Notes under the pieces: generated by a model | What the model saw: the letters and a program-made list of their open reading frames with translations, nothing else | Databases searched by the model: none | Told to the model about the DNA's origin: nothing | Program-made: the position numbers and the translations under genes | Shown here: positions 1 to 64,000 of the stretch, piece after piece | Layout: every line of letters begins with the position of its first letter | Numbering within the stretch: position 1 is the first letter of the stretch | From: a virus | Taxonomy: Duplodnaviria; Caudoviricetes | Reading direction: 5' to 3' (one strand) | Length of the DNA: 64,000 bases | IMG/VR virus record: IMGVR_UViG_2540341244_000008 | Location: 528 to 64,527 of that record

Positions 1-7
1 GGGGAGT

Positions 8-751
8 TTGCAGATCGGGGACGTGTGGGGTATCGGTCGGCGCTATGCAGCCATGCTCGAAAAGCACGGTGTGAGCACGGCCCTGGATTTCTCCCGGCTG
101 CCGCGCGATTTTGTCCGCAAACGCATGACCGTGCAGGGCCTGCATACGCTGCTGGAGCTGCAGGGCATTTCCTGCATCCACCTGGAGCAGGCTCCGGCCC
201 CGAAAAAAACCATCATTTCCTCACGATCGTTCGGAGAGCCGGTGACCACGCTGGCAGGCATGCGCGAGGCCATGAGCTGGCACATGTCCCGGGCCGCCGA
301 AAAACTGCGAGGACAACGGGGCGTGGCGGCGTCAGTCCTGGTGTTCGTGCAGACCAACACGTTCATTGCCCACGAGCCGCAATACTCAGCCTCGGACACT
401 GCCACCCTCGCCATCCCCACCGCCGACACGCGAGAGCTGCTCCGGGCCGGATTTGTGCTCCTGGACCGGCTCTTTAGATCTGGCTATCGCTATAAAAAAG
501 CCGGCGCCATGCTGCTCGGCATTGAGCCGGCCGGCTCGGTACAAGGATCGCTGCTGGCCCCGCCGGAAGCGGACGGCACTCGGCGCAAGGCGCTGATGGG
601 CGTGCTCGACAGGGTTAACGCAAAATGGGGACGCGAGACGGTGAGGCTGGCAGCCACGGGCATCGACCGGGCGTGGACCATGCGCCAGGTGCAACGATCG
701 CCAAGATACACGACAGTCTGGAAGGAGTTGCCGGTTGTGCGGGCGCAATAA
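8..751 (+). CDS. umuC: Y-family DNA polymerase V subunit UmuC, C-terminal part (5' end outside window)
   Basis: VWGIGRR HhH, SRSFG little-finger domain, YKKAG, C-terminal WTMRQ..RSPRYTT.W.ELP (DUF4113-like). Confidence 0.9.
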   Translation: MQIGDVWGIGRRYAAMLEKHGVSTALDFSRLPRDFVRKRMTVQGLHTLLELQGISCIHLEQAPAPKKTIISSRSFGEPVTTLAGMREAMSWHMSRAAEKLRGQRGVAASVLVFVQTNTFIAHEPQYSASDTATLAIPTADTRELLRAGFVLLDRLFRSGYRYKKAGAMLLGIEPAGSVQGSLLAPPEADGTRRKALMGVLDRVNAKWGRETVRLAATGIDRAWTMRQVQRSPRYTTVWKELPVVRAQ

Positions 752-781
752 ATCCTGCCTTTGCCCGTAGCCAGGGGAGCG

Positions 782-813
782 AAAAAAGACAGCCCCCGGA
801 CGGCCAGGGGCTG
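782..813 (-). terminator. Intrinsic terminator ending the tail operon
   Basis: CAGCCCC/GGGGCTG stem followed by TCTTTTTT on the minus strand, between convergent genes. Confidence 0.7.
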
Positions 814-868
814 AACCTCGTTTTTGAGGGAGGCAATTTTGTGACGCGATGATCGGCTTGTCAGCGCT

Positions 869-1933
869 CTAGGCCCACCCCAGGTCAGACCACGTTTTCT
901 TCACCACAGCCCCGTCTCCACCGGTGCCGCCGTATGTGATGGCCGCGCCGTGCGCTGCTGTTGCGGCGATGTCAGAGACGCCGCTGGCGGCCCCGGCGAT
1001 GGTCACCGATCCGCCGCACGCGATACCCACAAAGCCGCCGCCTGGTGCGCCGTGATAGGAGGATGGGGCAAGCAGGCCATTGGCGGAGAGCACGTATCCG
1101 GCCGCCAGGGTCATGGAATACCGGACGAGCACGAGTAGAGCCCCCCCGGGAGCGGTGTAGCCCCGCCCGTAGGGGTTTCCGTCGGCCGCATTAGCTCCAT
1201 AGGCGTCACTCCCCGGAGCCCCGTCACCGCCGCCCCAGGGGTGGCCAGGGCCGCCACGGCCACCGGCAGAACCGTTCGGATAGTTTCCGTATTCAGCCGT
1301 GGCACCGCCGCCCCCGCCGCCTCCAGGTGCGGACGTCCCGACAGCGCCATTGCCGCCTGGGGGCGAAATCCCCGTCATGTTCGCGCCAAGCACCGCGAGA
1401 GCACCGGTGCCACCGACCCCGCATCCGCTCCCATCCAGCAAGACGAGCCCGGGCGCGATGGTGCCCAGCACGTCGCCCAACTCGGGACGGCCGTCGGACA
1501 TCAAGATTGGGTCGCCAATGAACCAGCCGTGCTGGCGGATGGCGGCGAGGTAGGCCCAGCGGTCCACGTAGCGGCCCGACAACGCCACGGCGTCCGGGAT
1601 GGTCAAATCGTAGTCGGGCCAGGCGGGACTGCCCAAGGCCCCTTGCCCGTCCATGGATATGCCGGCCCCAGCCACCCGAATGTTGAGGTGGTCGCAGGCC
1701 ACGACAAAGCCCCGGCACTGCGGACCGAGTAGCTTGGCATCCAGGGTGAGCGTCCCATAACGTCGGCACACCATTGGCCCATTGACCTCTCCCGCAATGG
1801 TCGTGTCCGAGGATATGATTACGTCGCCCATGGAGTCGTAGAGGCCGAATATCGCCGGCCCTACGGGCAACGTGTAGGCCCATGACGATGCTGCATCACC
1901 GAATTGCGCGGCTCGCGCGCGACTGCGGGCCAT
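869..1933 (-). CDS. Glycine-rich tail fibre/spike-associated protein
   Basis: GGxGG-rich; last gene of the tail module; start moved to ATG 1933 just after the upstream stop. Confidence 0.6.
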   Translation of the reverse strand: MARSRARAAQFGDAASSWAYTLPVGPAIFGLYDSMGDVIISSDTTIAGEVNGPMVCRRYGTLTLDAKLLGPQCRGFVVACDHLNIRVAGAGISMDGQGALGSPAWPDYDLTIPDAVALSGRYVDRWAYLAAIRQHGWFIGDPILMSDGRPELGDVLGTIAPGLVLLDGSGCGVGGTGALAVLGANMTGISPPGGNGAVGTSAPGGGGGGGATAEYGNYPNGSAGGRGGPGHPWGGGDGAPGSDAYGANAADGNPYGRGYTAPGGALLVLVRYSMTLAAGYVLSANGLLAPSSYHGAPGGGFVGIACGGSVTIAGAASGVSDIAATAAHGAAITYGGTGGDGAVVKKTWSDLGWA

Positions 1934-1940
1934 GGCGAAC

Positions 1941-2321
1941 CTACTCGTAGCGGTGGGCACAGCCACCAATGGTTACAGTGCTGCCGACCGAGGCAAAGGC
2001 GCGGACCACCAGCGGCTCGGCGGCGCCGGCCAAAACGCCACCGGGAATGACCAGGGCCGGAGCCGCCTTGGGCTGAATCGTCACGGTCACGGTATCGTCC
2101 GGCGCATCGGTGCCTCCGTACTCGATAGTCAGGTCTACCGGCACGTCGCCGGTATTGTGCGCATCGATCCACAGTTCGTCACCCAGCTCCGGGTCTTCGG
2201 GCCCGATGTGAATCAAGGTTCCGGGACTGGCGGTCGCGGCGACCAAAATGCGCCTACCGTTGCCGGCGCCGCCTGAAAGGGGCATCTTCCGAAGGACTTC
2301 GTTTCCGTAAAACGTCGTCAT
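1941..2321 (-). CDS. Hypothetical virion-module protein
   Basis: GGAG RBS, tightly packed in the tail operon, beta-rich sequence. Confidence 0.6.
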   Translation of the reverse strand: MTTFYGNEVLRKMPLSGGAGNGRRILVAATASPGTLIHIGPEDPELGDELWIDAHNTGDVPVDLTIEYGGTDAPDDTVTVTIQPKAAPALVIPGGVLAGAAEPLVVRAFASVGSTVTIGGCAHRYE

Positions 2322-2330
2322 AATGACTCC

Positions 2331-2624
2331 TTACATGAACAAAGCGGCCATCATGGGTGATCTCCCCCGAGGCGCGTTGTCCGGGTCTTGCCCCAGCTGG
2401 ATGCCGGTCATGTTGGGGGGCAGTTCTTCGCCCGACGTCATGACGGTGGTGACCGCGCCGGAAAAATCCGCAGTTTTGACGTAGACGCCGTACAGCGTGA
2501 CCTCGGCGGCCGTGACGGCGATGGCCCGCCTGGGTTTGAAAAGATTCGTGAAGTCGCCGGACAGAGAAAAGGAGTGAGGTCCGAGATACACGAGGCCGTT
2601 TTGCGTAGAAGGAAACGAGGGCAT
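2331..2624 (-). CDS. Hypothetical virion-module protein
   Basis: AGGAG RBS, operon packing. Confidence 0.6.
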   Translation of the reverse strand: MPSFPSTQNGLVYLGPHSFSLSGDFTNLFKPRRAIAVTAAEVTLYGVYVKTADFSGAVTTVMTSGEELPPNMTGIQLGQDPDNAPRGRSPMMAALFM

Positions 2625-2633
2625 TGTAATCTC

Positions 2634-3362
2634 CTACGGCACGAAAATGGTTGTGTTGATTGCGGCCAGTGCTTCGGGTGTTTCAGCGGCATTGATCTGG
2701 TCGCATATGACTTGGCGTTGGCCGATGGCGATCCCTGAGAGAATCAGCCATGCCTCTCTGTTTTTATCGATCGTCATTGCCAGGGAGGCCAGGGATTCTC
2801 CCGTCTGCGCTGTGATGGTCCGCAAGAGGGGGATGGCATCCGGCTCCCCATCTTCGGGCGTCTCCAGGGAGGGATCGGCAAGCAGTGCTCGCGCTTGCGC
2901 CACCTGTTCGGTCCAAGTGTCGCGCTCGCTGTGGCAGAACCGGGTGCCATAAGGGGCCAGGGCCGCCTCACAGGCGGCGGCAGCCTCAACAATACGAGCG
3001 GCCTTGAGTTCGGCCAGCGTCGGGCCGAACGGACGTTCCTGCCAACTTCCAAACGTCGACAAGCCCGCCGGCGGGGCAACAACCTCCACGCCCTCCATGA
3101 CACTGGCGGCGATCTGATCCAGTACGGCCGCAGCGGCCTGCAGAATGGCGTACTCTCCATCGTAATAGATGGGCTCGGTCGTCACGTTGCCTTCGGAGTC
3201 GACCTCGGCCGGGGTCATTTCCACGCGCCCGACATATCGCAGCGTGTGGCCGTGGCTGGCTGTGATCAGGTGCCCGTCCGGGGTGGCGAGGCCGTGCGGC
3301 TGGAGAGCAGCGGCCAAGGAATCAAGAGACGCGCATTTCAGGCACATGTCGTACTGCGGCAT
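2634..3362 (-). CDS. Tail fibre assembly/chaperone-like protein
   Basis: Follows the fibre gene with TAATG coupling; ERDTW.EQ..QARA and IGQRQ...DQINAA motifs. Confidence 0.65.
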   Translation of the reverse strand: MPQYDMCLKCASLDSLAAALQPHGLATPDGHLITASHGHTLRYVGRVEMTPAEVDSEGNVTTEPIYYDGEYAILQAAAAVLDQIAASVMEGVEVVAPPAGLSTFGSWQERPFGPTLAELKAARIVEAAAACEAALAPYGTRFCHSERDTWTEQVAQARALLADPSLETPEDGEPDAIPLLRTITAQTGESLASLAMTIDKNREAWLILSGIAIGQRQVICDQINAAETPEALAAINTTIFVP

Positions 3363-5680
3363 TACGAAACTCCCATGGCGGACAGAGCCAGCACTTTATC
3401 ATTACTTGGAGCCCTATTGTACAGGTGAACCAGCTTAATAGTGCCATTCCATTGCGATCCGCCGATAACGGAGCAGCCGAGACGCTCCGTTGTCAGCCCT
3501 GCTGGAATGGTTCCCGAGGCACTGCTCGCCGATTCTGTGCCGTTTAAGGCCGCGTAGAAAGCGCCGGATACGAACGAGAACGCGACTCGAAACTCCGTGG
3601 AGTCGGCGACCGTTCCCACGGAAATGTCCACGACGAAGACGTCCGCAACAGCAACCGCACATCGGACTTGTCCGGTTGAATTGCGGTAAATAATGACCCT
3701 GTTGCTGGACGATCCGTCGTCCAGTTGCACCAGAATCTGAAGGTCAGGGTAGATGGGCTTACCCGGCGCCGTAATGGCCTGCACGACCAGCGCCCCCTCC
3801 ACGCCCGTCCATAGCGCCTCTCCGGCCGATCCGATTAGGCTGGAGAGAGGGACGGTGCAGATGTCCGCCGCCCGGGTGACGGCTCCGGCTGCCTGGATGA
3901 CCCAGCTATTTATGCCCGTCCCGCTGCCGCCAATAGCCCCGATATTGACGACCAGAGTCGTCCCAGTATGGGACGTGACTGTCCCTTGCACATAGTTAGC
4001 GAAGTTTCCGGTTTGGTAGGCCCTTGCAGTAACTCCCGCAGGAATCGCTTGGCCTGGGACGGTAGAGTCCAAACTGATGGTAAAAGTTTTTGATCCGGTG
4101 CTTATGTTGTTGCTCGTGCTGCTTGTTCCCTCTTGCCCTACCGGGTAGGGCCAATATGGGATATTGCCCTCATAAACATTAAATCCCCACACGTATAATC
4201 CATTTCCTACGATCCCGGCATACGTTGCAGCATTGGCATCATTTAACAAGTACACGAATATAGAGGCAGTAGCGGAGGCCGTGGCAGTTGAGGACATCTT
4301 GCAAAGATAGTACCCATCGGACATCTTGGTGATGGACGCCCTGGTATCCGTTCCTGCCGTAATGATTGTCGCCATCCCACTTCCAGTACAGTCAAATATG
4401 ACGTTGACTGAGGCCCAAAAAGCAGCAGAAGGGAAATATATTGAGGCCTTACTCCTTTCCGCTGCCTTCAGGCAAAGAACAGTGGTGTACGTTTTTCCAG
4501 ATACAAAAGATAACGGTTGGCCTGCCGCCTTTGTCGCGGAGACCGTCGTGCTTTCAACAAGTTTGTCTGCCGTCATAGTTCCAGCGGGCGACAGGGCTGC
4601 ATTGGCGACGGTGCCCACATCCGCTGTTTTGAGCACCAGCAGGCTGTCTAGCTGGCCGCTTAATGCCCCAAGATACGGCGCCGCCGACAGCATATTCATC
4701 CCCCGGCACTCGCCGGTCAGCGGATCGCGATCAAACACAGGCTTCCCCGCAGGAGCATATCGGAGCCTCCCCGATGAACCCATGAATGGCTCAATGGACG
4801 CCCGCGAGAACACCGCCCGAGGGTGCAGTACGGGGGTGAGATACGGTGCCCACGCGAAAATGGGGGCGGGAACACCGGCCACGGAGCCGCCGGCCATCAG
4901 CGAGGCGATTGCCTCCAGGTAAGCCACGGACGCAGCGACGTCAGCGGGCACGGACGCGGCCGATGCAGCTGCGGCAATGGCGGAGGTGGACGCCGCGCCG
5001 GAGGAGACCAGGGCAGAGTCCGCCTTGGCTGTACAGGTCGCCACCGAGGCGGTCATGGATGCGGCAGACTGCGCGGCCTCTTCCGCTTTTCCTGCCGCCG
5101 CAATCTCGGATGCAGCGGCGGCGTCTCGCGAAACAGCCGCATCCACTTGCGCGGCCAACGCCGCATCCTGCGATGCCATGACGCTGTTTTGGGCGGCAAC
5201 AAAGTCCAAATAATCGATCAAATAGATGGTGTTGGTCTCGGCGTTGTAGACGCGGCGCAGATTGGGCGTCAGTTCCCCGTCGAACAGGGAGACCGTCACG
5301 GTTGTGCCGGTGATGCCCGCCACAATGCCGCGACGATACCCATCCTCGCCGCAGTCGGCGGCGACGTGCGAGCCGATGGGCATGGTGGCGGCCACGTCAC
5401 CGTCGGCCGCAAACGAGGTCGCGGAAAGGTACGCCACCCCGCCTGACGCCGTGGTAAACGACGGCCCCCATGCCTCTTGCTGGGAGGCGGCAGCAGCGGC
5501 CAGGGTGGCATTGTCGGATGCAAACCACCCGATCTCTGCCAAATCGAGCATTAACTGCATCCAGTTGATTGAATGGCCGTTATTGTTCATGCCCCCAGGG
5601 TTTGAAGTCGGATGATAGTCTCCACCATTGTAATAATTTTTCAATCTCCAGATGGCAGTGCCCGGGAAAATAGTAGCCAT
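3362..5680 (-). CDS. Tail fibre / receptor-binding protein
   Basis: Ala-rich coiled coil, FSRAS..RFD-like spike motif, VTRAAD, C-terminal LamG-like domain; start at ATG 5680 with GAGGAG RBS. Confidence 0.75.
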   Translation of the reverse strand: MATIFPGTAIWRLKNYYNGGDYHPTSNPGGMNNNGHSINWMQLMLDLAEIGWFASDNATLAAAAASQQEAWGPSFTTASGGVAYLSATSFAADGDVAATMPIGSHVAADCGEDGYRRGIVAGITGTTVTVSLFDGELTPNLRRVYNAETNTIYLIDYLDFVAAQNSVMASQDAALAAQVDAAVSRDAAAASEIAAAGKAEEAAQSAASMTASVATCTAKADSALVSSGAASTSAIAAAASAASVPADVAASVAYLEAIASLMAGGSVAGVPAPIFAWAPYLTPVLHPRAVFSRASIEPFMGSSGRLRYAPAGKPVFDRDPLTGECRGMNMLSAAPYLGALSGQLDSLLVLKTADVGTVANAALSPAGTMTADKLVESTTVSATKAAGQPLSFVSGKTYTTVLCLKAAERSKASIYFPSAAFWASVNVIFDCTGSGMATIITAGTDTRASITKMSDGYYLCKMSSTATASATASIFVYLLNDANAATYAGIVGNGLYVWGFNVYEGNIPYWPYPVGQEGTSSTSNNISTGSKTFTISLDSTVPGQAIPAGVTARAYQTGNFANYVQGTVTSHTGTTLVVNIGAIGGSGTGINSWVIQAAGAVTRAADICTVPLSSLIGSAGEALWTGVEGALVVQAITAPGKPIYPDLQILVQLDDGSSSNRVIIYRNSTGQVRCAVAVADVFVVDISVGTVADSTEFRVAFSFVSGAFYAALNGTESASSASGTIPAGLTTERLGCSVIGGSQWNGTIKLVHLYNRAPSNDKVLALSAMGVS

Positions 5681-6591
5681 CACACGGACTCCTCTATTTT
5701 GAAGGCCATCGAAGTCAGGCCGAACATCCACCATTCGAGGGGGCTGAGCTCTGACAGGCAGCCAACAAATGACCGCTGCTGCATAAGCTGTTGGTCTGCG
5801 GGATCAAAAATATAAAGAACATCTTCGGTGATTCCGGCAAGCTGAGTCAGCAACAATGCTTTGTTTACACCCTCGATCGGCCGCATATATTTTAGCTGAA
5901 AGACTGCAATACGATGCTTTGTTCGTTTTCCATGCCATTTTGTACCATCAAGAGCGATATCAACTACAGATGGGTCTGTCCATGCGAGTGATGCGCCGTA
6001 GATCATATTGTGTTGTGGACACCAGTCTTCGGCCATAAACAGGCGGCCTACCTGCAAATGCCCGTTGCTGTTTTCTGGGTCATCGAGATAGATACTACAG
6101 AATTGCACGCTTGTTGCATTAGCGATAAAACCGCCTGTATTTAATAGCAGGAGATAAATCCTCTTGACGTTTCCGATCTGCTCGTCAGGAACCTGCCCGT
6201 AGAAAAAATTATCATCACCCCATCGCAGCTGCATGGTGTCAAACCATCGTGGCCAGACGGGTTGCCAATCGAAGTCGTATTTAACCGTTGATCTGGTCGA
6301 ATCCGTCCAGAGAACCAGTCGGGCACGGGCTCCTCGGCTAAAATTGTGCGCCACCAGGGCCAGGGCTGTGAGGTATCGTTCCCGGCCGAAATCGACATGG
6401 ATGGCTGCGCTGGCGTGGTCGCCATCCGGCAATGAGACATACGGCGAGAAGAGGGTGGCCGAATCAGTGCGCGCGACCTGACGCAGAAACCGCGTCTGCA
6501 GATTCGTGACGGGCAGGGCGTCGGACCATCCTTCGCCGGTCAACATGGCCCCGTCCGCATGATTGGGGTAGCAAAGCAGGCAATTCGCCAT
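5680..6591 (-). CDS. Minor tail protein
   Basis: Position; LALVAHN and VGRLF motifs typical of siphovirus tail-tip proteins. Confidence 0.65.
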   Translation of the reverse strand: MANCLLCYPNHADGAMLTGEGWSDALPVTNLQTRFLRQVARTDSATLFSPYVSLPDGDHASAAIHVDFGRERYLTALALVAHNFSRGARARLVLWTDSTRSTVKYDFDWQPVWPRWFDTMQLRWGDDNFFYGQVPDEQIGNVKRIYLLLLNTGGFIANATSVQFCSIYLDDPENSNGHLQVGRLFMAEDWCPQHNMIYGASLAWTDPSVVDIALDGTKWHGKRTKHRIAVFQLKYMRPIEGVNKALLLTQLAGITEDVLYIFDPADQQLMQQRSFVGCLSELSPLEWWMFGLTSMAFKIEESV

Positions 6592-8843
6592 TATCCCATA
6601 ACCTCCAACGTCACTTCCCCGAGCTCATGGACTTCGGTGATGCCGGTCACAACGCAGTTCTTCCCCCCATCCAAGAGCATCCTGGGAATTTCCAGAGACA
6701 CGACATCGCCGAGGTTAAGACTCTTGGCGCATTCCAACTTTGTCTTGAATGTGAAACGGTCCAAGTGCTGCCCATAGAAGGCCAAGAGCCGCTTGCACTC
6801 AGCCAGGGCGTCAGCCGGATTGGTGAAGTAGCCGGTGAAAGACAGTTCGCAGGCAAGGGGGTGGGCCGACAGGCTAGAGAGGTCTTCGGCCCGCATCTCG
6901 CGCCACTGCTTGCCGACCCAGGCTACCCGAGTCGGGTTCCCGGTCCAGAGCGAGGACGCTACGGCGCTTTTTTGTTGTGTGGTCCAGTTGCGGATGCACT
7001 GCATGGTGATCCGGTAGGCGATGGTCCCGTCGCTGGAGTCGTAGGGGGCAGACCGGTCAAAAGAGTCCTGAATGATATTGGACGGCAGGCCGTCGACCTC
7101 CCAGGTGAAACGCGCAACTGGCGTGGCGGCCGGGTCCGGCTTGGAAAGCTGCCCAATAATCATGGTCCCGTAGTGGTCAAAGGCCCACCAGCACCCCACA
7201 GACGCGGCCAGGGCGGACATGACATCGGCGGCCGTGGTCGTGTCGCCGGCGGCTAGGGCGTAGCCCACCTCGGCGTTGGCCGTGTCCAGCGCCTCGAGGG
7301 CAGCAAACGACGCGGTGTTGACCGCCGGCCCGACGACCGGGTCATAGCCGGTCGCCGGGCCGGTGGTGGTCGGGCCGGTATAGATGGCAGGGGAGGAGTA
7401 GGCTTCAAGCTGCGCGCCAAGGCTCGGGGCCCCGACATAGAGGCCCACGGCACCGGTTCCGGTGTAGGAGTCGGTGTAGCTGGCGTCGGTGCCCGAGAGC
7501 AGGGAAAGGACGGCCTGAATCTGCGAAAAGGACTGATCCGGTTGGCCGGCGACCCAGATGCGCAGGGCGCCGCTTTTATCGACGATCACACCCCCGTCCG
7601 TGATGAACCCGGTGGCCGTATACTGTGGTCCCACGGCCTGGCCGTTGGCCTGGACGAGCAGGACCTCGCCTGAGGTCAGGTCGAAGTCGACCAGGCAGTT
7701 GTTTGCCGGCGTGGCCGGATTGACCAGCTTGAGTCGGGCAAGGGCCCGACCGGCCGGGGTAACCGGGATCGAAAAGCAGTACATGCCCGTGCCAAGGGTG
7801 AGCGTCATCGAAAAGGTGTGCGTGCCGGCTCCGGTTGTCTCAATGAGGGGTGTCATGCCGGCATGCTGGCCAGAGGTGATCACGGCTCCCTTGGTCAGTC
7901 CCGCGGCTACCCAGGCGGCGTTGGCAAGATCTTCGCTGGGCCAAAGCAAGTTGGTCCGCTTGCGCTGGATGTAGTTCTGGACGATCCGCTGGATGATGTC
8001 GGGCACGGTGTTGACGTAAACGCCACCCAGGGCGCAGCCGCGCACGTCGCAGGTGATGCCCGAGGAGACGGATCCGCTCATCATGAACATGCCGGCGGCC
8101 AGGCAGGTCACGAATTTGCCAGCCCCTGGGGTGGCAGCCACCATTGCGGCGATGGTGGCGAAGTCTCCAGCCGCGCCCAGGCTCGTGTCCAGCGCCCAGA
8201 CAGCGGCATCCACATAGACAGCGTCCACGGCCTTGATCGGGCCATTGTGGACCTGGAAGAGCATGGCCGATGTGCTGACACAGGACGGGGTGAGGTTGTA
8301 GCAGCGCCCGAAACACAGCGGCTTCGCCTTGCCCATGAGGTCGTCGGGCGTGCCTTCAACCCCCTGGCCAGCAACATTGTTCCCAAGGTAGGTGTACTGG
8401 CTAAGCGCCTTGTCGAAAAATTTGCTGTAGTCCCGGACCTTGATGTTGCAGTAGTTCCAGGTGAATTCCGGTTGCGACATGGTGCCGGTCAGCAACACGG
8501 AAAATGCCGAATAAGGTTGATCGATGTCGCCATGCAGGAGCCGGAACGGCTGGCCATCGAAGGCCATGCCCATGAACTGGTCGAAAAAGCCGTCATGATT
8601 GGCGAGCTGGGCCGTTCCGAAGCCGCCGTCTGCACCACCGCCGGTCAGGCCGTCCCTGAAGACTGCCGCCTGCCAGTTGTTGGGCACCTTGATCCGGGGT
8701 TCGTAAAACGTGTTGGCCGGAGTGTCGGTGGGGCTCGTCGTGAAACCACCGCCGCCGGATGCAAACCGGAGCGTGGTTGTCTGGAACGTGGCTGGGTCCA
8801 GGTAGGTCAGTTCCATGAGGTAGACAGACACGCCCATGGTCAA
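6591..8843 (-). CDS. Tail tip/hub protein with inserted carbohydrate-binding-like domain
   Basis: Directly after tape measure; GKAKPLCFGRCYN motif; C-terminal LNLGDVV OB-like end; internal RTNLL.PSEDL domain. Confidence 0.7.
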   Translation of the reverse strand: MTMGVSVYLMELTYLDPATFQTTTLRFASGGGGFTTSPTDTPANTFYEPRIKVPNNWQAAVFRDGLTGGGADGGFGTAQLANHDGFFDQFMGMAFDGQPFRLLHGDIDQPYSAFSVLLTGTMSQPEFTWNYCNIKVRDYSKFFDKALSQYTYLGNNVAGQGVEGTPDDLMGKAKPLCFGRCYNLTPSCVSTSAMLFQVHNGPIKAVDAVYVDAAVWALDTSLGAAGDFATIAAMVAATPGAGKFVTCLAAGMFMMSGSVSSGITCDVRGCALGGVYVNTVPDIIQRIVQNYIQRKRTNLLWPSEDLANAAWVAAGLTKGAVITSGQHAGMTPLIETTGAGTHTFSMTLTLGTGMYCFSIPVTPAGRALARLKLVNPATPANNCLVDFDLTSGEVLLVQANGQAVGPQYTATGFITDGGVIVDKSGALRIWVAGQPDQSFSQIQAVLSLLSGTDASYTDSYTGTGAVGLYVGAPSLGAQLEAYSSPAIYTGPTTTGPATGYDPVVGPAVNTASFAALEALDTANAEVGYALAAGDTTTAADVMSALAASVGCWWAFDHYGTMIIGQLSKPDPAATPVARFTWEVDGLPSNIIQDSFDRSAPYDSSDGTIAYRITMQCIRNWTTQQKSAVASSLWTGNPTRVAWVGKQWREMRAEDLSSLSAHPLACELSFTGYFTNPADALAECKRLLAFYGQHLDRFTFKTKLECAKSLNLGDVVSLEIPRMLLDGGKNCVVTGITEVHELGEVTLEVMG

Positions 8844-11800
8844 TTTCCCCTGGCCGCTTGGCGCTCGGCGACGATGCGCATTGACCTGAATTCGCCAGCC
8901 ATAGTCTGGAATGCCTGGAGCAGGGCATTGAATCCCGAAGCCGTCACCTGGGTGTTTTGGTTCATGGCGGCCGCCGTCGCCTTGCTGTCCCCGCCTTTGG
9001 CCGCCAGAATCGCCTTGGTTTCATCGGCGTTGTAGACCCTGGCGTCCTTGCCAAACCGCACCAGTTCCGGCCCTTGCTCGCCCACGTAGGCCCATTCGCC
9101 GGCCACTGGATCGCCGCCGGTGGCGTAGCCGGTGAGCGTGGAAAGTGATGACCAGTCGAAGCTGGTAAGCGACGAGGTGTCGATGCCGGCCGTGCTGCCC
9201 AGGCTGGCCAAGGTGGTGGCCTGCGCGGATATCGCAGCGGAAAGGGCGTCACCGATAGACGGGGTCCAGGACATCTTCGAGCCTAGGGCTTCCAGCCCTG
9301 CCTGGATCGATGAGCCCAGCCCATCCAGGCCGGAGCCCAGAAGCTGAAGGTTGGTGTTGACCAGGGTCAGTTGATCAATTTCCGCCTGATTTTGGTTGAC
9401 CACCTTGTACTGCGCGACCAACTGCTCCTGGAGCACATCCAGTTCGGTTTTCGTACTGCTTTGCAGGCTGGTCAGCGTCCCGGTTACATCGCCGTAGATC
9501 TCAAAATACTTCGCTGACATTCCATAATACGACTTGGCAGACTGCAAATAGGTCTGCGAAAAGCTTGTCAGCTTGGAGATGTCGGTTGACCACGTGAGGC
9601 TGCTGGAGTCCTCGCCAGACACTTTCGTTTTAAGCTGTTGATAGTAGGCCGCCTGCTGGTCAAACGTCGTAATCGGCGTGTTCGGAGAAAGGGCGGAACT
9701 CCAGGTGATGGACTGGAGCGTCGAGGTCAGCGTGTCGTAAATGTTCTTGTAGGTGGAGTAGGCCGAGGAAACAGAAGTATTCAGGCCATCCACCATGACG
9801 CGGACGTTTTGGACAGCCGTGATCTCGGCCTTAAGTTGGGCGATACGGGCGCTGTTGATGGTCTGCATCAGGCTTAGCGCCGTGTACTGCTCGTCAGAGA
9901 AGTTGGCCATGTAGCTGGCGGCATTGGCCCAATACGAAAATTGTTCGGCGCTCATGTTCCCGGCGGACATGGCCTCTTTGTATTTGTCCCAGAAATTGTT
10001 GATGTCGACCGACGGGTCGCCGATCTGGGCAATGGCCTCCCCGGATTTGGTGGCGTAGCCGGTCAGGGCGTTGTTGACCTGCTCGGTCGCAGACAAGCCG
10101 TATTTGGCATAGGTTGAGAAGGCGCTGTTGGCCTGATCGTTGCCGCCGAGCAGGTCCGCGACTTGGCTGAACCAGTCGCCTTGGAAAACTACGCTGGTGG
10201 AGTTGGCCAGTTTCTCCAGGCTGGTGCCGGCGGCCAAGGCGGCGATGGTTCCCGTGTTGTAGGCCTCGGAGATGCGTTTGAGCTGGTCGACGTAGACTTC
10301 GCCAGATTTGGCGCAGGCATCAAAGTCCTCTTGGAGCCCGGACGCCTGGATGGCCAAGGACGCCGTGTAGTTGGCCACTGACTTGGCCGCAAAGGAGGCG
10401 TTCTCGCTGTCTATGTCGAAATCGAAGGGGAACGATACGGAGCCCAGGCCAATGGTTGAAAGGCCCATGTTCGTGAGGCCCCGCCATGTCTGGTTGTTGT
10501 AGCTCTCCAGGGCCGAAGAGAAGGCCCGCTCGAGCTCGGGGTCGCCCACTGTGTCGTAGGCTTTGGAATGGCTGGTGCTGGACGAGCCGAACATGCCGCT
10601 GGTGGTGGTCCGGTAGGTATCGTAGCCGGTCTGGCTGATTTTCCCGTTCGTGATGTTGACGGTGACGCCACTGCCGGTCTTTTCGGTCGTCTTGGTTTCG
10701 GAACCGGTCAGGACTGAGCCAAGCAGGCCGCCGACGATGCCGCCGATGGGACCCCCGATGCTCCCGAGCAGCGCCGTTCCGATGGCGCCACCGGCCAGGC
10801 CGCCGAGCGTGCCACCAACGGTTCCTGTGCCGTTGGGGTAGACCAGGGAGGAAATGCCAAAGCCGGTCGCCGCGCCAGTGAGTGCGCCGGATGCGATGGT
10901 CCCAAGGCCGGTGCTGATCCCAGACGATCCGGTCCAGCCGGAAACGTTCTTTCCGGCAAACGCCCCTGCATCCGCTCCGCCGACAGAGCTCGGGACACTG
11001 CCGATACCCAAATTGTCCAGGCCCCAATTGTTGAGCGAGTCCACCCATGATCCGTTAGTGCCTGACTTGAGTAGGTCTGAGGCGTTGAAATTCGTGCCTT
11101 GCTGGGCGGTCTGCGAGTTGACGGCCTGAGCCGTGGAAGAGCCGCCGGAGCTTCCCGTAACCATCGTCACGGCCTCGCTTGGGCTCATACCGAGGGCAAC
11201 CAGCTTGGCGGCTGTCGTTGCATCCGTGGAGGAAAGGCCGGAAAGGGCGCTCGTGTAGCTGGAGGCATCCCATACGTTGCCGCCAGTCGGAGCAGACCAG
11301 AAAGAAGACACGGCCGGGTTGGCTTGGGTGATATTCGAGGTATTCCAGGCGAGAGACGTATTGTCCCCGGTCAGCGCAGAATAGATCCCGCCCCGCGTAT
11401 CGATTTTGGAAAGGATCGACTGCGCGCCGAGCTGGCCGAAGTTCACCCCGAGCAAGCCATAGGATGAGGCGGCCGAGGCGACGGAACGGGTCGCCTCTTC
11501 GCCTGCGGCGCCGTATCCGGCGGTTGGGGTGTGCAGCACGTCCTGCATCTCGTTTCCGAGCCGGCGCTTGACGCTGGCCTGGACGTTGGCCGGCGATGAA
11601 CGCCAGTATTCCAGCGAGTCGCCGGCACCCTTCATACGCTCGGCGTAGACCGCCCGGATAAGGTCTTCCCGACCCAGGGTGGACAGGTCCATGCCGCCAA
11701 GGGAACTATCAAGAATTTTGTTCGCGCCGCCGACGCCGTGGGCGTTGGCCATGGCCATGACCATTTCGCGCACACCCGGATCATCGCCCTGGTAGCCCAT

Positions 11801-14800
11801 GGTTCCCAGGTGGGACGCTACGGGCTTGTAGAACTTGTCTGTGGCAAATGACTCCTGGGCCTGCTGGAAGGCCGAATCCTGGCCCCTGGACTTCCACCAG
11901 TCCTTGAACTCTTGCGAATTGATGGTGGGGTGGTCAGTGTATCCGGACACCTTCAAGAATTCGTTCAGGGAACCTCGAACGGAAGAAAGCTGATATTTAC
12001 CATAGCTGACGCCGCCCGGGTCGCCCCATTTGTCGCCCGAGGACACAAGGCCGTAGTTCCCGCCGGATTCATATTTCCCGGCGATGGATCCCAGGGCTTT
12101 GGCGGCCTCATGGACGGGCGCAACCGCCTGTTCGAACGTAGCGGGCTGAAACGACGGCACACCCTGCTTGAGCCAACCCAAGAGGGATTCATTCGTCTGG
12201 CTCGTCGTCGCCTGTGCCGCAATGCCCCTGGCCGCACCTTCCACCGTTTTCTGGGCCGTGCTCACCGAGCTCGTGCCGGCGATCTGGTCCATCATGGGCT
12301 TAAACAGGTTGCTCTTGCCCCACGAAAAGGCGAGGTCCACGCCGAACTGGATGATCTGGCGCCGAAGGCTGGCCAGGGTGTTTTTAAGCGTGTCCTCGGC
12401 TTTCTTGCCGTCGAAAAAACCGTCCAGAATGTCCACAGAGCCGGACTTGAGCGTGTCGAAATAGCCGGTGGCGAATCCTTTGAGGTCGTTCCAGTAGTCG
12501 GCCCATTCGGCCAGTTCGCGGCTATGCGCGCCCTGGTACAGGCCGGACTCGATGACGAGTTGCCCGCGCAGGAAATCCGTGAAGCTGGTCGCGTAAGCCT
12601 GCCGGGATTCCAGTTCCTGCCGGGCAATCTCTTCGGAGCGTTGAGCCGCGTAGACGCGCAGGGCGATCTGGTCGGCCCCGGCCTTGCGGAAGTCCTCAAC
12701 CTCCCGGGCCAAGGCGGCGCGCTGGGTGTCGAAGGCCGTGCCATTGACGCTTTCGAGCCCCTTGTAGGACGCCTGCCAAGCCTCGCGGGCTTTGAGGGTG
12801 TAGGCCTGATCAACGAGGTCCCGACTGATACCCAAGGACGCGGCTTGCTTGAGGTCGTCTTGATACTGAGCCTTGAGCTTGAACATGGCCCCCTGGTAGG
12901 AGGCCTCTGGGGAGCCGGTCAGGCGGCCGAGGTCGGAGAGGAGGTCGCCAGCCGTGGAGAGGGTGTCCTTCCATTTGTCGAGTTCGAGGCGGGCGTCCTC
13001 AATCCGACTCTTTTCCTGGATCCAGTAACGCCCTGTGGCTTCCAGCGTCTCTTTGCCTTCCCCTTTATAGCTGGCAATGCGGTCGCGTAGTTGGGCGAGT
13101 TCGTTTTCGGTGTCTCGCAGGGCCTTGAGGCCGGCGGAGGCATATTTGTCCCCGGAAAGGCCGGCAATCTCCGCCCTGACGCTGGTCCCCAAGCCCTCAA
13201 TGGCGCGGCGAACGTCGTCATCGGCCTTGAGAAGCTGGTTTCTGACCTGGACCAGCTTCTGGTCAGCTTCAGCCAGGCCCCGTTCGGCATCAGCCAGCAT
13301 CTGGTTGTCGCCGATCTCCTGGGCAAGGGACCGTGCCTTTTCAAGCTTCGTCCGCTCACCTGTCCATGTGTCGGTGGCGTAGGAAAGTTGCCCAGTGGTG
13401 GACTGGAACCCCTTGTTGCGATCCAGGAAGGGGATCATAAAATTTTGGAGGTCCAGGACGGATTCGGTGCGTTTGCCGTTATAAAGGCGTTCGAGCTCGC
13501 CTTCTGGAATGACAGAACCAGAGGTATTGTAGTTTTTTTCGCTGGGAATATATCCCCAGTTGTTCATGAGCCATTCTTTTCTTTCTCTTTCAGTTCCTGC
13601 TTTTGCAGCGTCAACCATCTGTTGCCGCTCATAAAACGATGACGATACAAACGTGTCCCAATCAATCTTTCCCTGGGCAGATAGTTTTGATCCTTCGCCC
13701 ATGGTGCCCATTACCGACCTGAGCCCGGCATATTTGGCCACTTCCGCCATAGCCTTGGCTACATTCCCGAGACTCTCCCCCCATTGTTTCATGCTCTCCT
13801 GAAAGGTGGGGTCTTTCACCGTGGCTGTGAAATCCTTGACCGCCGTCGTAGCCCCTTCGACCGTTGCCGCGTACCCTGGCTGCATCCCCTCGCCCAGGGT
13901 CGTCTTGAAGTCCTCCCAATACCGCTGCAGGGACAGTGCCTGCTTGCCGGCCGTGCCCATGGCGGCTTCGTAGGTGCCGGCTATGGTCCGGGTCGCCTCC
14001 ATGGTGGCGTTTGCCCGGGCCTGCATCTTCTCGTTCTCGGTCAGAGCCTCCGTCGTGGTGTGCAGGGTCGCAGCCAGCTTCTGGTAGGAGACATCGAAAT
14101 TGACGTTGATCCCCATGGTGCGCAACATCTCGGGCTGCGCGGTCTGGATGGCCGTCGTCATGCGCCCGAAGGCTTCCGAGGAGTTGATGCCGGCGATGAC
14201 CGCCGCGTCCTGTGCGGCCCTGGAGAGTTTCGCCGCATTGCCCAAGTCCATATGCCCCTGGACCATTTGCGCGAGGGACTGGCGCGAGGCGTTCATGGAG
14301 ATCCCGGAACGCTGCAGGGACCGCTCGAGCTCGTTGAGATAACCGGTCGCATAGCCGGCATTCTCTCCTACGGTCTTGAGCACAACCCCCAGGGTGTCAT
14401 AGCGGGCGGCAAGCTGGGCGGATTCTGAGAGGAGCTGCGTGACGCCACGGAGGGTGACATAGGCCCCGGCCAGTGCCGTAACCTGTGTCACAAGCGAACC
14501 AAGGGACTGGTTGAGCAAGGAGACGCTATTGCTCGACTCGCGCATCTGCGCGGCCATCTGAACGGCACGGTCGCCGACGGCCTTGATTTCCCGCTGCGAA
14601 AGGCCCTGGACCTTGGCAAGCTCCTCGTGGGCCTTGCGGTAGGCGTCGATTGCCCCGACGGCTCCCTTTAAGACGTCTTGTTGGGCATAACGAATGTTGA
14701 GTTGCGCCTGCTGTTCGGCCGATCGCTGGGTGCTGACCGTGAGCGCGTCCATGGACCGCCCGAGAGCGTCAACGTTCGCTTTTGCGCCTGTGGTCTCTAT

Positions 14801-14821
14801 GTCAACGCGGTATCCGGCCAT
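8840..14821 (-). CDS. Tape measure protein with internal muramidase-like domain
   Basis: ~1990 aa Ala/Gly/Ser-rich helical protein; C-terminal GYATGG..VGEQGPEL; likely start MAGYRVDIE at 14821. Confidence 0.9.
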   Translation of the reverse strand: MAGYRVDIETTGAKANVDALGRSMDALTVSTQRSAEQQAQLNIRYAQQDVLKGAVGAIDAYRKAHEELAKVQGLSQREIKAVGDRAVQMAAQMRESSNSVSLLNQSLGSLVTQVTALAGAYVTLRGVTQLLSESAQLAARYDTLGVVLKTVGENAGYATGYLNELERSLQRSGISMNASRQSLAQMVQGHMDLGNAAKLSRAAQDAAVIAGINSSEAFGRMTTAIQTAQPEMLRTMGINVNFDVSYQKLAATLHTTTEALTENEKMQARANATMEATRTIAGTYEAAMGTAGKQALSLQRYWEDFKTTLGEGMQPGYAATVEGATTAVKDFTATVKDPTFQESMKQWGESLGNVAKAMAEVAKYAGLRSVMGTMGEGSKLSAQGKIDWDTFVSSSFYERQQMVDAAKAGTERERKEWLMNNWGYIPSEKNYNTSGSVIPEGELERLYNGKRTESVLDLQNFMIPFLDRNKGFQSTTGQLSYATDTWTGERTKLEKARSLAQEIGDNQMLADAERGLAEADQKLVQVRNQLLKADDDVRRAIEGLGTSVRAEIAGLSGDKYASAGLKALRDTENELAQLRDRIASYKGEGKETLEATGRYWIQEKSRIEDARLELDKWKDTLSTAGDLLSDLGRLTGSPEASYQGAMFKLKAQYQDDLKQAASLGISRDLVDQAYTLKAREAWQASYKGLESVNGTAFDTQRAALAREVEDFRKAGADQIALRVYAAQRSEEIARQELESRQAYATSFTDFLRGQLVIESGLYQGAHSRELAEWADYWNDLKGFATGYFDTLKSGSVDILDGFFDGKKAEDTLKNTLASLRRQIIQFGVDLAFSWGKSNLFKPMMDQIAGTSSVSTAQKTVEGAARGIAAQATTSQTNESLLGWLKQGVPSFQPATFEQAVAPVHEAAKALGSIAGKYESGGNYGLVSSGDKWGDPGGVSYGKYQLSSVRGSLNEFLKVSGYTDHPTINSQEFKDWWKSRGQDSAFQQAQESFATDKFYKPVASHLGTMGYQGDDPGVREMVMAMANAHGVGGANKILDSSLGGMDLSTLGREDLIRAVYAERMKGAGDSLEYWRSSPANVQASVKRRLGNEMQDVLHTPTAGYGAAGEEATRSVASAASSYGLLGVNFGQLGAQSILSKIDTRGGIYSALTGDNTSLAWNTSNITQANPAVSSFWSAPTGGNVWDASSYTSALSGLSSTDATTAAKLVALGMSPSEAVTMVTGSSGGSSTAQAVNSQTAQQGTNFNASDLLKSGTNGSWVDSLNNWGLDNLGIGSVPSSVGGADAGAFAGKNVSGWTGSSGISTGLGTIASGALTGAATGFGISSLVYPNGTGTVGGTLGGLAGGAIGTALLGSIGGPIGGIVGGLLGSVLTGSETKTTEKTGSGVTVNITNGKISQTGYDTYRTTTSGMFGSSSTSHSKAYDTVGDPELERAFSSALESYNNQTWRGLTNMGLSTIGLGSVSFPFDFDIDSENASFAAKSVANYTASLAIQASGLQEDFDACAKSGEVYVDQLKRISEAYNTGTIAALAAGTSLEKLANSTSVVFQGDWFSQVADLLGGNDQANSAFSTYAKYGLSATEQVNNALTGYATKSGEAIAQIGDPSVDINNFWDKYKEAMSAGNMSAEQFSYWANAASYMANFSDEQYTALSLMQTINSARIAQLKAEITAVQNVRVMVDGLNTSVSSAYSTYKNIYDTLTSTLQSITWSSALSPNTPITTFDQQAAYYQQLKTKVSGEDSSSLTWSTDISKLTSFSQTYLQSAKSYYGMSAKYFEIYGDVTGTLTSLQSSTKTELDVLQEQLVAQYKVVNQNQAEIDQLTLVNTNLQLLGSGLDGLGSSIQAGLEALGSKMSWTPSIGDALSAAISAQATTLASLGSTAGIDTSSLTSFDWSSLSTLTGYATGGDPVAGEWAYVGEQGPELVRFGKDARVYNADETKAILAAKGGDSKATAAAMNQNTQVTASGFNALLQAFQTMAGEFRSMRIVAERQAARGN

Positions 14822-14841
14822 CGCTGGATGCTGCCCGCCCC

Positions 14842-14879
14842 TATGAGCATCCGCCGCCCTTTCGATGAAACAATCTCGG
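14842..14879 (-). promoter_or_regulatory. Putative late-promoter motif, copy 3 (tape measure module)
   Basis: + strand TATGAGCATCCGCCGCCCTTTCGATGAAACAATCTCGG aligns ungapped with 25840 and 41958. Confidence 0.75.
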
Positions 14880-14918
14880 CTCGGGCCAACCCTGGTTTGG
14901 CAGGAGGGTGCCAAGCCG

Positions 14919-14956
14919 GCGGGACATGCGCCGCCCCTGGGGTGCGAAAACTTCCA
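14919..14956 (-). promoter_or_regulatory. Degenerate tandem copy of the late-promoter motif
   Basis: CATGCGCCGCCC-CTGG-GGTGCGAAAA matches core and spacing, but the -10 reads CATGTC. Confidence 0.45.
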
Positions 14957-15305
14957 GCCGGGGCTAGGCCAACGATGACGGCCAGGGCGGACATGGGCCA
15001 TTAGGTCGGTGGGAAAATGGGAAAACGGAAAATGGTAAGGGTTTGAAAAGGAATGGCGATGTTTAGTAAACATTAATTATATTGAATGGATAACCGGCCA
15101 TGCAGAGCGACACCGCTTAGCCGTTCTGGCCTCGCCTGAGCAATCAAGAACTAGCTTGTCAAGGGTTTTGGCTTGGTTCTGCTTCAGGTAAATTTTAAGC
15201 ATTTCGGTTTGATATGGACTTTTGTAATAAATTAATTTGACCAAGTGCGTTTTGGCAGTATATTAGGTCTGACTCAGGCAATGAGAGAGTGAACTGAGGG
15301 GCTAG

Positions 15306-15866
15306 ATGGAAACTGGAAATATTTTTGGCATGGATCTCGCAAGTATTACGGAGGCGAGCCTTGCCGAGGTCAAGGCAGAATGGTTGTCTGAAAATGTCTG
15401 CGATGAAGATGACCTTTCGCGATTCGATTACGAACAACTTTTTGACCTCATCGAGTCGTCTCATGCCTATGGACCGCTCAATTCAAAGTATAATTCTTCC
15501 GTTTTTTTCTTTCTTGTCGGCGACGGAAAATGTCACGCCATCGTCGAATTAGTGCAATCAAAGAAAGGAAGAGATATCTGGGTCAAGGTGATTGATATTT
15601 ATATTTCGCCGGAAATCGAATTTTGCCAGGATGTCTTTTCTGGCATTCAGAAGCGATCGGACGTTTTCGCGGCGGTTGTGGTCGGTGTTTTTGCAATGTT
15701 CGGTGAAGGAGTAGGCACTGTAAAGGTCTACGGACGATCTGACAACCTTATGAACTTTCTTCGGATTGTTCATTCGTCAATGAGCGCTAGAGACATTGAG
15801 AGGAAAACGGGGATATCGACCTCGATACAAGGAAGATGGCTCGTTTTTCAAGGCGCAACGAAATGA
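15306..15866 (+). CDS. Moron hypothetical protein (alpha/beta)
   Basis: Lower GC, GAGGGG RBS, opposite strand to the structural genes. Confidence 0.7.
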   Translation: METGNIFGMDLASITEASLAEVKAEWLSENVCDEDDLSRFDYEQLFDLIESSHAYGPLNSKYNSSVFFFLVGDGKCHAIVELVQSKKGRDIWVKVIDIYISPEIEFCQDVFSGIQKRSDVFAAVVVGVFAMFGEGVGTVKVYGRSDNLMNFLRIVHSSMSARDIERKTGISTSIQGRWLVFQGATK

Positions 15867-15877
15867 AGGGGGACGCT

Positions 15878-16057
15878 ATGATAGGGGCCAAGAAGGAGTC
15901 TTTGCGGGAGTTGTATCTTAGGAACAAAGACATTGTTGACAGCATCATCCGCGAATCAGTTGGCGATGCAGCTTTCAAGCTTGGCCAAGACAATATGCTC
16001 GCTCTTTTTTCATTAAAAGACAGCCAAATTCAAATTGTTTCAAAACGTGCGGCCTAA
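15878..16057 (+). CDS. Small hypothetical protein
   Basis: AAGGGGG RBS, directly after 15306 ORF, followed by a terminator. Confidence 0.55.
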   Translation: MIGAKKESLRELYLRNKDIVDSIIRESVGDAAFKLGQDNMLALFSLKDSQIQIVSKRAA

Positions 16058-16110
16058 AATGTGATGGCTGCGCCTGGACCATCACTTGATGGTCCAATTT
16101 GAGGATTGTC

Positions 16111-16139
16111 AAAGCCCCTGCCCACGCGGGGGCTTTTTT
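16111..16139 (+). terminator. Intrinsic terminator
   Basis: AAAGCCCCTGC..GCGGGGGCTTTTTT. Confidence 0.8.
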
Positions 16140-16201
16140 GCGCCCGTCCTTGCCCCCGCTAACGGTTGTCTGGTACCGGAGCCCGGAAAGGGGAGGGCGT
16201 T

Positions 16202-16693
16202 ATGCCACTCATCAAATGCCCGGACTGTGGGCGCGAGGTGTCGGAGAAGGCGGAGGCTTGCCCGGGGTGTGGGCGAAGGATGCTTAAAAAATCCTCTGGG
16301 ATGGGGTGTTTTCTCCTGTTGTTGATAATTTTAACAATTGTCGTGGTAAGGTATGTTTCAAGCTCAGATGAAAAGGTTCAGCCAATCGTCGTAGAATCTG
16401 GGGAGTTGTCATCTGCGTACCCATCGTTAAAAGGGAAGCTGTTTTTTGTTAAGGACAAAGGAGGTCGTGTTGTTCAGGATAAATTTGAAAATTTACAAAA
16501 TCTTGCTGAAGAATGGAAAGGTAGTCTCGATACGCTTATGATATGCAGGAAGAACCAGGATGCTTTTTGCATTGGCAGAAAACAGGTAGACATAGAGATG
16601 TTTAATAACAAAATGGAGAGATATGACAGTGACGATGTAGCGTTCATGAAAGACAAGGTCTATGAGAACACGTATATAAGACGGAAGCAATGA
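16202..16693 (+). CDS. Zinc-ribbon membrane protein
   Basis: CPDC..CPGC, one TM segment, GGGAGGG RBS. Confidence 0.75.
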   Translation: MPLIKCPDCGREVSEKAEACPGCGRRMLKKSSGMGCFLLLLIILTIVVVRYVSSSDEKVQPIVVESGELSSAYPSLKGKLFFVKDKGGRVVQDKFENLQNLAEEWKGSLDTLMICRKNQDAFCIGRKQVDIEMFNNKMERYDSDDVAFMKDKVYENTYIRRKQ

Positions 16694-16758
16694 TCGCCCC
16701 CATCTTTTCGTGGGACTTCTTTTTTTCTTGACGCCCTGGAAAATTTGCGCGGGCCGAG

Positions 16759-16787
16759 TTGACAATTCGCGCAATCTGGATTACCTA
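16759..16787 (+). promoter_or_regulatory. Sigma70 promoter for arc-like/antirepressor operon
   Basis: Perfect TTGACA, weak -10 (TTACCT/TACCTA). Confidence 0.5.
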
Positions 16788-16806
16788 AGAAATTAGGGAG
16801 GCACAC

Positions 16807-16956
16807 ATGGGCGAAATGGTTTTCAATATTAAGAAGTTCCCGGCTGACCTTCACCACGAGGCGAAGATTGCAGCACTCAAGGGAGGAAAGACCCTCAGGG
16901 ACTGGATAATCGAAGCAGTCAAGGAGAAGTTGGAGCGGTCACAGGAAGCAAAATAA
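16807..16956 (+). CDS. Arc-like ribbon-helix-helix repressor, 49 aa (absent from ORF track)
   Basis: MGEMVFNIKKFPADLHHEAKIAALKGGKTLRDWIIEAVKEKLERSQEAK; GGGAGG RBS. Confidence 0.75.
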   Translation: MGEMVFNIKKFPADLHHEAKIAALKGGKTLRDWIIEAVKEKLERSQEAK

Positions 16957-17031
16957 GCGGCCCCGGCCGGTGCTGGTAACACCGAACCGAGGCCTAACCA
17001 CAAACGACCTTACTAGGAGGTTGTCATGGCT
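16950..17031 (-). ncRNA. Sar-like antisense RNA covering the antirepressor RBS and start codon
   Basis: Minus-strand TTGCCG-17bp-TAAACT (17066-17038); terminal hairpin 16959-16994 with UUACCAG loop. Confidence 0.65.
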
Positions 17032-18009
17032 CAGGCAAGTTTAACCGATTCAGGTTCTGCCGGCAACGGCTCCCAGGGCCTCATGCCCGTCCTGTCTCTC
17101 GTCAACGGCAAGCCCCGGGCTTCGTCCCTCGGCATCGCCGAGCATTTCAAGAAGCGGCACGATAACGTGCTGCGTTCGATCACCCAGACCTGTCACGACC
17201 TGCCAAGCAATTTTTGTGCCCTCAATTTTGAGGAGACATCAATCACTGTGCCCGGCCCTAAGGGCGGCACTCGCCAAGAGCGCGCCTACCTCATGACCCG
17301 CGACGGCTTCACGCTGATCGTGATGAGTTTCACCGGCAAGGAGGCGATGACCTGGAAGCTGCGGTACATTGAAGCCTTCAACGCGATGGAAGCTGAGCTT
17401 TCGCGGCAGCAGTCTTGCTCCGCCCTCACCACTATCACCCCTTCCCAGCAGCAAGAGCTTCAAAACATCGTGGCGGCCAAGGCGTCGGCCTATCCGAAGG
17501 AGGCCCTGGGCCGCGTCCGGGCGCAACTCTGGTCGCGCCTGCACAACAAGTTCAAGGTGGCCAAGTACGACCAACTTCCGACCGGATCGTTCCCTGAGGC
17601 CGTGGAGTATCTGGTGGGGCTGGCGGTGCGCGGGGCGTTCCCGGAGGTGCTGCCGGAGGCCGAACAGGTCAAGGCCCTGCCGGCCCTTCGCCGTCGCGCC
17701 TCCCTGGACGATTACCGCGACCTGTTCCGCGCATTGCCCGAAAGCCCGGCCTATTGGGATTCCCTTCGCGCCCGACTCTTTGCCGCCTCGGAAGCCTTTG
17801 CCAAAGAGCTTGCCACCATCCACGACGAAGCCACTCGGCCATTCCGCGTGAAGCGCAAGCATGAGGTGCGCACCTACTTCGACGCGGCCATAGCCCCGAT
17901 CTCCTGCCTTTTTGAGGATGCCGAACAGGCTCACAGCATGGCCTACCGGAGCGTGTACAACGCCCTGGAGGGTTGCCAAAGCGTGTGGCGCTTGCTGCGG
18001 ATCGGGTAG
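17026..18009 (+). CDS. Rha-family antirepressor/regulatory protein
   Basis: SLGIAEHFKKRHDNVLR, YLMTRDGF, KLRYIEAFNAME; central antirepressor C-terminal-like domain. Confidence 0.9.
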   Translation: MAQASLTDSGSAGNGSQGLMPVLSLVNGKPRASSLGIAEHFKKRHDNVLRSITQTCHDLPSNFCALNFEETSITVPGPKGGTRQERAYLMTRDGFTLIVMSFTGKEAMTWKLRYIEAFNAMEAELSRQQSCSALTTITPSQQQELQNIVAAKASAYPKEALGRVRAQLWSRLHNKFKVAKYDQLPTGSFPEAVEYLVGLAVRGAFPEVLPEAEQVKALPALRRRASLDDYRDLFRALPESPAYWDSLRARLFAASEAFAKELATIHDEATRPFRVKRKHEVRTYFDAAIAPISCLFEDAEQAHSMAYRSVYNALEGCQSVWRLLRIG

Positions 18010-18017
18010 GGGAGGGC

Positions 18018-18152
18018 ATGACCATGAGCGATCCCAAGCGTATCGACGAGGATTTGGCCCTGATTCTGGCGATGATGGAAATTAACTGCGTTCTGGCCGG
18101 GCAGCGCGAGGAGCGGCGGCAAGGGCCGGCCCCGGAGGTGGTGGCGGCGTAG
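18018..18152 (+). CDS. Small hypothetical protein, 44 aa
   Basis: GGGGAGGG RBS; followed by hairpin 18161-18190. Confidence 0.5.
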   Translation: MTMSDPKRIDEDLALILAMMEINCVLAGQREERRQGPAPEVVAA

Positions 18153-18310
18153 GGCAAGGACGGGGGGCGTGAATTGCTCGCCCCCCTGTTGTTATCACTT
18201 TAAATAATTTGGATGCTTCCTTTCAATCTATTGGGGCCGAGCGAAGACATTCGCTCGCTCTTGTTGATTGCTATAAAAATCAAGCAAAAAACATTGCATT
18301 GCAAATATTG

Positions 18311-18883
18311 TTAGTGTTTTGTTGGCAGGGAATAAAATATTGCTATGCACCAACCGGCTAGTAGCATTTTTAGTAAGAGATATCGCATCTTGTGAACGTT
18401 TATATGGTCTGTTAATTCAGAGCCATTAATCTTGTTTTTTCCTATCTTATTGATGCCTATTGTTTTTTGTATGGCAATAATCCAATGAAGTGATTTATTT
18501 TGAAAGGCTTTATGGTTGTCTGCCAATACTAGCCATGCAAAATATATCGATATAGAAGCAATGGCAAGTAATATTGTGTATATAAAATGTAGGCTGTTGG
18601 CAGATGGGAATATGGCAAAAGGGGAAAATGACAATGGGATCATTATTGATCCTGTTGTCCAAATCCTGTTGTTGTCAGATATGAATTGTTGAACGTAGTG
18701 ATTATAAAGATTCTCTAGCCATTTGTGATATTCAGGGCCACATTCTTTACGCATGTTATTAAGTTCTTGTAGATGACTATTTATTTCACCAGTGTCAAGA
18801 TTGTCGCTTGGTATGTTCGAATTCCAAAGTATCTTTATGATTTTCCAAAAATTGCTGAACTTGATTTTCATTTGACCAAACAT
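18311..18883 (-). CDS. AT-rich multi-pass membrane protein (moron)
   Basis: Very low GC, GGAG RBS, about 3 hydrophobic segments. Confidence 0.7.
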   Translation of the reverse strand: MFGQMKIKFSNFWKIIKILWNSNIPSDNLDTGEINSHLQELNNMRKECGPEYHKWLENLYNHYVQQFISDNNRIWTTGSIMIPLSFSPFAIFPSANSLHFIYTILLAIASISIYFAWLVLADNHKAFQNKSLHWIIAIQKTIGINKIGKNKINGSELTDHINVHKMRYLLLKMLLAGWCIAIFYSLPTKH

Positions 18884-19026
18884 GTGTAGTCTCCTTCAGG
18901 TTTTGCTTGCTTAGCTATTTTATTTAATTTCTGCCTATCAAGTCCGTTGTTGCTGCTTGGTATATTTATTTATCACTTTCAAATTATATATTATCTGGAA
19001 AAAAGCAAGGCTGATATTCGGAACGG

Positions 19027-19058
19027 TAACAGGGGCCGACTCCCGCCGGCCCCTGTTA
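19027..19058 (-). terminator. Hairpin ending the head/tail-tube transcript
   Basis: TAACAGGGGCCG / CGGCCCCTGTTA inverted repeat right after the chaperone stop. Confidence 0.65.
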
Positions 19059-19059
19059 A

Positions 19060-19480
19060 TCATTCATCTCCATTCTCGCCCGGCCCTGCTCCGGCCTGGC
19101 CTCTGCCCGACTTTTCCCGCTCCTGAATCAGCGGGAACACTTCCGCCTCAAACCACATGATCCTCTCAAAAGCCTCAACCCCTTGGCCGTAGATCTCGCA
19201 GAGTCCGGACACGATATGGGCGGGGAGGGGCAACAGCGAGGCGACAGATTGCGCGCCGGCCATGGTGACGATGAAATCCATCCTGGTCGGCCGGTCGAAC
19301 TGGTGCGCGGTCTGCCAGATTTTCCAGGGGATGACGTTGGCCGGGAAGAGCGCGCCCGGCTTCTCGCACTCCGGGGAACCGCAGGGGGGAGGAACACCGT
19401 CAAGCTCGTGCTGCTTGCGACAGGCGTCGCAGTCCGATGCCCTCCCCACATGCCAGCGGCCCCAGGCTAGGAGTTTTTTT
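19060..19480 (-). CDS. Tail assembly chaperone, -1 frameshift extension (gpT-like)
   Basis: -1 frame is open from the slippery site: KLLAWGRWHVGRASDCDAC..LFPAN..PW. Confidence 0.75.
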
Positions 19481-19829
19481 CGGTGGCCTCGACGACCAGA
19501 GCGTCCGCGCGGCGGGATTCATTGAGCACGTCGGCGATGACCTGGGTGTGCATCTCGCAGAGGGCTTCCAGGTTGACCGTGCTGTACTCGATCTCGCCGT
19601 CTTCGCCGGGCAGCCCACAAAACCCCCGAATGACCTGGATCGCCCGGGCCTTGAGCAGTCCCATGTCATCCGAGATGATGTAGCCCTTGCTCCGGGTATC
19701 GTATTCCTGGAACTTCTTGGCCAGCTCCTGGTCTTCGCTGGCCGTCATGGGAACAACCTTCCAGGTGACGCCCGGGGCGGACAGGACGCGGATGTTCATT
19801 TCCTTCGGCTTGAGTCGAAACTGTGCCAT
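19467..19829 (-). CDS. Tail assembly chaperone (gpG-like)
   Basis: After tail tube gene; ends GAA AAA AAC TCC TAG (EKNS). Confidence 0.8.
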   Translation of the reverse strand: MAQFRLKPKEMNIRVLSAPGVTWKVVPMTASEDQELAKKFQEYDTRSKGYIISDDMGLLKARAIQVIRGFCGLPGEDGEIEYSTVNLEALCEMHTQVIADVLNESRRADALVVEATEKNS

Positions 19830-19930
19830 GGTCTTTTCCCCTTTCCCCGTATTTTGCGGGCCGGAAGCGGCCGGGGATTCCGCTTTCGGGCGCGCGCCCT
19901 ATCCGACCCGCAAGATTTATCGTGGCTGGC

Positions 19931-21100
19931 CTAGGTCAAGGTCAGCGTGCATTCGTCCTCGCCGTTCGTGCCCAGGGCCTGGACGTCCACGGAGAGGTTC
20001 ATGGTGGGCGACGGGATGGAGACGGTCGGCACGCCGTACTGGGCTCTGGGCATAGCCAGCGTGGCAATTTTTCCGGCCACGGTGCCGAATTGGGCGGATA
20101 GCGCCCCCGTGCTTCCGGCCAGGCCATCGGCGAACATGGCGGCGTCGACCCGCCGGAAGTAGAAGGCCAGCGAGCTCTTTACGGTCCGGCGATCTTCCAC
20201 CGATTCAGTCGGATAGCCGTTCGCGGTCATCTCGTCGTCGAGGAACTTCATCTTGTCGGCCCAGGTCCAATCCAGCGACTGGAGGTTCTTTGGGGAACCA
20301 AGGACGGTGATGACGTTCTTGCGACTCTCCAACGGCGTGCCAATATACGACGGCGTGGGCAGATACCCCTCGATCTGGTCGTCAATGGCCCAGCCGCCGG
20401 CCGGAACGATTCCGGGAGTGACGGTCATGGTGTTGTTGGTCGTGTTGACGTTGGAAACGGTGTAGCCGTTGGTGGCCTTGTCGGATTTGCTCTTGTTCCA
20501 GATGACTGCGCCGTTGCTGAACAGCTTGGCGTTTTTCACGGTGACCGTCGTGGCGGCCTGGGCAGCCGCGGCGGCCACCTGATCCGTCCCGGCGATGCCC
20601 ATATTCATGAACTGACCGGACAGGGAAAGAAGGACGCCGCCCTTGTTCACGGCCTTGATCTGGCACTGGTCCGCCGAGGAACCAAAACAGAAGCGAGTGG
20701 TGTGCCCCTGTTTGGTAAAAAGAGAGAATCCCGGTTTGGTCATTCCGGGGGAATAGACCACGGAGGTGCCAGCGTTGACTGTCCGAGTGCCGAACAGGGC
20801 GTAGAGAATCGCGTCGCCCATGGGCACGCTCCCGGCCGTTCCCGAGGGGCGCAACAGCATGTCCCCCTTCCACGATCCGGCCGGAGCCATGTCCTGAAAG
20901 CGGTCAGTCACGGACCGGGAGTTTTTGATTTCGGGCGAATCGGTGAAAGTCGGGGACTGGTTTATGTCCCAAAACGATGCGCCCACGATGGCTTCAATGC
21001 CGGTGGCCAGGGGGAATTGGAGCAAGCCCTTCGTTGTTTCCACGACCGCAAAGATGGTCTGGTTGAACGGATTCCCGACGCTATTGGGAAGGTTGGCCAT
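19931..21100 (-). CDS. Major tail tube protein
   Basis: Position, 389 aa beta-rich, ends CTLTLT. Confidence 0.8.
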   Translation of the reverse strand: MANLPNSVGNPFNQTIFAVVETTKGLLQFPLATGIEAIVGASFWDINQSPTFTDSPEIKNSRSVTDRFQDMAPAGSWKGDMLLRPSGTAGSVPMGDAILYALFGTRTVNAGTSVVYSPGMTKPGFSLFTKQGHTTRFCFGSSADQCQIKAVNKGGVLLSLSGQFMNMGIAGTDQVAAAAAQAATTVTVKNAKLFSNGAVIWNKSKSDKATNGYTVSNVNTTNNTMTVTPGIVPAGGWAIDDQIEGYLPTPSYIGTPLESRKNVITVLGSPKNLQSLDWTWADKMKFLDDEMTANGYPTESVEDRRTVKSSLAFYFRRVDAAMFADGLAGSTGALSAQFGTVAGKIATLAMPRAQYGVPTVSIPSPTMNLSVDVQALGTNGEDECTLTLT

Positions 21101-21109
21101 GAAAGCCTC

Positions 21110-21508
21110 CTACTCTCCGGTCCATACCCAAAACGGGCAGGTGACCGTATGTTGCTGGTTGTTGCCGCTCACGCCGTTGTCGGTCGTGTAGGGCTCCTCG
21201 TCGTCGTTGAAAAAGACCTCCCCAATGTCCTGTCGCCGAAAGAGAGCCTCAATCTGCCCGGCCAGGGCCGCGCCGATCTGCACGCCGTCGTCCGGATTCG
21301 TGAAGACTTGGACTTTGACTACGCCGTTGCGGTGGCCGCTGCCGCCTGGGCCCATTTCATCGCTGAAGGCCTTCCCGGGCAGCACCGACAACCGGACCCA
21401 AGGGCCGGCCGGCTGGTCAAAAGACAGGTTGTCGTAGGCCACCGGTGTGGCCGTCCAATTGGCCTGGAAATAGGTCTGCACGGCACGGACGATAACGTCG
21501 GGGGTCAT
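21110..21508 (-). CDS. Tail terminator-like protein
   Basis: VAYDN, WVRLSV, GVVKVQVF motifs. Confidence 0.75.
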   Translation of the reverse strand: MTPDVIVRAVQTYFQANWTATPVAYDNLSFDQPAGPWVRLSVLPGKAFSDEMGPGGSGHRNGVVKVQVFTNPDDGVQIGAALAGQIEALFRRQDIGEVFFNDDEEPYTTDNGVSGNNQQHTVTCPFWVWTGE

Positions 21509-21933
21509 ACCGGATACCCCAGTTCCTGCGCACGCCGGGAAATGTGGTCCGCGAACGACAGCATGGCGTTGGCGATGAAGCCGGATGGCGCGAGTGAGGA
21601 GTGCCCATCCTCAAGCGCCATAAGGTACTCGATGTTGTTGTAGAGCACGTAGATATCGGAGTCTGGCAGGGTCGCGATGATCGCCGTAGCCTTGGCCGAG
21701 ACGTCCACGCTCGTATAATCGCCCGGCGGGAGCACCCAATCGGACCAGTGCGTGTCCAGGTTCCAGGACGCGGCACAGCGCACGGTATCCTTGGGGTTGT
21801 CCTTCATGAGGGCAGAAAGAAGGTCGAAAAGCGCCTTGCGCACAATGGTATTGAGGTCCACCCGCGTCTTGTCGACGATCTCTTGCAAGGCCCGCCCGAA
21901 GGCGTCGGCACTGGACTGGAGGTCGGCTTGCAT
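21505..21933 (-). CDS. HK97 gp10-like neck protein
   Basis: PKDT..AASW, NNIEY..ALEDGHS..APSG. Confidence 0.8.
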   Translation of the reverse strand: MQADLQSSADAFGRALQEIVDKTRVDLNTIVRKALFDLLSALMKDNPKDTVRCAASWNLDTHWSDWVLPPGDYTSVDVSAKATAIIATLPDSDIYVLYNNIEYLMALEDGHSSLAPSGFIANAMLSFADHISRRAQELGYPV

Positions 21934-21935
21934 GC

Positions 21936-22298
21936 TCAGTTCCCTCGCGCTTGGATCTTGTAGAGGAGAGGCTCACCAGCGGGGGCGACGTCCTGCACGG
22001 AAACGATGGTCCATGTCTGCCGGGCATCGACCAGGAAATCTGAAGTGCTCGGCTCGCACCCGAGACCCGACGCGGCGACGGTAAATTGCTGATCGCCCTG
22101 CTTGATGCGAGTGCCGTCCACAAGGCTGGCGTGGTAGCCGGAGGAAACGGCATGGCCGGGAAAATCCGTGGAGACGCCGGGGGCGTTCTTGCCTGTGTTG
22201 GAGTCAAAGGCCCCTTTGGTCACGCGGCGGATGGCGATGGCCTGGCCGGCCTTCTTGATTTGGGCGGCGGCGCGGGATGCGGTGGCGACGTAGTTCAT
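21936..22298 (-). CDS. Head closure / head-tail joining protein
   Basis: VDGTRIKQGD, PAG..LLYKIQAR. Confidence 0.75.
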   Translation of the reverse strand: MNYVATASRAAAQIKKAGQAIAIRRVTKGAFDSNTGKNAPGVSTDFPGHAVSSGYHASLVDGTRIKQGDQQFTVAASGLGCEPSTSDFLVDARQTWTIVSVQDVAPAGEPLLYKIQARGN

Positions 22299-22301
22299 GC
22301 T

Positions 22302-22673
22302 CTATTCCGCCTCAACGAAATCACAGGGCGGCGTCTCGTCGAACCGCACAGCCCGAATGGTGGCGCGGCCTTCGACCAAGGCCCGGGTGATCCGGTGCCA
22401 GCCATCCATAATGAAGCCTTCAGCGTCGAGAATGATGGGGCAATCCATGTCGGCGGCGAGCGCGCGCTTCATGTGCTCGGCCAGGGCATAGGCGGATTCG
22501 ATGGGATCAAAGACCTTCGCACCCGAGAAAAGCGCGATGAGAGGCAAATCGAAGGGCTCCAAACCCTTAGCCCGCTCGATCAAGGACGTGACACGCCAGA
22601 CGCGCCGGCCGTCGCGGAACGTGTTGGAGCAAAGCGGGCTCGGCTGGATCGGGACGGGTTTGTAGTCGGCCAT
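22302..22673 (-). CDS. Stand-alone ParB/Srx-fold protein
   Basis: PIILD..G.IMDGWHR motif. Confidence 0.75.
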   Translation of the reverse strand: MADYKPVPIQPSPLCSNTFRDGRRVWRVTSLIERAKGLEPFDLPLIALFSGAKVFDPIESAYALAEHMKRALAADMDCPIILDAEGFIMDGWHRITRALVEGRATIRAVRFDETPPCDFVEAE

Positions 22674-22675
22674 GG

Positions 22676-23206
22676 CTACCCTCGCACCAACTCGACCGAA
22701 TCCGACGACTTCAAAAACGGCCGCACCAACGCCTCGATCGCCAGGAACCGCGTTCCGGCCGGAGCGCCGTTGGCGTACTGCGTCGTGATGACGTCCACGC
22801 GCTCCATTATCACCTGGCCGCCGCGCTCCAGGTCCGGCAGCATGTCGGTACCGGCGAGGTAGCGAAGGGCGGCCTCACATTGGGCCTGCTTCACGGCCTC
22901 GGGGATTTCGTTGGAGGGCCAGTAATCCGCATAGGCGTATCCAAGGTAATTCACGCCGGAAGACCCGGGCAACGGCATGTTGTAGCGTGGCCAGCACATG
23001 GCCTGATGCACACGGTCCACCTTGTCGCCGAGCCAGCAAAGGCCGTTCAGGTAGCGCCCGGCGCGGACCAAGGCCGCCTCTTTGGCCGCGGCCTCGCCGG
23101 CCCAGGACGTTTCCCCGGATGCGGCGAAGTACGCGTCGGCATAGGCCATATCCACAAAAGAGTTGGCCCCGGCCACTCCGGACCCAATTTCGACGATGAG
23201 TGCCAT
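22676..23206 (-). CDS. Head-tail adaptor (DnaT-like family)
   Basis: MALIVE.G.G..ANSFV, Q.M.WPR, IPEAVKQAQCEAA. Confidence 0.85.
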   Translation of the reverse strand: MALIVEIGSGVAGANSFVDMAYADAYFAASGETSWAGEAAAKEAALVRAGRYLNGLCWLGDKVDRVHQAMCWPRYNMPLPGSSGVNYLGYAYADYWPSNEIPEAVKQAQCEAALRYLAGTDMLPDLERGGQVIMERVDVITTQYANGAPAGTRFLAIEALVRPFLKSSDSVELVRG

Positions 23207-23209
23207 GGG

Positions 23210-23452
23210 CTACGCCTTGTCCTCCTCGTCCACGACGGTCGGAAAGTCGGCCGGCTGAGCCTGAACCAACCCGCCGGTGGCCATGAGCTTATCGCAAGCC
23301 TCGGCCTCGGCGCAGTTGGCATGCCCCTCGGGGCAATCGCACACGGGGCGGCGGTCGCCGGCGTCCTCGGGGTGGATCGCGAAAAGGCGGTAGCGCCCGG
23401 TGCCACGGCCTTCGGCGTCGGCCAGCTCGAGCGGTTGAATGCGCGGCTCCAT
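23210..23452 (-). CDS. Hypothetical protein
   Basis: AAGGAG RBS, operon packing. Confidence 0.55.
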   Translation of the reverse strand: MEPRIQPLELADAEGRGTGRYRLFAIHPEDAGDRRPVCDCPEGHANCAEAEACDKLMATGGLVQAQPADFPTVVDEEDKA

Positions 23453-23454
23453 GA

Positions 23455-23715
23455 CTACTCCTTCGTCCCGGCTTCGGCGGCCTGGATCACGGCCAGGATC
23501 GCGTCCTTGGTGGTGTTGTCCGCGCCAATGGTGATGCCGTGTTCTTTGGCGTAATCGCGAAGTTGCAAGATGGTCATATCGGCCAAGGGCTTGGGCTCCG
23601 CTTCGGCGGCCTCGCCGAACTTGGTGTGCTCCTGCGGGTCGAAATCGGTTTCGTTGATGAGCATCCCCTCGGAGAAGCCTTCGTGCTCGATGCGGACGGT
23701 CTTGATCTGGTCCAT
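23455..23715 (-). CDS. Small protein with Rho-N/HeH-like C-terminal domain
   Basis: MTILQLRDYAKEHGI..TKDAILAVI; AAAGAGG RBS. Confidence 0.7.
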   Translation of the reverse strand: MDQIKTVRIEHEGFSEGMLINETDFDPQEHTKFGEAAEAEPKPLADMTILQLRDYAKEHGITIGADNTTKDAILAVIQAAEAGTKE

Positions 23716-23773
23716 ACTGTCCTCTTTCGGAAGCGGGGCGACTTGGGTCACCCCGCAGTGAATGGTATGGGGC

Positions 23774-24949
23774 CTAGCCCATCAGCCGGACGCCCAGGGC
23801 CGGACGCGGCGCACCGACGCCCCACAGGCAGTCGAAGGCCCACCGGATGCGGTGGAACTCCTCGCGCACATGCAGGCGCAGGGTCAGGCCGGAAACCGGG
23901 TCGGCCACCTGCATCATGTTCTCAATGGGCACGGTGCTGATGGTCGGGTCATTGCCCAGGGCGCGGGAGGCAAAGGCCAGGGCGTCACGATGAAAGGCCA
24001 AGTTCATGACGTGGCTGGGGGTGACGGTGATGGCTTCGCCACCGGCCAGCGCCACGGCCTTGGCCGGGCTGATGTTCAAGGTGATGTCCGAGGCGGCCGT
24101 GGCCTGGGTGGCGTCGGCGGTCAAAACATATTTCTGGGCATCCCCGGCGAAGGAGATGATGTCGCCGAGCTTGAGGGCGCAGGCCCCGGTCGCAGCAGCC
24201 GTGGTGGCCACAATACTGGACAGGCCGGCCGCCTGGACCGTAGCGGCCTTGGCGGCGAGGCCGGTGGTGATGGTGCCGGCGGCATGGGTCGGAACCTGCT
24301 GGTCTTCGTGGAAGTCGAAGCCGAACTTGCGGCCAAGCAGACCTTCGCGCATGACGTTCGGGTCGCCGGAATTCTGGAGGAACTGGAAGGCCTGGAGATT
24401 CATCGCGGCAGCGGCGGCATCCACGTCCAGAACCAAATGCCGGTCCCGGAGGGGAGCCAGGGCCTTGGAAAGCAACTTCCGGCAGCCGGTGGCGTCCGAA
24501 ACCAGTGGGGCGGCCAGGGTGCCGAAGGGCGTGGTACCAGCGGTCCCCATGACCGTATAAAAGGCGTTGGCCGCACTGAAAATGTCGGCATTGATGTACT
24601 CGGCAAGCGCCTTGACGGCGGATCCGACTTCCAGGGATGGCAGCCCCTGGGTGATCTTCGCCAATTCGGCCTCGTTCAAGGTAAAGGCCGCTTCCTTCCA
24701 GCGGTCCAGGGATATCTTGGCCGTAGTCGGGGTGAGGTTGCCCGGGTCCGGGGCGTAGGGTCCGGGAATCACGTCCGTGACAGCGACGGCCGAGGGGATG
24801 GGGATATCGACCGTCGCGCCCTTCTTGGCGGCGTCCACGGAATAGTCGTTGTTGACGATACCCGGCATGGTACAGGCCGAACGCAGGGCCATCAGGCCCT
24901 GGGCAAAGATGGTGGGGATGAGTGCGGTAAGCGTGTTGCTCACGGCCAT
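23774..24949 (-). CDS. Major capsid protein (P22 coat family)
   Basis: GATVDIPIP, NLAFHRDA, FDCLWG motifs; AAGGAG RBS. Confidence 0.9.
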   Translation of the reverse strand: MAVSNTLTALIPTIFAQGLMALRSACTMPGIVNNDYSVDAAKKGATVDIPIPSAVAVTDVIPGPYAPDPGNLTPTTAKISLDRWKEAAFTLNEAELAKITQGLPSLEVGSAVKALAEYINADIFSAANAFYTVMGTAGTTPFGTLAAPLVSDATGCRKLLSKALAPLRDRHLVLDVDAAAAAMNLQAFQFLQNSGDPNVMREGLLGRKFGFDFHEDQQVPTHAAGTITTGLAAKAATVQAAGLSSIVATTAAATGACALKLGDIISFAGDAQKYVLTADATQATAASDITLNISPAKAVALAGGEAITVTPSHVMNLAFHRDALAFASRALGNDPTISTVPIENMMQVADPVSGLTLRLHVREEFHRIRWAFDCLWGVGAPRPALGVRLMG

Positions 24950-24967
24950 TATGGCTGCTCCTTGCGG

Positions 24968-25732
24968 TTATACGACCTTCATTTCTCCGGAAGCGACCTT
25001 GTCCAGGTTCGCCAGGAAGGCTTTCTGGTCGGTCTTGGCGATGGCGCCGGGAGGGGTGACGGTCGCGGGGTTCGGGTTGTTCGGAGCGCCGCCGCCGGTC
25101 GCGCCGGTGCCCTTCAGGATGGCTTCTTTCTGGGGGTAGGCGTCCAAGATGGTTTCAAGGGCTTCGTCGAAATCGGCCAACTCGCCGGGCTTGGAACGGG
25201 AATAGACCTTGTTACCGTTCAGGTAGCCGACCACACGGCCGTCCTCGACCTTGAAGGCGCTGCCGAATTTGGCTTCGAGCAGGTCGGAGGGGATGGCCAC
25301 CTTGTCTTTGACGAACGTGGAGTTGGCGAAGCCACCGGAAACCTTCATGGCGTAGATAATGCCGTCCTTGTCCTGGAGCTGCTTGCCCATGTCGGCCAGC
25401 TTCACCTCGTAGGACTTGGTCGTCTCAGCCCGGATTTCATCCTTCATCTTCTCCACCTCGCCCGCGTCGATCAGCTTCTTCGCGTCGAGGTTTTTGACGA
25501 GTTCCACAGCCTTTTTGGCGGCCTCGGGATCGTCGATGCCGGCAAAAATCGCCAGCTTGGCGGTGGCTTCCTCGGCCTTGATCCGGTGATCCTTGGCCTC
25601 GGCGTTGAGGGCCGAAATCTTGGACATGGCGGCCGGCGCGTCGAAGGGGATTTCCTTCCCGTCGTCGTGAACATAAACCGGCTTGCCGTCCTGCAAGACC
25701 ACGTTTCCCTTGTCGTCCAGCTTGAGCTTCAT
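24968..25732 (-). CDS. Capsid scaffolding protein (DUF6651-like)
   Basis: MKLKLD..G.VVLQDGKPVYVHDDGKE, PGELADFDEALE. Confidence 0.85.
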   Translation of the reverse strand: MKLKLDDKGNVVLQDGKPVYVHDDGKEIPFDAPAAMSKISALNAEAKDHRIKAEEATAKLAIFAGIDDPEAAKKAVELVKNLDAKKLIDAGEVEKMKDEIRAETTKSYEVKLADMGKQLQDKDGIIYAMKVSGGFANSTFVKDKVAIPSDLLEAKFGSAFKVEDGRVVGYLNGNKVYSRSKPGELADFDEALETILDAYPQKEAILKGTGATGGGAPNNPNPATVTPPGAIAKTDQKAFLANLDKVASGEMKVV

Positions 25733-25839
25733 GCGATTCCTCGCGCAATTTGCGGCCTTCCAGCCTGGTTTCTTCGAGGCTTCCGCCCCAGGTGTGAAAA
25801 TTCGTCACAGATTGAGATGTGGCCCACGCTATGGGCCGC

Positions 25840-25877
25840 CATGAGCATCCGCCGCCCCCTCGGTGCAAATATTTTGA
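25840..25877 (-). promoter_or_regulatory. Putative late-promoter motif, copy 2 (capsid module)
   Basis: + strand CATGAGCATCCGCCGCCCCCTCGGTGCAAATATTTTGA. Confidence 0.75.
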
Positions 25878-25971
25878 GGGACGGATGGCAGGCCGGGCCA
25901 GGGCTGAAGCAAGCGGACAGGGTGCGGAGGGGGATAGGGGTGATTTGTTGATTGCGGAAAATAAAATTCTA

Positions 25972-25999
25972 TTGACAAAATTTTTGACGTTGGTATTTT
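25972..25999 (+). promoter_or_regulatory. Strong sigma70 promoter of accessory operon
   Basis: AT-rich UP element, TTGACA, 16 bp, TGn-TATTTT. Confidence 0.65.
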
Positions 26000-26051
26000 A
26001 TTTTTAACGAAAGCGGGAATGGCCCGCCGAGACAAACCAAGGGGGGAGGGT

Positions 26052-26393
26052 ATGGCCACCGCTTACCAGCTTATGTGCAAGCAGGCCCAGGGATTCATGA
26101 CCGCATACCAGACGGACCTAAGCGTACACGACAGGCAATCATTAAAGGCAACTAAGGGGTTCTTTCTTTGGTGCCTCCGCGCAATGGGGACGCATATCTA
26201 TTTCAAGAACTGGAAATACGACGGCGACCTCATGTTTCCCCTCCGCTGCGAAGAGTCTGAACATAAATTTTTCTTGGGGTACAACATTCCTGGGGAGCAC
26301 TCGCTTGTGCAAATAACCCCGCAAGAAGCCCTGGAGCTGTTTGAAAAGTGGACTAAGACGACGAAAAAAGCCCCCACCGGCGGCAACCAGTAG
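26052..26393 (+). CDS. Hypothetical protein
   Basis: GGAGG RBS; first gene after the promoter. Confidence 0.65.
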   Translation: MATAYQLMCKQAQGFMTAYQTDLSVHDRQSLKATKGFFLWCLRAMGTHIYFKNWKYDGDLMFPLRCEESEHKFFLGYNIPGEHSLVQITPQEALELFEKWTKTTKKAPTGGNQ

Positions 26394-26432
26394 GGGCTGA
26401 GAGTGAAACAAGGGCGTACCCCGATTCCGAGC
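26364..26432 (-). ncRNA. Candidate small antisense RNA
   Basis: Minus-strand TTGCCT-17bp-TACCCT (26467-26439); terminator stem with UUGCCG loop and U-tract. Confidence 0.55.
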
Positions 26433-26479
26433 ATGAAGAGGGTAGGCCCGCAACCGCCGAAAGGCAAGAGGTGAAAGCA

Positions 26480-27295
26480 ATGACCTACCCCCTGAGCAAC
26501 GAACAGCTTGAACGCGTGGCCCCGGCGATTTTCGCGGAAACACCTTGGGATGAGGTCTCCGCGCGGTACGTGTTTGTACCGACCTCGACCGTGGTGGAGA
26601 TGCTCCGCCGAGAAGGTTTCGAACCCGTGCGCGCTATGCAGTCCCGGACCCGCATTGAGGGCAAACAGGGCTTTACGAAGCACCTGCTCCGGTTCCGTCA
26701 CCGGGATTTCTTGATGGACCGCAGCTTGACCCCGGACGATCTCGGAACGCTCATCCCGGAAATCGTGGTGACCAACAGCCACGACCGAGGGAGCGCGTTC
26801 AAGGTGGATCTGGGCATCTTTCGGTTGGTTTGCACCAACGGCATGGTGGTTGGTGACCATCTATGCCCGCCCGTCTCCATCCGCCACTCGGGCCGGCCGG
26901 ACGACGTGATCGACGCCGCTTTCGAGGTGATCGGACACGCGCCGGCCGCCCTGGATGCGGCTCGCGAAATGCGCGCCCTGACCCTGGCCCCGGGCGAACA
27001 GGCTGCCTTTGCTACGGCGGCCCGAGAACTGCGCTGGCCGACCGATGACGCCGCGACCGCCCGCGTGGAGCCGGAAAGCCTGCTGCGCCCGCGCCGCTGG
27101 GACGACAAGGGGAATGACCTGTGGGCCGTGCTCAACCGGGCCCAGGAAAATATTCTCAAGGGCGGCGTGAAGGTGCGTGGGGCCGATGGTAAGCCCCGCC
27201 GTGCGACGGCGGTCGCCAGTGTGGATGGCGACCGCAAGCTGAATAAGGCCCTGTGGACCCTGGCCGAGGAAATGCGCCGGATCAAGGCCGCGTAG
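26480..27295 (+). CDS. DUF932/DUF945-family protein
   Basis: FTKHLLRFR, NSHD.GSAF, GIFRLVCTNG, LNKALWTLAE. Confidence 0.9.
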   Translation: MTYPLSNEQLERVAPAIFAETPWDEVSARYVFVPTSTVVEMLRREGFEPVRAMQSRTRIEGKQGFTKHLLRFRHRDFLMDRSLTPDDLGTLIPEIVVTNSHDRGSAFKVDLGIFRLVCTNGMVVGDHLCPPVSIRHSGRPDDVIDAAFEVIGHAPAALDAAREMRALTLAPGEQAAFATAARELRWPTDDAATARVEPESLLRPRRWDDKGNDLWAVLNRAQENILKGGVKVRGADGKPRRATAVASVDGDRKLNKALWTLAEEMRRIKAA

Positions 27296-27348
27296 CGCGA
27301 GAAAGGCCGGGGAGGGGGAAGCCTCTCCCCGGCCAGGAGACACAAACC

Positions 27349-28140
27349 ATGAATGAACTCATGCCGCGCCAAACGCTCCAGGCCCTGGCCGACAACCACG
27401 CGACCGTTGCCGCCCTGGTGGAAGACGCCTTCCGTAAGCTCGGGGAGGCCAAGCGGGTCATGAAAGTCGCGCTCGGCCAAAGCCATGACAGCCTTTTTCA
27501 TGATCGGATCAGCGACTATTGGCTTGATGAGCCAGACAAGCCCACAAGCGCCATGCGCGAATCCTTGACCACGATCCAGGAGAACTTTTGGCGTTACACG
27601 CTCCAGCAATCCGGCATACGCCACATGATGGGCCCGGAGGATCGGGAGCGCATGGACAAAATGTTTCGGGACCACACGACCCCGAGCTTCACCGAGGGTA
27701 ATCTTCTCGCTACGCTGCGAGGCCTCTACGAGAGCCGAGACGACATCGCCCGGGCCTGTGTCGAAAGCTGCTACCGTCGGCTTCGGCCTTGTCGGTGGGA
27801 TAGGCAGCACAAGACCAACAGCCCATGGAAGGTAGGGCCGAAGGTCATTATCGAACGGGTTTTCGGCGTGGGGAGCTGGATTGACCGCGAGGACCTCCTA
27901 TCAGACCTGGATAAGGTGTTTCACGCCCTTGATGGCAAGGGGTTCCCTGTGTACCCGGGAAACTTCGTGACGGCGGTGAAGAGCGCGGCCAGGACGAAAC
28001 GGCAGGGACTTGAAACCGAATATTTTGACTGCCGGGCCTATTTCAAGACCGGCACGCTTCACGTAAAGTTCAAGCGGCCTGACCTCGTGGCCCGCTTCAA
28101 CAGGGTCGGGGCGGGAGAGTCGAATAACCTTGGCGGATAG
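27349..28140 (+). CDS. DUF4942-like protein
   Basis: KTN.PWKVGPKVII, DLDKVFHALDGK, ETEYF..R.YFK.GTLH.KFKRPDLV. Confidence 0.75.
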   Translation: MNELMPRQTLQALADNHATVAALVEDAFRKLGEAKRVMKVALGQSHDSLFHDRISDYWLDEPDKPTSAMRESLTTIQENFWRYTLQQSGIRHMMGPEDRERMDKMFRDHTTPSFTEGNLLATLRGLYESRDDIARACVESCYRRLRPCRWDRQHKTNSPWKVGPKVIIERVFGVGSWIDREDLLSDLDKVFHALDGKGFPVYPGNFVTAVKSAARTKRQGLETEYFDCRAYFKTGTLHVKFKRPDLVARFNRVGAGESNNLGG

Positions 28141-28174
28141 TGTAGGTGAGGGACGTCCTTTTCCCGGGAGTTTT

Positions 28175-28357
28175 ATGGACCCAAAGACGCTTCAAGAAAT
28201 CGTTTTCAATACCCTGGAGCAACACGGCGAGGAAGAGGGTCGGAAGATATTGATCGCTCGCCTAGATACCGACGAAGCTTTCAGGGACGCGGCCACGCTT
28301 TATGGCCTGGTGATTCTTCAGGCCGAGGCCGAATCCGAAGCTGCGCCGAAACAGTAG
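28175..28357 (+). CDS. Small hypothetical protein
   Basis: GGGAG RBS, operon position. Confidence 0.55.
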   Translation: MDPKTLQEIVFNTLEQHGEEEGRKILIARLDTDEAFRDAATLYGLVILQAEAESEAAPKQ

Positions 28358-28366
28358 GGGGGATGG

Positions 28367-28738
28367 ATGCAAGACCTTATCGCTTCGATTTTGGAGGGCG
28401 CATACCTTCCCCCCGACGCCCCCGGCCCCGATGGTCGCCCGGCCGCCTATGTAGTCGCCGAGTGGCAGGCCAACGAGTGCGCCACGCTGGCCGACGCCAG
28501 GGCCTGCCGGGACTACCTGGCGGCTTGGCCCGGCGGTCCGCAGGGGCACATGCTGCCCGTGGCCCGGGTCGCCGTGATCCTCGACCTGACACGACAGGCG
28601 GTACAGCAGCAAATCAGCCGGGACCATTTGCTGGCGGTAAAGGTCGGGAAGACGTTTCTGGTCCCCTTGGGGGAAGTGGAGCGGTGGAAGCCGGTGAAGG
28701 CGGGGAGACCCAAAAGCTCTACGGTCAATAGGGTCTAA
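28367..28738 (+). CDS. Helix-turn-helix protein (excisionase-type HTH), possible operon regulator
   Basis: VARVAVILDLTRQAVQQQI...L.AVKVG..FLV; KAGRPK tail. Confidence 0.75.
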   Translation: MQDLIASILEGAYLPPDAPGPDGRPAAYVVAEWQANECATLADARACRDYLAAWPGGPQGHMLPVARVAVILDLTRQAVQQQISRDHLLAVKVGKTFLVPLGEVERWKPVKAGRPKSSTVNRV

Positions 28739-28740
28739 TG

Positions 28741-29136
28741 CTAGCCGAATGTTAAACAGACTACGTAATTGCGTCCCTCTTTTTCACCTCGAATAGTAAG
28801 AGAGTTTGTGTCCCTGTCATAAGAAAAGTCCTGAAAGTTCAAATTGAATTCACTGCTTGTTCCTCCTTTTGAGTCATGTATGGCAGGGCAGCAAACTTTC
28901 AAGTCGTTATATTGTGGTACTTCTATATGATAGGCAAACCCGCTGCCAAATTCAATAGGCTCATCGTCATCATCCCACTGCCAAGTTGCTGACCTTACAT
29001 CAATTGTTTTGTGATTTCCCATCCGGTCAGAATCTGTGTTGTTATTGAATGCCTCAGTAATTTGGCCAAGACTATTCTTCTTGCTTTTTTTTGTAGCCAT
29101 AGCTTTGCTCCAATTAGATTGTTCAAAATCAAACAA
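28741..29136 (-). CDS. AT-rich hypothetical protein
   Basis: Low-GC ORF; start uncertain (ATG 29100 likely). Confidence 0.6.
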   Translation of the reverse strand: MFDFEQSNWSKAMATKKSKKNSLGQITEAFNNNTDSDRMGNHKTIDVRSATWQWDDDDEPIEFGSGFAYHIEVPQYNDLKVCCPAIHDSKGGTSSEFNLNFQDFSYDRDTNSLTIRGEKEGRNYVVCLTFG

Positions 29137-29209
29137 TTAGTCGCGCTGTACGGAGCAAAGTATTATAAAAATTTAAAAACAAATCAATTTATATCTGGTT
29201 TAAGTAGTG

Positions 29210-29261
29210 GTTCTCAAAATGAGAACAATTTTCTTGACTATGTGCGGCCCGATGGTAATAT
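29210..29261 (+). promoter_or_regulatory. higBA promoter with palindromic operator
   Basis: GTTCTCA-AAA-TGAGAAC (29210-29226); TTGACT-16bp-TAATAT with TGn extension. Confidence 0.7.
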
Positions 29262-29267
29262 ATAGCC

Positions 29268-29585
29268 ATGAACGGGACGGGAAGAAAGATGCGGGTAATC
29301 TCCAAAAGGGCCTTGGTGGCCTTCTGGATGATTCACTCGCAGGCAGAAGGCCCCTTGGCGGCCTGGCATGACGCCATTAGCTCCCGCGAGTGGAAGAATC
29401 TGGCTGAATTAAGGCAGCTTTTTCGTACCGTTGATTATGTTGGCGGGGACAGATTTGTGTTCAATATCGCGGGAAACAATTTTCGCCTCGTTGTGAAAAT
29501 CGACTTTGGATGCCAGTTGGCCTTTGTGCGGTTCGTTGGGACACACAAAGAGTATGACGTCATCAAGGATATTTCCAGCATTTAG
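29268..29585 (+). CDS. higB: HigB-family toxin (RelE superfamily mRNA interferase)
   Basis: MRVISKRAL..FW, VFNIAGNNFRLVV, RFVGTHKEYD; alternative start 29289. Confidence 0.92.
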   Translation: MNGTGRKMRVISKRALVAFWMIHSQAEGPLAAWHDAISSREWKNLAELRQLFRTVDYVGGDRFVFNIAGNNFRLVVKIDFGCQLAFVRFVGTHKEYDVIKDISSI

Positions 29586-29620
29586 CTGGGATTGCACCTC
29601 AAGACTAGAGGTGGGATATT

Positions 29621-30796
29621 ATGGAACGCCTGATTAAGACCGAAGCTGATTACGACAACGCCCTGGCCATCATTGATGGGCTTATGGGAGCCGAGCCGGA
29701 TTCCGAAGAGGCCGAACGCCTGGAGTATTGGGCCAAGCTCGTCGAGATTTACGAAGACGCGCACTACCCCATTCCCAAGCCGACGCCTCTCGAAGCCATC
29801 GAATTCGCCATGGACCAGCAGGGCTTGGCCCGCAAGGACTTGGAACCGTTCATGGGGAGCAAAGGGGTCGTCTCCGAGGTCCTTGCCGGCAAGCGCCGGC
29901 TGTCCCTGGATATGATCCATGCCCTTCATGCCGGCCTTGGCATCCCCCTAGACACCCTGGCCCAGGAAATTACGCTGCCAGCGCAGGCGCTGGATTTGTC
30001 CTCGTTCCCGGTTAAAGAGATGAAGGCCCGGGGTTGGATCGAAACCACGACCAAAGAGGACGTCGAAGAGGCTGTGCGCCGCTGGCTTGACGAATGCGGC
30101 CTTGGTGACGCTCCGCTTGCCTACGCAGCCCGCAGCTCCATGCGCCTGGGGGCCAGGGGTGACGAAAGCGCCATGTTGGCCTGGGTGTGCGGCGTGAAGG
30201 CCATCGCGGCCAAGGAACGCCTGCCTGCGAAGTTCGACCAAGCAGCCCTGACCCCCGATTTCTTCCGGGGTCTCATTTCCTTGAGCAAGGAGGCGACAGG
30301 CCCGGCCCTGGCCCGGTCCTGTCTGGCCGCATCCGGCATTCACCTTGTCATCGAGCGCCATTTCGCCAAGACCTACATGGACGGGGCTGCCCTGTTTGAG
30401 CCGGACGGGACCGCCGCGGTCGGTATGTCCTTGCGCCATGACCGAATCGACAATTTCTGGTTCACCCTGACCCATGAACTGGCCCACCTTGCTCTTGGGC
30501 ACGTCGAGCCAGGGAGCTTCGTCGTAGACGACCTGGACGCCAGGAGCCAGGACGCGAAGGAGCGCGAGGCCGACGCCCTGGCCTCAGAAGCGCTTATCCC
30601 GTCCGAGGCATGGGGAGCGGTCCCGGCCCTGGCTCGCACGACCCCGGAGTTCGTTGCCGGCATGGCTGAAAAGCTCGGCGTCCACCCGGCCATTGTGGCG
30701 GGCAGGGTGCGGCACGAGACGCAGAACTACCGGCTGTTTGCGAAGCTGGTGGGGAGCGGGGAAGTGAGAAAATTGTTTTCGGAGTGGAGAAGCTGA
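29621..30796 (+). CDS. higA: HigA-family antitoxin fused to ImmA/IrrE metallopeptidase
   Basis: IKTEADY..AL, HTH, DRIDNFWFTLTHELAH (HExxH), E.EAD. Confidence 0.9.
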   Translation: MERLIKTEADYDNALAIIDGLMGAEPDSEEAERLEYWAKLVEIYEDAHYPIPKPTPLEAIEFAMDQQGLARKDLEPFMGSKGVVSEVLAGKRRLSLDMIHALHAGLGIPLDTLAQEITLPAQALDLSSFPVKEMKARGWIETTTKEDVEEAVRRWLDECGLGDAPLAYAARSSMRLGARGDESAMLAWVCGVKAIAAKERLPAKFDQAALTPDFFRGLISLSKEATGPALARSCLAASGIHLVIERHFAKTYMDGAALFEPDGTAAVGMSLRHDRIDNFWFTLTHELAHLALGHVEPGSFVVDDLDARSQDAKEREADALASEALIPSEAWGAVPALARTTPEFVAGMAEKLGVHPAIVAGRVRHETQNYRLFAKLVGSGEVRKLFSEWRS

Positions 30797-30818
30797 AAAT
30801 CATCTTTAGGAGCGACTC

Positions 30819-31268
30819 ATGGCCTTTAAAAAACGTCTTGGCGCTCAAGATTTGTTTAACAACTCAACGCCAATTTTTGGAAAAGTTCCTCCATGGCAAG
30901 CGTTTCCCGAGATTAACAGTATCATAGTTCGCTATGCAGAAGAAAATACCGACGTATTCATGTTTGATGGCAAGCCGAAAACGTGGTACAATATAAGAGA
31001 TAAGAGTGCTATTAGTGAGTACATTCGTTGCAGCAATTCGAAATGTTATGATGGTGGTCTTGGGATAGCATCGATTGTCCGGAGTATGGTCCTGAAGCGA
31101 GAGACTGTCATTTCTGGCAATAGACGATGCCAAGGCTATGAAGGTTCCCCAAAGGGGAAAAAAAGGTATGGGCCTTGTTGGCATAAGTTTTGGTATGAGA
31201 TAAAGATTACATATCATGATACTTCTGATCCTGATGCGTTAACTCCAGACAGGGGTTCGCAACTATGA
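30819..31268 (+). CDS. Cys-containing hypothetical protein
   Basis: AGGAG RBS, lower GC, CSNSKC..C..C. Confidence 0.65.
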   Translation: MAFKKRLGAQDLFNNSTPIFGKVPPWQAFPEINSIIVRYAEENTDVFMFDGKPKTWYNIRDKSAISEYIRCSNSKCYDGGLGIASIVRSMVLKRETVISGNRRCQGYEGSPKGKKRYGPCWHKFWYEIKITYHDTSDPDALTPDRGSQL

Positions 31269-31732
31269 AATTCGGATTTCGAACCCCCTCTCTCAAAAAG
31301 CGCATCGCTGCCCGCACATCACCGGCCCGGTTCGTCCGGCATTCTCTCGGGCTCAAGTCCCCTCGCGGTTGGGGCTGGCTGACGAACCCGAAGAAGGCAG
31401 TGTACAACCGCGTCTACAACCGGACGACGTTCGGGTGTTTGCTACCCTCCCTGGCCGGGCTATTCCTGGTGGCGCTCATGGCAGGGTTGGCCTTCGCCCA
31501 ATCTGCCAGTGTCTACAGTCCGTCCGGGGGCTACATGGGGCGGATAGTGGTTAACCCGCAGTCGTTTTCTCCCGGGGCGATGCCAGCGGCCACGCCTGAA
31601 GGAATTTCGGTTGGTGCGCAAGAGTGCCCGAAGGAGAAGCCTTCGGATTGGCTGAAGGGATACCTGCCGGTGGGGATGGAAATGGCTCCGGGGCAGGGGG
31701 GGTGTGATGGAAGGGTTACGCCAAACAACTAG
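31265..31732 (+). CDS. Basic conserved phage domain followed by TM/signal segment
   Basis: MKFGFRTPSLKKRIAARTS..GWLTNPKKAVYNRVY motif. Confidence 0.7.
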   Translation: MKFGFRTPSLKKRIAARTSPARFVRHSLGLKSPRGWGWLTNPKKAVYNRVYNRTTFGCLLPSLAGLFLVALMAGLAFAQSASVYSPSGGYMGRIVVNPQSFSPGAMPAATPEGISVGAQECPKEKPSDWLKGYLPVGMEMAPGQGGCDGRVTPNN

Positions 31733-31740
31733 AGGCCACT

Positions 31741-31974
31741 ATGGATGATATTAAAGAGATAGAGCTGAATGGCGTCACAATTACAGTGAAAAATTTCCCT
31801 TCACTGTCCACAGAAAATATCATCGGCTGGAAGGGTGTTAAAGACGAAAATGGCAATGAAATCCCATTTTCAAGAGAGAATTTGCTGCGTATTTTTGAGG
31901 GGACTTTTGAAGTGTCCGACATAGCGATGATGCCCGGAGAAACCCCCGATGTTGCAGCGTACGAGGATGAATGA
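31741..31974 (+). CDS. Small acidic hypothetical protein
   Basis: GAGG RBS. Confidence 0.55.
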   Translation: MDDIKEIELNGVTITVKNFPSLSTENIIGWKGVKDENGNEIPFSRENLLRIFEGTFEVSDIAMMPGETPDVAAYEDE

Positions 31975-32009
31975 AGGGGCGAGCTGGCGGCGAGGAAAGG
32001 AGGACATAA

Positions 32010-32429
32010 ATGATTCCAAACGGAAATGATATCAAGATTCTTATCACGACGATCAATGAGCTTTACAAAAAAGGGATGACACTTGAGGCTCAAGAGAAGA
32101 TCATGGATTTGCGCGAGATGGTTCAAAGCCTTCGCGAACAGTGCGTCGATCTTCGAGAAGAGAACACGCTTCTCAAGGCCAAAATGGCCGAAAAGGAAGC
32201 TGTTACGTTTGAAAATGGCGTCTACTGGACAAAGAAAGACGATGGGTCAAAGGATGGGCCATTTTGTCTGCCATGTCATGACAACAACGGAAAACTCATA
32301 AGGCTTACAGCGAATGAAAATTATTACTTATGCCCTGTGAAAGAATGTGATTTTGTTTATGAGCATACCAAGTCTACACAAAGCAATACAGTTGGAACGC
32401 GCAGCCCTCGCTCATGGATGGGGGTCTAA
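32010..32429 (+). CDS. Coiled-coil plus zinc-ribbon protein
   Basis: AAAGGAGG RBS; GPFCLPC..CPVKEC. Confidence 0.7.
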   Translation: MIPNGNDIKILITTINELYKKGMTLEAQEKIMDLREMVQSLREQCVDLREENTLLKAKMAEKEAVTFENGVYWTKKDDGSKDGPFCLPCHDNNGKLIRLTANENYYLCPVKECDFVYEHTKSTQSNTVGTRSPRSWMGV

Positions 32430-32432
32430 CCC

Positions 32433-32687
32433 TCAACAAACCTTACCTTCCACCTCCATCCCCGCCAAATCCCTCCGCTGCATCTCCTCCGCCATGGCGG
32501 CCATGACCAGCGGAAACACCTTCTCGACCTCTTCCTCCGGCATGACGGTCGCGTAATTGGCCGCTGCCCGGGACTGGCCGGACTGGCGGAAGAGGGCCAC
32601 GGCCTGGCGCTCCAGGTTGTCCGCTGTGGCGCGGTGAAAGAGGTTGATGGCGGACCGTTTGCAGGTAAGGTCGTTAGGACCGAGCAT
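32433..32687 (-). CDS. Hypothetical protein
   Basis: GGAGG RBS, overlaps the end of the MuF gene. Confidence 0.5.
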   Translation of the reverse strand: MLGPNDLTCKRSAINLFHRATADNLERQAVALFRQSGQSRAAANYATVMPEEEVEKVFPLVMAAMAEEMQRRDLAGMEVEGKVC

Positions 32688-33798
32688 CGGCAAGCGCCTC
32701 CAGTTCCTTGAGCGTCCTGGGCTGGTAATCCGGCCCCACAAGATCCCTCATCGATACCCGGCCGCTCTCAAGCATCTTCACCCGGCCAGGCCCCAGGCTG
32801 GTTGACCGCTTCTCAGCGTCGGAGAGCTCGGAAAACCAGTCGTCGGCCGTGGCATGCCTGCTCACACGCAAGGTCTTGTCCTTGCCGCCCTCATGCACGC
32901 CCCGAACCAGGATTTCGCCGTCATAGTCCCGCCGGCCCCGGACGACCCACCGGTCAAGCTCCTGCCGCATTTCGTCCATGGGGATGCTAAGCTCGCGCCA
33001 TGTGATCGTCTTCGGAAGCCGCACGCAACGGCAGCGGGGATGAATCGGCGTCTCCGGCCCTTCGCCCAGCTTAAACTCCCGCCCATGCAGCGCCAGGCAA
33101 ATGGGGCAAACGCGGTTGTCGCCGGCCGTCATCCACTTCCAGCCCCGGACCACGTCGGCGTTTGCCTGATAGACCATGTCCCGGGCCTGGTTGTTGGCCG
33201 AACTGACGAAGGTCCTGGTCAGCGTCACCGCATCCGTCCTGGCCATCCCGAACCCGTCTTCCACCCGCCGTACCAGTCCCGGATAGCCTTCGCCGCGCAG
33301 CACGCCCACATTGATGGCCTGTCGAATCTGGCCCTGGACGCCGTAGTCAAAGCTCCGGTCCACCCACTCTTGAATTAGCCGGCCGCCCAAGGGCGTCTCC
33401 TGGAAGAATGTCCGAAGCTGCGTCGGGGAGAGCGCCACGTTGTTCACGCCCTTGGCCAGGCCGGCCACGGACAGGGCGCCCACGGTTTCGGTGAGCGTCG
33501 GCGCGGCCACGGTGACCGAGATGGTGGTGAACTGCTGCGTCAGCTCCGACCGAACGCCCGCGGTTAAATCCTCGAACTCGTAGAGGAGGGCTTCCAGCCG
33601 GTGCTCCTGCCAGTCGGAGAGGTTCGCACCGGCGTAGCGGGCTTCAAACTCGCGCATGACCTCGCGCCGGCCCTTGTCGAGAGTGGCCAGGATCGAGAGC
33701 AGGGCTTCACTCTCGAATTGGTCAAGCTGATACCGCCAGGCCACGGCCCGGGCCCACTGGTAGGTTTCGTAGAGGTCTTGTCCGCTGATTTCGCCCAT
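32674..33798 (-). CDS. Minor head protein (SPP1 gp7/MuF family)
   Basis: DNRVCPIC..LHG, PIHPRCRC. Confidence 0.9.
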   Translation of the reverse strand: MGEISGQDLYETYQWARAVAWRYQLDQFESEALLSILATLDKGRREVMREFEARYAGANLSDWQEHRLEALLYEFEDLTAGVRSELTQQFTTISVTVAAPTLTETVGALSVAGLAKGVNNVALSPTQLRTFFQETPLGGRLIQEWVDRSFDYGVQGQIRQAINVGVLRGEGYPGLVRRVEDGFGMARTDAVTLTRTFVSSANNQARDMVYQANADVVRGWKWMTAGDNRVCPICLALHGREFKLGEGPETPIHPRCRCVRLPKTITWRELSIPMDEMRQELDRWVVRGRRDYDGEILVRGVHEGGKDKTLRVSRHATADDWFSELSDAEKRSTSLGPGRVKMLESGRVSMRDLVGPDYQPRTLKELEALADARS

Positions 33799-33812
33799 GC
33801 TACGCCGTACCC

Positions 33813-34022
33813 ATGGCGAAAGTCACCGATCCGAAGCTATTGGCCGAGCTCGAGGCTAGATTTGCGGCCGATCCACTGGTCATCAAGTGGACACCCAAGC
33901 GCCAGAGGGACGCTGCCCTCGGCCGGGCGCTCCTGCTTCGCGAGATCACGCAGCTTCCCCTTGGCCAGGTTGACGGCCCGAAGCGGCCGCCGGCGGCTGA
34001 CCCGGATTCAGAAATCGAGTAG
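33813..34022 (+). CDS. Counter-oriented small protein between portal and MuF
   Basis: Fills the gap between the two genes; TTGTCC-17bp-TACGCC ends 6 nt before ATG; no RBS. Confidence 0.4.
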   Translation: MAKVTDPKLLAELEARFAADPLVIKWTPKRQRDAALGRALLLREITQLPLGQVDGPKRPPAADPDSEIE

Positions 34023-35457
34023 CCGCCGTCTGGATCGTCCCGTCGCGGGCTTCGGTCATAAGGCGGTCCGCCTCGGCCTCGGCGTCGAAATCTTCCGACA
34101 GCCGACCCCGGCGCTGCAACTCTGCCCACACCGTTTCCCGCGAGAGCAATCCAGCTTGATAGGCCTGAGTCAACTCGGCCAGCGACATGTCGGTGACGGA
34201 CAGCCCGAAATCGCTGTTCACGTTGATGCCGCCGCAATCCTCGGGCTTCTTCCCGACCCAGGCACCCATGTATTGGATCATGAGCTCGAGTGAATCCTGA
34301 AGCCCCCAGGCCCAGGCTTGGAGCGGACAACTCGCCTTGGCCGTGTCCACACTCGTGGCCGTGGCCGTCATGTTCCCGGGGCGGGTGACCATGGGATCGA
34401 GAGCCATCTTGGCCATGCGGTCCTCGAGGTCGCGCATGGATTCGCGGTTGGATCCGATCGCAGCGCCGGTGTGTTCGACGAAGCCAAGCCGGGCCTCAAT
34501 GCTCGTGGACTTGAGCATCTTATTCGGCCCGATCTCGGTCACAGCTGCTCCGTCAGATTCGTTGTACCCGCTCCAGAACAGAATCGGCACGCTGGCCACG
34601 TGCTCAATCTGGTTGGCGTCCGACCATTTCTGCCAGTGCAGGCAATTCAGGTCCGCCAAGTCGGCCAAGGGAGGCTTTCCGGCCATGAAATCAGTGCGTT
34701 TCGTGTAGACCGGCACGATGGGGATGAAGCCGATGGACATGACCCCGGAGAGGTCCTTGTTCGCCTGCCAGCTTTCCTGGCCCTGTGCCCCCTTAACCTT
34801 CTCCCACACCGTGAAAAAGCAGCGCGGCTCTCCGCCCTCGGCCTGTTTTAGGTCCAACACCCGCACGCGGCAAACCGTCTTCTCGCCCCATTCTCCGTCC
34901 GCTTCCACGCTCGTTTCCCTGATGCGCACCTGCGTCAGCGTCTCCACGCCATTCACCCGTGCCGACTTCCAGCCGATCAGGTTTTGGCAGGGTACGTGGA
35001 CGCAGTAGGGCCTGGCCCCGGCAGCGCGCTCCTCTGCCAGGGTGCCGCCGGTCATCACCTGCGGGTAATCGACCAGGATGTAGGAGACGCCCAGGAAGGC
35101 GTCCTCGAAGACGGCCCGAGCAAAGCTGTTGAGGTCGTTTCCGGCCAGGTCGATGTTCTCGAGCCATTTGGCGATGTCCTCGGGAACGTCGTCCTTGGGG
35201 TGGGCCGGCTTCGAGAAAACCTTGCCCGTGAGGTCGCCCACGGCCTGGCCGTAGACGTTGAACAACACGGACCGTGAAAGGCGGTTTTCGTAGTTCTGGG
35301 GGCTTTCAGCGGGTTCCTGGGGCAGGTATTCTCGGCCGGCGGAACGCATGGCGGCCGTGCCGCCCATGAGGGTACGCGGTAGCTTCCGGGCCTGCTCCAT
35401 GTCCTGGTAAGCGAGGGAGGGAGTGTTGACGTTGGCGGCGTTGGGGGCGGTTGACAT
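33946..35457 (-). CDS. Portal protein (DUF4055 family)
   Basis: LMGGT.AMR.AG.EYLP, Y..RL.RS, KPPLADLA.LN..HWQ. Confidence 0.9.
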   Translation of the reverse strand: MSTAPNAANVNTPSLAYQDMEQARKLPRTLMGGTAAMRSAGREYLPQEPAESPQNYENRLSRSVLFNVYGQAVGDLTGKVFSKPAHPKDDVPEDIAKWLENIDLAGNDLNSFARAVFEDAFLGVSYILVDYPQVMTGGTLAEERAAGARPYCVHVPCQNLIGWKSARVNGVETLTQVRIRETSVEADGEWGEKTVCRVRVLDLKQAEGGEPRCFFTVWEKVKGAQGQESWQANKDLSGVMSIGFIPIVPVYTKRTDFMAGKPPLADLADLNCLHWQKWSDANQIEHVASVPILFWSGYNESDGAAVTEIGPNKMLKSTSIEARLGFVEHTGAAIGSNRESMRDLEDRMAKMALDPMVTRPGNMTATATSVDTAKASCPLQAWAWGLQDSLELMIQYMGAWVGKKPEDCGGINVNSDFGLSVTDMSLAELTQAYQAGLLSRETVWAELQRRGRLSEDFDAEAEADRLMTEARDGTIQTAATRFLNPGQPPAAASGRQPGQGEAA

Positions 35458-35465
35458 GGTGGACC

Positions 35466-36914
35466 TCACAGGGGGAAATCGACGACGGTGGTCTTGTTGC
35501 CGTTGAGGGGAAATTCCACGGCCGTATAGTACCTGGCTGCCGTGGTTATGTGCTGGAACTCGGAATCATCTTCTTGGAACGTGGAGCCCTTCTTGAACTG
35601 GAGCGTGGCGAGGCCCTTGTCGAGAAAGCGGCACTTGCTGGGGTTCACGAAAAACCGGCGAACACCCATGGCATCGCAGATGCGGCCGCGCAGGCTGGCC
35701 TGGCCGTCTTTAATAGAGGTGTTGGCCCGAGGAACCTTCATCTGGACACGGAAGCCTTCCTTCTTCAGGTAGCGCTCGATGGTGATGAAATCCGAGGCAT
35801 GCCCGTGCTTCTCGCCGGCATGGCCTGAGGCGTCGCCGTAAATCTTGACCAGGCAGCCCTTGTGGTCCTTGTAGCGCTCGCAGAACTCCCGGGCCGCCTG
35901 TTCGGCCACGGCCGACTGCAGCACGATTTCGTCCACCGCGTGGGTGTTTCGCTGAGCGTCTTCCTGGGCGATGAAGGAGGAGAGGGGAGTAAAGTTGAAA
36001 TCGTGGGACCAGATGATGTGGCCAAGACCAGGGTCAAATGTCCTGGCTGTATGGTTGCCGCTCAGGCCGGCCAAGTAGCCGTCGTAGACGTTCAGGCCGG
36101 CCACGGATCGGCCGTACAGGTTCATGATGAAGACGTTGACCCAGGCCATGTCCTTGCCCGGGATCTGGAGGAGGTAGTAATCGACGCCAATTTCGTGGTT
36201 GCAAATATTCTCGGCTTCAGGGTTCGGGAGATAGCGAAAGCGCGTCTGCCCGTTCTCGACATACTCCTCCCGCATAAGCGCCGGCGGCTGGGAGAAAAAT
36301 TCATAGCCGTCCGGATGGTCTTCCTCGGCCAGGGCGTACCACCAGTTGTCCACGTCAGGGCTGTTGGTGTCCGCGATGATGCCGGACCAGGAAAATCCCC
36401 CTTGGGCCTTGGAAGGGTAGCGGTTCACTCGCCCCGGACCCATGTCGATGATTTCTTTCGGTATCTCCGAGGCTTCGTTCCACCAGATGCCGGTAAGCTC
36501 CAAGGACTTGAGCTTCTTGACGTCCTTGGCCTTGTCCAGGGCCAGGAAGACAAGCTCAAGCTCCACCTTAGTTCCGTCTTGATGCACGGCCTTGAAGGTG
36601 CCGAGAATGGGGTGGCCATAGGTCATTTTGGTGCAAGCGGAAAACCAGTCGAGCCACGTCCGTATCGTTGTCGTCTTGAGTTCACCATAGGTGTTGCGAA
36701 CGATGGCCCATCGAGAGCGGCGAACTCCTTTGAATACTCTCTGCAAGAAGGCTCGTCTCACAATCTCCAGGCAACAGCCGACGCTTTTCCCTGACCCAAT
36801 GGGGCCGCGAATACCCCGGAAAAAGGCGGCCGACTCGTGGAACTGTGCCACGGTCGGTTCGGCTTGATAGTTGATCTCCAGGGGCGGCACGCTACTGCTT
36901 CCTCTTCGCTCCAA
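35466..36914 (-). CDS. terL: Terminase large subunit
   Basis: GPIGSGKS Walker A, WWNEASE Walker B, DTN coupling motif, HDFN/GDASG nuclease domain. Confidence 0.92.
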   Translation of the reverse strand: MERRGSSSVPPLEINYQAEPTVAQFHESAAFFRGIRGPIGSGKSVGCCLEIVRRAFLQRVFKGVRRSRWAIVRNTYGELKTTTIRTWLDWFSACTKMTYGHPILGTFKAVHQDGTKVELELVFLALDKAKDVKKLKSLELTGIWWNEASEIPKEIIDMGPGRVNRYPSKAQGGFSWSGIIADTNSPDVDNWWYALAEEDHPDGYEFFSQPPALMREEYVENGQTRFRYLPNPEAENICNHEIGVDYYLLQIPGKDMAWVNVFIMNLYGRSVAGLNVYDGYLAGLSGNHTARTFDPGLGHIIWSHDFNFTPLSSFIAQEDAQRNTHAVDEIVLQSAVAEQAAREFCERYKDHKGCLVKIYGDASGHAGEKHGHASDFITIERYLKKEGFRVQMKVPRANTSIKDGQASLRGRICDAMGVRRFFVNPSKCRFLDKGLATLQFKKGSTFQEDDSEFQHITTAARYYTAVEFPLNGNKTTVVDFPL

Positions 36915-37251
36915 AATTCAGGTTGAACACCGTCCCCTCGTCGGCCTGCTCCGCAGGCTTGGCTGGGGCCTGCCCATAGCCCCGGTTTCGGGCCTTGTTG
37001 TTGAGGTAGTACATAGCGGCGGCAAGGCTTCCTTGTTGTATCAACGAAAAAAGAGTTCCTTCTGCCATATCGGCAACGCGGTCGCATTCTTCTTGGTATG
37101 CTTCTTCAACCTTTGGAAACCTACGTCGATAGCTTGCGAACGTATTCCTACAAATATTGAGGCGTTCACAAATGTCATTAATCAAGCCTCCAGTGTCCTT
37201 AATGGCTTCAATTATTTGCTCAGCATTGTGGCGCGATCTTGTATTAGCCAT
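36892..37251 (-). CDS. terS: Terminase small subunit (HTH)
   Basis: N-terminal HTH, D.AE..L, RNRGYG; directly upstream of terL. Confidence 0.8.
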   Translation of the reverse strand: MANTRSRHNAEQIIEAIKDTGGLINDICERLNICRNTFASYRRRFPKVEEAYQEECDRVADMAEGTLFSLIQQGSLAAAMYYLNNKARNRGYGQAPAKPAEQADEGTVFNLNFGAKRKQ

Positions 37252-37304
37252 GGCGCGATTATTTTTTATTGACTTGTTATAGTTAAATTGCTAGGCGGCA
37301 TGAC

Positions 37305-38006
37305 ATGGAATGCCAAAACTACGAGCAAATTTTGGCAGAGGTAAGGAGCAAGACCCCGGATGGGAAAGTGTTGCTCTCGTTCTCTGGGGGAAAAGACGCC
37401 TGGGGCGTATGGCTGGCACTCCGGGACCACTTTGAACTGCAGCCGTTCTACTACTACCTTGTGCCGGGGCTGGAATTCATTGAGGATTACCTGGCCTATG
37501 CCGAGCGAAAGCTGGGCAAGCACATTCTCAGGCTGCCCAACCCGCGCTTGGCCGACATGCTGCGGGAGTACGTCTACCAGCCGCCCGAGCGCTGGCCTGT
37601 GCTGCAGGCCGCCAACCTGCCGAAGTTTACCTTTGACGACCTTTCCCGGGCCGCCGAGGACGCTGTGGACTGGCCGGAGGGGTGTTGGACGGCCCTGGGG
37701 GTGCGCGCCGCCGACTCCGTGCGCCGCGCCATGCTGTTCAAGACCCACGGGGCCATCAACGACAAGCGCCGGTATTTCTATCCGATCTGGGACTGGAAGA
37801 AGGACAGGCTGCTGGAGGAGATTACCCGGGCCGGCATCAAACTCCCCGTGGACTACAAGCTCTTCGGTCGGACGTTCGACGGCGTGTACCTGCTCTATCT
37901 CTGGAACATCAAAAAGCATTTTCCCCGGGACTACGCGCGGATTCTCCAGTGGTTCCCGGACGCCGACATGGAGGTGTGGCGCTATGAGCAGTCCCTCAAA
38001 GGGTAA
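37305..38006 (+). CDS. PP-loop adenine nucleotide alpha hydrolase (PAPS-reductase-like, no Fe-S cysteines)
   Basis: LLSFSGGKDA, GVRAADS..R, YPIWDW, LPVDY.LFGRTFDG. Confidence 0.85.
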   Translation: MECQNYEQILAEVRSKTPDGKVLLSFSGGKDAWGVWLALRDHFELQPFYYYLVPGLEFIEDYLAYAERKLGKHILRLPNPRLADMLREYVYQPPERWPVLQAANLPKFTFDDLSRAAEDAVDWPEGCWTALGVRAADSVRRAMLFKTHGAINDKRRYFYPIWDWKKDRLLEEITRAGIKLPVDYKLFGRTFDGVYLLYLWNIKKHFPRDYARILQWFPDADMEVWRYEQSLKG

Positions 38007-38475
38007 ATTCGGTTCGACGGGGTTCTCCATGGACAAGGGGGCCGGCTTCTCGACCGGAGCCAAGGGCTTCTCCATGAAGAAGCCCAAGCTGCCGCCGGAC
38101 CCGCTCAAGAACGTGCCGGTGACGGGCGATCCCGAGGCGGATTCCGCCGCCGAGATGGACGCGTTGCTGGACGCCATGAACGCCGAGGAGGCCAAACACA
38201 GGGCCATTCGGGACGGCGAAAAGGCGGTGGCGCAAAAGATCGACGACATGACGAACCCCTGGTTCTACTCCAGGATCTGCTTCCAGTCCGAGGCCCAGGC
38301 GCGGGCGTTCAACGAGGCGTTGGGCATTCCTGGCGACTCCATGATTCTCGACGGTGTGGCCCTTGCCCGGCGGCTTGGCATTGAGCTGCCCGAGGCCGAC
38401 CCGACCACGTTGCGAGCAAACGCCAAGCCGGACAAGCGGTTAAACGCGCTGGTGCGCGAGTTCCAAGAGGACTAG
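37984..38475 (+). CDS. Partner hypothetical protein of the PP-loop enzyme
   Basis: GGAGG RBS, overlaps upstream stop; N-terminal GFS repeats; DPL..V..TGD.EADSAAE, ICFQS, ILDG..LA..LG. Confidence 0.75.
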   Translation: MSSPSKGKFGSTGFSMDKGAGFSTGAKGFSMKKPKLPPDPLKNVPVTGDPEADSAAEMDALLDAMNAEEAKHRAIRDGEKAVAQKIDDMTNPWFYSRICFQSEAQARAFNEALGIPGDSMILDGVALARRLGIELPEADPTTLRANAKPDKRLNALVREFQED

Positions 38476-38603
38476 GACCCCGAGGTCCGGGACCGGCCAC
38501 GCGAACCCGGGGGCAGCGCCAACTGGCCGGTGGTGCCCCCGCCGCGACGGCCACGAATGCGATTGTAGCCGCGTACTACCGCGTCACGAATGCGCCTGAA
38601 CAT
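38472..38603 (-). CDS. 43-aa Arg/Gly-rich peptide (absent from ORF track)
   Basis: AAAGGAG RBS 6 nt before ATG; MFRRIRDAVVRGYNRIRGRRGGGTTGQLALPPGSRGRSRTSGS. Confidence 0.7.
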   Translation of the reverse strand: MFRRIRDAVVRGYNRIRGRRGGGTTGQLALPPGSRGRSRTSGS

Positions 38604-38609
38604 CGTCCG

Positions 38610-38961
38610 CTCCTTTATGGGGTTCAATTTTGCTCACGACGCGGTGACGAGAACGCCCCCGCAGCCTTTGCCGAAAATGTCTTTGCGCCCGTGCTCAAGG
38701 CGCATCCCTCCCCGTAGAAACCCCGAAAACCGGCCTTAATCCTGTTGCCTCTCCCACGCGAAATATCGGGCCTACCGTGCCTGCCCAGCGATCATTGACA
38801 CGGGGCTTAACGCTGGATTCCCCCGGGGCAGGCTCACCCACACGACACACGCCTTCCGAAAAGAGGTGCCCGTTTATCCGTTGCGCCCGGGCTTACTTGG
38901 CCTGCCAGGCGCGTTCGGCGGCCGGGTAGAGCCGCCGCGTGGTTTTGGCTTCTTCCCGGCG
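38610..38961 (-). ncRNA. Candidate structured RNA, ~350 nt
   Basis: No credible ORF; at least four helices plus a possible pseudoknot. Confidence 0.4.
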
Positions 38962-39216
38962 CTACTGCGGGACCTTGAATCCCATTCTGGTAAGCGCCCA
39001 AACAACGAGGACGATGGCCCCGTACTCCAGAATCTTGACCACGACGACAGAGCGCACCTTGAGCGCCCCCTTCATGGCCCGGTGCTGTTCAGCGTGCTCC
39101 TCCGGGCTGAGGGGGCATTTCGAGCAGCACGCCGGGGCGCCGCACTTGCCGCCGTTGTCCTTGGCAAGCGCCAGGGCCACTGCCTCGGCGATGCGCTTCA
39201 CGTCGTCGTCGACCAC
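38962..39216 (-). CDS. Small membrane protein of the lysis cassette
   Basis: GTG just after patatin stop; Cys cluster; C-terminal TM. Confidence 0.6.
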   Translation of the reverse strand: MVDDDVKRIAEAVALALAKDNGGKCGAPACCSKCPLSPEEHAEQHRAMKGALKVRSVVVVKILEYGAIVLVVWALTRMGFKVPQ

Positions 39217-39218
39217 GC

Positions 39219-40151
39219 CTACGCCCCCTCCTGCAGCAGCTGCAGCGCTGTATAAAACTCGGCTCGCTCGGCGATTCGCTCGGCGTGCAGACGCATGACG
39301 GCAAAGGACCGGGTATCGGTGGCGTCCATGGCCACGGACTCGGAAAGATCGGCTTGGAGCCGAATATAGCGATCCCCGAGCACATGCTGGCACTGGTGGT
39401 CGGTGACGTCGGAGGCCGCGGCGAACATGCAGTCGATCAAGGGGCGAGCCCAGCCGGCCAGGCCCCAATTCCGTGCCCGGGCCAACATGTAGGGCCGATC
39501 CTCCCGCCCGGTTCCCAGGGAGACGAGGCAGGAGCGATCAGCCAGAGAGGCCCCTTGCTTGACGACCTCGACGGCTGCGCACAGGGCCGGATTGTTGGCC
39601 GCGACACCGCCGTCGATGCAGGCCAGGCGGTCGCCTCCCTGGCTTATGATCTCGACCGGCTCGAAATAGGTGGGGGCCGCTGCCGAGGCCATGGCCACGT
39701 CGACCAATCGGAAATCCCGATGATGGTCCCGATGCGCGTCCCAGGAGGTGAAGAAGACCGTCTTCCGGGTTTCGATCTCGTAGGCAACGACCAGTACGGC
39801 GGGTCCGGTCCGGGAAAGGTCAGCCAAGGTCTTGTTGCCGAAGATCTCCACAAGCCCGGCCCGAAGTCCGGTGTTGTCGTACTGCTCGTCGATGAGGCCG
39901 AAGGCCGACCGCATACGGCGCCCAAGGGTCCGGCTGAAAATGGAGGCGGCCTTGGCCTTGTAGAAAGCCGCCAAGTCGGCGGCGGGAATGCCTGCGGCGA
40001 GCCCAAGGGCCAGGATCGCGCCCGTGGATGTGCCGGCAATAAGGTCGGTCATGGCCGAGATGGGTTTCCCGGCCTGTGCTTCAAGTTGGGCCAGGACCAG
40101 GGCGGGCAGGAAGCCCTTGATGCCGCCACCGTCTATGGAGACGATCCGCAT
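39219..40151 (-). CDS. Patatin-like phospholipase
   Basis: DGGGIKG, GTSTG nucleophile elbow, AAPTYF, DGGVAANNP, SLGTG. Confidence 0.93.
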   Translation of the reverse strand: MRIVSIDGGGIKGFLPALVLAQLEAQAGKPISAMTDLIAGTSTGAILALGLAAGIPAADLAAFYKAKAASIFSRTLGRRMRSAFGLIDEQYDNTGLRAGLVEIFGNKTLADLSRTGPAVLVVAYEIETRKTVFFTSWDAHRDHHRDFRLVDVAMASAAAPTYFEPVEIISQGGDRLACIDGGVAANNPALCAAVEVVKQGASLADRSCLVSLGTGREDRPYMLARARNWGLAGWARPLIDCMFAAASDVTDHQCQHVLGDRYIRLQADLSESVAMDATDTRSFAVMRLHAERIAERAEFYTALQLLQEGA

Positions 40152-40155
40152 GGCC

Positions 40156-40488
40156 TTACACCCCCTGGGCGGCCACGATTTTGGTCACCCGGTCTCGCGC
40201 GGCTTCATAAAGGGCCAGGGCCGCCGTCAGGTCGCCGCGAGTGACCAGGGCGTTTAGGTTCGTGATATCGCGGGCCAAATCTTCCAGGCCCGGGAGGGCC
40301 CCGACGGCCTCGAGGCGGGCGTAGGTGGCCTGCAGATAGTCAAGGTCAGCGTGCAGGCTGGCCAACAACGTGCCGGCGTCGTGTGCCGCCTTGGCCTTGA
40401 AATCCTTGATCCCGGCACCGGTGACGCAACCTGAGCAGAACAGGGCCACGGCCAAGAGTGCGGGGACGAAAAACTTTCGCATGGTCAT
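40156..40488 (-). CDS. Lipoprotein (spanin-like position)
   Basis: MRKFFVPALLAVALFCSG-C lipobox; AAGGAG RBS. Confidence 0.7.
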   Translation of the reverse strand: MTMRKFFVPALLAVALFCSGCVTGAGIKDFKAKAAHDAGTLLASLHADLDYLQATYARLEAVGALPGLEDLARDITNLNALVTRGDLTAALALYEAARDRVTKIVAAQGV

Positions 40489-40591
40489 CTCCTTTCGATC
40501 AGCGGTCCCGAGGTGCACCGGTCCGGGCCACCTCGGTTGTCGTCGACCCAAAAGCGGGAAGCGCCCCACCGCAGGACGCACCCGGCCAAAA

Positions 40592-40819
40592 TCAGGCAGA
40601 GGGCGGCGGCTGCGAGGGCGCGCATAGGGACTTCCCTAGGGCGGATGTTGATTTTCCTGTGAGCCAGGCCAGAATGGCGTCAACCGCAGCCTGGGAGCCA
40701 ATGCCGATGACCGCGATGAGCGTCAGGCACTGCATGGCCACGGCTGAAAGCTGGAGCCAGTAAGACCCGGCCAGGGCCAAGACGGCGATGCTGCCGATGA
40801 TGAGTTTGCGCCAGCCCAT
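40592..40819 (-). CDS. Holin-like protein
   Basis: AGGAGG RBS, MGWRKL, two TM segments, follows endolysin. Confidence 0.7.
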   Translation of the reverse strand: MGWRKLIIGSIAVLALAGSYWLQLSAVAMQCLTLIAVIGIGSQAAVDAILAWLTGKSTSALGKSLCAPSQPPPSA

Positions 40820-40975
40820 GCTATGCCTCCTGCTTGTCGGAATGGGGTTTGCGTTCGCACCGGCCCGGGCAATCCTTGGCGTCCTGATCCGCCCCCAGAC
40901 ACTGGAGCGGCCCTGGGCCAACATGCCGATGGATGCAGCCGCAGCACCGCCCGGACCGCTGGGCCTCCTCGATGA

Positions 40976-41875
40976 TCACAACCGCACCCCGTTGACCTCG
41001 GCCGGCCAAACCCCGGAAAGCAGCATGTGCGTGATGCGGCCGACGCGGTTGGGGGTCTGGCGCGCCCATTGGGACAGCGCCAGGTTGTGGACGGCCCCCT
41101 CGAAATCATGGGCGCGAAGGCAGGCGATGGTATTTTTGAATTTGACCGCGCTGCCGACGCCAAGCTGGTAGACGCCGGAGATGAAAACAGCCTGGCGTAC
41201 CTCGTCGAAATCGTCGTCCCAACGGGGCCAATGGGCCTCCAGTTCCGAGATGGTGGCCGCCACCTCGGCACGCAACGCCCGGTCGGCCTGTTCGGGCGTC
41301 CAGACGAGATTGCGGGCCTCGCTGTCGGGCACGCCATGAGCGGTGAGGTTGTAGCCGTGGCCGATGTCCCAAACCTTGCCGATGCGGTCCCAATGCCCCT
41401 TGAGCACCAGGCCTTCTTCGGCTTTGAGCCAGGCAATGGTCTTTTCCAGGCCAGGGCCGCCGTTGGCGATGGATGCGGAGGTCAGGGGGGCGGGGGAGGC
41501 AACCGGATCCGGCGCAACGGCCAAGGAGGACGGCGGCTGCTGGCCGTTTACCGGCTCGATGATCTCCACCCGAGAGAGCTCGGGGAACTCGCCCGCTACC
41601 TGGAGATTGGGAGCGGTGTTGATGAGGCCGCATCGGGCAAGGTTGATCTCCTGCTCCCAGGCGGCGCACCAAAAGGCATGGGCGATGGTCAGGTATTGCG
41701 ACGGGTCGCTGACCGGCGGGTACGGGGCCACGGTCAGGACCAGGCCCGAGCCCCGGACGATGGAAAAGTCGATGGGCGAGAGCTCAAGCGCCCGGGTGGC
41801 GAGCCCCTGCAGGGTAGGATGGCAGGTGGCCAGTACGGCCAGGGATTTTGATCCGAACTTGTGCGATTGCGCCAT
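40976..41875 (-). CDS. Endolysin: degenerate M15-peptidase-like N-terminus plus T4-type lysozyme
   Basis: EEG....HWD..G.VWDIGHG, SQWARQTPNR; N-terminal KFGSKS..L..CHP.L....RAL..SPIDFSI..G. Confidence 0.85.
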   Translation of the reverse strand: MAQSHKFGSKSLAVLATCHPTLQGLATRALELSPIDFSIVRGSGLVLTVAPYPPVSDPSQYLTIAHAFWCAAWEQEINLARCGLINTAPNLQVAGEFPELSRVEIIEPVNGQQPPSSLAVAPDPVASPAPLTSASIANGGPGLEKTIAWLKAEEGLVLKGHWDRIGKVWDIGHGYNLTAHGVPDSEARNLVWTPEQADRALRAEVAATISELEAHWPRWDDDFDEVRQAVFISGVYQLGVGSAVKFKNTIACLRAHDFEGAVHNLALSQWARQTPNRVGRITHMLLSGVWPAEVNGVRL

Positions 41876-41957
41876 GGCGGCCCCCCAAGGGTGGTCCGCC
41901 GCGCACCGCCGGGATGGGGTGGGGCGGACCTTTTGTTGGGGCCATGATGGGTGGCGT

Positions 41958-41995
41958 CATGAGCATGCGCCGCCCTAAGGATGAAAATATTTTGG
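41958..41995 (-). promoter_or_regulatory. Putative late-promoter motif, copy 1 (lysis/packaging module)
   Basis: + strand CATGAGCATGCGCCGCCCTAAGGATGAAAATATTTTGG immediately downstream of the Mor-family gene. Confidence 0.75.
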
Positions 41996-42002
41996 CTGAG
42001 TC

Positions 42003-42254
42003 TCAACTTCCGAGGACGCGGCGGATCGTGTAGACGCTCACTCCAAAGCGTTCGGCTAAAGCCGGGATGCCCAGCGAGCATGAGCGATAGAGCCGTCTGA
42101 TCTCCCTGTTTCTCACTTCGCGCTCCCTCCATTCTGGACTCGGGATGTCGATCCTCCCGCCTCCCAAGGCGTCCACAAGCGCCTCGACGGCCTTTTGCGC
42201 CTGCTCTTGTCCAACAGCTCGAGCCATGATTTCAACTAGCTGTTCCTCCCTCAT
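42003..42254 (-). CDS. Mor/C-family late transcription activator
   Basis: LVDALGGGRIDIP, RNREIR, LAERFGVSVYTIRRVL. Confidence 0.85.
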   Translation of the reverse strand: MREEQLVEIMARAVGQEQAQKAVEALVDALGGGRIDIPSPEWREREVRNREIRRLYRSCSLGIPALAERFGVSVYTIRRVLGS

Positions 42255-42274
42255 CGGGTCTCCCTGGCTGACGC

Positions 42275-42769
42275 CTATCCCCGGTCGATTCCCAGGTATT
42301 CGCAAATCACGCCCCAAGCCGCGTCCGCCCCTACGCAGACTTCGGCCCGGTAGCCCTCCTCTCTGGACTCGTCGATCCACTTCCGTTGTTCTTCACTGGT
42401 TCGGCCGCCCTGGGCCTTCATTTCGAGGTAGAGGCCATGAAATCCACCGCGCGCCACGGAAAGGAAAAGATCCGAGACGCCGGCCTTGACCCCCTCGGCC
42501 TTGAGCTTTGCTGCTGTGGCTTTCGACCTGTGTCCGCCGTTGGGAATGGCGAACAGCATCCGCAGTTCTGGGACGACGGGCCGCAACGCTTCTGCCCGGC
42601 CGATGACCAAGCATTGCTCATCGTGCTCGGACCGCCGGGCCGGCTTCGGTCGCTTCTGGACCGGTTTCAAAACGGGGCGCACGCCGATCTTGGCCTTCTC
42701 CTGCTCAAGCCACGGCTTGAGGCCGCCGGCTGCACGGATCTCGGCAATGTTGACGCGCGCCCCGGCCAT
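42275..42769 (-). CDS. VRR-NUC domain nuclease
   Basis: FAIPNGG.R, GVKAGVSDL, LYLEMK, EQ..W. Confidence 0.92.
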   Translation of the reverse strand: MAGARVNIAEIRAAGGLKPWLEQEKAKIGVRPVLKPVQKRPKPARRSEHDEQCLVIGRAEALRPVVPELRMLFAIPNGGHRSKATAAKLKAEGVKAGVSDLFLSVARGGFHGLYLEMKAQGGRTSEEQRKWIDESREEGYRAEVCVGADAAWGVICEYLGIDRG

Positions 42770-43198
42770 TTACGCAGTCTCGCCCTCGGCCTTCTTCCCT
42801 CTGCGCTCCCAAAGCCTCATGTCCTTCATCTTCGCCCGACGCTCCCGGACCAGCGACTTGCAAGCCAGGGCCAGGGTCTTCTTGAATCCGTACTTGGCCC
42901 GGTATTCTTCGGGGGTGAGGCCGTGGGTGGCGAGGTGCTTGCGGGTGATGACCTTGAACGACTTCCCGCACTCCATGCAGGTGATGGACGCTTCCTTGAT
43001 GGCCTTCTTGGGGTCGAGTCCCGGTGCCCGCACACCCTCTGCGGCGTTGAGGGAGATAGCCGTGCCGCAGGCCGCCGCCTGAATCCCGGCCGCCACCTTA
43101 CTGACCATCGTGACGATCTCGTCCTCGCCCATCGCCCTGACGGTGGCCTGCGCCTTGACGATCTCCAGAGCCGCTTCCATCGCTTCTTTGTGATCCAT
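42770..43198 (-). CDS. mucR: MucR/Ros-family zinc-finger regulator
   Basis: ITCMECGKSFK....HL..HGLTPEEYRAKYG. Confidence 0.92.
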   Translation of the reverse strand: MDHKEAMEAALEIVKAQATVRAMGEDEIVTMVSKVAAGIQAAACGTAISLNAAEGVRAPGLDPKKAIKEASITCMECGKSFKVITRKHLATHGLTPEEYRAKYGFKKTLALACKSLVRERRAKMKDMRLWERRGKKAEGETA

Positions 43199-43426
43199 TC
43201 CTCGTCCTCCTGCCGGCTCTATTTTGCCGGGTTGTCATGCCCTTGAAATGCGGGTTTGAACTTCACTTTGTCGTTTGCTCGTGAAATAAATACGCCAAAA
43301 TTGCGTAGGTCGACAACATTATTTCTCGAAAATTAACGATAAATTTTGCATGCTATGCAGTTGATTGCTCGCCTAGCATCGGATGTTGAGAAGTTACATT
43401 GGACGGATGCGTAGTAGTCTAGGCCT

Positions 43427-43606
43427 CTACGCTGCATTGTTTCCCTCACGCCGAATACGTTCCCGCACGGTCGCCTCGTATTTGCATTCCCGGACCTGCC
43501 CCAACGGTACTCCCGGCCCCGACTTCCCGTCGAAGTACAGCACACCTCGGCACACCTCTCCGGTGGCGCATCGGAGTCCCTGAATCTCATCGCAGGGCTT
43601 GGTCAT
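43427..43606 (-). CDS. Small Cys-rich protein, 59 aa (absent from ORF track)
   Basis: ATGA-coupled to upstream gene; four Cys. Confidence 0.55.
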   Translation of the reverse strand: MTKPCDEIQGLRCATGEVCRGVLYFDGKSGPGVPLGQVRECKYEATVRERIRREGNNAA

Positions 43607-43965
43607 GCCGGCATCCGTTTTTTACGGCCCAGGCTATCAAGCAATTCTCGCACGCGTCGCTTCCCCAGGGCACAGATCGCCGCTATTTCGTCCTTGCCCG
43701 GGGGGAGGGGGATGGGCTCGGCAATGACAGACCGCACAGCCGCATCGGCCTGGATCAAATTGTGCGTCAACGGCAGGTAATTTGACCGCCGCCGATGCTC
43801 CTGGACGGCCAGGAAAAATCGTTCCTCGGTCCATCCTGCGAGGTCGATGGCCAGCGTTTCCGCGCTGGAATCAAGCTCTGCTGGTATCAACCGCAGCGGC
43901 GGGGAGAGCCGCACGTTGAGCCTGCCCAGCTCGTCCCGGATCGTTTGCATTTCCAGCATTTTCAT
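43603..43965 (-). CDS. Replication accessory (helicase-loader-like) protein
   Basis: GGAGG RBS; follows initiator; F..AV..HRRRS.Y.P motif. Confidence 0.55.
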   Translation of the reverse strand: MKMLEMQTIRDELGRLNVRLSPPLRLIPAELDSSAETLAIDLAGWTEERFFLAVQEHRRRSNYLPLTHNLIQADAAVRSVIAEPIPLPPGKDEIAAICALGKRRVRELLDSLGRKKRMPA

Positions 43966-44863
43966 GAGGCCTCCCTCTTCGCAAAAGCCTCGCGGCTTCG
44001 GTGTGACGTTCGATGCTCTCGAGATCGCGGACGCTTCTCGGCACGACAGGCCCTGGGGCGGGGCTGGCCCGGGCCGCCGGTATCGGGTTGAGCCACACCC
44101 GGTCAGCGAGGTACTTGGACAAATTCGGAATTTTCCCTCTCTGCCAGCGGTCCCAACTTTTCCGCGCTTCGAGGTCATCCACGATCCGGTGCAGAGGGAA
44201 CCTGTGGCGCATGGCGTAATACGCCCGGTAGGCCGGTACGAAATCGACGTAGCCACCAACGGCCTGGTAGGCTGCGGCGAGATCTTGGAACTCGTTGGGC
44301 GCGTTATCCAAGCTTGCCGGCAACGCGTCAGGATCATCCTCGGGAGAGGGTGGCAACTCAGGCCCGGGCCAGTCACCCCCCTCGGGGGGTAGGGGGGACA
44401 CACATGGTTTTAACTCTTCTCTTATCTCCTCTAATCTAGGTGTTTCTTGGCGTTGCTCGGCGTTACATGGCGTTACATTGTCGCGACTGGCGTTACTCGC
44501 TTGCTTTCTCCGTTCCCGATAGGCTTTAACCCGGGCCGCGCTGTCGTCCTCTCGCTCGCGTTTGGGCTGACGCTTAGCCCAATTCACGATTCGGTAATCC
44601 TTGGTGAGCTCCTTGGCGTCGAGCGCGCGCAAGATGGCGTCTGCGGCCCCTTCAGGGAGGTCAAAAGCTGCGTCGGCGGCTTCGCTATCGAAGCCGGCAA
44701 ATGATCCGCGTGGCTCGTTTGCGCTGGCCCGCTCCAGCAGCATCCCCCACACGGCCAGAACATCCGAAACGCGCAGGCCCTCTATTTCGGAGGCGGCCTT
44801 TTTGGCCACCACCCGGAACTTCGGGTCCGTTACGGTGCCGTGATACCAGCGGAGCCAGTCCAT
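43871..44863 (-). CDS. Phage replication initiator
   Basis: MDWLRWYHG..TDPKF, I.NW.KRQ, A.RV..YRER; contains iterons. Confidence 0.85.
   Translation of the reverse strand: MDWLRWYHGTVTDPKFRVVAKKAASEIEGLRVSDVLAVWGMLLERASANEPRGSFAGFDSEAADAAFDLPEGAADAILRALDAKELTKDYRIVNWAKRQPKREREDDSAARVKAYRERRKQASNASRDNVTPCNAEQRQETPRLEEIREELKPCVSPLPPEGGDWPGPELPPSPEDDPDALPASLDNAPNEFQDLAAAYQAVGGYVDFVPAYRAYYAMRHRFPLHRIVDDLEARKSWDRWQRGKIPNLSKYLADRVWLNPIPAARASPAPGPVVPRSVRDLESIERHTEAARLLRRGRPHENAGNANDPGRAGQAQRAALPAAAVDTSRA
44407..44496. repeat. Replication origin: iterons plus AT/pyrimidine-rich strip
   Basis: (T/C)GGCGTT(A/G)C at 44448, 44458, 44468, 44488 (10-bp phase) next to TTTTAACTCTTCTCTTATCTCCTCTAATCT. Confidence 0.75.
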
Positions 44864-44976
44864 CCCTTACTCCATGCCGCCAGCAGCGGCTGAAAAACGA
44901 GCCTCATCACCGGGATGGTGACGAACGATTTCCACCGGACCAAACAACCCGGTTTCACGCTTGAAGCGCCGGGCGG

Positions 44977-45786
44977 TCACGTGGCCACCAACCTGTTTGG
45001 GTCCGTTCTGCCCTTTGACTTATAGTGTGTCTTGAAACCTTTGTAATAGTCACGCAGCCACAATTCGAAAGTTGCATGCTTTTGTGGTTCGCCATTGGAA
45101 AGACGGGCTTCGAACCAACGCCGGCAAGCATGCTCAAATGTTTTGTAAATTCCTGGCCAGCGTTGCTTGTTTCTATTTATTCGATCTTGGTTTTTCCCAA
45201 AAAGAAAAGGGCACACGACACAGCCAACTCTGTTCCAACCCTCATCATAAAGCGTAGGGTATGGAAGATGATACTTTTCGATAAAATCCCACACTTGCCA
45301 CTCTTGCCAGTGGAATATGGGCTTTATGGTCAAGATTTTACGCTCATCGTTCCAGTCGATGCGAGGCCTCGATGCGCGTGCAACGCTCTCCTCTGCCCGA
45401 ATCCCCATGACTCTTACCCGAAGGGATATGTCCCGAGACGGGTCCTTTTTTAGGACGTCGCAACACCACCTCATGCTTCCCAATGGAGGCCACTCCGTTT
45501 GGATTGCATCCCAAAAAGTTCTCTCGGGGAACAGCCAGATCGTGTCCGGGTGATGATGGCGCAGGAACCGGTATATTTCCGGCGGATCGATGCGCGTGCA
45601 TGAGTAGTAGGCTTGAAATTTCACGCCCGCCATCTGGCATAGTTTTCTGGTGACGTTGCTGTCCTTGCCACCAGAATCCCCCACAAAATACCCCTCCGGC
45701 GGCTCATGCTGTCGCAGGAAGTCAATCGTCTCCTGGATGACGTAGTCCAGGGGCAGGAGGGCATACTGACGGGCCGGACCGGTCAT
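44977..45786 (-). CDS. PAPS-reductase-family protein with Fe-S cysteines
   Basis: SGGKDS, RWCC..LKK, GIRAEES..RA, RVGCVVCP. Confidence 0.9.
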   Translation of the reverse strand: MTGPARQYALLPLDYVIQETIDFLRQHEPPEGYFVGDSGGKDSNVTRKLCQMAGVKFQAYYSCTRIDPPEIYRFLRHHHPDTIWLFPERTFWDAIQTEWPPLGSMRWCCDVLKKDPSRDISLRVRVMGIRAEESVARASRPRIDWNDERKILTIKPIFHWQEWQVWDFIEKYHLPYPTLYDEGWNRVGCVVCPFLFGKNQDRINRNKQRWPGIYKTFEHACRRWFEARLSNGEPQKHATFELWLRDYYKGFKTHYKSKGRTDPNRLVAT

Positions 45787-46559
45787 GACGCCGACCTCAT
45801 CTTCTCAACAGCCGCACGCTGCCCCTGTGCTTCTTCCACGGCCTGGTCCATTTGCTCCAATGCCCGGCGCAGATTGTCCCGGATGCGGCCCACGCCGCCG
45901 AAGGTGTCAACAACTCCGACGGTCAGAACAAATTTGATGGCGGCGGCGATCTCCTCGGTTGGCGTCCATCCTTTCATGTCGATGCCACACAAGTCCTTAA
46001 TTTCATTTGCCCGCTCTACCACGCGGTCGTATCGCTCCATCCTCCGAACAACCTCCCGATCCACCTCCTTCTTGTGCTGGTCCCTGATCTTGTCAGTCTC
46101 CACTATGACAGCTTTGCGGATGTCATCTTCGCCCACCTGCCCGGCACGGCGCAGGAGCGCAGCCATGAACGGCCGACCCGCCGGCATGGCTTCGCGCTTG
46201 GGAGCGGCAACTACCTGTTTGAGCTTTCCGGCCGGGTCCACCTCAAAAAGTCCCCAGGTGTCGGGTAGCTCAACCTTCGGGACTACTCCGGTTGGGGCCA
46301 CGATCCACCAGTGGTCGCAATACTGTGATACCGATTCGGCCTTGGCCGGGTTCTTGAGTTCGGCCCGCCAGTCGGAGCGAGAGACTTTTATCTCGAATCC
46401 ATGCAGGGCCAGGCCCCGAGACGGCCACAGGTTCATGGCCACGGCGTCGGCCCAGCGATGTTGATGCGCACCTGTACCGTCGCCGACCTCGAAGAAAAGC
46501 GCCCACTCGGGCGAGGTGAAACGTGCCCGCATGGCTGCCCGGATGTCTGCGCTGGTCAT
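45783..46559 (-). CDS. PD-(D/E)xK nuclease-fold protein (MmcB-like)
   Basis: FFEV, WADAVA, GFEIKVSRSDW, ELP.TWGL. Confidence 0.75.
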   Translation of the reverse strand: MTSADIRAAMRARFTSPEWALFFEVGDGTGAHQHRWADAVAMNLWPSRGLALHGFEIKVSRSDWRAELKNPAKAESVSQYCDHWWIVAPTGVVPKVELPDTWGLFEVDPAGKLKQVVAAPKREAMPAGRPFMAALLRRAGQVGEDDIRKAVIVETDKIRDQHKKEVDREVVRRMERYDRVVERANEIKDLCGIDMKGWTPTEEIAAAIKFVLTVGVVDTFGGVGRIRDNLRRALEQMDQAVEEAQGQRAAVEKMRSAS

Positions 46560-48520
46560 GACAGTGTCTCCATGGTCTCCACAGCCAGCGCCGCCGCAAC
46601 CGGAGCCACCCAAATGGGCGAGCTGCTCATCGAAAACCGCTCCCCAGACCAAGCCAGCAAAAGCGTCTCGCCCATCACCCCAGCAATGGCCTGGGCAGCG
46701 GGGGGAGGCACGGCATTGCCGATGCGTTCCCGCCAAGCCTGATCCGATAGCCCGTCAAGCTCCATGCGTTCCTCAGGGTCCACAAGGCCCTGCAGGGCGG
46801 CTAATTCCAAGGTCGTGAAAGGTCTGTGCCACGTCCCATCGAGGGCGCGGATCACTGCCACAAGGCGGTCGGCAGGGGAGGGCAGCGCCTCGGCCTCGCA
46901 AAAGACCGGGCGCGGATCGGCTACGGACCAATGCCCCCGGTCGTGTTTTGCGTGGCCGACAACGGCTGCGCTCGACGCTTCCCAGGCGGTGACGCCGTAA
47001 TGGCCGCCGCCAGTGTAGTCCTTTTTCCCTTCCGTCCAGACACGCGGATCAGCGACCGCATAAGCCCCCTGTCCCGTCGTGCTGCCTCCAATGACGGTCC
47101 CGGCCGGCTGGTCGTAGGCCACCACGGCGTATTTGCCGTAGACTTGGCCCTGTTGGCGGGGATCGGCCACCGAATACCGGCCGCCGCCCGGCGCGCTTTG
47201 TCCGGACACGGCCCCCACGGGCTCTGTCCAGGGCAGGACGCCATACTGGCCGTACTCGTGGCCCAGGGCGCATCGGGGATCGGCCACGGAGAAGCGGCCC
47301 GTTGTTGCCAGCCCCCGTGCCGTGATGGTGCCGGCTGGAGCGTCAAAGGGGAGAACGCCGAGCGTGTGACCCCTGACTTCGCGGGGGCCTCGGGGATCGG
47401 CAACGGCAAAGGTGCCATTGGTCGGGAGGCTCCGACCGGCTACGGTGTTGGCCGGAGCATCGAATGGGGTGACGCCGAGCGTGGCACGTCGGCCATTAAA
47501 CGCTCTCGGGTCCGCCACGGAATACCGGCCGCAGGTCGGTCCGGCGTTGCCGGTCACGGCTCCGGCCGTCGCTTCCCAGGGCAGGACGCCGAGAATGCCG
47601 TCCTGGTAGACTCGCGCCGGCATGATGCCGTAATCCGCCAACACCCCGTCCTGGACGCGCAGCTTCGACAGCGACCGCCAGTCGCTTCCCGCCTCGACAA
47701 ACGCCAGCCTCACCCACGTTTTCCACTGCAGCGCCGGCATCCGGTGCATGGGCCCGGCGATGGCCGCCCCGGGCAGGGGCATCCGGCCCAGGACGTCGCC
47801 CACAGCCCGCAACGGGCGGCGGCTGGGCTGATAGAGGAACGGGGGAACCTTTTCGCGGTGCCGGGCCACCAACAGGAACCGCTTGCGGCTTTGGGCCAGG
47901 CCGCCGAGTTCGCCGCAGTCGTGGGTCGTTTCAGCCACGGCGTAGCCGTAATGGCGCAGCAGCGCGCCGATCTGATCCAGGAGGTGACGGCCGCGGCTGG
48001 CGATGCGGGGGACGTTCTCGAAGAGGATGAGCTCGACGGGATCGTCGGCATAGGCCTCGAGGGCCAACCAGATGCCGCGCAGTGTCAGACGGTTGAGAGC
48101 TTGATACTTCCCAATCTTGGATTTCGACTCGGAGAGGAGCCCCGAGAAACCTTTGCAGGGGGCCGAGAGAAAAAGGATGTGTGGGTGCTCGTTTCCGGCA
48201 GCACGCCGGATATCGTCCGGGCCGGCCTCTCGCCAATCCGGCCCAGGTTCGCGGCCATGAAATTCACGGTATTGCTCCCGGTCCATGAGATCCATGGCCG
48301 TTCCAGGGACACCGGACAGGGTTTCAAAGTCCGCGATGGCCGCCGGCGACACGTCCACGCCGCCCAGGCACCGGAAGCGCGCGTGCATGTTACCCACAGA
48401 CGCCCGGCCGCGATTAAATCCCCGGGCACCGCCACCCAAGCCACAGAAGAGATGAAAGTGGCGGATTTCCCGGATTTCGTTAAGAGCCCCAGAACCCCGA
48501 AGGCAGTTGGCGAATATCAT
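46556..48520 (-). CDS. C5 DNA cytosine methyltransferase with tandem internal repeats
   Basis: FCGLGG (I), APCKGFS (IV), ENV (VI), QSRKRF (VIII), IGNAVPP (X). Confidence 0.92.
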   Translation of the reverse strand: MIFANCLRGSGALNEIREIRHFHLFCGLGGGARGFNRGRASVGNMHARFRCLGGVDVSPAAIADFETLSGVPGTAMDLMDREQYREFHGREPGPDWREAGPDDIRRAAGNEHPHILFLSAPCKGFSGLLSESKSKIGKYQALNRLTLRGIWLALEAYADDPVELILFENVPRIASRGRHLLDQIGALLRHYGYAVAETTHDCGELGGLAQSRKRFLLVARHREKVPPFLYQPSRRPLRAVGDVLGRMPLPGAAIAGPMHRMPALQWKTWVRLAFVEAGSDWRSLSKLRVQDGVLADYGIMPARVYQDGILGVLPWEATAGAVTGNAGPTCGRYSVADPRAFNGRRATLGVTPFDAPANTVAGRSLPTNGTFAVADPRGPREVRGHTLGVLPFDAPAGTITARGLATTGRFSVADPRCALGHEYGQYGVLPWTEPVGAVSGQSAPGGGRYSVADPRQQGQVYGKYAVVAYDQPAGTVIGGSTTGQGAYAVADPRVWTEGKKDYTGGGHYGVTAWEASSAAVVGHAKHDRGHWSVADPRPVFCEAEALPSPADRLVAVIRALDGTWHRPFTTLELAALQGLVDPEERMELDGLSDQAWRERIGNAVPPPAAQAIAGVMGETLLLAWSGERFSMSSSPIWVAPVAAALAVETMETLS

Positions 48521-48987
48521 TGGTTCCCTTCCTGCCATTTGCGCTCATACAGCGTGAGATCCTGGGCCACCTCTGCCACCAGCTTGTCAAAAGCGTCCCG
48601 CACGACTCGAGGATGTTCGCCGGACCGGCAAAGCTCATGAACCAGGGCCAAGGTAGGGAGATCGTCCAGACATTCATCTGCGACGGTCTTCTTGTCCGGT
48701 TCGGCCACCGGACAGGCGCTGACATGCTCCCCGATGCTTTCGGCGAGGTAGTTGACCATCTGCCGGACCTGATCCACGGACCCGATGTCACGAAGCTCCT
48801 CAAAGAGGTTGCGGAGACGGACAAGCGGGCTGTTCTCCGAGTCGGCCGTGAAATTTGGGTTCCGGCAGTAGCGGTTTGCCTGGGTCGTTCCAACGCCGAG
48901 AAGCTGCTGGAAGGCGGTTTGCCCGAGCGCCCGCTTTGAGCCAGCCATCATTTCCCAGGGATGGACCGGGGGTTTTTCGAAGTTCAT
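48517..48987 (-). CDS. CII-like phage regulatory protein
   Basis: Downstream of cro; HTH-like N-terminus, SPL.RL motif. Confidence 0.6.
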   Translation of the reverse strand: MNFEKPPVHPWEMMAGSKRALGQTAFQQLLGVGTTQANRYCRNPNFTADSENSPLVRLRNLFEELRDIGSVDQVRQMVNYLAESIGEHVSACPVAEPDKKTVADECLDDLPTLALVHELCRSGEHPRVVRDAFDKLVAEVAQDLTLYERKWQEGNQ

Positions 48988-49028
48988 CTGTCCCTCGCTA
49001 TTGATCTGGAGCCAAGTACCGTGGCCCC

Positions 49029-49244
49029 ATGCAAAACCTTGAAGTTTTCCCCCGCTGTGATCCCGAGACGCCCGGCCTGATGCTGGTGCTCATGCGCGTG
49101 ATCCAGGCCGATGCGATCCACTGGCGTACCATCAAGGCCACCTGCGGGACGCCCATGGCAGAGCTGCAGCGACAGGCCGAAAAGTGGGCGTTGGAGCGGT
49201 GGCCCGGGTCGATCCAGTACAGGTTGGCGTTGATGGAGAACTGA
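49029..49244 (+). CDS. Counter-oriented small protein
   Basis: TACCGT -10 ends 6 nt before ATG. Confidence 0.45.
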   Translation: MQNLEVFPRCDPETPGLMLVLMRVIQADAIHWRTIKATCGTPMAELQRQAEKWALERWPGSIQYRLALMEN

Positions 49245-49373
49245 CATGGCCCCAGGCCCTACCTACTGCCCAAATACGCCGCCAGGGCGCTGCTGATGAC
49301 GATGAAGAAACCTGTTGCGGCCCCGGCCGAAAGCCACCAGAGTCCACAGGACCAGAATTCACATTCTTCCACT

Positions 49374-49739
49374 ATGGACTCCTTGGAGGCAGGTATGGAA
49401 AGCGGGGTTTATGCGTTGATTGGTGCGGCAGTCGGTGGCGTGATTGGCCTTGTTGGGACCGTGTTCACGCTGCGATATGCGGACAAAAAGCATCTCCGCG
49501 AAACATGCTTCAAGGCGGGTATGGACTACTGGAAGACGAGCTACGAAATGGCGATGGCCCAAAAAAAAGGATGTCTCATGCTCCCGCCGGATAGTTTCAT
49601 CTTCTACATGATCCAGTTTTCTGAAATAATTGCAGAAGAAAAGAATCTTTCCGAAGAGGAAATCATCAAGCGCATCATCAAAGTTCGGAACAAGACGAAC
49701 GCATTGAACTTCGCCCACAAGTCCAGCAGTGGATTGTGA
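49374..49739 (+). CDS. Counter-oriented membrane protein
   Basis: N-terminal TM (ALIGAAVGGVIGLVG), lower GC; start uncertain. Confidence 0.6.
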   Translation: MDSLEAGMESGVYALIGAAVGGVIGLVGTVFTLRYADKKHLRETCFKAGMDYWKTSYEMAMAQKKGCLMLPPDSFIFYMIQFSEIIAEEKNLSEEEIIKRIIKVRNKTNALNFAHKSSSGL

Positions 49740-49753
49740 TGCCAGATTACGCA

Positions 49754-49849
49754 CTATCTCCGCCCCCGCATCGTCAGCAGGAGTCCGCCGACCGCCGCGA
49801 AGGACGCCAGTGAGACGGCCAGGAGGCACAGGGCGACGGGAAGGGTCAT
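49754..49849 (-). CDS. 31-aa hydrophobic peptide
   Basis: ATGA-coupled to cro; MTLPVALCLLAVSLASFAAVGGLLLTMRGRR. Confidence 0.45.
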   Translation of the reverse strand: MTLPVALCLLAVSLASFAAVGGLLLTMRGRR

Positions 49850-50046
49850 GCCGCGTCCTGGGGCTGGGAGGGGAGGCTAACCCCGCGCTGGTCGTATTCC
49901 CGGGGGAACATCCAGTAGAGACGGTGGATGCTGGTTTTTGCCTCAAGGGTCTTAGCAAGGGCCTTTGAAAACCCCCGTCCGCTCACGAAATAATGCGCGG
50001 CCCGTTTCGAGCATCCTGCCAGATTCATGACTTGCTGTGCATTCAT
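49846..50046 (-). CDS. cro: Cro-like repressor
   Basis: Small HTH protein divergent from cI. Confidence 0.75.
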   Translation of the reverse strand: MNAQQVMNLAGCSKRAAHYFVSGRGFSKALAKTLEAKTSIHRLYWMFPREYDQRGVSLPSQPQDAA

Positions 50047-50047
50047 A

Positions 50048-50141
50048 AGCACAGATTGTGCGCCAAACTCATGGCGCAGTCAAGGGTGAGTGCATTAAAA
50101 ATGCATGGACAAAAAAACGCCAGGAGTGCACAGAATGTTCA
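50048..50141. promoter_or_regulatory. OR-like operator region with PR
   Basis: TGCAy-N5-rTGCA-like sites at 50048, 50091, 50127; minus-strand TTGACT-17bp-CACAAT (50083-50055). Confidence 0.75.
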
Positions 50142-50827
50142 TGATACCGCGCCCGGCAACCAAAGAAGAAATCATGGAGTTGGTCGAAAAAGCCATCAAG
50201 AAGGCTGGCTCGGCCGACAAGCTTGTCGACATGACGGGATGGTCGTTAAGGGCTGTCAATTATTACAAAAAGGGCGAGCAAAGACCGTCGCCAGCTCGGA
50301 TTGAAAAGCTCCTAGAGATTTGCCAGGAAGCGGCCTGCCCCGATGCTGGCATTGAAAATGCCTCAGGGCCGGCGGTTGCCGAAAGCCCGGCCGGGTACAA
50401 TGAATACCTGGAGATTCCTCTTCATGAGGCGACGGGATCGATGGGCGGCGGATCAACGGAGTTTGGCGACAAAATCCAACAGCATCTAAGTTTTCGTCGC
50501 GATTGGCTGAGCAGTATTCATGCCCGTCCCGAGAATTTGTTCTGCATCTATGTCTACGGTGACTCCATGAGTCCGACGGTTACGGATGGCTCCGTGGTCC
50601 TGGTCGACAAAGGGCGGAAGGCGTTTGCCAGCAACAAGGTTTTTTACATCCGTCACGATAAGCAAATGTTTTTGAAGAGACTCATTGGGACGGAGAGAGA
50701 TTTGAAAATTGTGTCCGACAATGACCCTGCTCACCCAGTTGAAGTCAAGTCTGGTGGCGAGTTCGTGGACGGCGACGACTTCGAGATCATCGGTCGGGCG
50801 CTTTGGATGGGAAGGATGATTGATTAG
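50135..50827 (+). CDS. cI: CI repressor (HTH plus S24 peptidase)
   Basis: HTH; VYGDSMSP, FLKRL, IIGRALW; AGGAG RBS. Confidence 0.92.
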   Translation: MFMIPRPATKEEIMELVEKAIKKAGSADKLVDMTGWSLRAVNYYKKGEQRPSPARIEKLLEICQEAACPDAGIENASGPAVAESPAGYNEYLEIPLHEATGSMGGGSTEFGDKIQQHLSFRRDWLSSIHARPENLFCIYVYGDSMSPTVTDGSVVLVDKGRKAFASNKVFYIRHDKQMFLKRLIGTERDLKIVSDNDPAHPVEVKSGGEFVDGDDFEIIGRALWMGRMID

Positions 50828-50836
50828 GTGGTTCCA

Positions 50837-51289
50837 ATGTCAGAAACTATTTCTTCTCCTCCTGAACGCTTACTAAAAAAGAAGTGCCCTTGTGGAACTA
50901 TGCTGAAGATGTTTGCTATTGTTGGGCTTCCATATATGCCTGAATGGCTTACCGTTGAAATGCTTAAATTTTCTATCAAACAAGAAATACCTAGGTATTA
51001 TCCAGGTATCCAAGTACAAGCTATGCTTTGCGGAATTGCATTTACTGCGACATGCAATGAGTGCGGAGGAATAACAGCATGGGACTTGGGGTTGGAAGAA
51101 TTGGATTATCTTCTTAGTGACGACAAAGAACCAGGTTATGGGATAGCTTGGATTTATAATCCAACAAAGTTGAAAGAAGTCTACGACACTGATATGCTAA
51201 GAGTGTATGGGAAGAGGATTATAGATATCGCTCAAGTCATCGACGATCAAAGATTACAATCAGAAAGAGCTAGAAGTGAGAAAGAATAA
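50837..51289 (+). CDS. AT-rich Cys-containing hypothetical protein
   Basis: CPCG..CNEC; directly after cI. Confidence 0.65.
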   Translation: MSETISSPPERLLKKKCPCGTMLKMFAIVGLPYMPEWLTVEMLKFSIKQEIPRYYPGIQVQAMLCGIAFTATCNECGGITAWDLGLEELDYLLSDDKEPGYGIAWIYNPTKLKEVYDTDMLRVYGKRIIDIAQVIDDQRLQSERARSEKE

Positions 51290-51578
51290 TATTACACCAT
51301 TCCCTGGCAATAAAGGGGGTGGATCAGGATTTGACATTCCCTCTGGCGGTGATAATTTTGGGGGTATGGAAGCCAGAGTCGCCAAGCTCGAATCAGATGT
51401 CGGGAACATTAAGACAAATATTGAAGATATCAAAAAGGATATCCGAGAGTTTCGTACCGAAATTAAGGACGTCCGAAAAGATATGCAGCTAGATTTCCGC
51501 ATTCTTTTTGGGTCGTTGATATTTGCCGTTCTGGGATTGGCCGGCATGATGGCGAAGGGCTTCGGGTGGATCAAGTAA
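51276..51578 (+). CDS. Coiled-coil protein with C-terminal TM
   Basis: MEARVAKLESDV..IK heptads; LAGMMAKGFGWI. Confidence 0.7.
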   Translation: MRKNNITPFPGNKGGGSGFDIPSGGDNFGGMEARVAKLESDVGNIKTNIEDIKKDIREFRTEIKDVRKDMQLDFRILFGSLIFAVLGLAGMMAKGFGWIK

Positions 51579-51997
51579 TGCATGTCTACCTTGCCGGCCC
51601 CTTGTTCACCCACGCTGAACGCGCCTACCTTGCCGCCCTCCGCGACCGGCTGCGCCAAATTTCTGGCGTCTCTGTGACTTGGCCGGGCGATCTTTTTGAT
51701 GACGCTCACCTGACTTCCCTTGGGCCGGCTGCCCGGCGGCATATCTTTGAAGGCTGCCGCGATGCCATCCACGCCGCCACACAGGTTGTTGCCAACCTTG
51801 ACGGTCCCCAGGTGGACGACGGCACGGCCTGGGAGATCGGCTATGCCCATGCCCGAGGCCTGCCCGTTTGGGGCCTACGCACGGACTTCCGACAGGCTGG
51901 GGATACGCCTTATTCCCTGGCCAACGCCATGATCGAGTGCTCCTGCGCCCGCATATTCCGTTCCGCCGAAGACCTCTTGGCCGCCCTGGCCGAATAG
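51578..51997 (+). CDS. Nucleoside 2-deoxyribosyltransferase-family protein
   Basis: VYLAGPLF, DDGTAWEIGYA, RTDFR, NAMI. Confidence 0.9.
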   Translation: MHVYLAGPLFTHAERAYLAALRDRLRQISGVSVTWPGDLFDDAHLTSLGPAARRHIFEGCRDAIHAATQVVANLDGPQVDDGTAWEIGYAHARGLPVWGLRTDFRQAGDTPYSLANAMIECSCARIFRSAEDLLAALAE

Positions 51998-52020
51998 CCC
52001 AAACACCATAAGCCAAGCCC

Positions 52021-52044
52021 AAACCCGCCCCGGCGGGTTTTTTT
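52021..52044 (+). terminator. Terminator of the cI operon
   Basis: AAACCCGCC-CC-GGCGGGTTTTTTT. Confidence 0.85.
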
Positions 52045-52056
52045 GCGCCCTCTCTT

Positions 52057-52108
52057 TGCATCGATTATGCACTGATCTCTTGACCGTGTGCATTGTCTGT
52101 GCAATTAT
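52057..52108 (+). promoter_or_regulatory. OL-like operators and PL
   Basis: TGCATCGATTATGCA (52057), TGCATTGTCTGTGCA (52089); TTGACC-17bp-AATTAT. Confidence 0.75.
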
Positions 52109-52326
52109 GCACTCAACGAACGCCACCACGACCCAAACACTCCGCGCCCCCGGGCCGGCAAGTAGGGGCAGGGCGGCGGGACAGACCGGAACGCGACCAG
52201 ACGGACCCAAAGAGTAAGCCGCAAGCGCGCCAGGGTAGGGCACAGCCCACCAGGCGGCAGCGGGAAAGCACACCACCAGCGGGGCCAGGGAGCGGAATGG
52301 AAAGACGAGAAAACGCCTTTGCTGAC

Positions 52327-52338
52327 GATCTTTGACAA
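52327..52338 (+). promoter_or_regulatory. boxA-like antitermination signal
   Basis: GATCTTTGACAA versus consensus GCTCTTTAACAA, in the PL leader. Confidence 0.5.
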
Positions 52339-52454
52339 CTTGGCCCCTTACGCAGCGAGCAACCAACGCAACCGTTGGCAACGGCTAGCCAGGGGCATGA
52401 CGAGACGAAATTTCATCGGGGCCGTCTATGCGGCGGCCCCGGAAATCGTGGCCC

Positions 52455-52625
52455 CTTGGGATGGCCCAGGAGGCGAGAAAACCCTGAAGGTCCCGCAGAT
52501 ACGGATGCCCTTCGCCTGGGCAGAAGCGGACGGCCAAGGCTTAACGGCCTCGCCCCTAGATGGACGATGGGATTTTCCCTGGAACCCACCGGGGTGGCTC
52601 GGGTCCGTGCCCAGGCCATCCCAAG
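52455..52625 (+). ncRNA. Candidate multibranched RNA
   Basis: Perfect 12-bp closing helix CTTGGGATGGCC/GGCCATCCCAAG with nested helices. Confidence 0.45.
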
Positions 52626-52649
52626 AGGTCGCGAGAAAAGGAGGAGCCT

Positions 52650-52838
52650 ATGGAGGCGCAGAAATCCGCTGTGCTGCGGGTCTTGGACCTGATGGACGCT
52701 CGGGACCATGTGGAACGGGTGGCCATGGACGGCCGCGAGGCCCCGGCGACGATTCTTTATTACGGCAATGGGGGCGGAGCTGGCTTCGGCCCTGAATATT
52801 TCGGCCTCTCGCCACGTCCGACCGGGGTCGGGGTCTAG
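52650..52838 (+). CDS. Small hypothetical protein
   Basis: AAAGGAGGAG RBS. Confidence 0.6.
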   Translation: MEAQKSAVLRVLDLMDARDHVERVAMDGREAPATILYYGNGGGAGFGPEYFGLSPRPTGVGV

Positions 52839-52848
52839 ATCAAATTAT

Positions 52849-52925
52849 CGGGGCATGGCAAAGTCGGAACGCGCATTTGATGTGGGAACCGATTATCAGA
52901 GGTTTCAATCTTCTCGCTCCGACTA
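52849..52925 (+). pseudogene. Degenerate tRNA-Pro(UGG)-like element
   Basis: 77 nt; CGGGGC/GCTCCG acceptor stem, TGG anticodon at 52883, AGAGG-TTTCAAT-CTTCT T-arm, ends ACTA. Confidence 0.65.
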
Positions 52926-53010
52926 TATCGCTCTGTGACCCTCCTAACTCTAACCCGGGCGGCCTGTACCTCCCCATGCAGGCGGTCCGACCATTCCCCA
53001 GGAGGTAACC

Positions 53011-53481
53011 ATGTCCTTCGATGCCGCCATGGCTCGCATATTCTCCATCTCCGGCACCCGCACGCAGGTCGAACTGGCTGCACAGCTCGGCATCCGTCAG
53101 TCCAGCATATCCGACGCCAAACGACGCCAATCCATCCCCGACGCCTGGCTGATCACGCTTTACCGACTCAGGCAGGCCAATCCCGACTGGATTATGACCG
53201 GCGAGGGCATGCCGTACTTGGCCATGGATACGAGCCGGGGAACGGAAGGCATGGCCGCCGTGCCGATGACCGCAACCACGGGCCAGACTCAAGAACCAGC
53301 CAAAACCTTGGATGAACTTCTGGCGCCTGCCAGGGCCATGGCTGGGCCCGGGTCCAAGATCCTTATCGTACCTGCCGGGTCGAGGGTGACTGTGGACGTG
53401 CCCTTGGAAACTGATGCCAATGACAACCTTGGGCTCGCCGAGCTTCAGGCGGCGCAGGAGGGATATGACAGAGGACAATGA
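53011..53481 (+). CDS. Phage CI-type HTH regulator without peptidase domain
   Basis: TRTQVELAAQLGIRQSSISDAKRR.SIP..W, NPDWIMTGEG. Confidence 0.85.
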   Translation: MSFDAAMARIFSISGTRTQVELAAQLGIRQSSISDAKRRQSIPDAWLITLYRLRQANPDWIMTGEGMPYLAMDTSRGTEGMAAVPMTATTGQTQEPAKTLDELLAPARAMAGPGSKILIVPAGSRVTVDVPLETDANDNLGLAELQAAQEGYDRGQ

Positions 53482-53629
53482 CCCCACAATGCGCAGCATC
53501 ACCAGGGCCGGCCTGATCGTCGGCTTGGCCCTGGTAGTTGTGATGCTCGTTAAAGCGGTCCAGGCCCCTACCTTCTCCCAAAACCAGGACGCATGCGCCT
53601 ACGGTATGTGCAAAGTGGGGGAGCCATGA
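53465..53629 (+). CDS. Small membrane protein
   Basis: AGGAGG RBS, single TM. Confidence 0.55.
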   Translation: MTEDNDPTMRSITRAGLIVGLALVVVMLVKAVQAPTFSQNQDACAYGMCKVGEP

Positions 53630-53919
53630 GTACGTGCAAGCACTGTTGGGACTACCATGAAGGCTACTGCGGATGGCTGTCCGAGCAGGCGAGGGAGGGA
53701 GTGATTGCCGTGGGCGTGGAACTGCCCCAGGAATCCCTGGATCAAATCCGCGTCCCTGTGCCCGCCGATTTCGCCTGCTCCGAGATTCGCGACTGCAGCC
53801 CTGAAGCCCAGGCCGAGGCGCTCCACGATGCCGAGGTCAAAGAGCACAGAAGGGCGGTCACAGCCCCTCTAGCCATTGCCTCCACGCCCCCTCCCGCTTC
53901 CCTGCCTACCCACAAATAG
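53626..53919 (+). CDS. Cys-rich hypothetical protein
   Basis: ATGA coupling, CKHC..C. Confidence 0.55.
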   Translation: MSTCKHCWDYHEGYCGWLSEQAREGVIAVGVELPQESLDQIRVPVPADFACSEIRDCSPEAQAEALHDAEVKEHRRAVTAPLAIASTPPPASLPTHK

Positions 53920-53936
53920 CCCGCCAGGAGGTCCTC

Positions 53937-54140
53937 ATGCAGGCCCCCGGAACCCGTGAGCAACGCTACGGGGTCTCGCCGCTCGCCCAAGACAATGAGC
54001 GGCAACGTTACGAATTCTATCTGCTCGGACTGACCGGAAACCACGGCGAGGTGCGCCGGAGGCTGATCGAGGCCGAGGCCGCGGTGCGGCAGCGGATCCT
54101 GGCCAGGGTGCTGGCGGTTCGAATCCTCACGGTGCCGTGA
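53937..54140 (+). CDS. Small hypothetical protein
   Basis: AGGAGG RBS. Confidence 0.55.
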   Translation: MQAPGTREQRYGVSPLAQDNERQRYEFYLLGLTGNHGEVRRRLIEAEAAVRQRILARVLAVRILTVP

Positions 54141-54143
54141 CCG

Positions 54144-54216
54144 CCAAAAAGCAACCGGCCCGATGCTGGAACACCGGGCCGGCAAAAAGCAACTCCTGCG
54201 GGGAACAAAAACAAGC
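54144..54216 (-). ncRNA. Candidate small antisense RNA
   Basis: Minus-strand TTGACT-18bp-TAGGTT (54252-54223); 12-bp stem with UUCCAG loop then GCUUUUU. Confidence 0.55.
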
Positions 54217-54264
54217 AACCGAAACCTACGGCCCTGCGGCCGTCAAAGTCAATAAGGAGCTGTC

Positions 54265-55560
54265 ATGACATACGCCGATTTGCAGACCCAGGCCCAGGTG
54301 GCCTTGAGCGCCGTCGTCGCCTGTATGCCCGCCGAGGGCAAGACCCTGTCCACCTACCTCTCCGCGCTCCACAAGCGGGACATTGTGGCCCTAGGCGAGG
54401 ATGAGGCCTTCGCCCTGGCCGACAAGGCCGGCGAGATCAAGGCCTTCAAGCAGCGCCTGACGCTTTCGACCGAAAACGGTGGGCTGGTGCAGCCGGTGTA
54501 CAATGGCCCCTTCGTTGTGTCGGCCCAGGGCTATGAGATGTGGGCCGAAGCGTCAGGCACCTGCGTCATCTTCCCCAAATCTGTCACCGTGGACGGTGTG
54601 GAGCAGGCCAATCCCCACGTCATCCGCGACCCGAACAACCGGCGTATCCTCAACATCTACGCCCGGGCCGTGGCGTTCCGGTTTTCGTCCAAGGGCCTCC
54701 CCCTGGTGGCCGACTGGACCACAGCCTACGACGTGCCGAGTTATCGGCTGATCGACCTTGTGGCCAAGGCGAGCAAAAACCCGCAAGCCTTCAAGTTGTT
54801 GCCGGCCGATATGGGCAAGCCCGAGGAAAAGGGCACCTGGACTTATTACCCCTTTGACGAGTCCACGAACCTGTGGGTGGACACGTCCCACAAGGAGGCC
54901 CTGGACTGGTATAAAACGATCGTCAACCGCGAAAAGAAGGCCATGGATTTCGCGCAGACCTTCGCCCGCCGCAACGCCTGCAAACACCTCTCCGGGCTCC
55001 AAAAGGCCCCGGGACCGCAGTGGCACCTTTCTGTCATCTGCTGGCGGCCGACCGGCGGAAGCCTGCTCAAGTGGGACTCCACCACCTACGCCAACGTTCA
55101 GCGCCGCATCGAAGGCTTGGGCGAAGGCCAGAACTTCGCCGCCCTAACCGAAGGCGAAAAACCCATGACGATCCAGTACGCCAAGGGCGTGGACCGGATG
55201 GACGAAGAGCCCGACATGATCGGGGCCGAGGACGAAGAACACGCCCCTGAAGCGGCCCAGGCCGAAGCCGCCCCCCTGGACATGGCCCCCGGCCAGAACG
55301 GCACCTTTGACCACGCCCCGATACAGCCGGTCCCGGCCGCCACCCCCGAGCCGGCCCCGGCCGTCCAGGCCGCTTCCGCGCTGTCCGAAGCCGACCAGAA
55401 GGCCCTGGCCAACTACCACGCCACCCGGGAGAACTTCCCCGAGGAAGACGCCGAAGCCCGCCGCCGGCTTGGCATCGCGCCCGATGCGGACGTGACGCCG
55501 GCCCAGGCTCAGGAACTCTACCGGATCGCCAGCGCCATCGTGGATGGCAGCGAATCATGA
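54265..55560 (+). CDS. Hypothetical protein, possible ssDNA-annealing recombinase
   Basis: TAAGGAG RBS; leads the recombination module; AQTFARRNACK resembles the closing helix of annealases; acidic Pro-rich linker. Confidence 0.5.
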   Translation: MTYADLQTQAQVALSAVVACMPAEGKTLSTYLSALHKRDIVALGEDEAFALADKAGEIKAFKQRLTLSTENGGLVQPVYNGPFVVSAQGYEMWAEASGTCVIFPKSVTVDGVEQANPHVIRDPNNRRILNIYARAVAFRFSSKGLPLVADWTTAYDVPSYRLIDLVAKASKNPQAFKLLPADMGKPEEKGTWTYYPFDESTNLWVDTSHKEALDWYKTIVNREKKAMDFAQTFARRNACKHLSGLQKAPGPQWHLSVICWRPTGGSLLKWDSTTYANVQRRIEGLGEGQNFAALTEGEKPMTIQYAKGVDRMDEEPDMIGAEDEEHAPEAAQAEAAPLDMAPGQNGTFDHAPIQPVPAATPEPAPAVQAASALSEADQKALANYHATRENFPEEDAEARRRLGIAPDADVTPAQAQELYRIASAIVDGSES

Positions 55561-56573
55561 TCGCCGAAGTCTTTGCCCACAACTTCAAGGGGGCCACGGT
55601 CAAGGCCCCCTTGGGGGGACTGACCCTGGTGGTGGGGCCGAACGGAGTGGGCAAGTCCTCCCGCTCCCAGGCCCTGCAACTCGCCGTCCTCGGCTATGTG
55701 CCGGGAACGGGAAAACGCAACGCCGACATCATGGACGCTTTTGCCGGGAAGGGCGCGGACCTGCGCGTTGGGATCGTCCTGGATTCGGGGACGAAGGTTG
55801 AACGTCGGTTCTCCCGTTCCTCGCGCACCGGTGCCGTCTCCCAGGAGCTCTATGTGGGAGGCGTGCGGGTGAAACCCGACGAGTTCGCCCGGGCCCTGGC
55901 CGGCGTGGCCGTGGTGGATCTGTCCGTGTTCTTGGGGCTGTCCGACCCCAAGAAGATCGACGAACTGTTCCGGCTCTTCCCGCCGGATGGCGACGTGCGG
56001 GGCGTTGCGGAAAAGATCGAGCAACAGACGAAGCGGCTCAACGCCCTTGAGCGCCAGGAACTCGACGCGACCCGGGCCGTTGCCACGATCCAGGCCCAGC
56101 GGTCCAAGATCGAACTGCCGGCCGGAACCCTGGCCGACAAGCAAAACGAGATCGAGCAGGCCGACGCCGACTTGCGGCAGGCTCGGGCCGACCTGGAGGC
56201 GGAACGCATTGCCGCCGCCCGGGCCGATGAGCAGGCCCAGGCAGCGGCGCGGCAGGCCGAACAGCCGGCACCGGTGGCCCAGGCCGCCACCCTCGACCCG
56301 GCCCCGGAAGAAGAGCCCTGGGAAGCCCCGGCAGGGTACGGCGCGACTGCGGCCCCCGCGCGCACCAGCCAGACCTCGGCGCAGCCCCGGTCGCTGCCCC
56401 AACCACTCCAGCAAGCACAGGCCCCGGTGCAACCTGGGCCCGACGTGACCGCCGTCCTGCAACGCATCCTCGACACCATGGAACGCGCCGGCTGCAGCAT
56501 GTGCGCCGCCCGCATGGTCATAAAATCCGAACTCAAAAAAGCCAGCCAGGGCCAGCCCCGGGAGGCAGCATGA
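55557..56573 (+). CDS. Rad50/SMC-like ATPase, N-terminal half
   Basis: HNFKG, GPNGVGKS Walker A, coiled coil, terminal CSMC. Confidence 0.8.
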   Translation: MIAEVFAHNFKGATVKAPLGGLTLVVGPNGVGKSSRSQALQLAVLGYVPGTGKRNADIMDAFAGKGADLRVGIVLDSGTKVERRFSRSSRTGAVSQELYVGGVRVKPDEFARALAGVAVVDLSVFLGLSDPKKIDELFRLFPPDGDVRGVAEKIEQQTKRLNALERQELDATRAVATIQAQRSKIELPAGTLADKQNEIEQADADLRQARADLEAERIAAARADEQAQAAARQAEQPAPVAQAATLDPAPEEEPWEAPAGYGATAAPARTSQTSAQPRSLPQPLQQAQAPVQPGPDVTAVLQRILDTMERAGCSMCAARMVIKSELKKASQGQPREAA

Positions 56574-57166
56574 ACGCCGACGCCAGCATTCTGGAAAACC
56601 AAGTCATCGGCCTGGAGCAACGCCTGCGCGACCTGCGCGGCGAACTGGCCCTGTTCCAGCGGGCGAAAGGCCTGGATGAGGCCGCCGAGGCCGAGCGTAG
56701 CAAGGCCGACGATGCCCGAAGGGCCCAAGTCGAAGTTAAAGCGGCGCTTGAGGGCTTGAAGGGCCAGAAGGCCCAGGCCGTGGCCAAGACCTGCGAGGAG
56801 CTGGCCGAGGCCATGGGTAAGATTCTGCCCGAGGGCGCGGCCGTCCTGCGCATCGAAGACGACGGCGCTGTGTTCCTGGGCCAGAAAATGGTGGACGGCC
56901 GGGTTGTCCCGCATGCCGGTCTGAGCGGCGGGCAGCGCGTCCTCTACGACGCAGCCCTGGCGAATGCGCTGCTGGGCAAGGCTCCGCACCGGCTGCTGGT
57001 TCTGGAAGCGGCCGAACTCGACCCGGAACGGCTGGCCCAGGCCCTGGAGCACATGGCCGCCAGCAACCCCGGGGCGCAGATCCTGGTCAACTCCTGCCAC
57101 GCGCCGGCTGAAATCCCGGCCGGCTGGGACGTGGTGGAGATGGGAGCCGAACATGGAAACGCCTAG
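56570..57166 (+). CDS. Rad50/SMC-like ATPase, C-terminal half
   Basis: Coiled coil, LSGGQR signature, LLVLEAAELD Walker B variant, QILVNSCH. Confidence 0.75.
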   Translation: MNADASILENQVIGLEQRLRDLRGELALFQRAKGLDEAAEAERSKADDARRAQVEVKAALEGLKGQKAQAVAKTCEELAEAMGKILPEGAAVLRIEDDGAVFLGQKMVDGRVVPHAGLSGGQRVLYDAALANALLGKAPHRLLVLEAAELDPERLAQALEHMAASNPGAQILVNSCHAPAEIPAGWDVVEMGAEHGNA

Positions 57167-58997
57167 CCCATCCTGCGCCGCGCACGCCGCGCTCGACCCG
57201 GACCAGCTTGCCGCCGTGACAACCGACGCGCCACGGGCCCTTGTCCTGGCCGGGGCCGGCAGCGGCAAGACCCGCGTGCTCACCGAGCGCATCGCCTACC
57301 TCATCGAGGAGTGCCACGCCTCGCCGTTCGAGATCGTGGCCGTCACCTTCACCCGAAAGGCCGCGGCTGAAATGCGCGAACGGCTGGTGAAACGGATCGG
57401 GAACCGGGCCTACGGCGTGACCATGGGCACCATGCACGCCCTGGCCCTGGTGCAGCTTCGCCGGTTTGGCGAGTTGATCGGCCTGCGGCCGGACAACATC
57501 ACGGTCTACAGCGAGTGGGAGGAAGGCGTTTTGCTGCGGCAGGTGGCCCAGGAAATGGGCCTCCTCAAGGGGAAGACCCGGAGGGTTCCGAAGAAGACCG
57601 TGGATGCGGCTTTCAGCGCCTTCTATTCCACCGGCATTGAGCCGGCCGAATTCGACCAGGCCTGCGACCTCTTCAACGTCTTCATGGCCCGGTGCCGCGA
57701 GAACAACGCCCTGACCTATGGCGGGCTGCTCACCGGCTTCATGCTGCTCCTGCCGAAGGTCATGGGCTACCTGGGCTGGCGGTACGTGCTGGTTGATGAG
57801 GTCCAGGATCTGGACCGGCTGCAATGGGGGTTGATCGAGAGCATGGCCGCCGGGTTGCCGGCAACGCTGTTCGCGGTCGGGGACGTGGACCAGTCTTTGT
57901 ACTCGTGGCGGGGCGCGGCCCCGGAATACCTCCTGGAGAACGCGCACACATTCGAGATCCTGCGCCTGGAGCGGAACTACCGATCCGGGGCCGGCATTGT
58001 GGAGGCCGCGAATCGGCTGATCGGCCACAACACGGCCCGGCTGCCGAAGACCATGAAGGCCGAGAGAGCCGCAGGGTTTGTTGCTCCGCTCGCGATGGCG
58101 GACAGTGCCAGGATTGCCCGCATCGTCAAGTTGAGCATCGAGCCAGATCCAGACGGGGAGATGTTTGACATCCTCCCCCGCGAAACCGCCGTCCTCGCCC
58201 GCAAGCACGTCCTTCTCCAGCGTGTGGCCGAAGAGCTCGACGCCGCCGGCGTGCCGTACCTCTACGTCGGCCAGAAGGCTGCTCTGACCAACACCGAGGA
58301 GTTTCGGCGGTTCCATGCGTTCTTGAAGCTGATTGTGAACCCCTACGACAACTTCGCGTTCATGCTGATCCGGGAGGCCCTGGGCGTCTCGGATGACGAA
58401 TATGCCGCTGTCCGGGCCCGGGCTATCCGGGATGATCAGGGCCACCTCCGAGCATGGCTTGCCTCGGCGATGGGGGATTGGAAGGGCTTCTTCAAGAAGC
58501 ACGACTACCTGTCCGACGTTCACCGGGCATCATCTGACTGTGATGTGCTCCAAAGGATGAGCCCGCACGTGGAAATTGCGGATTTCATCTCCGCATACTG
58601 CGATGACCTCCCCAAGCATGAGCGCACGGTCTCCGCCTATCTCGAATGGCTCTCCACCTATGACGTGCAGGACGAGATTCCCGAAGCCGACCCTGACGGC
58701 CCCGGCGTCGTCACCCTGGCCACCATCCACGGGGCCAAGGGGTTGGAATGGCCCTACGTGATCCTTGCCGGCTGCAACGAGACCATCCTGCCGAGCAAGC
58801 GCGCCGTGGACGCTGGCGACATCGAGGAGGAACGCCGGCTGGCTTACGTGGCCATCACCCGCGCACGGGACTGCCTGACCCTAGCCGTGCGGCCGGAACG
58901 ATCCGAGAAGGCGGGTCCTGACGAAACGGTGCGCGTTTACGAGAGCCCGGTGAGCCGGTTTGTGGGCGAAGCCATGGGTGAGGGGGGCGGGGAGTGA
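57153..58997 (+). CDS. UvrD/PcrA-family SF1 helicase
   Basis: AGAGSGKT, VDEVQD, GDVDQSLYSWRGA, NYRS, TIHGAKGLEW, EERRLAYVAITRA. Confidence 0.95.
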   Translation: METPSPSCAAHAALDPDQLAAVTTDAPRALVLAGAGSGKTRVLTERIAYLIEECHASPFEIVAVTFTRKAAAEMRERLVKRIGNRAYGVTMGTMHALALVQLRRFGELIGLRPDNITVYSEWEEGVLLRQVAQEMGLLKGKTRRVPKKTVDAAFSAFYSTGIEPAEFDQACDLFNVFMARCRENNALTYGGLLTGFMLLLPKVMGYLGWRYVLVDEVQDLDRLQWGLIESMAAGLPATLFAVGDVDQSLYSWRGAAPEYLLENAHTFEILRLERNYRSGAGIVEAANRLIGHNTARLPKTMKAERAAGFVAPLAMADSARIARIVKLSIEPDPDGEMFDILPRETAVLARKHVLLQRVAEELDAAGVPYLYVGQKAALTNTEEFRRFHAFLKLIVNPYDNFAFMLIREALGVSDDEYAAVRARAIRDDQGHLRAWLASAMGDWKGFFKKHDYLSDVHRASSDCDVLQRMSPHVEIADFISAYCDDLPKHERTVSAYLEWLSTYDVQDEIPEADPDGPGVVTLATIHGAKGLEWPYVILAGCNETILPSKRAVDAGDIEEERRLAYVAITRARDCLTLAVRPERSEKAGPDETVRVYESPVSRFVGEAMGEGGGE

Positions 58998-59221
58998 TGG
59001 ATATGCACGATTGCGATGTTTTTGACTTGGCGCACGACCTGGCCCGCACTCTTGTTTTCGAAGGATACCCCCTGGAGATTATCGACGGTCTGCAAGTCAT
59101 GGCGGCCGCCCTGATCGATGCCCCGGGCTTCGAGCCGTATTTCCGGGAATGCGTCGCAAGGGCCCGAGAACACATGAGAGCTTGCCTCGATGGCTACAAC
59201 CTGCCGGCGGTGGTCGTCTGA
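58994..59221 (+). CDS. Hypothetical protein
   Basis: GTGATG coupling. Confidence 0.55.
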   Translation: MMDMHDCDVFDLAHDLARTLVFEGYPLEIIDGLQVMAAALIDAPGFEPYFRECVARAREHMRACLDGYNLPAVVV

Positions 59222-59327
59222 TGCCCAAGCCCAAACCCATCACCATCCCCGAGGCCCTGGCTCGATTCTCAGACATCATCGCCCGGGCCAGGGCCGAACA
59301 CGCCGCCGAACGCAAGGAGGACAGGAA

Positions 59328-59489
59328 ATGCACGAGCAAAAGCGCACCGTCCAAGTCGCCCGCGCGCGCCGCCGCGTGAAGGCGTTGGTGGAGTCGGCCG
59401 CGCCCTGGATGAGCCAGGAGCGGGCGAGAAGGCAGTTGCGGAAGATCGAAACGGCCAGAAAGGAGCGTCCCCATGCTCGAATGGACTGA
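59328..59489 (+). CDS. Small basic protein
   Basis: AGGAGG/AGGA RBS; overlaps next start. Confidence 0.45.
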   Translation: MHEQKRTVQVARARRRVKALVESAAPWMSQERARRQLRKIETARKERPHARMD

Positions 59490-59736
59490 GGAATACGACG
59501 ACCACGACAACACTATCCACGTCGCACAAGGGCTATTCCAAGACGAGGATGGAACGACATTCTATTACCGTATCAAGCCAGTTTTGCAGGATGATAGCAT
59601 CATGTTTTCAATCCAGGGAACCGACGAAGAACTTACGATCGCAACAGATAAAGACGTCTTCGCATCTCTGGAACGGGCGAAGGCCCACTGCCAAGACATC
59701 GACGACAACATCCGCGCCGAATTGGCGAACATGTAG
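59473..59736 (+). CDS. Acidic hypothetical protein
   Basis: AAGGAG RBS, lower GC. Confidence 0.65.
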   Translation: MLEWTEEYDDHDNTIHVAQGLFQDEDGTTFYYRIKPVLQDDSIMFSIQGTDEELTIATDKDVFASLERAKAHCQDIDDNIRAELANM

Positions 59737-59749
59737 AAGGAGCTTTCCC

Positions 59750-60628
59750 GTGCCCAACGTGACCCCCATCACCCCCGACGAAATGTCCCAAACCCTGCCC
59801 CCGTCCAACCAGCCGCCCAGGGCTAAACCCCGCAAGCCGGCGGATGGCCCGGCAGTCGCAGCCAACCCGGCCCCGGCCGATGAGACTGCGGCGCCCAAAG
59901 ACAGCCAAGCCGAAACCGATCCCCCGGATCTGTCCCTGGCCACCTTCGCCGCCGGCGTCATCACCGAGATTCCCTACGAGCAAGACGTAGCCCTGGCCCA
60001 CTGGCATGAGTCCGTCATGGACCGCGCCGACCGCGCCCGGGTGCTGGACGACCTCCTGGTCCGAAACGCCGAGTTGACCGCCGAGGTCACGGCCTACGCC
60101 GACGAGATGGGCGAGCTGCTGGACGAACTCAAGCGGGCCAACCTGCCGCCGGACCCGCATTGCACGGCGAAAAACCTGCTCATGCTCATCGAGATCGACA
60201 GGGGCCAGACCGTCCGGGCCATCGCCGAGGCGCTCCAGACCGTGGCCTATGACATGCGATCCCGGTTCATTTCCAAATACAAGGGCAAGGTTAAAGCGGT
60301 CCTGACCTGCTCGTCCGATCCCGCCGACTTCGATTCCATGATCGTCTCGGCCGAAGTCTCACCCGAGACGCCGGCACAGACCACCGGAGGCAAGCTGACC
60401 CTGGCCACGGACGGCACCGTCGTCACCCGGCGCGAGTCGGCCCAGGCGTTCCAGCTCAAGCTGCAGGAGCCCTAACCGGATCCCCTGATCGAGATGTGTG
60501 GCGAGGCCAAGGGGGCAGCGCTGCGTGAAATGCTGATCGACAACGGCATCCGCGAGTTCACGATGGGGACCGGCGAAAACACGGTCAAAATCAAGCTGGC
60601 CGGCGGCCGGACGAAGAAGGCGGCGTAG
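59750..60628 (+). CDS. Hypothetical protein with an in-frame TAA at 60473-60475
   Basis: AAGGAG + GTG start; frame stays open 50 codons past TAA and ends 2 nt before the next ATG. Confidence 0.55.
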
Positions 60629-60630
60629 CC

Positions 60631-60828
60631 ATGGGACGCAACGACATGGTCGAGGTCGAAGACCTGGAGTTCCGCCACGAAACCGGGGCGGCCGTCATCG
60701 TCGAATGTGATGGCAAGGAAATCAGCTTGCCCCAAAGCCAAATCGAATGGTCCGAGGACGCCGCCCGGGGTGACCTTATCACCATCGCCATGCCCGAGTG
60801 GCTGGCCGAAGACAGAGGGCTGATCTAG
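60631..60828 (+). CDS. Conserved small phage protein
   Basis: HET.AAV, LPQSQIE, MPEWLA.D.GL. Confidence 0.7.
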   Translation: MGRNDMVEVEDLEFRHETGAAVIVECDGKEISLPQSQIEWSEDAARGDLITIAMPEWLAEDRGLI

Positions 60829-60889
60829 CCCCGCCCCTGACCGGCCGTGTCGCGGGACATGGCCGGGATTGGGATGGGGACACGCAACC

Positions 60890-60913
60890 AGCCGGCCAGT
60901 GGTCGGCTTTTTT
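60890..60913 (+). terminator. Intrinsic terminator within the early-left operon
   Basis: AGCCGGCC-AGT-GGTCGGCT-TTTTT, preceded by hairpin CCGGCCGTGTC/GACATGGCCGG. Confidence 0.7.
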
Positions 60914-60923
60914 ATTGGGGAGG

Positions 60924-61157
60924 ATGGATAGCGTGGAACTTTTCACGGTAGGCGACAAACCCGTTTCCGTTTCGCCTGAAGCAATAGAGGCCGGAAAGTT
61001 GGCATTGACCGGCATTGCGGACGCAGCGTTGGTCGTTGCATTTGTCCTGCTGGCCGCTCTGGCGGTAGCGTTCGCGGTCCTCTGTATTGCCGACAAGCGA
61101 CGGAATAGTGCGTTCCGCAAAACGCTTTCGAAAAGAGAAAATGGAGCACGGCCATGA
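60924..61157 (+). CDS. Small membrane protein
   Basis: GGGAGG RBS, one TM. Confidence 0.55.
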   Translation: MDSVELFTVGDKPVSVSPEAIEAGKLALTGIADAALVVAFVLLAALAVAFAVLCIADKRRNSAFRKTLSKRENGARP

Positions 61158-61318
61158 AAGACCCCACCAAGAAGCCACCCAAGCGCAAGGACTTCGCCCG
61201 CATCAACAGTGTCAAGATGGGCGGCGGTCCCCATGGTGGGAACGTCGGGCCGCACAAGTGCATGGGCTGTGACACCATTATTCGGACCAGGGTATGCCCG
61301 TTTTGCGGGAAGAGGTAG
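61154..61318 (+). CDS. 54-aa zinc-ribbon peptide (absent from ORF track)
   Basis: ATGA coupling; CMGC..CPFC. Confidence 0.55.
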   Translation: MKDPTKKPPKRKDFARINSVKMGGGPHGGNVGPHKCMGCDTIIRTRVCPFCGKR

Positions 61319-61320
61319 GC

Positions 61321-61818
61321 ATGGGCAACATGAGCAAAGCCGTCCGCCGCCAGATCCTCGGCACGGGCCTGATACGTGGCGTCACCGCTGCGGCCATGGG
61401 GCCGGACGCCACGCCTGAGGCAATCCGCACCTGCCACCGCCTTGACCGCCTGGCTGATCAAGCCGTGGATTTCGCCATGGTAGGCAATCGCCGCAATGAG
61501 CGCGGCCAATGGGTACTCGACGCCAAGGCACAGCGCCAGCGTGAACAGGCCCTGCATGCCCTCATGCGCGAGGTCGGGGCGCAGTACCCGGAGCGTGTAG
61601 ACCTGCGAGATTTCATCACGTCGGCCATGCGCTGGATCGAGGATTTGCGCGAGGAGTTGCCCGTGGCCCCGGTGGATAGCCGGATCACGTGGGCCGACAT
61701 CGCCGGCGGGCTACAGGAGTTGTACGAAATTTTCGACCCCGAGGGCCGGGCGTTCGAGGTGATCGACGCCGGAGCAGAGCGGGGCGGGGACTTTCAGCGA
61801 TGCACGGGGGTGTGGTGA
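61321..61818 (+). CDS. Hypothetical protein
   Basis: GAGG RBS, operon packing. Confidence 0.6.
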   Translation: MGNMSKAVRRQILGTGLIRGVTAAAMGPDATPEAIRTCHRLDRLADQAVDFAMVGNRRNERGQWVLDAKAQRQREQALHALMREVGAQYPERVDLRDFITSAMRWIEDLREELPVAPVDSRITWADIAGGLQELYEIFDPEGRAFEVIDAGAERGGDFQRCTGVW

Positions 61819-62156
61819 TGGCGCACTACCCCAGAGAAGAGCGCCTGACCGCCGCCAGGGACATGGCGCGCGGCATCTGTCCATGGTGTGAGGGAACCGG
61901 ACGGCTTGGCTACGGCACGTTTGCCTGCGACTGCAATGTCTGCGGTGGAACTGGCCGAATGCTGCCGTACCGCGTCAACGAGGGCGTGCGCTGCGCGACC
62001 TGCGAATTTTTCTCAAAGCCGGGCGGCAAGCGCACATGCCGGGTCACGTGGTTCTCGCTGTGGTCGCCTTGGCTTTGGCACGCCTGCCCGCATTGGTACC
62101 CGTTCGGGCTCGGATGGTTTGCGGACTATGACAGGCCTGGAGGTAGCGACGCATGA
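61818..62156 (+). CDS. Zinc-finger protein (DnaJ-type CxxCxGxG repeats)
   Basis: CPWCEGTG, CNVCGGTG, CATC. Confidence 0.65.
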   Translation: MAHYPREERLTAARDMARGICPWCEGTGRLGYGTFACDCNVCGGTGRMLPYRVNEGVRCATCEFFSKPGGKRTCRVTWFSLWSPWLWHACPHWYPFGLGWFADYDRPGGSDA

Positions 62157-62611
62157 CCACCATGCCTGTCATATCCATCCGCCAGCCCTGGGCCTGGGCC
62201 ATTTTGAACCTTGGCAAAGACATCGAAAACCGGTCCTGGCCGACGAAGCACCGGGGGCCGGTCCTGATCCATGCAAGCAAATGGTCCCGCCGAGAGGAGA
62301 TGGCCCGCGACCTCGCCTGGGCTTTCATCGCGACGTCCATGGATGCCATCAAGGCTCTCAAAGTTCCTGTCGGATTTGGGGTCGATAACCTCAAGGCTCA
62401 ATGCGGCGGCATCGTCGGCGTCGTCACCGTCGTGGATTGCGTCCAAAACCACCCGTCACCCTGGGCCATGGCCGACCACTGGCATTGGGTTCTGACCGAC
62501 GCCCGGCCGCTGCCGTTCTGGCCGTGCAAAGGCCGGCTGAGGATTTGGCGGGTGGATTATCCGCATGAGGTGCAGGGCGGGATTCTAAACGCAGAGGAGA
62601 AAGCGGAATGA
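62153..62611 (+). CDS. ASCH domain protein
   Basis: SIRQPWA, GKDIENRSW, RGPVLIHAS. Confidence 0.9.
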   Translation: MTTMPVISIRQPWAWAILNLGKDIENRSWPTKHRGPVLIHASKWSRREEMARDLAWAFIATSMDAIKALKVPVGFGVDNLKAQCGGIVGVVTVVDCVQNHPSPWAMADHWHWVLTDARPLPFWPCKGRLRIWRVDYPHEVQGGILNAEEKAE

Positions 62612-62862
62612 TCGAACAAGAGCTGATGAACGACGATGACAGGCTGTTGCGATCAAGAGAAGCCCGCGTCATGCTCGGGAATATGCCAGTATCAACCTTC
62701 TACAGGCACATTAAAAACGGAGTTATTCCGAGGCCTCGGTACATAGGATGCACCCCGGTATGGCGCTTGGGAGATATCCGAGGGGTCGTCAAAGGCTTGC
62801 CGGACACGCCGATGCCGCCGACTCCCGCAGCCGGTCAAGATAGTCTGCCCATGCCTGCATAA
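62608..62862 (+). CDS. AlpA-like excisionase
   Basis: RLLR..E...LG...STFYR.IK.G.IPRP..IG; convergent with integrase. Confidence 0.85.
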   Translation: MIEQELMNDDDRLLRSREARVMLGNMPVSTFYRHIKNGVIPRPRYIGCTPVWRLGDIRGVVKGLPDTPMPPTPAAGQDSLPMPA

Positions 62863-64000
62863 GTTGCCTTCGCTCTTCCATGTACTGCGCTCGGTTGTAA
62901 ATCGCCCTGATTTTGTCTGCCCCTTTGTGGGCAAGCTGCGCTTCGATCACATCGCCTCTGTGTCCAATCTCATTCAGCAAAGATGAGGCCATGGCTCGAA
63001 ACCCATGCGCCGTCATCTGCTCCTTCCCATACCCCATGATGCGGATAGCCGTGTTGATGGCATTTTCTGAAAGGGGCTTGCCTACTCCTCGAGGACCTGG
63101 GAACAGATACTTCCCCGATCCGGTGAGAGGATAAAGCCCCTTAAGGACTTCGATGGCCTGCCAAGAAAGCGGCACTCGATGCTCAACGCGGACCTTCATC
63201 TTGGCGGCCGGTATCGTCCATTCCTGCCTTTCAAAATCTATCTCCACCCACTCAGCCTTCCGAATCTCCCCTGGCCTGCAAAACGTCAGCGCCGAGAACT
63301 TGAGCGCGGCCCGGACAACACCTGACCCCTTGTAGTCGTCGATGGCCAGCATAAGCACGCCAACATCATGGGACTTCGTCAAAGCCGCAAATTGGCCCTT
63401 CTGGCGGGGCACCAGCGCACCCCGCAGGTCGCGGCAGGGGTCCGATTTGACTACGCCGATGGCGACGCCATACCGAAAGACCAGGGAGCAAATCCCGAGC
63501 ACCCTCTTTGCGACCTCGAATGCCCGTCGCTCTTCGATCCGGCGGAGCAGTGGGAGTATGTCTTGGGGGGTGAGGGCGGCTATGGGCGCGTCCCCAATGA
63601 ACGGGTAGACGTTAGCCGTCAGGCGCTCTTCGACGGTCTTGGCGTGATTTTCTGCCCACACGTTGCGCTGATTCTTGACCCATTCCTCAGCCACGGCCTT
63701 GAAGGTTTGAGCCCCGCCTCCGGTAGTTGTCCTGGCCTGCTTCTTCTCTGTGCCGGGATCGAATCCGTCCTTGAGGGCCTTACGGCAGGCATCGCGCGTT
63801 TCGCGCGCGTCACGAAGCGAAACGTCGGGCCAGGCCCCGAAGGACATCCGTTTTTCCTTTCCATCGAACCGGTACTTCCAGCGCCAGTATTTGCCCCCGG
63901 CGACGCTGAGTTCCAGGTATAGGCCCTGGCTGTCGTGGAAGCGTTCTATCTTGCCGGAAGGCTTGATAGATTTGATCTTTACCTCGGTGAGTTGGGGCAA
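62789..64000 (-). CDS. int: P4-family tyrosine integrase
   Basis: Arm-binding domain (GLYL..GGKYWRWKYR), RPGE, HGFR, QLAH, Y; start at the window edge. Confidence 0.95.
   Translation of the reverse strand: MPQLTEVKIKSIKPSGKIERFHDSQGLYLELSVAGGKYWRWKYRFDGKEKRMSFGAWPDVSLRDARETRDACRKALKDGFDPGTEKKQARTTTGGGAQTFKAVAEEWVKNQRNVWAENHAKTVEERLTANVYPFIGDAPIAALTPQDILPLLRRIEERRAFEVAKRVLGICSLVFRYGVAIGVVKSDPCRDLRGALVPRQKGQFAALTKSHDVGVLMLAIDDYKGSGVVRAALKFSALTFCRPGEIRKAEWVEIDFERQEWTIPAAKMKVRVEHRVPLSWQAIEVLKGLYPLTGSGKYLFPGPRGVGKPLSENAINTAIRIMGYGKEQMTAHGFRAMASSLLNEIGHRGDVIEAQLAHKGADKIRAIYNRAQYMEERRQLMQAWADYLDRLRESAASACPASL

Follow-up and report, generated by a model that had tools for sequence, protein, structure and literature searches.

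Cis-antisense RNAs are well established as regulators of the copy number of plasmids, of toxins and of the decisions made by phages, and we know of few catalogued families of them outside the enterobacteria. RepX, a well-studied copy-control RNA of IncQ-1 plasmids (R1162/RSF1010), is described in PMC8136791 as 75 nt long, with two stem-loops joined by a GUUA linker, and as running antisense across the repA ribosome site and start codon; SymR is listed in PMC5415839 as encoded in cis to symE. In phage P22, the small antisense RNA sar restrains an antirepressor, the role proposed below for one of our sites (PMC13397905, PMC5415839, as summarised there), and is reported to influence the choice between lytic growth and the establishment of lysogeny (PMC13397905). 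Other cis-antisense RNAs leave the ribosome site of their target uncovered, among them CopA of the CopA/CopT system of plasmid R1 and OOP of phage lambda; according to table 2 of PMC5415839, CopA acts via the leader or coupled translation and OOP via RNase III cleavage.

The provirus considered here is from the Desulfovibrionaceae (a sulfate-reducing host), its nearest relative found being a prophage of Solidesulfovibrio alcoholivorans, and three antisense cassettes are proposed in it. We refer to the whole 64,000-nt stretch analysed as the window. Three sites within it (A, B and C; Table 1) are real features, and probably cis-antisense small RNAs of an already known type of gene switch that stand in new places. 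The reading we favour, and regard as likely, is that each is a gene for a short (~70-80 nt) cis-encoded antisense RNA, joined into a single cassette with the 5' end of its facing gene. Comparison with relatives lends strong support at site A, good support at site B and moderate support at site C; an antisense RNA gene seems to us very likely at the first (before a Rha antirepressor gene), rather likely at the second (before a DUF932 gene) and an even call at the third.

Table 1 Positions of the features at sites A, B and C, numbered from the first nucleotide of the window
Feature	Position	Strand	Details
49-aa ORF upstream of site A	16807..16956	+	ORF list
Site A predicted antisense RNA, ~80 nt	16950..17031	-	folds and covariation
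Site A SLII/terminator hairpin	16994-16959	-	followed by U-tail, GCTTATTTT
Site A SLI	about 17030-16996	-	anti-start CAU and anti-Shine-Dalgarno CCUCC
Rha gene Shine-Dalgarno	about 17016-17020		GGAGG
Rha-family antirepressor gene, predicted target of RNA A	17026..18009	+	Pfam Phage_pRha E 3.3e-26; ATG 17026
Site A promoter	17038..17066	-	-35 TTGCCG 17066-17061, 17-nt spacer, -10 TAAACT 17043-17038
Strong promoter-like site facing the site B promoter	25972..25999	+	TTGACA-16-TATTTT, TG before -10, 10/12 matches
Site B predicted antisense RNA, ~70 nt	26363..26432	-	folds
Site B SLII/terminator hairpin	26398-26369	-	followed by TTTTTT U-tail
Site B SLI	about 26427-26404	-	followed by linker
Site B promoter	26439..26467	-	-35 TTGCCT 26467-26462, 17-nt spacer, -10 TACCCT 26444-26439
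DUF932 gene	26480..27295	+	Pfam DUF932 E 6e-36
Site C predicted antisense RNA, ~70 nt	54146..54216	-	folds
Site C SLII/terminator hairpin	54183-54154	-	followed by U-tail, TGCTTTTT
Site C promoter-like site	54223..54252	-	-35 TTGACT 54252-54247, 18-nt spacer, -10 TAGGTT 54228-54223
431-aa gene (function unassigned), downstream of site C	54265..55560	+	Pfam, PHROGs

The three sites share one plan: a predicted sigma-70-type promoter faces backward from the start region of the gene, and after it come a small stem-loop at the 5' end, a short linker and an intrinsic terminator rich in G+C. Reading the sequence places the minus-strand hairpins, U-tails and promoter hexamers where the first-pass annotation had put them, and the stem mismatches are, as it had claimed, G-U pairs on the minus strand, three in each terminator stem. 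Because of these pairs, the minus-strand fold of every region is more stable than the plus-strand fold (A, -39.5 vs -31.1 kcal/mol; B, -33.5 vs -18.9 kcal/mol; C, -34.4 vs -24.0 kcal/mol). In our own scan of the window for hairpins followed by a T-tail, the terminators of A (-26.7, ranked first), C (-25.5, joint third) and B (-24.0, sixth) are the strongest compact, fully paired, intergenic ones, and all three hairpins are antisense to the flanking plus-strand genes. The hexamers match the Escherichia coli consensus at just 7-8 of 12 positions, below the threshold of the promoter scan, and are absent from its list for that reason. However weak they may be against that consensus, only 41 copies of the minimal pattern TTGNNN-16..18-TANNNT are found in 128 kb (both strands; the window is 60% G+C), and a copy ends in only 0.96% of 30-nt intervals, so that having one correctly spaced from each of the three terminators lies far beyond chance, with the caveat of a pattern picked post hoc. 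It is consequently most improbable that three ordinary hairpins simply happen to lie near weak promoter-like hexamers: while the total of terminator-like sites in the window does not exceed the shuffled expectation, this explanation is contradicted not only by the rarity of the promoter pattern but also by covariation and conservation in relatives and, for site A, by sub-threshold Rfam matches and plasmid homologues.

Comparison with relatives also bears on the strand. Across 27 terminator hairpins from the three families, the stems hold 65 G-U pairs and zero A-C 1x1 mismatches, and 25 of the hairpins fold more stably on the minus strand. Counted over alignment cells, G-U outnumbers A-C by 68 to 6 in family A, 26 to 1 in family B and 18 to 0 in family C; covariation of the stems, together with this total of 112 vs 7, indicates that the minus strand is the RNA strand, although the structures were predicted on minus-strand alignments, which biases the count toward G-U. 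At all three sites an intrinsic terminator lies opposite the target gene, and RNA structure has been selected on the strand of that terminator. Conservation in relatives begins exactly at the terminator tail, beyond which the sequence differs, and related phages keep each element joined to its downstream gene. A census of strong terminator-like hairpins up to 260 nt upstream of homologues, which misses some known elements (e.g. L007 and L008), finds them in antisense orientation at 8/45 (B), 5/18 (C) and 9/79 (A) loci, and in sense orientation at 0 (B), 0 (C) and 5 (A).

A different account of B and C would hold that the conserved blocks are plus-strand structured 5' leaders of the DUF932 and 431-aa genes, serving as translational operators, stabilisers or antiterminator sites, and that their resemblance to minus-strand terminators is incidental. 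Two relatives (L084 and L083) carry an AT-rich plus-strand promoter-like sequence directly upstream of the hairpin, and their plus-strand mRNA must therefore contain the whole block; in the window, the strong plus-strand promoter-like site ahead of B is in keeping with this, as are, at C, a run rich in A and a small hairpin, both invariant. We nevertheless judge this account quite improbable, since the plus strand loses pairs (as the G-U and A-C counts for B and C attest) and folds no better than shuffled sequence (z -0.27 for B, -1.32 for C), and the T-run 3' of the hairpin exists on the minus strand only.

Site A has relatives in 13 phage and 5 plasmid sequences, the 5 plasmid loci scoring 40-59 bits against our own model (R1), which was built from phage elements only. 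Its predicted RNA spans both the ribosome site and the start codon of the Rha gene, a gene that matches Rha-like and anti-repressor families among the PHROGs. In an alignment of 15 sequences, 87.2% of cells are paired and 15 of the 23 pairs have changed on both sides, a level of pairing reached by none of 500 shuffles (slid controls, 33-51%). The promoter sits within codons 5-14 of the Rha gene; that of SymR lies inside symE. A TTG-17-TAnnnT promoter is kept within otherwise divergent first codons: when 13 divergent Rha genes are compared over their first 22 codons, the few conserved positions are the start, the -10 TA (kept in 11-12 of 13, via the codons TTA, ATA or GTA), a G at -14 (12 of 13) and the -35 TTG (10-12 of 13, with a spacer of 17 nt in all). 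In these 13 phage sequences, site A has its own conserved predicted promoter at the right distance. The 49-aa ORF upstream probably encodes a ribbon-helix-helix repressor, judging from weak, sub-threshold Pfam matches to Omega_Repress, HicB and 56B_RHH (E 0.004-0.02); on a B. glumae plasmid, a CopG-family gene occupies its place.

By sequence and structure, the predicted RNA A belongs to a wider RepX/SymR-like group. Site A matches RF00043 (Plasmid_R1162, RepX) at 36.7 bits (E 4e-5 over 201 nt), short of the gathering score of 55; its relative L008 scores 36 bits and the plasmid relatives 24.9-45.9 bits, and with 25-46 bits to RF00043 and 40-59 bits to the phage-built model these plasmid elements bridge RepX and family A. 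Like RepX, RNA A would measure ~75-80 nt and form two stem-loops around a GUUA-type linker (here GGUUAGG), antisense to a Shine-Dalgarno and start codon; the RepX structural plan is found at site A in its folds, covariation, anti-start, anti-Shine-Dalgarno and linker, and the two are similar in sequence across the linker and ribosome-site region. The match to RF00043 differs in falling on the plus strand; the RF00043 consensus itself carries GGAG and AUGGCU, and the model therefore appears to depict the target strand. Furthermore, the gene controlled would be a phage Rha antirepressor and not a replication helicase, the repA-repC setting being absent, and site A has a clear U-tail, whereas that of RepX is described in PMC8136791 as short and without three consecutive uridines. 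SymR (RF01809) matches on the minus strand at 27 bits (E 0.002; gathering score 61 not reached), aligned over the full model length of 77 positions, with a shared anti-start (UCAUGA/CCAUGA), a UUGUG-UUAG linker region and a GUGUU...GCAC hairpin top; its target is an SOS-induced toxin, while that of site A would be an antirepressor. The antirepressor gene is preceded by a small gene both in P22, where that gene is arc, and in the window. Nevertheless, sar (RF00262) gives no match to site A at E up to 10 and shows no sequence relationship to it, and Ant and Rha are different proteins; at site B it matches the terminator only (18.6 bits, E 0.28; gathering score 43 not reached).

For B and C, CopA/CopT and OOP serve as models, as cis-antisense RNAs that do not cover the ribosome site of their target (PMC5415839). 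We find no sequence or Rfam relationship of B or C to either, and their targets would differ, being the DUF932 gene and a 431-aa gene of unassigned function that heads a module also encoding an AAA_23 ATPase and a UvrD helicase. At site B, alignment of relatives places the DUF932 start at a conserved ATG (26480), where the ORF list offers GTG 26471, and on the DNA 2 nt of the -35 hexamer also belong to the DUF932 Shine-Dalgarno. The promoter reads TTGCCT-17-TA[C/G]CCT in 6/6 sequences with an invariant -35, but the sample is narrow: all six are close (>=75% protein identity), and the invariant hexamers may reflect short divergence. Scans of metagenomes and genomes returned no further site B sequences. 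In family B, 7/25 pairs have changed on both sides. RNAalifold pairs the -10 hexamer of site B into a helix, and if this helix is real, transcription must start further upstream. At site C, the predicted RNA opens with an invariant 5' GCUUGUUUUUG, followed by a small SLI (of CUCC-CCGCA-GGAG type) and a U-rich linker. The terminator covaries, with 5/18 pairs of family C changed on both sides, and SLI has no strand preference (minus strand more stable in 3/8). The -35 is invariant in 9/9 sequences; at the -10, TAnnnT is kept in 2/9, TAGGGG stands in 3/9 and neither in 4/9. The spacer holds a GC-rich, covarying palindrome of perfect Watson-Crick pairing, which fits a DNA operator or the hairpin of a longer transcript as well as a promoter spacer.

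These last features would suit another explanation, in which the hairpins at B and C are terminators lacking a dedicated small-RNA promoter, which stop antisense or read-through minus-strand transcription (e.g. from neighbouring Mor-dependent late operons) that has entered the plus-strand islands, and the conserved stretch between hairpin and gene is 5' leader or operator DNA of the plus-strand gene. Long minus-strand operons do flank the plus-strand islands and a Mor-family activator is present; besides the poorly conserved -10 of site C and its palindrome, Watson-Crick in all sequences, a GCC-loop-GGC hairpin by the Shine-Dalgarno of site B has GNRA loops (GAAA, GCAA) on the plus strand only. 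An insulator, however, would be expected at the minus-strand entry of the island, about 32430, and the site B hairpin lies 6 kb further on. SLI of site B, directly downstream of the promoter, forms upon folding on the minus strand only in 6/6 sequences (-8.9 to -14.9 vs -0.6 to -7.5 kcal/mol), the elements travel with the downstream gene and not with the flanking operons, and the rare promoter pattern is found at the right distance at all three sites. We consider this explanation improbable, and retain the reading of dedicated antisense RNA genes.

Under that reading, RNA A would base-pair across the Shine-Dalgarno and start codon on the Rha mRNA and block its translation, the mode by which RepX acts on repA of IncQ plasmids, SymR on symE and sar on ant of P22. 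RNAs B and C stop short of the downstream ribosome-binding site, as the first-pass annotation had noted; they would pair with the 5' leader upstream of it and would act indirectly, whether by duplex cleavage, altered leader structure or collision with a convergent plus-strand promoter. What the analysis establishes is the sequence features, how they are conserved, how the stems covary and which strand carries the RNA structures; that the proposed promoters are active, and that the RNAs alter the genes they face, we infer. A search for RNA sequencing runs over 16700-26600, which takes in sites A and B, listed none.

The same annotation's core proposal, three short minus-strand RNAs built like sar and SymR, each with a promoter and a terminator to itself, is supported by the comparison with relatives. 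Its further idea, that these RNAs silence genes harmful in the lysogen, is a tentative one; for sar, the best-known phage counterpart, the reported influence is on the choice between lytic growth and lysogeny. Its suggestion of a shared loop holds in part: families A and C share a GGUGUU...GCACC hairpin top, and B carries GGUUGCCGCC, which recurs in a plasmid member of family A. A "phage-wide layer", on the other hand, overstates three cassettes, each of which moves with the gene it belongs to; among related phages the pairs A and C, or B and C, occur together, and the full set of three is not always present. One doubtful extension of our reading is that the site A element is a portable antisense cassette (terminator, two-stem-loop RNA, ribosome site, start codon and a promoter in the first 14 codons) that has been recombined before unrelated genes of plasmids, chromosomes and phages, its targets conceivably being IncQ repA, symE of E. 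coli, the Rha antirepressors of phages and a short ORF ahead of a methyltransferase gene on a plasmid. B and C might then be members that have diverged so far that just the SLII apex (GGUGUU..GCACC or GGUUGCCGCC) is retained, and this apex could, just as tentatively, be the recognition site of a putative RNA-binding protein in hosts without FinO/ProQ; neither the provirus nor a related host genome yielded a FinO/ProQ domain.

Among the papers searched, we found no report of a RepX/SymR-like design guarding phage antirepressor genes, and candidate families B and C have no Rfam match. What is new, if our reading is correct, is that this design would also guard phage antirepressor genes, across 13 viral contigs, and that a single Desulfovibrionaceae provirus would hold three such cassettes, adding B and C as two candidate RNA families. 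Should the RNAs be expressed, they would offer a handle on how accessory gene islands are kept quiet within late operons, and the evolution of antisense cassettes through recombination would become testable.

The three minus-strand elements that the first-pass annotation had put forward as short antisense RNAs (sites A, B and C) are all present at the coordinates proposed for them. At each site the minus strand folds better than the plus strand (-39.5 vs -31.1 kcal/mol at A, -33.5 vs -18.9 at B and -34.4 vs -24.0 at C), and, as had also been claimed, the difference comes from G-U pairs, of which every terminator stem holds three. In a scan for hairpins followed by a T-tail these sites score -26.7, -25.5 and -24.0 kcal/mol, making them the strongest terminators in the window among those that are compact, fully paired and intergenic, and all three are antisense to the surrounding genes. 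The promoter hexamers are weak, matching the E. coli consensus at only 7-8 of 12 positions, and are absent from the promoter scan listing. The pattern TTGNNN-16..18-TANNNT is a rarity in such G+C-rich DNA (41 occurrences in 128 kb), its end falls in only 0.96% of 30-nt intervals, and each of the three terminators has one 70-80 nt upstream.

Coordinates of the three elements and of the gene blocks around them
Feature	Position	Strand	Content
Site A	16950-17031	-	faces Rha antirepressor gene, 17026-18009 (+)
Site B	26363-26432	-	precedes DUF932 gene, 26480-27295 (+)
Site C	54146-54216	-	precedes gene for 431-aa protein, 54265-55560 (+)
Long minus-strand gene run	~49247 down to 869	-	
Plus-strand island 1	15306-18009	+	small ORF, Rha antirepressor
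Plus-strand island 2	26019-32429	+	DUF932, DUF4942, HigB, M78/HTH protein
Plus-strand arm	~49993 to 62862	+	S24 repressor, CI-type HTH protein, 431-aa protein, AAA_23 ATPase, UvrD helicase
Mor-family activator gene	42003-42380	-	
Endolysin gene	40976-41875	-	

The window (G+C about 60%) spans bases 528-64527 of a provirus record that is 64,527 bases long and is rated complete by CheckV, and the ORF listing, third-position G+C and Pfam and PHROG scans identify it as a temperate tailed phage. The closest relative found is carried by Solidesulfovibrio alcoholivorans DSM 5433 as a prophage; the two DUF932 proteins are 94% identical. A megablast search of the phage collection found no close record: 15000-39999 gave nothing, and 40000-64000 gave short matches only (74-79%), mostly inside a methylase gene. 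The minus-strand run, which the two plus-strand islands break, holds the cro-side early region and the methylase, Mor-family activator, endolysin, terminase, portal, head and tail genes. Several other features were observed along the provirus. In a 2077-aa tail protein (8840-15073, -) the central domain resembles the C-terminal part of VgrG3, the type VI spike (Pfam PF21277, E 1.6e-27), and a match to the Rfam int-alpA RNA (RF02996; 19845-19909, -) sits between two minus-strand tail-region genes, its 41.8 bits exceeding the gathering score of 35.8. On the plus strand, a HigB-like toxin gene is followed by one for a 391-aa protein with HTH and M78/IrrE peptidase domains (29268-30796), while a patatin-like phospholipase gene (39219-40151, -) adjoins the lysis region. 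A bidirectional terminator-like hairpin (52010-52054) follows a nucleoside 2-deoxyribosyltransferase gene and marks the end of a block of low G+C (50-52 kb). Between the Mor-family activator and endolysin genes lies a further strong hairpin, GC-rich and followed by a T-tail on the plus strand (41893-41930, +); a syntenic provirus (L331) has it with 83% conservation. This fourth hairpin is also antisense-oriented, but as it has no strand preference (-46.1 vs -44.2 kcal/mol) and no promoter visible by eye, it was left uncounted; it possibly belongs to a Mor-dependent late promoter or leader.

Homologous loci for each downstream gene were gathered by protein-guided IMG/VR searches. At all three sites the block from terminator tail to start codon is conserved, and beyond the tail the relatives are unrelated; each element and the 5' end of its gene therefore travel together. 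Among the related phages, a single genome can carry site C together with either A or B (same-contig pairs L002/L130, L081/L131 and L083/L146). The 27 terminator hairpins examined contain 65 G-U pairs in total and not one A-C 1x1 mismatch, and in 25 of them the minus strand is the more stable. Counted by alignment cell, G-U against A-C is 68/6 at A (n=15), 26/1 at B (n=6) and 18/0 at C (n=8); the structures were predicted on minus-strand alignments, which biases these counts toward G-U, and the imbalance exceeds what that bias alone explains. The region of the 5' stem-loop is likewise minus-specific at A (12/13) and at B (6/6; minus -8.9 to -14.9 vs plus -0.6 to -7.5 kcal/mol), but not at C, where only 3/8 favour the minus strand.

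The richest sample comes from site A. The covariance model R1, for which five phage sequences were used, matched upstream of Rha-type genes at 14 loci including the window (E < 0.001, 81 sources searched), which amount to 13 distinct sequences, as two are identical. When this family was aligned by MAFFT together with two plasmid members, the result was a two-stem-loop structure in which 87.2% of cells are paired and 15/23 pairs have changed on both sides, a level that no shuffle out of 500 attained; slid controls reached 33-51% paired. The site A promoter sits within the Rha coding sequence. In positions 7-66 of the 13 Rha genes few bases exceed about 70% conservation: the TA of the -10 is kept in 11-12/13 and the TTG of the -35 in 10-12/13, at a constant spacing of 17 nt, and two bases upstream of the -10 are also conserved (on the RNA strand, G at -14 in 12/13). 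Codon 6, which carries the -10 TA, is TTA, ATA or GTA, all A/T-rich despite the G+C-rich genome, and the amino acid varies between Leu, Ile and Val while the TA persists. Such a pattern would be hard to account for by constraint on the protein. The predicted RNA A would start about 7 nt downstream of the -10 and end at the terminator, and its 5' stem-loop is complementary to the start codon and GGAGG. Upstream lies a 49-aa ORF that looks, from weak matches only, like a ribbon-helix-helix protein; a promoter-like TTGACA on the plus strand about 45 nt before this ORF would make site A an arrangement of convergent promoters.

Two known RNA families match site A below threshold, namely RF00043 (R1162 antisense RNA; 36.7 bits, E 4e-5) and RF01809 (SymR; 27 bits, E 0.002). 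Intermediates occur on small plasmids of Burkholderia glumae, Cupriavidus pauculus, Aeromonas, Pseudomonas and Solidesulfovibrio, with scores of 25-46 bits against RF00043 and of 40-59 bits against R1. These plasmid elements precede genes other than Rha; one stands after a CopG-family gene, and another precedes a 24-codon ORF, itself ahead of a methyltransferase gene. On the C. pauculus plasmid (L246/L248, ~1565-1640 of L246) a conserved ATG GCT starts the 24-codon ORF, which stops just before the DNA methyltransferase gene, a layout that suggests leader-peptide coupling by analogy with the CopA/tap system of plasmid R1. RepX, the antisense RNA of RSF1010/R1162, is described in PMC8136791 as a 75-nt RNA of two stem-loops, antisense to the repA ribosome site and start codon, with a GUUA linker; the IncQ entry of a review (PMC12361487) gives these plasmids as without an antisense system, at odds with that description. 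Site A has in common with RepX both this plan and the linker. Given this likeness, we interpret site A as an addition to a wider RepX/SymR-like group, one that stands ahead of a phage antirepressor. With P22 sar it has a parallel logic but no sequence relationship.

Site B has five relatives in all collections searched. Scans with the DUF932 protein gave 46 genome and 80 metagenome loci, with no site B element beyond relatives already known, a DNA-pattern scan gave 14 loci of which nine are unrelated chance matches, and no plasmid relatives were found (a single weak match, E 0.1-0.4). Within this narrow sample TTGCCT-17-TA[C/G]CCT is invariant; RNAalifold can place the -10 hexamer in a helix. 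Both stem-loops are minus-strand structures, and 7/25 predicted pairs have changed on both sides. The predicted RNA B would be complementary to positions of about -115 to -50 in the DUF932 leader, leaving the Shine-Dalgarno sequence uncovered. A strong plus-strand promoter-like site lies at 25972-25999, and two relatives (L084 and L083) have AT-rich promoter-like sequence immediately upstream of the hairpin; consequently the plus-strand mRNA would include the RNA B target.

For site C, nine sequences were compared, including the window and L146, the sole addition from a pattern scan; plasmids again gave only a single weak match (E 0.1-0.4) and no relatives. The terminator covaries (5/18 predicted pairs changed on both sides), conservation sets in at the predicted RNA start, and the -35 TTGACT, a small hairpin and an 11-nt run (GCUUGUUUUUG, RNA strand) are invariant. 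The -10 reads TAnnnT in 2/9 sequences, TAGGGG in 3/9 and neither in 4/9, and the spacer is a covarying palindrome of Watson-Crick pairs only, which could be an operator. The element might alternatively be a terminator without a promoter of its own, or a leader element, and the chances that site C is an antisense RNA are about even. No convincing trans target of the invariant 5' end was found within the window.

The loop that all three had been said to share is held in common in part: a GGUGUU...GCAC apex unites families A and C and the SymR consensus, and the GGUUGCCGCC of B also appears in family A, in its pAb5S9 member. In a related host genome the A/C apex is no general terminator style (GGTGTT-N3-5-GCACC occurs 12 times there vs 18 for the reversed control), nor is it enriched in the window. 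We found no FinO/ProQ domain in the provirus or the related host genome. A second covariance model (R2) gave many matches of 25-36 bits in 151 Desulfovibrionaceae genomes, and the 14 inspected were ordinary terminators, not homologues. In two Desulfovibrionaceae genomes (L217, at 1430-1570, and L218) a hairpin with the A/C apex GGTGTTCCAGCACC is followed some 60 nt later by an ordinary terminator; the L217 copy lies downstream of a tRNA gene. Several other R2 matches in these two genomes are on short contigs, so the hairpin may be a repeated mobile element. The three sites have a plan in common, but not sequence: the A, B and C models cross-match weakly (15-21 bits).

The presence of the elements goes beyond chance, and the proposal that they are cis-antisense small RNAs holds to differing degrees, the predicted RNA being well supported at A, with good support at B and moderate support at C. 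In the literature on antisense RNAs of antirepressors, prophages, Rha or DUF932 we found no report of these elements, which are probable new cases of an already known kind of RNA. One possibility is that such RNAs silence their genes in the lysogen, as had been suggested; another is that they act as a brake on the burst of expression that follows infection or induction.

What the first reader, a model, noticed from the sequence alone, without database searches (positions are those of the whole stretch)
37269..38961. PP-loop enzyme + partner + hidden Arg/Gly-rich peptide + structured leader: candidate peptide-ligation/modification system at the packaging genes
Seen: between the lysis cassette and terS, a + strand pair (PP-loop SFSGGKD enzyme lacking Fe-S cysteines, plus an overlapping 163-aa partner) has its own TTGACT-17bp-TAGGCG promoter. 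It converges on a 43-aa minus-strand ORF missed by the ORF track, with an AAAGGAG RBS, 11 Arg, 8 Gly and a C-terminal RTSGS. The two stop codons interlock in one CTAG (38472-38475). Known: PP-loop enzymes (TilS, ThiI, QueC, asparagine synthetase) adenylate a carboxyl/carbonyl and transfer it to a nucleophile. From memory and unverified, similar enzyme/partner/basic-peptide triads occur near terminases in unrelated phages. Inference: the enzyme is made from a host-type promoter and the peptide only from the late transcript. The peptide C-terminus could be activated and attached to DNA, RNA or a virion protein, or the peptide could be a protamine-like packaging or anti-defence factor.
Basis: partly seen in the sequence, partly recalled or inferred. 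Interest (0 to 1): 0.88.

Follow-up and report, generated by a model that had tools for sequence, protein, structure and literature searches.

The report
Phage PP-loop enzyme, adaptor, tailed peptide
A tiny, very basic phage protein that gene finders miss is a real gene: together with an ATP-using enzyme mislabelled as a sulfur-metabolism gene and an unknown small protein, it forms a three-gene set that recurs beside the DNA-packaging genes of many unrelated phages and has no measured function.

Summary
The core observation holds. Window 37305-38006 (+) encodes a PP-loop, PAPS-reductase-like enzyme. 37984-38475 (+) encodes an overlapping 163-aa partner of no known family. 38472-38603 (-) encodes a 43-aa Arg/Gly peptide with a strong ribosome-binding site.

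The peptide is not a chance ORF. I fetched 160 loci with the enzyme alone.
- 158 of them carry the partner.
- 98 of 158 loci (35 of 67 lineages at 70% identity) carry a small basic ORF beside the partner.
- Its typical tail is R-[S/T]-S-G-[S/T].
- Such tails are about 15-fold enriched in that zone.
- 61% of them have a strong Shine-Dalgarno, against 3% of other small ORFs.

The set lies beside terminases of at least five families, and enzyme and partner are fused in two contigs.

Two side claims fail. The "structured leader" folds no better than shuffled sequence. The proposed -10 hexamer is poor and varies in relatives.

The chemistry is unmeasured. My best reading is that enzyme plus adaptor activate the peptide's tail with ATP. 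The scan found a sister class (glycine-tailed peptide, PP-loop enzyme, ParB) on other DNA. This is a variant with a new partner and a new tail. My searches found no paper on it.

The parts
37305..38006 (+). PP-loop ATP pyrophosphatase of the PAPS-reductase-like clade, 233 aa. It has no conserved cysteine.
   Evidence: phrog_424 at 2.7e-19 and phrog_2302 at 2e-18. No Pfam or NCBIfam hit. Invariant S27, G29, K30, D31 and G132, R134, D137, R141 in 29 sequences. AlphaFold2 pLDDT 95.2. Best folds: FAD synthase PAPS domain Z 13.0, CysD Z 12.6, CysH Z 12.0.
37984..38475 (+). Partner or adaptor protein, 163 aa, of an unnamed family. It has a disordered N-terminus, a long helix and a small acidic C-terminal domain. 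It is translationally coupled to the enzyme by a 23-nt overlap.
   Evidence: No Pfam, PHROG or NCBIfam family. A profile finds it in 158 of 160 enzyme loci, and in 153 right after the enzyme. 1769 representatives at E <= 1e-3 in 1.84 billion. Fused to the enzyme in L002 and L003. pLDDT 80.1, no fold match. Core net charge median -6.
38472..38603 (-). Tailed basic peptide, 43 aa (11 Arg, 9 Gly, pI 12, ends RTSGS). Its stop codon interlocks with the partner's in CTAG at 38472-38475.
   Evidence: It aligns with 39 peptides from other loci at 19-53% identity. Convergent counterparts with SD sit at the partner stop in L001, L002, L003, L005, L006, L008, L023 and L081. In one related contig, all 15 gap letters of a 1042-nt piece lie at 38540-38586 and sum to +9 nt, so the frame is kept.
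38610..38616 (-). Shine-Dalgarno AAAGGAG of the peptide gene, 6 nt before the ATG.
   Evidence: Read directly from the sequence. AGGAG or GGAGG precedes 37 of 61 tail ORFs beside the partner, against 471 of 14191 other small ORFs.
38617..38961 (.). ORF-free spacer upstream of the peptide gene. It is not shown to be structured and its role is unknown.
   Evidence: z = +2.19 and +1.45. No Rfam match. About as conserved as the flanking genes in related contigs: 94.4% and 96.7% against 90.6-93.9%.
37252..37304 (.). 53-nt AT-rich divergent control region between terS and the enzyme gene.
   Evidence: The scan calls only the minus-strand site at 37286 to 37258. Positions 37295, 37296 and 37300 differ in related contigs.
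36892..37251 (-). Small terminase-like HTH protein, 119 aa.
   Evidence: Pfam HTH_Tnp_1 at 3.3e-5. phrog_309 terminase small subunit at 4.2e-4.
35466..36914 (-). Large terminase, 482 aa.
   Evidence: phrog_2 at 2.1e-16 and phrog_10250 at 1.7e-8.

Best explanation
This is a self-contained three-gene phage module kept beside the DNA-packaging genes. It has three parts:
1. An ATP-binding PP-loop enzyme of the PAPS-reductase-like clade, which is not a sulfate-pathway enzyme.
2. A small acidic adaptor protein of an unnamed family, made by translational coupling with the enzyme.
3. A ribosomally made, very basic peptide of 24-55 aa. Its body varies, but its end is typically R-[S/T]-S-G-[S/T].

Proposed working: the adaptor holds the basic peptide and presents its flexible tail to the enzyme's nucleotide site. 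The enzyme uses ATP to adenylylate the tail, at the terminal carboxylate or at a tail serine or threonine. The activated peptide is then passed to an acceptor that matters at packaging time, such as DNA or a virion or packaging protein.

SHOWN: the three genes are real, co-occur and keep together through rearrangements. The enzyme has the PP-loop and the fold. The tail is the conserved part of the peptide.

INFERRED: that the peptide is the enzyme's substrate, that adenylylation is the step, that the partner is an adaptor, and what the acceptor is.
For: CO-OCCURRENCE
- The loci were picked with the enzyme only.
- The partner is present in 158 of 160, and in 153 directly after the enzyme.
- Rule-passing tail peptides lie within -60 to +600 nt of the partner stop in 98 of 158 loci, and in 35 of 67 enzyme lineages at 70% identity.

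ENRICHMENT
- ORFs of 18-95 aa ending [ST]G[ST] number 61 in that zone (0.259 per kb) and 40 elsewhere (0.0177 per kb).
- For a profile of the peptides, 67 of 75 hits at 10 bits or more lie in a zone that is 8.4% of the DNA.
- The 8 hits elsewhere carry the same tail.

TRANSLATION SIGNALS
- AGGAG or GGAGG precedes 37 of 61 such ORFs, against 471 of 14191 other small ORFs.

NOT A GC ARTEFACT
- The peptide is also there in a low-GC gut phage (L048) and in Pasteurella phage Pm86.

LINKAGE THROUGH REARRANGEMENT
- The usual order is enzyme, partner, peptide, terS, terL.
- In the window and in L002, L003, L005, L006, L008 and L023, the enzyme-partner pair is inverted and the peptide converges on the partner stop.
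- In L001 and L081 the peptide follows terL and again converges on the partner.

OTHER POINTS
- Fusion: enzyme and partner form one ORF in L002 and L003.
- Dosage: two tandem peptides with the same tail in at least 10 loci, and in Pm86.
- Tail versus body: in my 40-peptide alignment the last five positions are R 30, S/T 30, S 36, G 35, S/T 36 of 40, while mean column identity is 21%. These rows were hand-picked partly by tail.
- Charge: peptides have a median of +8 and no cysteine. The partner core has a median of -6.
- Enzyme: invariant PP-loop. The nearest folds are adenylyl-transferring or AMP-ester-handling members: FMN adenylyltransferase domain Z 13.0, CysD 12.6, CysH 12.0.
- Precedent: PP-loop enzymes work on protein termini in Cap9-CdnD and QatC-QatB (abstracts read).
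Against: - No chemistry was measured, and no co-fold could be run.
- 32 of 67 enzyme lineages have no rule-passing peptide beside the partner. Some have variants seen only by eye, some have the peptide elsewhere in the locus, and some have none that I could find (for example L004).
- In several lineages the S-G-S motif is not the true end. 3 to 11 further residues follow in Cutibacterium phage CA1NRNZ, BigBern1, L002, L130 and L134. This speaks against an obligatory free carboxylate, unless the extension is trimmed.
- The partner has no recognisable fold or catalytic residue, so "adaptor" is a guess.
- Adjacency to terminase could reflect only a permissive slot at the head of the late operon.
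- The loci are related to one another, so the counts are not independent.
Confidence: 0.45

Rival explanations
1. The peptide is a nucleic-acid-binding late protein. It could be a protamine-like charge neutraliser, a small-terminase helper or an end-binding protein. It is genetically linked to the enzyme but is not its substrate. Enzyme and partner act on DNA or on a nucleotide, as DndC or the PP-loop/ParB pairs are thought to.
For: - pI 12 and no cysteine.
- An arginine-rich start that recurs across the alignment, M-R-x-x-x-R.
- The peptide sits at the head of the packaging operon in most loci.
- Sister modules carry a ParB-like protein in place of the partner (Lactobacillus phage LR1, ParB_N at 1.8e-4, below Pfam's cut-off).
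- In some lineages the tail motif is not terminal.
Against: - The most conserved part of the peptide is a neutral Ser/Gly tail rather than a basic face.
- The peptide stays with the enzyme-partner pair rather than with terS when the order changes.
- It was not found in 8 loci with a related terL but without the enzyme: no profile hit of 6 bits or more, and one strict-tail ORF that looks like chance. The sample is small.
Confidence: 0.25
2. The peptide is the acceptor, not the acyl donor. A tail Ser or Thr hydroxyl is nucleotidylated, or is joined to an enzyme-activated phosphate or base of the phage DNA. The result is a peptide-nucleotide or peptide-DNA conjugate.
For: - The last residue is S, T or Y in 38 of my 40 aligned peptides.
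- The nearest folds transfer AMP to oxygen nucleophiles or handle AMP esters.
- The motif tolerates short C-terminal extensions.
- The module sits at the packaging genes.
Against: - No evidence bears on any DNA or nucleotide adduct.
- Nothing in the partner looks DNA-binding.
- The terminases beside the module belong to at least five PHROG families, so no single kind of DNA end is implied.
Confidence: 0.15
3. The enzyme is a true PAPS reductase, an auxiliary sulfur-assimilation gene, as phage annotations and some papers take it to be.
For: - PHROG and source names say "phosphoadenosine phosphosulfate reductase".
- A preprint reads Bifidobacterium prophage copies this way (passages read).
Against: - The enzyme makes no hit to Pfam PAPS_reduct.
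- No cysteine is conserved in 29 sequences. PAPS reductases need a catalytic cysteine (recalled).
- It is almost always joined to the partner and lies beside terminase.
- The preprint's authors themselves found no downstream pathway genes.
Confidence: 0.02
4. The 43-aa ORF is a chance open frame in GC-rich non-coding DNA.
For: - Arg/Gly-rich shadow ORFs abound in this 60-65% GC window.
- GC at codon position 2 is 0.72, unlike the 0.38-0.50 typical of the window's genes that have phage-family matches (for example enzyme 0.38, terL 0.42, portal 0.47).
- The middle of the ORF is the most indel-prone stretch in related contigs.
Against: See the recurrence, tail, SD and low-GC evidence given for the best explanation.
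Confidence: 0.02

Closest known systems
Phage modules of glycine-tailed basic peptide, PAPS-reductase-like PP-loop enzyme and ParB-like protein before the terminase. These are known from this scan's earlier notes and not from any paper I found. Lactobacillus phage LR1 was seen here as an example.
   Same: - The enzyme is homologous (LR1 enzyme 31.9% identical over 91% of the query, E 7e-23).
- A small or mid-sized basic protein with a Ser/Gly tail lies next to it.
- The position is directly before terS and terL.
   Different: - The third protein here is not ParB-like (no ParB_N hit in 42 partners).
- The tail is R-[S/T]-S-G-[S/T] rather than Gly-Gly.
- The gene order is enzyme, partner, peptide, whereas the notes describe peptide, enzyme, ParB.
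- No look-alike of the partner was on record in the scan.
Cap9-CdnD (type IV CBASS deazaguanylation) and QatC-QatB (QatABCD)
   Same: A PP-loop enzyme forms a specific pair with a protein whose flexible, small-residue terminus it modifies (abstracts read). The Cap9 complex is a fold match at Z 10.2.
   Different: - Those enzymes are QueC-family, act on N-termini with a glycine motif, and belong to host defence.
- Here the enzyme is nearest the PAPS-reductase clade, the conserved motif is C-terminal, and the system is a phage's own.
TtuA-TtuB and Ncs6-Urm1 tRNA thiolation pairs
   Same: A PP-loop enzyme receives the C-terminal tail of a small carrier protein in its active site. TtuA is among the Foldseek matches, including the TtuA-TtuB complex 5gha.
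   Different: - The carrier there is a folded ubiquitin-like protein ending Gly-Gly (recalled), and the enzyme carries an Fe-S cluster (entry titles).
- Here the peptide is 24-55 aa, basic, without cysteine and with a Ser/Gly tail, and the enzyme has no conserved cysteine.
CysH, CysD and the eukaryotic FAD synthase PAPS domain (Pfam PF01507 clade)
   Same: These are the best fold matches (Z 12.0-13.0). The PP-loop and the G-x-R-x-x-[DE]-S-x-x-R motif are shared (the family motif is recalled).
   Different: - Below Pfam's cut-off.
- No catalytic cysteine tail.
- A family-specific C-terminal helical part with invariant Y184, P207, D209, Y210, P218 and R226.
- An obligatory partner and peptide.
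DndC with DndB (DNA phosphorothioation)
   Same: A PP-loop ATP pyrophosphatase that acts on DNA and is paired with a small accessory protein (passages read).
   Different: DndC has a 4Fe-4S centre on three cysteines and a cysteine dyad, and it needs a cysteine desulfurase. None of these is present here. No desulfurase was seen among the upstream neighbours scanned.
Microcin C synthesis (MccA peptide adenylylated at its C-terminus by MccB). Recalled, not tested.
   Same: A ribosomal peptide whose C-terminal residue is joined to AMP by a dedicated enzyme encoded next to it.
   Different: MccB is E1/ThiF-like, not PP-loop. The peptide ends in Asn. The product is an exported toxin, not a phage late function.

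Membership tests
PP-loop ATP pyrophosphatase superfamily | SGGxDS-type PP-loop after the first strand | tested here: met
   S-F-S-x-G-K-D with S27, G29, K30 and D31 invariant in 29 sequences.
PP-loop ATP pyrophosphatase superfamily | Rossmann-like alpha/beta fold shared with solved members | tested here: met
   Model pLDDT 95.2. 106 Foldseek matches at E <= 0.001, all listed ones PP-loop enzymes. VIA-align gave 35 chains at Z >= 8.
PAPS reductase family (Pfam PF01507) | Score above Pfam's gathering cut-off | tested here: not met
   No hit at E <= 0.1 for the window protein. Only 2 of the 120 homologues listed carry PF01507. The L002 fusion scores 18.8 bits against a cut-off of 22.5.
PAPS/APS reductase (CysH) function | Catalytic cysteine in a flexible C-terminal tail (motif recalled) | tested here: not met
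   No cysteine is among the invariant or 90% columns of 29 sequences.
DndC / Fe-S PP-loop thiolases (TtuA, NcsA) | Cysteines that hold a 4Fe-4S cluster | tested here: not met
   No conserved cysteine. DndC's features were taken from passages read.
QueC family (Cap9, QatC) | Membership of Pfam PF06508 and a partner with an N-terminal glycine motif | tested here: not met
   No Pfam hit. QueC Z 9.6 and Cap9 Z 10.2 lie below the PAPS clade's 12-13. The conserved motif of the peptide is C-terminal.
Phage PP-loop + ParB + tailed-peptide modules (scan notes; IbrA/IbrB-like pairs) | A ParB/Srx-like protein encoded beside the enzyme | tested here: not met
   The window partner and 41 relatives give no ParB_N hit. 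There is no fold match. LR1, a more distant carrier, has a weak ParB_N hit.
Phage PP-loop + ParB + tailed-peptide modules (scan notes) | A small basic peptide with a conserved small-residue tail, next to a PAPS-reductase-like enzyme and terminase | tested here: met
Ubiquitin-like carrier systems (TtuB, Urm1, ThiS) | A folded beta-grasp carrier ending Gly-Gly | tested here: not met
   The peptides are 24-50 aa, 22% Arg and 17% Gly, and end S-G-S or S-G-T. No fold was predicted for them.
RiPP precursor with RRE-type recognition protein | A PqqD-like winged-helix recognition element in the partner | tested here: inconclusive
   No Pfam family. The model is mostly one long helix plus a small domain, with no informative match. 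The C-terminal domain was not folded alone.

The most novel reading that the evidence does not exclude
Phages use this triad to join a ribosomally made, arginine-rich peptide covalently to their own DNA at packaging time, either to a base, to the backbone or to the ends that terminase makes. The PP-loop enzyme would supply the ATP-driven activation. This would be a peptide-DNA hypermodification that neutralises charge and hides the genome from host nucleases. It would also explain the strong ribosome-binding sites, the tandem peptide genes and the constant place beside terminases of many families.
Probability: 0.12. Interest if true: 0.95.

Novelty: new variant of a known kind. Interest (0 to 1): 0.8.

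Why it matters
- Genes labelled "PAPS reductase" are among the commonest supposed metabolic genes in phage and prophage annotation, and they are read as sulfur metabolism. For this family that reading is very probably wrong.
- The enzyme belongs to a three-part set whose third member is missed by gene callers. It is unannotated, for example, in the GenBank record of the cultured Pasteurella phage Pm86.
- The set is widespread. The partner family alone has 1769 representatives at 50% identity. The enzyme loci come from Proteobacteria, Actinobacteria, Firmicutes, Bacteroidota, Verrucomicrobia, Planctomycetes and Myxococcota.
- If the tail is the enzyme's substrate, this is an undescribed ATP-dependent peptide chemistry acting at DNA packaging.
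- Cultured carriers make it directly testable: Gordonia phages such as Cafasso, Cutibacterium phage CA1NRNZ, Bifidobacterium phage BigBern1 and Pm86.

Tried and rejected
CHANCE ORF. This was my first reading (70%, stated). It rested on GC-rich shadow ORFs, no tblastn relatives of the peptide (best E 0.012) and indels in relatives. I gave it up.

STRUCTURED RNA LEADER. Rejected.

REPEATS OF THE SPACER. None of note involves 38476-38961.

tRNA. None in the window.

CLOSE RELATIVES OF THE WINDOW.
- Enzyme relatives at 97%, 82% and 79% exist in the protein collection, but I could not fetch their DNA.
- The metagenome scan gave only 3 loci at 38-41% identity.
- 401 genomes of the order of L081's genome gave 4 matches, the best at 64%.
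- Logan contigs of four runs were laid instead. They show presence and differences only.

RNA. No RNA holder was listed.

CO-FOLDING.

PEPTIDE PROFILE. Against 5.8 billion proteins it gave nothing at E <= 0.01. This is uninformative for a short, low-complexity query.

PARTNER FOLD.
- Foldseek against PDB gave no match at E <= 0.001.
- VIA-align wide gave only single-helix matches at Z about 5.
- BFVD gave no match at E <= 0.001.
- PDB by sequence gave nothing for enzyme or partner.
- The Atlas gave only unnamed viral clusters.

FOURTH CONSERVED GENE UPSTREAM. 278 upstream ORFs fell into 192 clusters. I scanned 97 of the 192 representatives against Pfam, and no family matched more than 2.

TAIL FUSED TO ENZYME OR PARTNER. 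0 of 120 and 0 of 253 homologues.

WIDER SET OF ENZYME-LESS TERMINASE LOCI.
- The single terL query gave 9 loci.
- The terL alignment was too diverged to scan.
- tblastn of one peptide against 50,697 phage records found only Pm86, over the first 16 residues at E 0.06.

LITERATURE.
- "IbrA, IbrB" returned only retina papers.
- "PP-loop, phage, peptide, terminase" returned 0 papers.
- "PAPS reductase, ParB, phage" returned 7 papers and "PAPS reductase, phage, terminase" 22. I saw these as listings and abstract starts only, and none is on this triad.
- Supplements were not opened.

ROWS DROPPED. L161-L167 were left out of the locus statistics (short, or fetched later). L056 and L111 were left out of counts anchored on the partner.

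BIAS. The peptide alignment A3 was hand-picked from ORFs flagged by position, basicity or tail, so its tail frequencies are biased upward. The profile built on it was then searched over the same loci (28 of the 61 loci hit were not in the training set).


Full report
WHAT IS THERE

The window is a virus record of 64.5 kb with 51-68% GC over 2-kb windows. The minus strand runs as follows:
- a lysis block: an endolysin-sized ORF at 40976-41875 and patatin at 39219-40151 (Pfam 1.9e-30);
- an ORF-free stretch;
- after the finding, a terS-like gene (36892-37251), terL (35466-36914) and an ORF at 33946-35469 in the portal position. I did not scan that last ORF against any family library.

Between these lies, on the plus strand, a 233-aa enzyme (37305-38006) and a 163-aa ORF (37984-38475) that overlaps it by 23 nt. 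On the minus strand lies a 43-aa ORF (38472-38603). It has AAAGGAG 6 nt before its ATG, 11 Arg, 9 Gly and the end RTSGS. Its stop codon shares CTAG (38472-38475) with the partner's stop.

THE ENZYME

- It has no Pfam or NCBIfam match. It matches two PHROGs named phosphoadenosine phosphosulfate reductase, at 2.7e-19 and 2e-18.
- 181 relatives were found among 437 candidates.
- In an alignment of 29 sequences the PP-loop (S27, G29, K30, D31) and a G-x-R-x-x-D-S-x-x-R motif are invariant or nearly so. No cysteine is conserved.
- The AlphaFold2 model is confident (pLDDT 95.2).
- It is nearest to the PAPS-reductase clade of PP-loop enzymes: human FAD synthase PAPS domain (Z 13.0, 160 residues, rmsd 3.3), CysD (12.6), TilS/MesJ (12.0) and CysH (12.0).
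- Foldseek also lists GMP synthase, TtuA, TilS and LarE.
- It is therefore an ATP-binding PP-loop protein. It fails the tests for a true PAPS reductase and for the Fe-S thiolases and DndC.

THE PARTNER

- It has no family in Pfam, PHROGs or NCBIfam. This holds for the window protein. Against Pfam it also holds for 41 relatives.
- Its model (pLDDT 80.1) shows a disordered N-terminus, a confidently placed extended segment, one long helix (residues 50-90) and a small C-terminal domain.
- No fold search gave more than single-helix matches.
- A profile finds 1769 representatives at E <= 1e-3 (1236 at 1e-10) among 1.84 billion proteins.
- Its conserved core is acidic, with a median net charge of -6.

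RECURRENCE OF THE PAIR

I fetched 160 loci with the enzyme alone: 80 from IMG/VR and 80 from species genomes of many phyla.
- The partner profile hits 158 of them, and in 153 directly after the enzyme. The genes mostly overlap by a few bases.
- In L002 and L003, contigs from two metagenomes, enzyme and partner form one open frame.

PLACE BESIDE THE TERMINASE

- 114 of 160 loci hold a recognised terL cluster within the 4-kb flanks. In 102 it lies downstream and co-oriented (median 1157 nt from the enzyme's end). In 10 it lies upstream and divergent, as in the window. In 2 it lies downstream and convergent.
- Those terminases belong to at least five PHROG families (2, 9, 15, 38, 979). The small subunits and portals also vary.
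- The genes upstream of the enzyme are not conserved. 278 ORFs fall into 192 clusters, and no Pfam family occurs in more than 2 of the 97 representatives scanned.

THE PEPTIDE

I first took it for a shadow ORF. Arg/Gly-rich frames are common here, tblastn found no relatives, and its middle is indel-rich in related contigs. That reading fell for the following reasons.

1. Convergent counterparts. In the loci whose enzyme-partner pair is not co-oriented with terL, a convergent ORF of 37-50 aa, rich in Arg and Gly, abuts or overlaps the partner's stop. Each has AAGGAG, GAGGAGG or AAAGGAG in front. These loci are L001, L002, L003, L005, L006, L008, L023 and L081.
2. The usual arrangement. A basic ORF of 24-55 aa follows the partner on the same strand, before terS, and typically ends R-[S/T]-S-G-[S/T].
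3. Enrichment. ORFs of 18-95 aa ending [ST]G[ST] number 61 in the short zone after the partner and 40 in the remaining roughly 90% of the DNA. That is 0.259 against 0.0177 per kb, with binomial p = 1e-36 if loci are treated as independent, which they are not.
4. Counts after de-replication. There are 67 enzyme lineages at 70% identity. 25 have a strict tail in the zone. 35 pass one of three rules (strict tail, relaxed tail, or profile at 10 bits or more). As loci, this is 98 of 158. Adding a still wider rule gives 106 of 158.
5. Peptides elsewhere. Eight further profile hits lie elsewhere in their loci and carry the same tail.
6. Translation signals. AGGAG or GGAGG precedes an in-frame start in 37 of 61 such ORFs, against 471 of 14191 other small ORFs.
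7. Low-GC genomes. The peptide is present where Arg/Gly frames are not expected, as in L048.
8. Tandem copies. At least ten loci have two tandem peptides with different bodies and the same tail.
9. No fusion. No enzyme homologue (0 of 120) and no partner homologue (0 of 253) carries the tail itself.

The window's peptide aligns with the family. Like L147, L090, L129 and L014 it starts M-F-x-R, and it ends RTSGS.

In one related contig, all 15 gap letters of a 1042-nt piece lie at 38540-38586 and sum to +9 nt, so the frame is kept.

CULTURED CARRIERS

Eleven phage records hold the enzyme.
- Pasteurella phage Pm86 has two tail peptides in a 315-nt gap with no annotation.
- Gordonia phage Cafasso has genes 166-168 as enzyme, a doubled partner and a 48-aa peptide.
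- Cutibacterium phage CA1NRNZ has an annotated 35-aa ORF in which S-S-G-S is followed by five more residues.
- In BigBern1, the gap after the doubled partner holds a 33-aa ORF whose A-S-G-S is followed by three residues.
- Lactobacillus phage LR1 instead has a 141-aa basic protein with a Ser/Gly tail and a weak ParB_N protein. This links the family to the ParB-type modules that this scan has noted on other DNA.

WHAT FAILED

- The proposed promoter has a good -35 but a -10 that matches 2 of 6 positions. The scan does not call it, and two of its letters vary in relatives.
- The 350-nt "leader" is not unusually stable (z = +2.19 and +1.45) and matches no Rfam family.
- It is, however, about as conserved as the genes in related contigs, so it may hold some other signal.
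- Expression timing could not be tested.

HOW IT MOST LIKELY WORKS

Shown: three genes are real, co-inherited, kept adjacent through at least three different arrangements, once fused, and placed beside terminases of many kinds. The enzyme has an intact ATP site. The peptide's conserved part is its tail.

Inferred: the tail is what the enzyme acts on.
- The nearest solved relatives transfer AMP from ATP to an oxygen nucleophile or handle such esters. That makes adenylylation of the terminal carboxylate or of a tail hydroxyl the most economical first step.
- PP-loop enzymes that act on flexible protein termini are known (Cap9-CdnD and QatC-QatB; abstracts).
- The acidic partner would hold the basic peptide.
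- Strong ribosome-binding sites and tandem copies fit a peptide that is consumed rather than catalytic.
- The acceptor is unknown. The place beside terminase points to DNA or a packaging or virion protein.

Against a free-carboxylate mechanism, several lineages extend the peptide beyond S-G-S. I therefore hold the carboxylate and hydroxyl versions about equally likely within the model.

Odds:
- 0.45 that the peptide tail is the enzyme's substrate or co-substrate;
- 0.25 that the peptide is a linked nucleic-acid-binding late protein while the enzyme acts elsewhere;
- 0.15 on the acceptor version, which overlaps with the novel case;
- 0.02 each on sulfur metabolism and on chance.

COMPARISON AND NOVELTY

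The system works most like the tail-handling PP-loop pairs (TtuA-TtuB, Cap9-CdnD, QatC-QatB), but it is a member of none. It lacks the Fe-S cysteines, the QueC family match and a ubiquitin-like carrier, and its motif is C-terminal.

It is a sister of the ParB-type peptide/PP-loop modules seen earlier in this scan. It differs in the third protein, the tail and the gene order. No look-alike of the partner was on record in the scan.

My searches found no paper on the triad. Phage papers treat the enzyme as a sulfur gene. Supplements were closed and might hold gene tables that I could not see.

I rate it a new variant of a known kind, with interest 0.8.

Noticed in passing
window 44977-45786 (-): A second PP-loop gene in the same phage. 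This one is a clear Pfam PAPS_reduct member (2.3e-23, above the cut-off), unlike the enzyme of the finding.
   Followed up: partly
window 38916-38947 (+): A terminator-like hairpin on the + strand (7 G-C pairs, then CGTGGTTTTG), 440 nt past the partner's stop. If the enzyme-partner transcript ends there, it runs antisense through the whole peptide gene and its spacer.
   Followed up: no
window 38617-38961: The ORF-free spacer is as conserved in related metagenome contigs (94.4% and 96.7% identity) as the neighbouring genes (90.6-93.9%), although it is not predicted to be structured. It might hold a packaging or regulatory signal.
   Followed up: partly
window 37258-37286 (-): A promoter-like TTAACT-17-AATAAT faces terS in the 53-nt divergent region. 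It is the only site the scan called in 36800-39600.
   Followed up: no
L168 3643-3780 and 3793-3891 (Pasteurella phage Pm86, MH238467.1): Two tail peptides ending RSSGS lie in a 315-nt gap that has no annotated gene, between ORF52 and ORF53 of a cultured phage.
   Followed up: yes
L002 3962-5383; L169 3139-3834; L181 1521-2156: The partner's core domain occurs twice in one protein in several lineages: the L002 fusion, Gordonia phage Cafasso gp167 and BigBern1. The profile search also lists hits with two matched stretches.
   Followed up: partly
L180 1349-1456; L181 2219-2320; L002 5380-5532: In some actinobacterial and other lineages, 3-11 mostly basic residues follow the S-G-S motif. This raises the question of whether the peptide is trimmed.
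   Followed up: no
window 38962-39468 (-): The long ORF overlaps the end of the patatin gene. Only its last ~37 codons look like a gene: a short hydrophobic, membrane-like protein that ends the lysis block.
   Followed up: no
window 14837-14953, 25835-25874, 41953-41992: There are three copies of a 29-34 nt direct repeat at 72-82% identity to the reference copy. One lies just upstream of the lysis block on the minus strand.
   Followed up: no
bioRxiv 10.64898/2026.02.18.706556 (passages read): A preprint reads prophage "PAPS reductase" of Bifidobacterium longum as a sulfur-assimilation gene, while noting that no downstream pathway exists. I did not test whether those genes belong to the family studied here. 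A Bifidobacterium phage (BigBern1) does carry this family.
   Followed up: no
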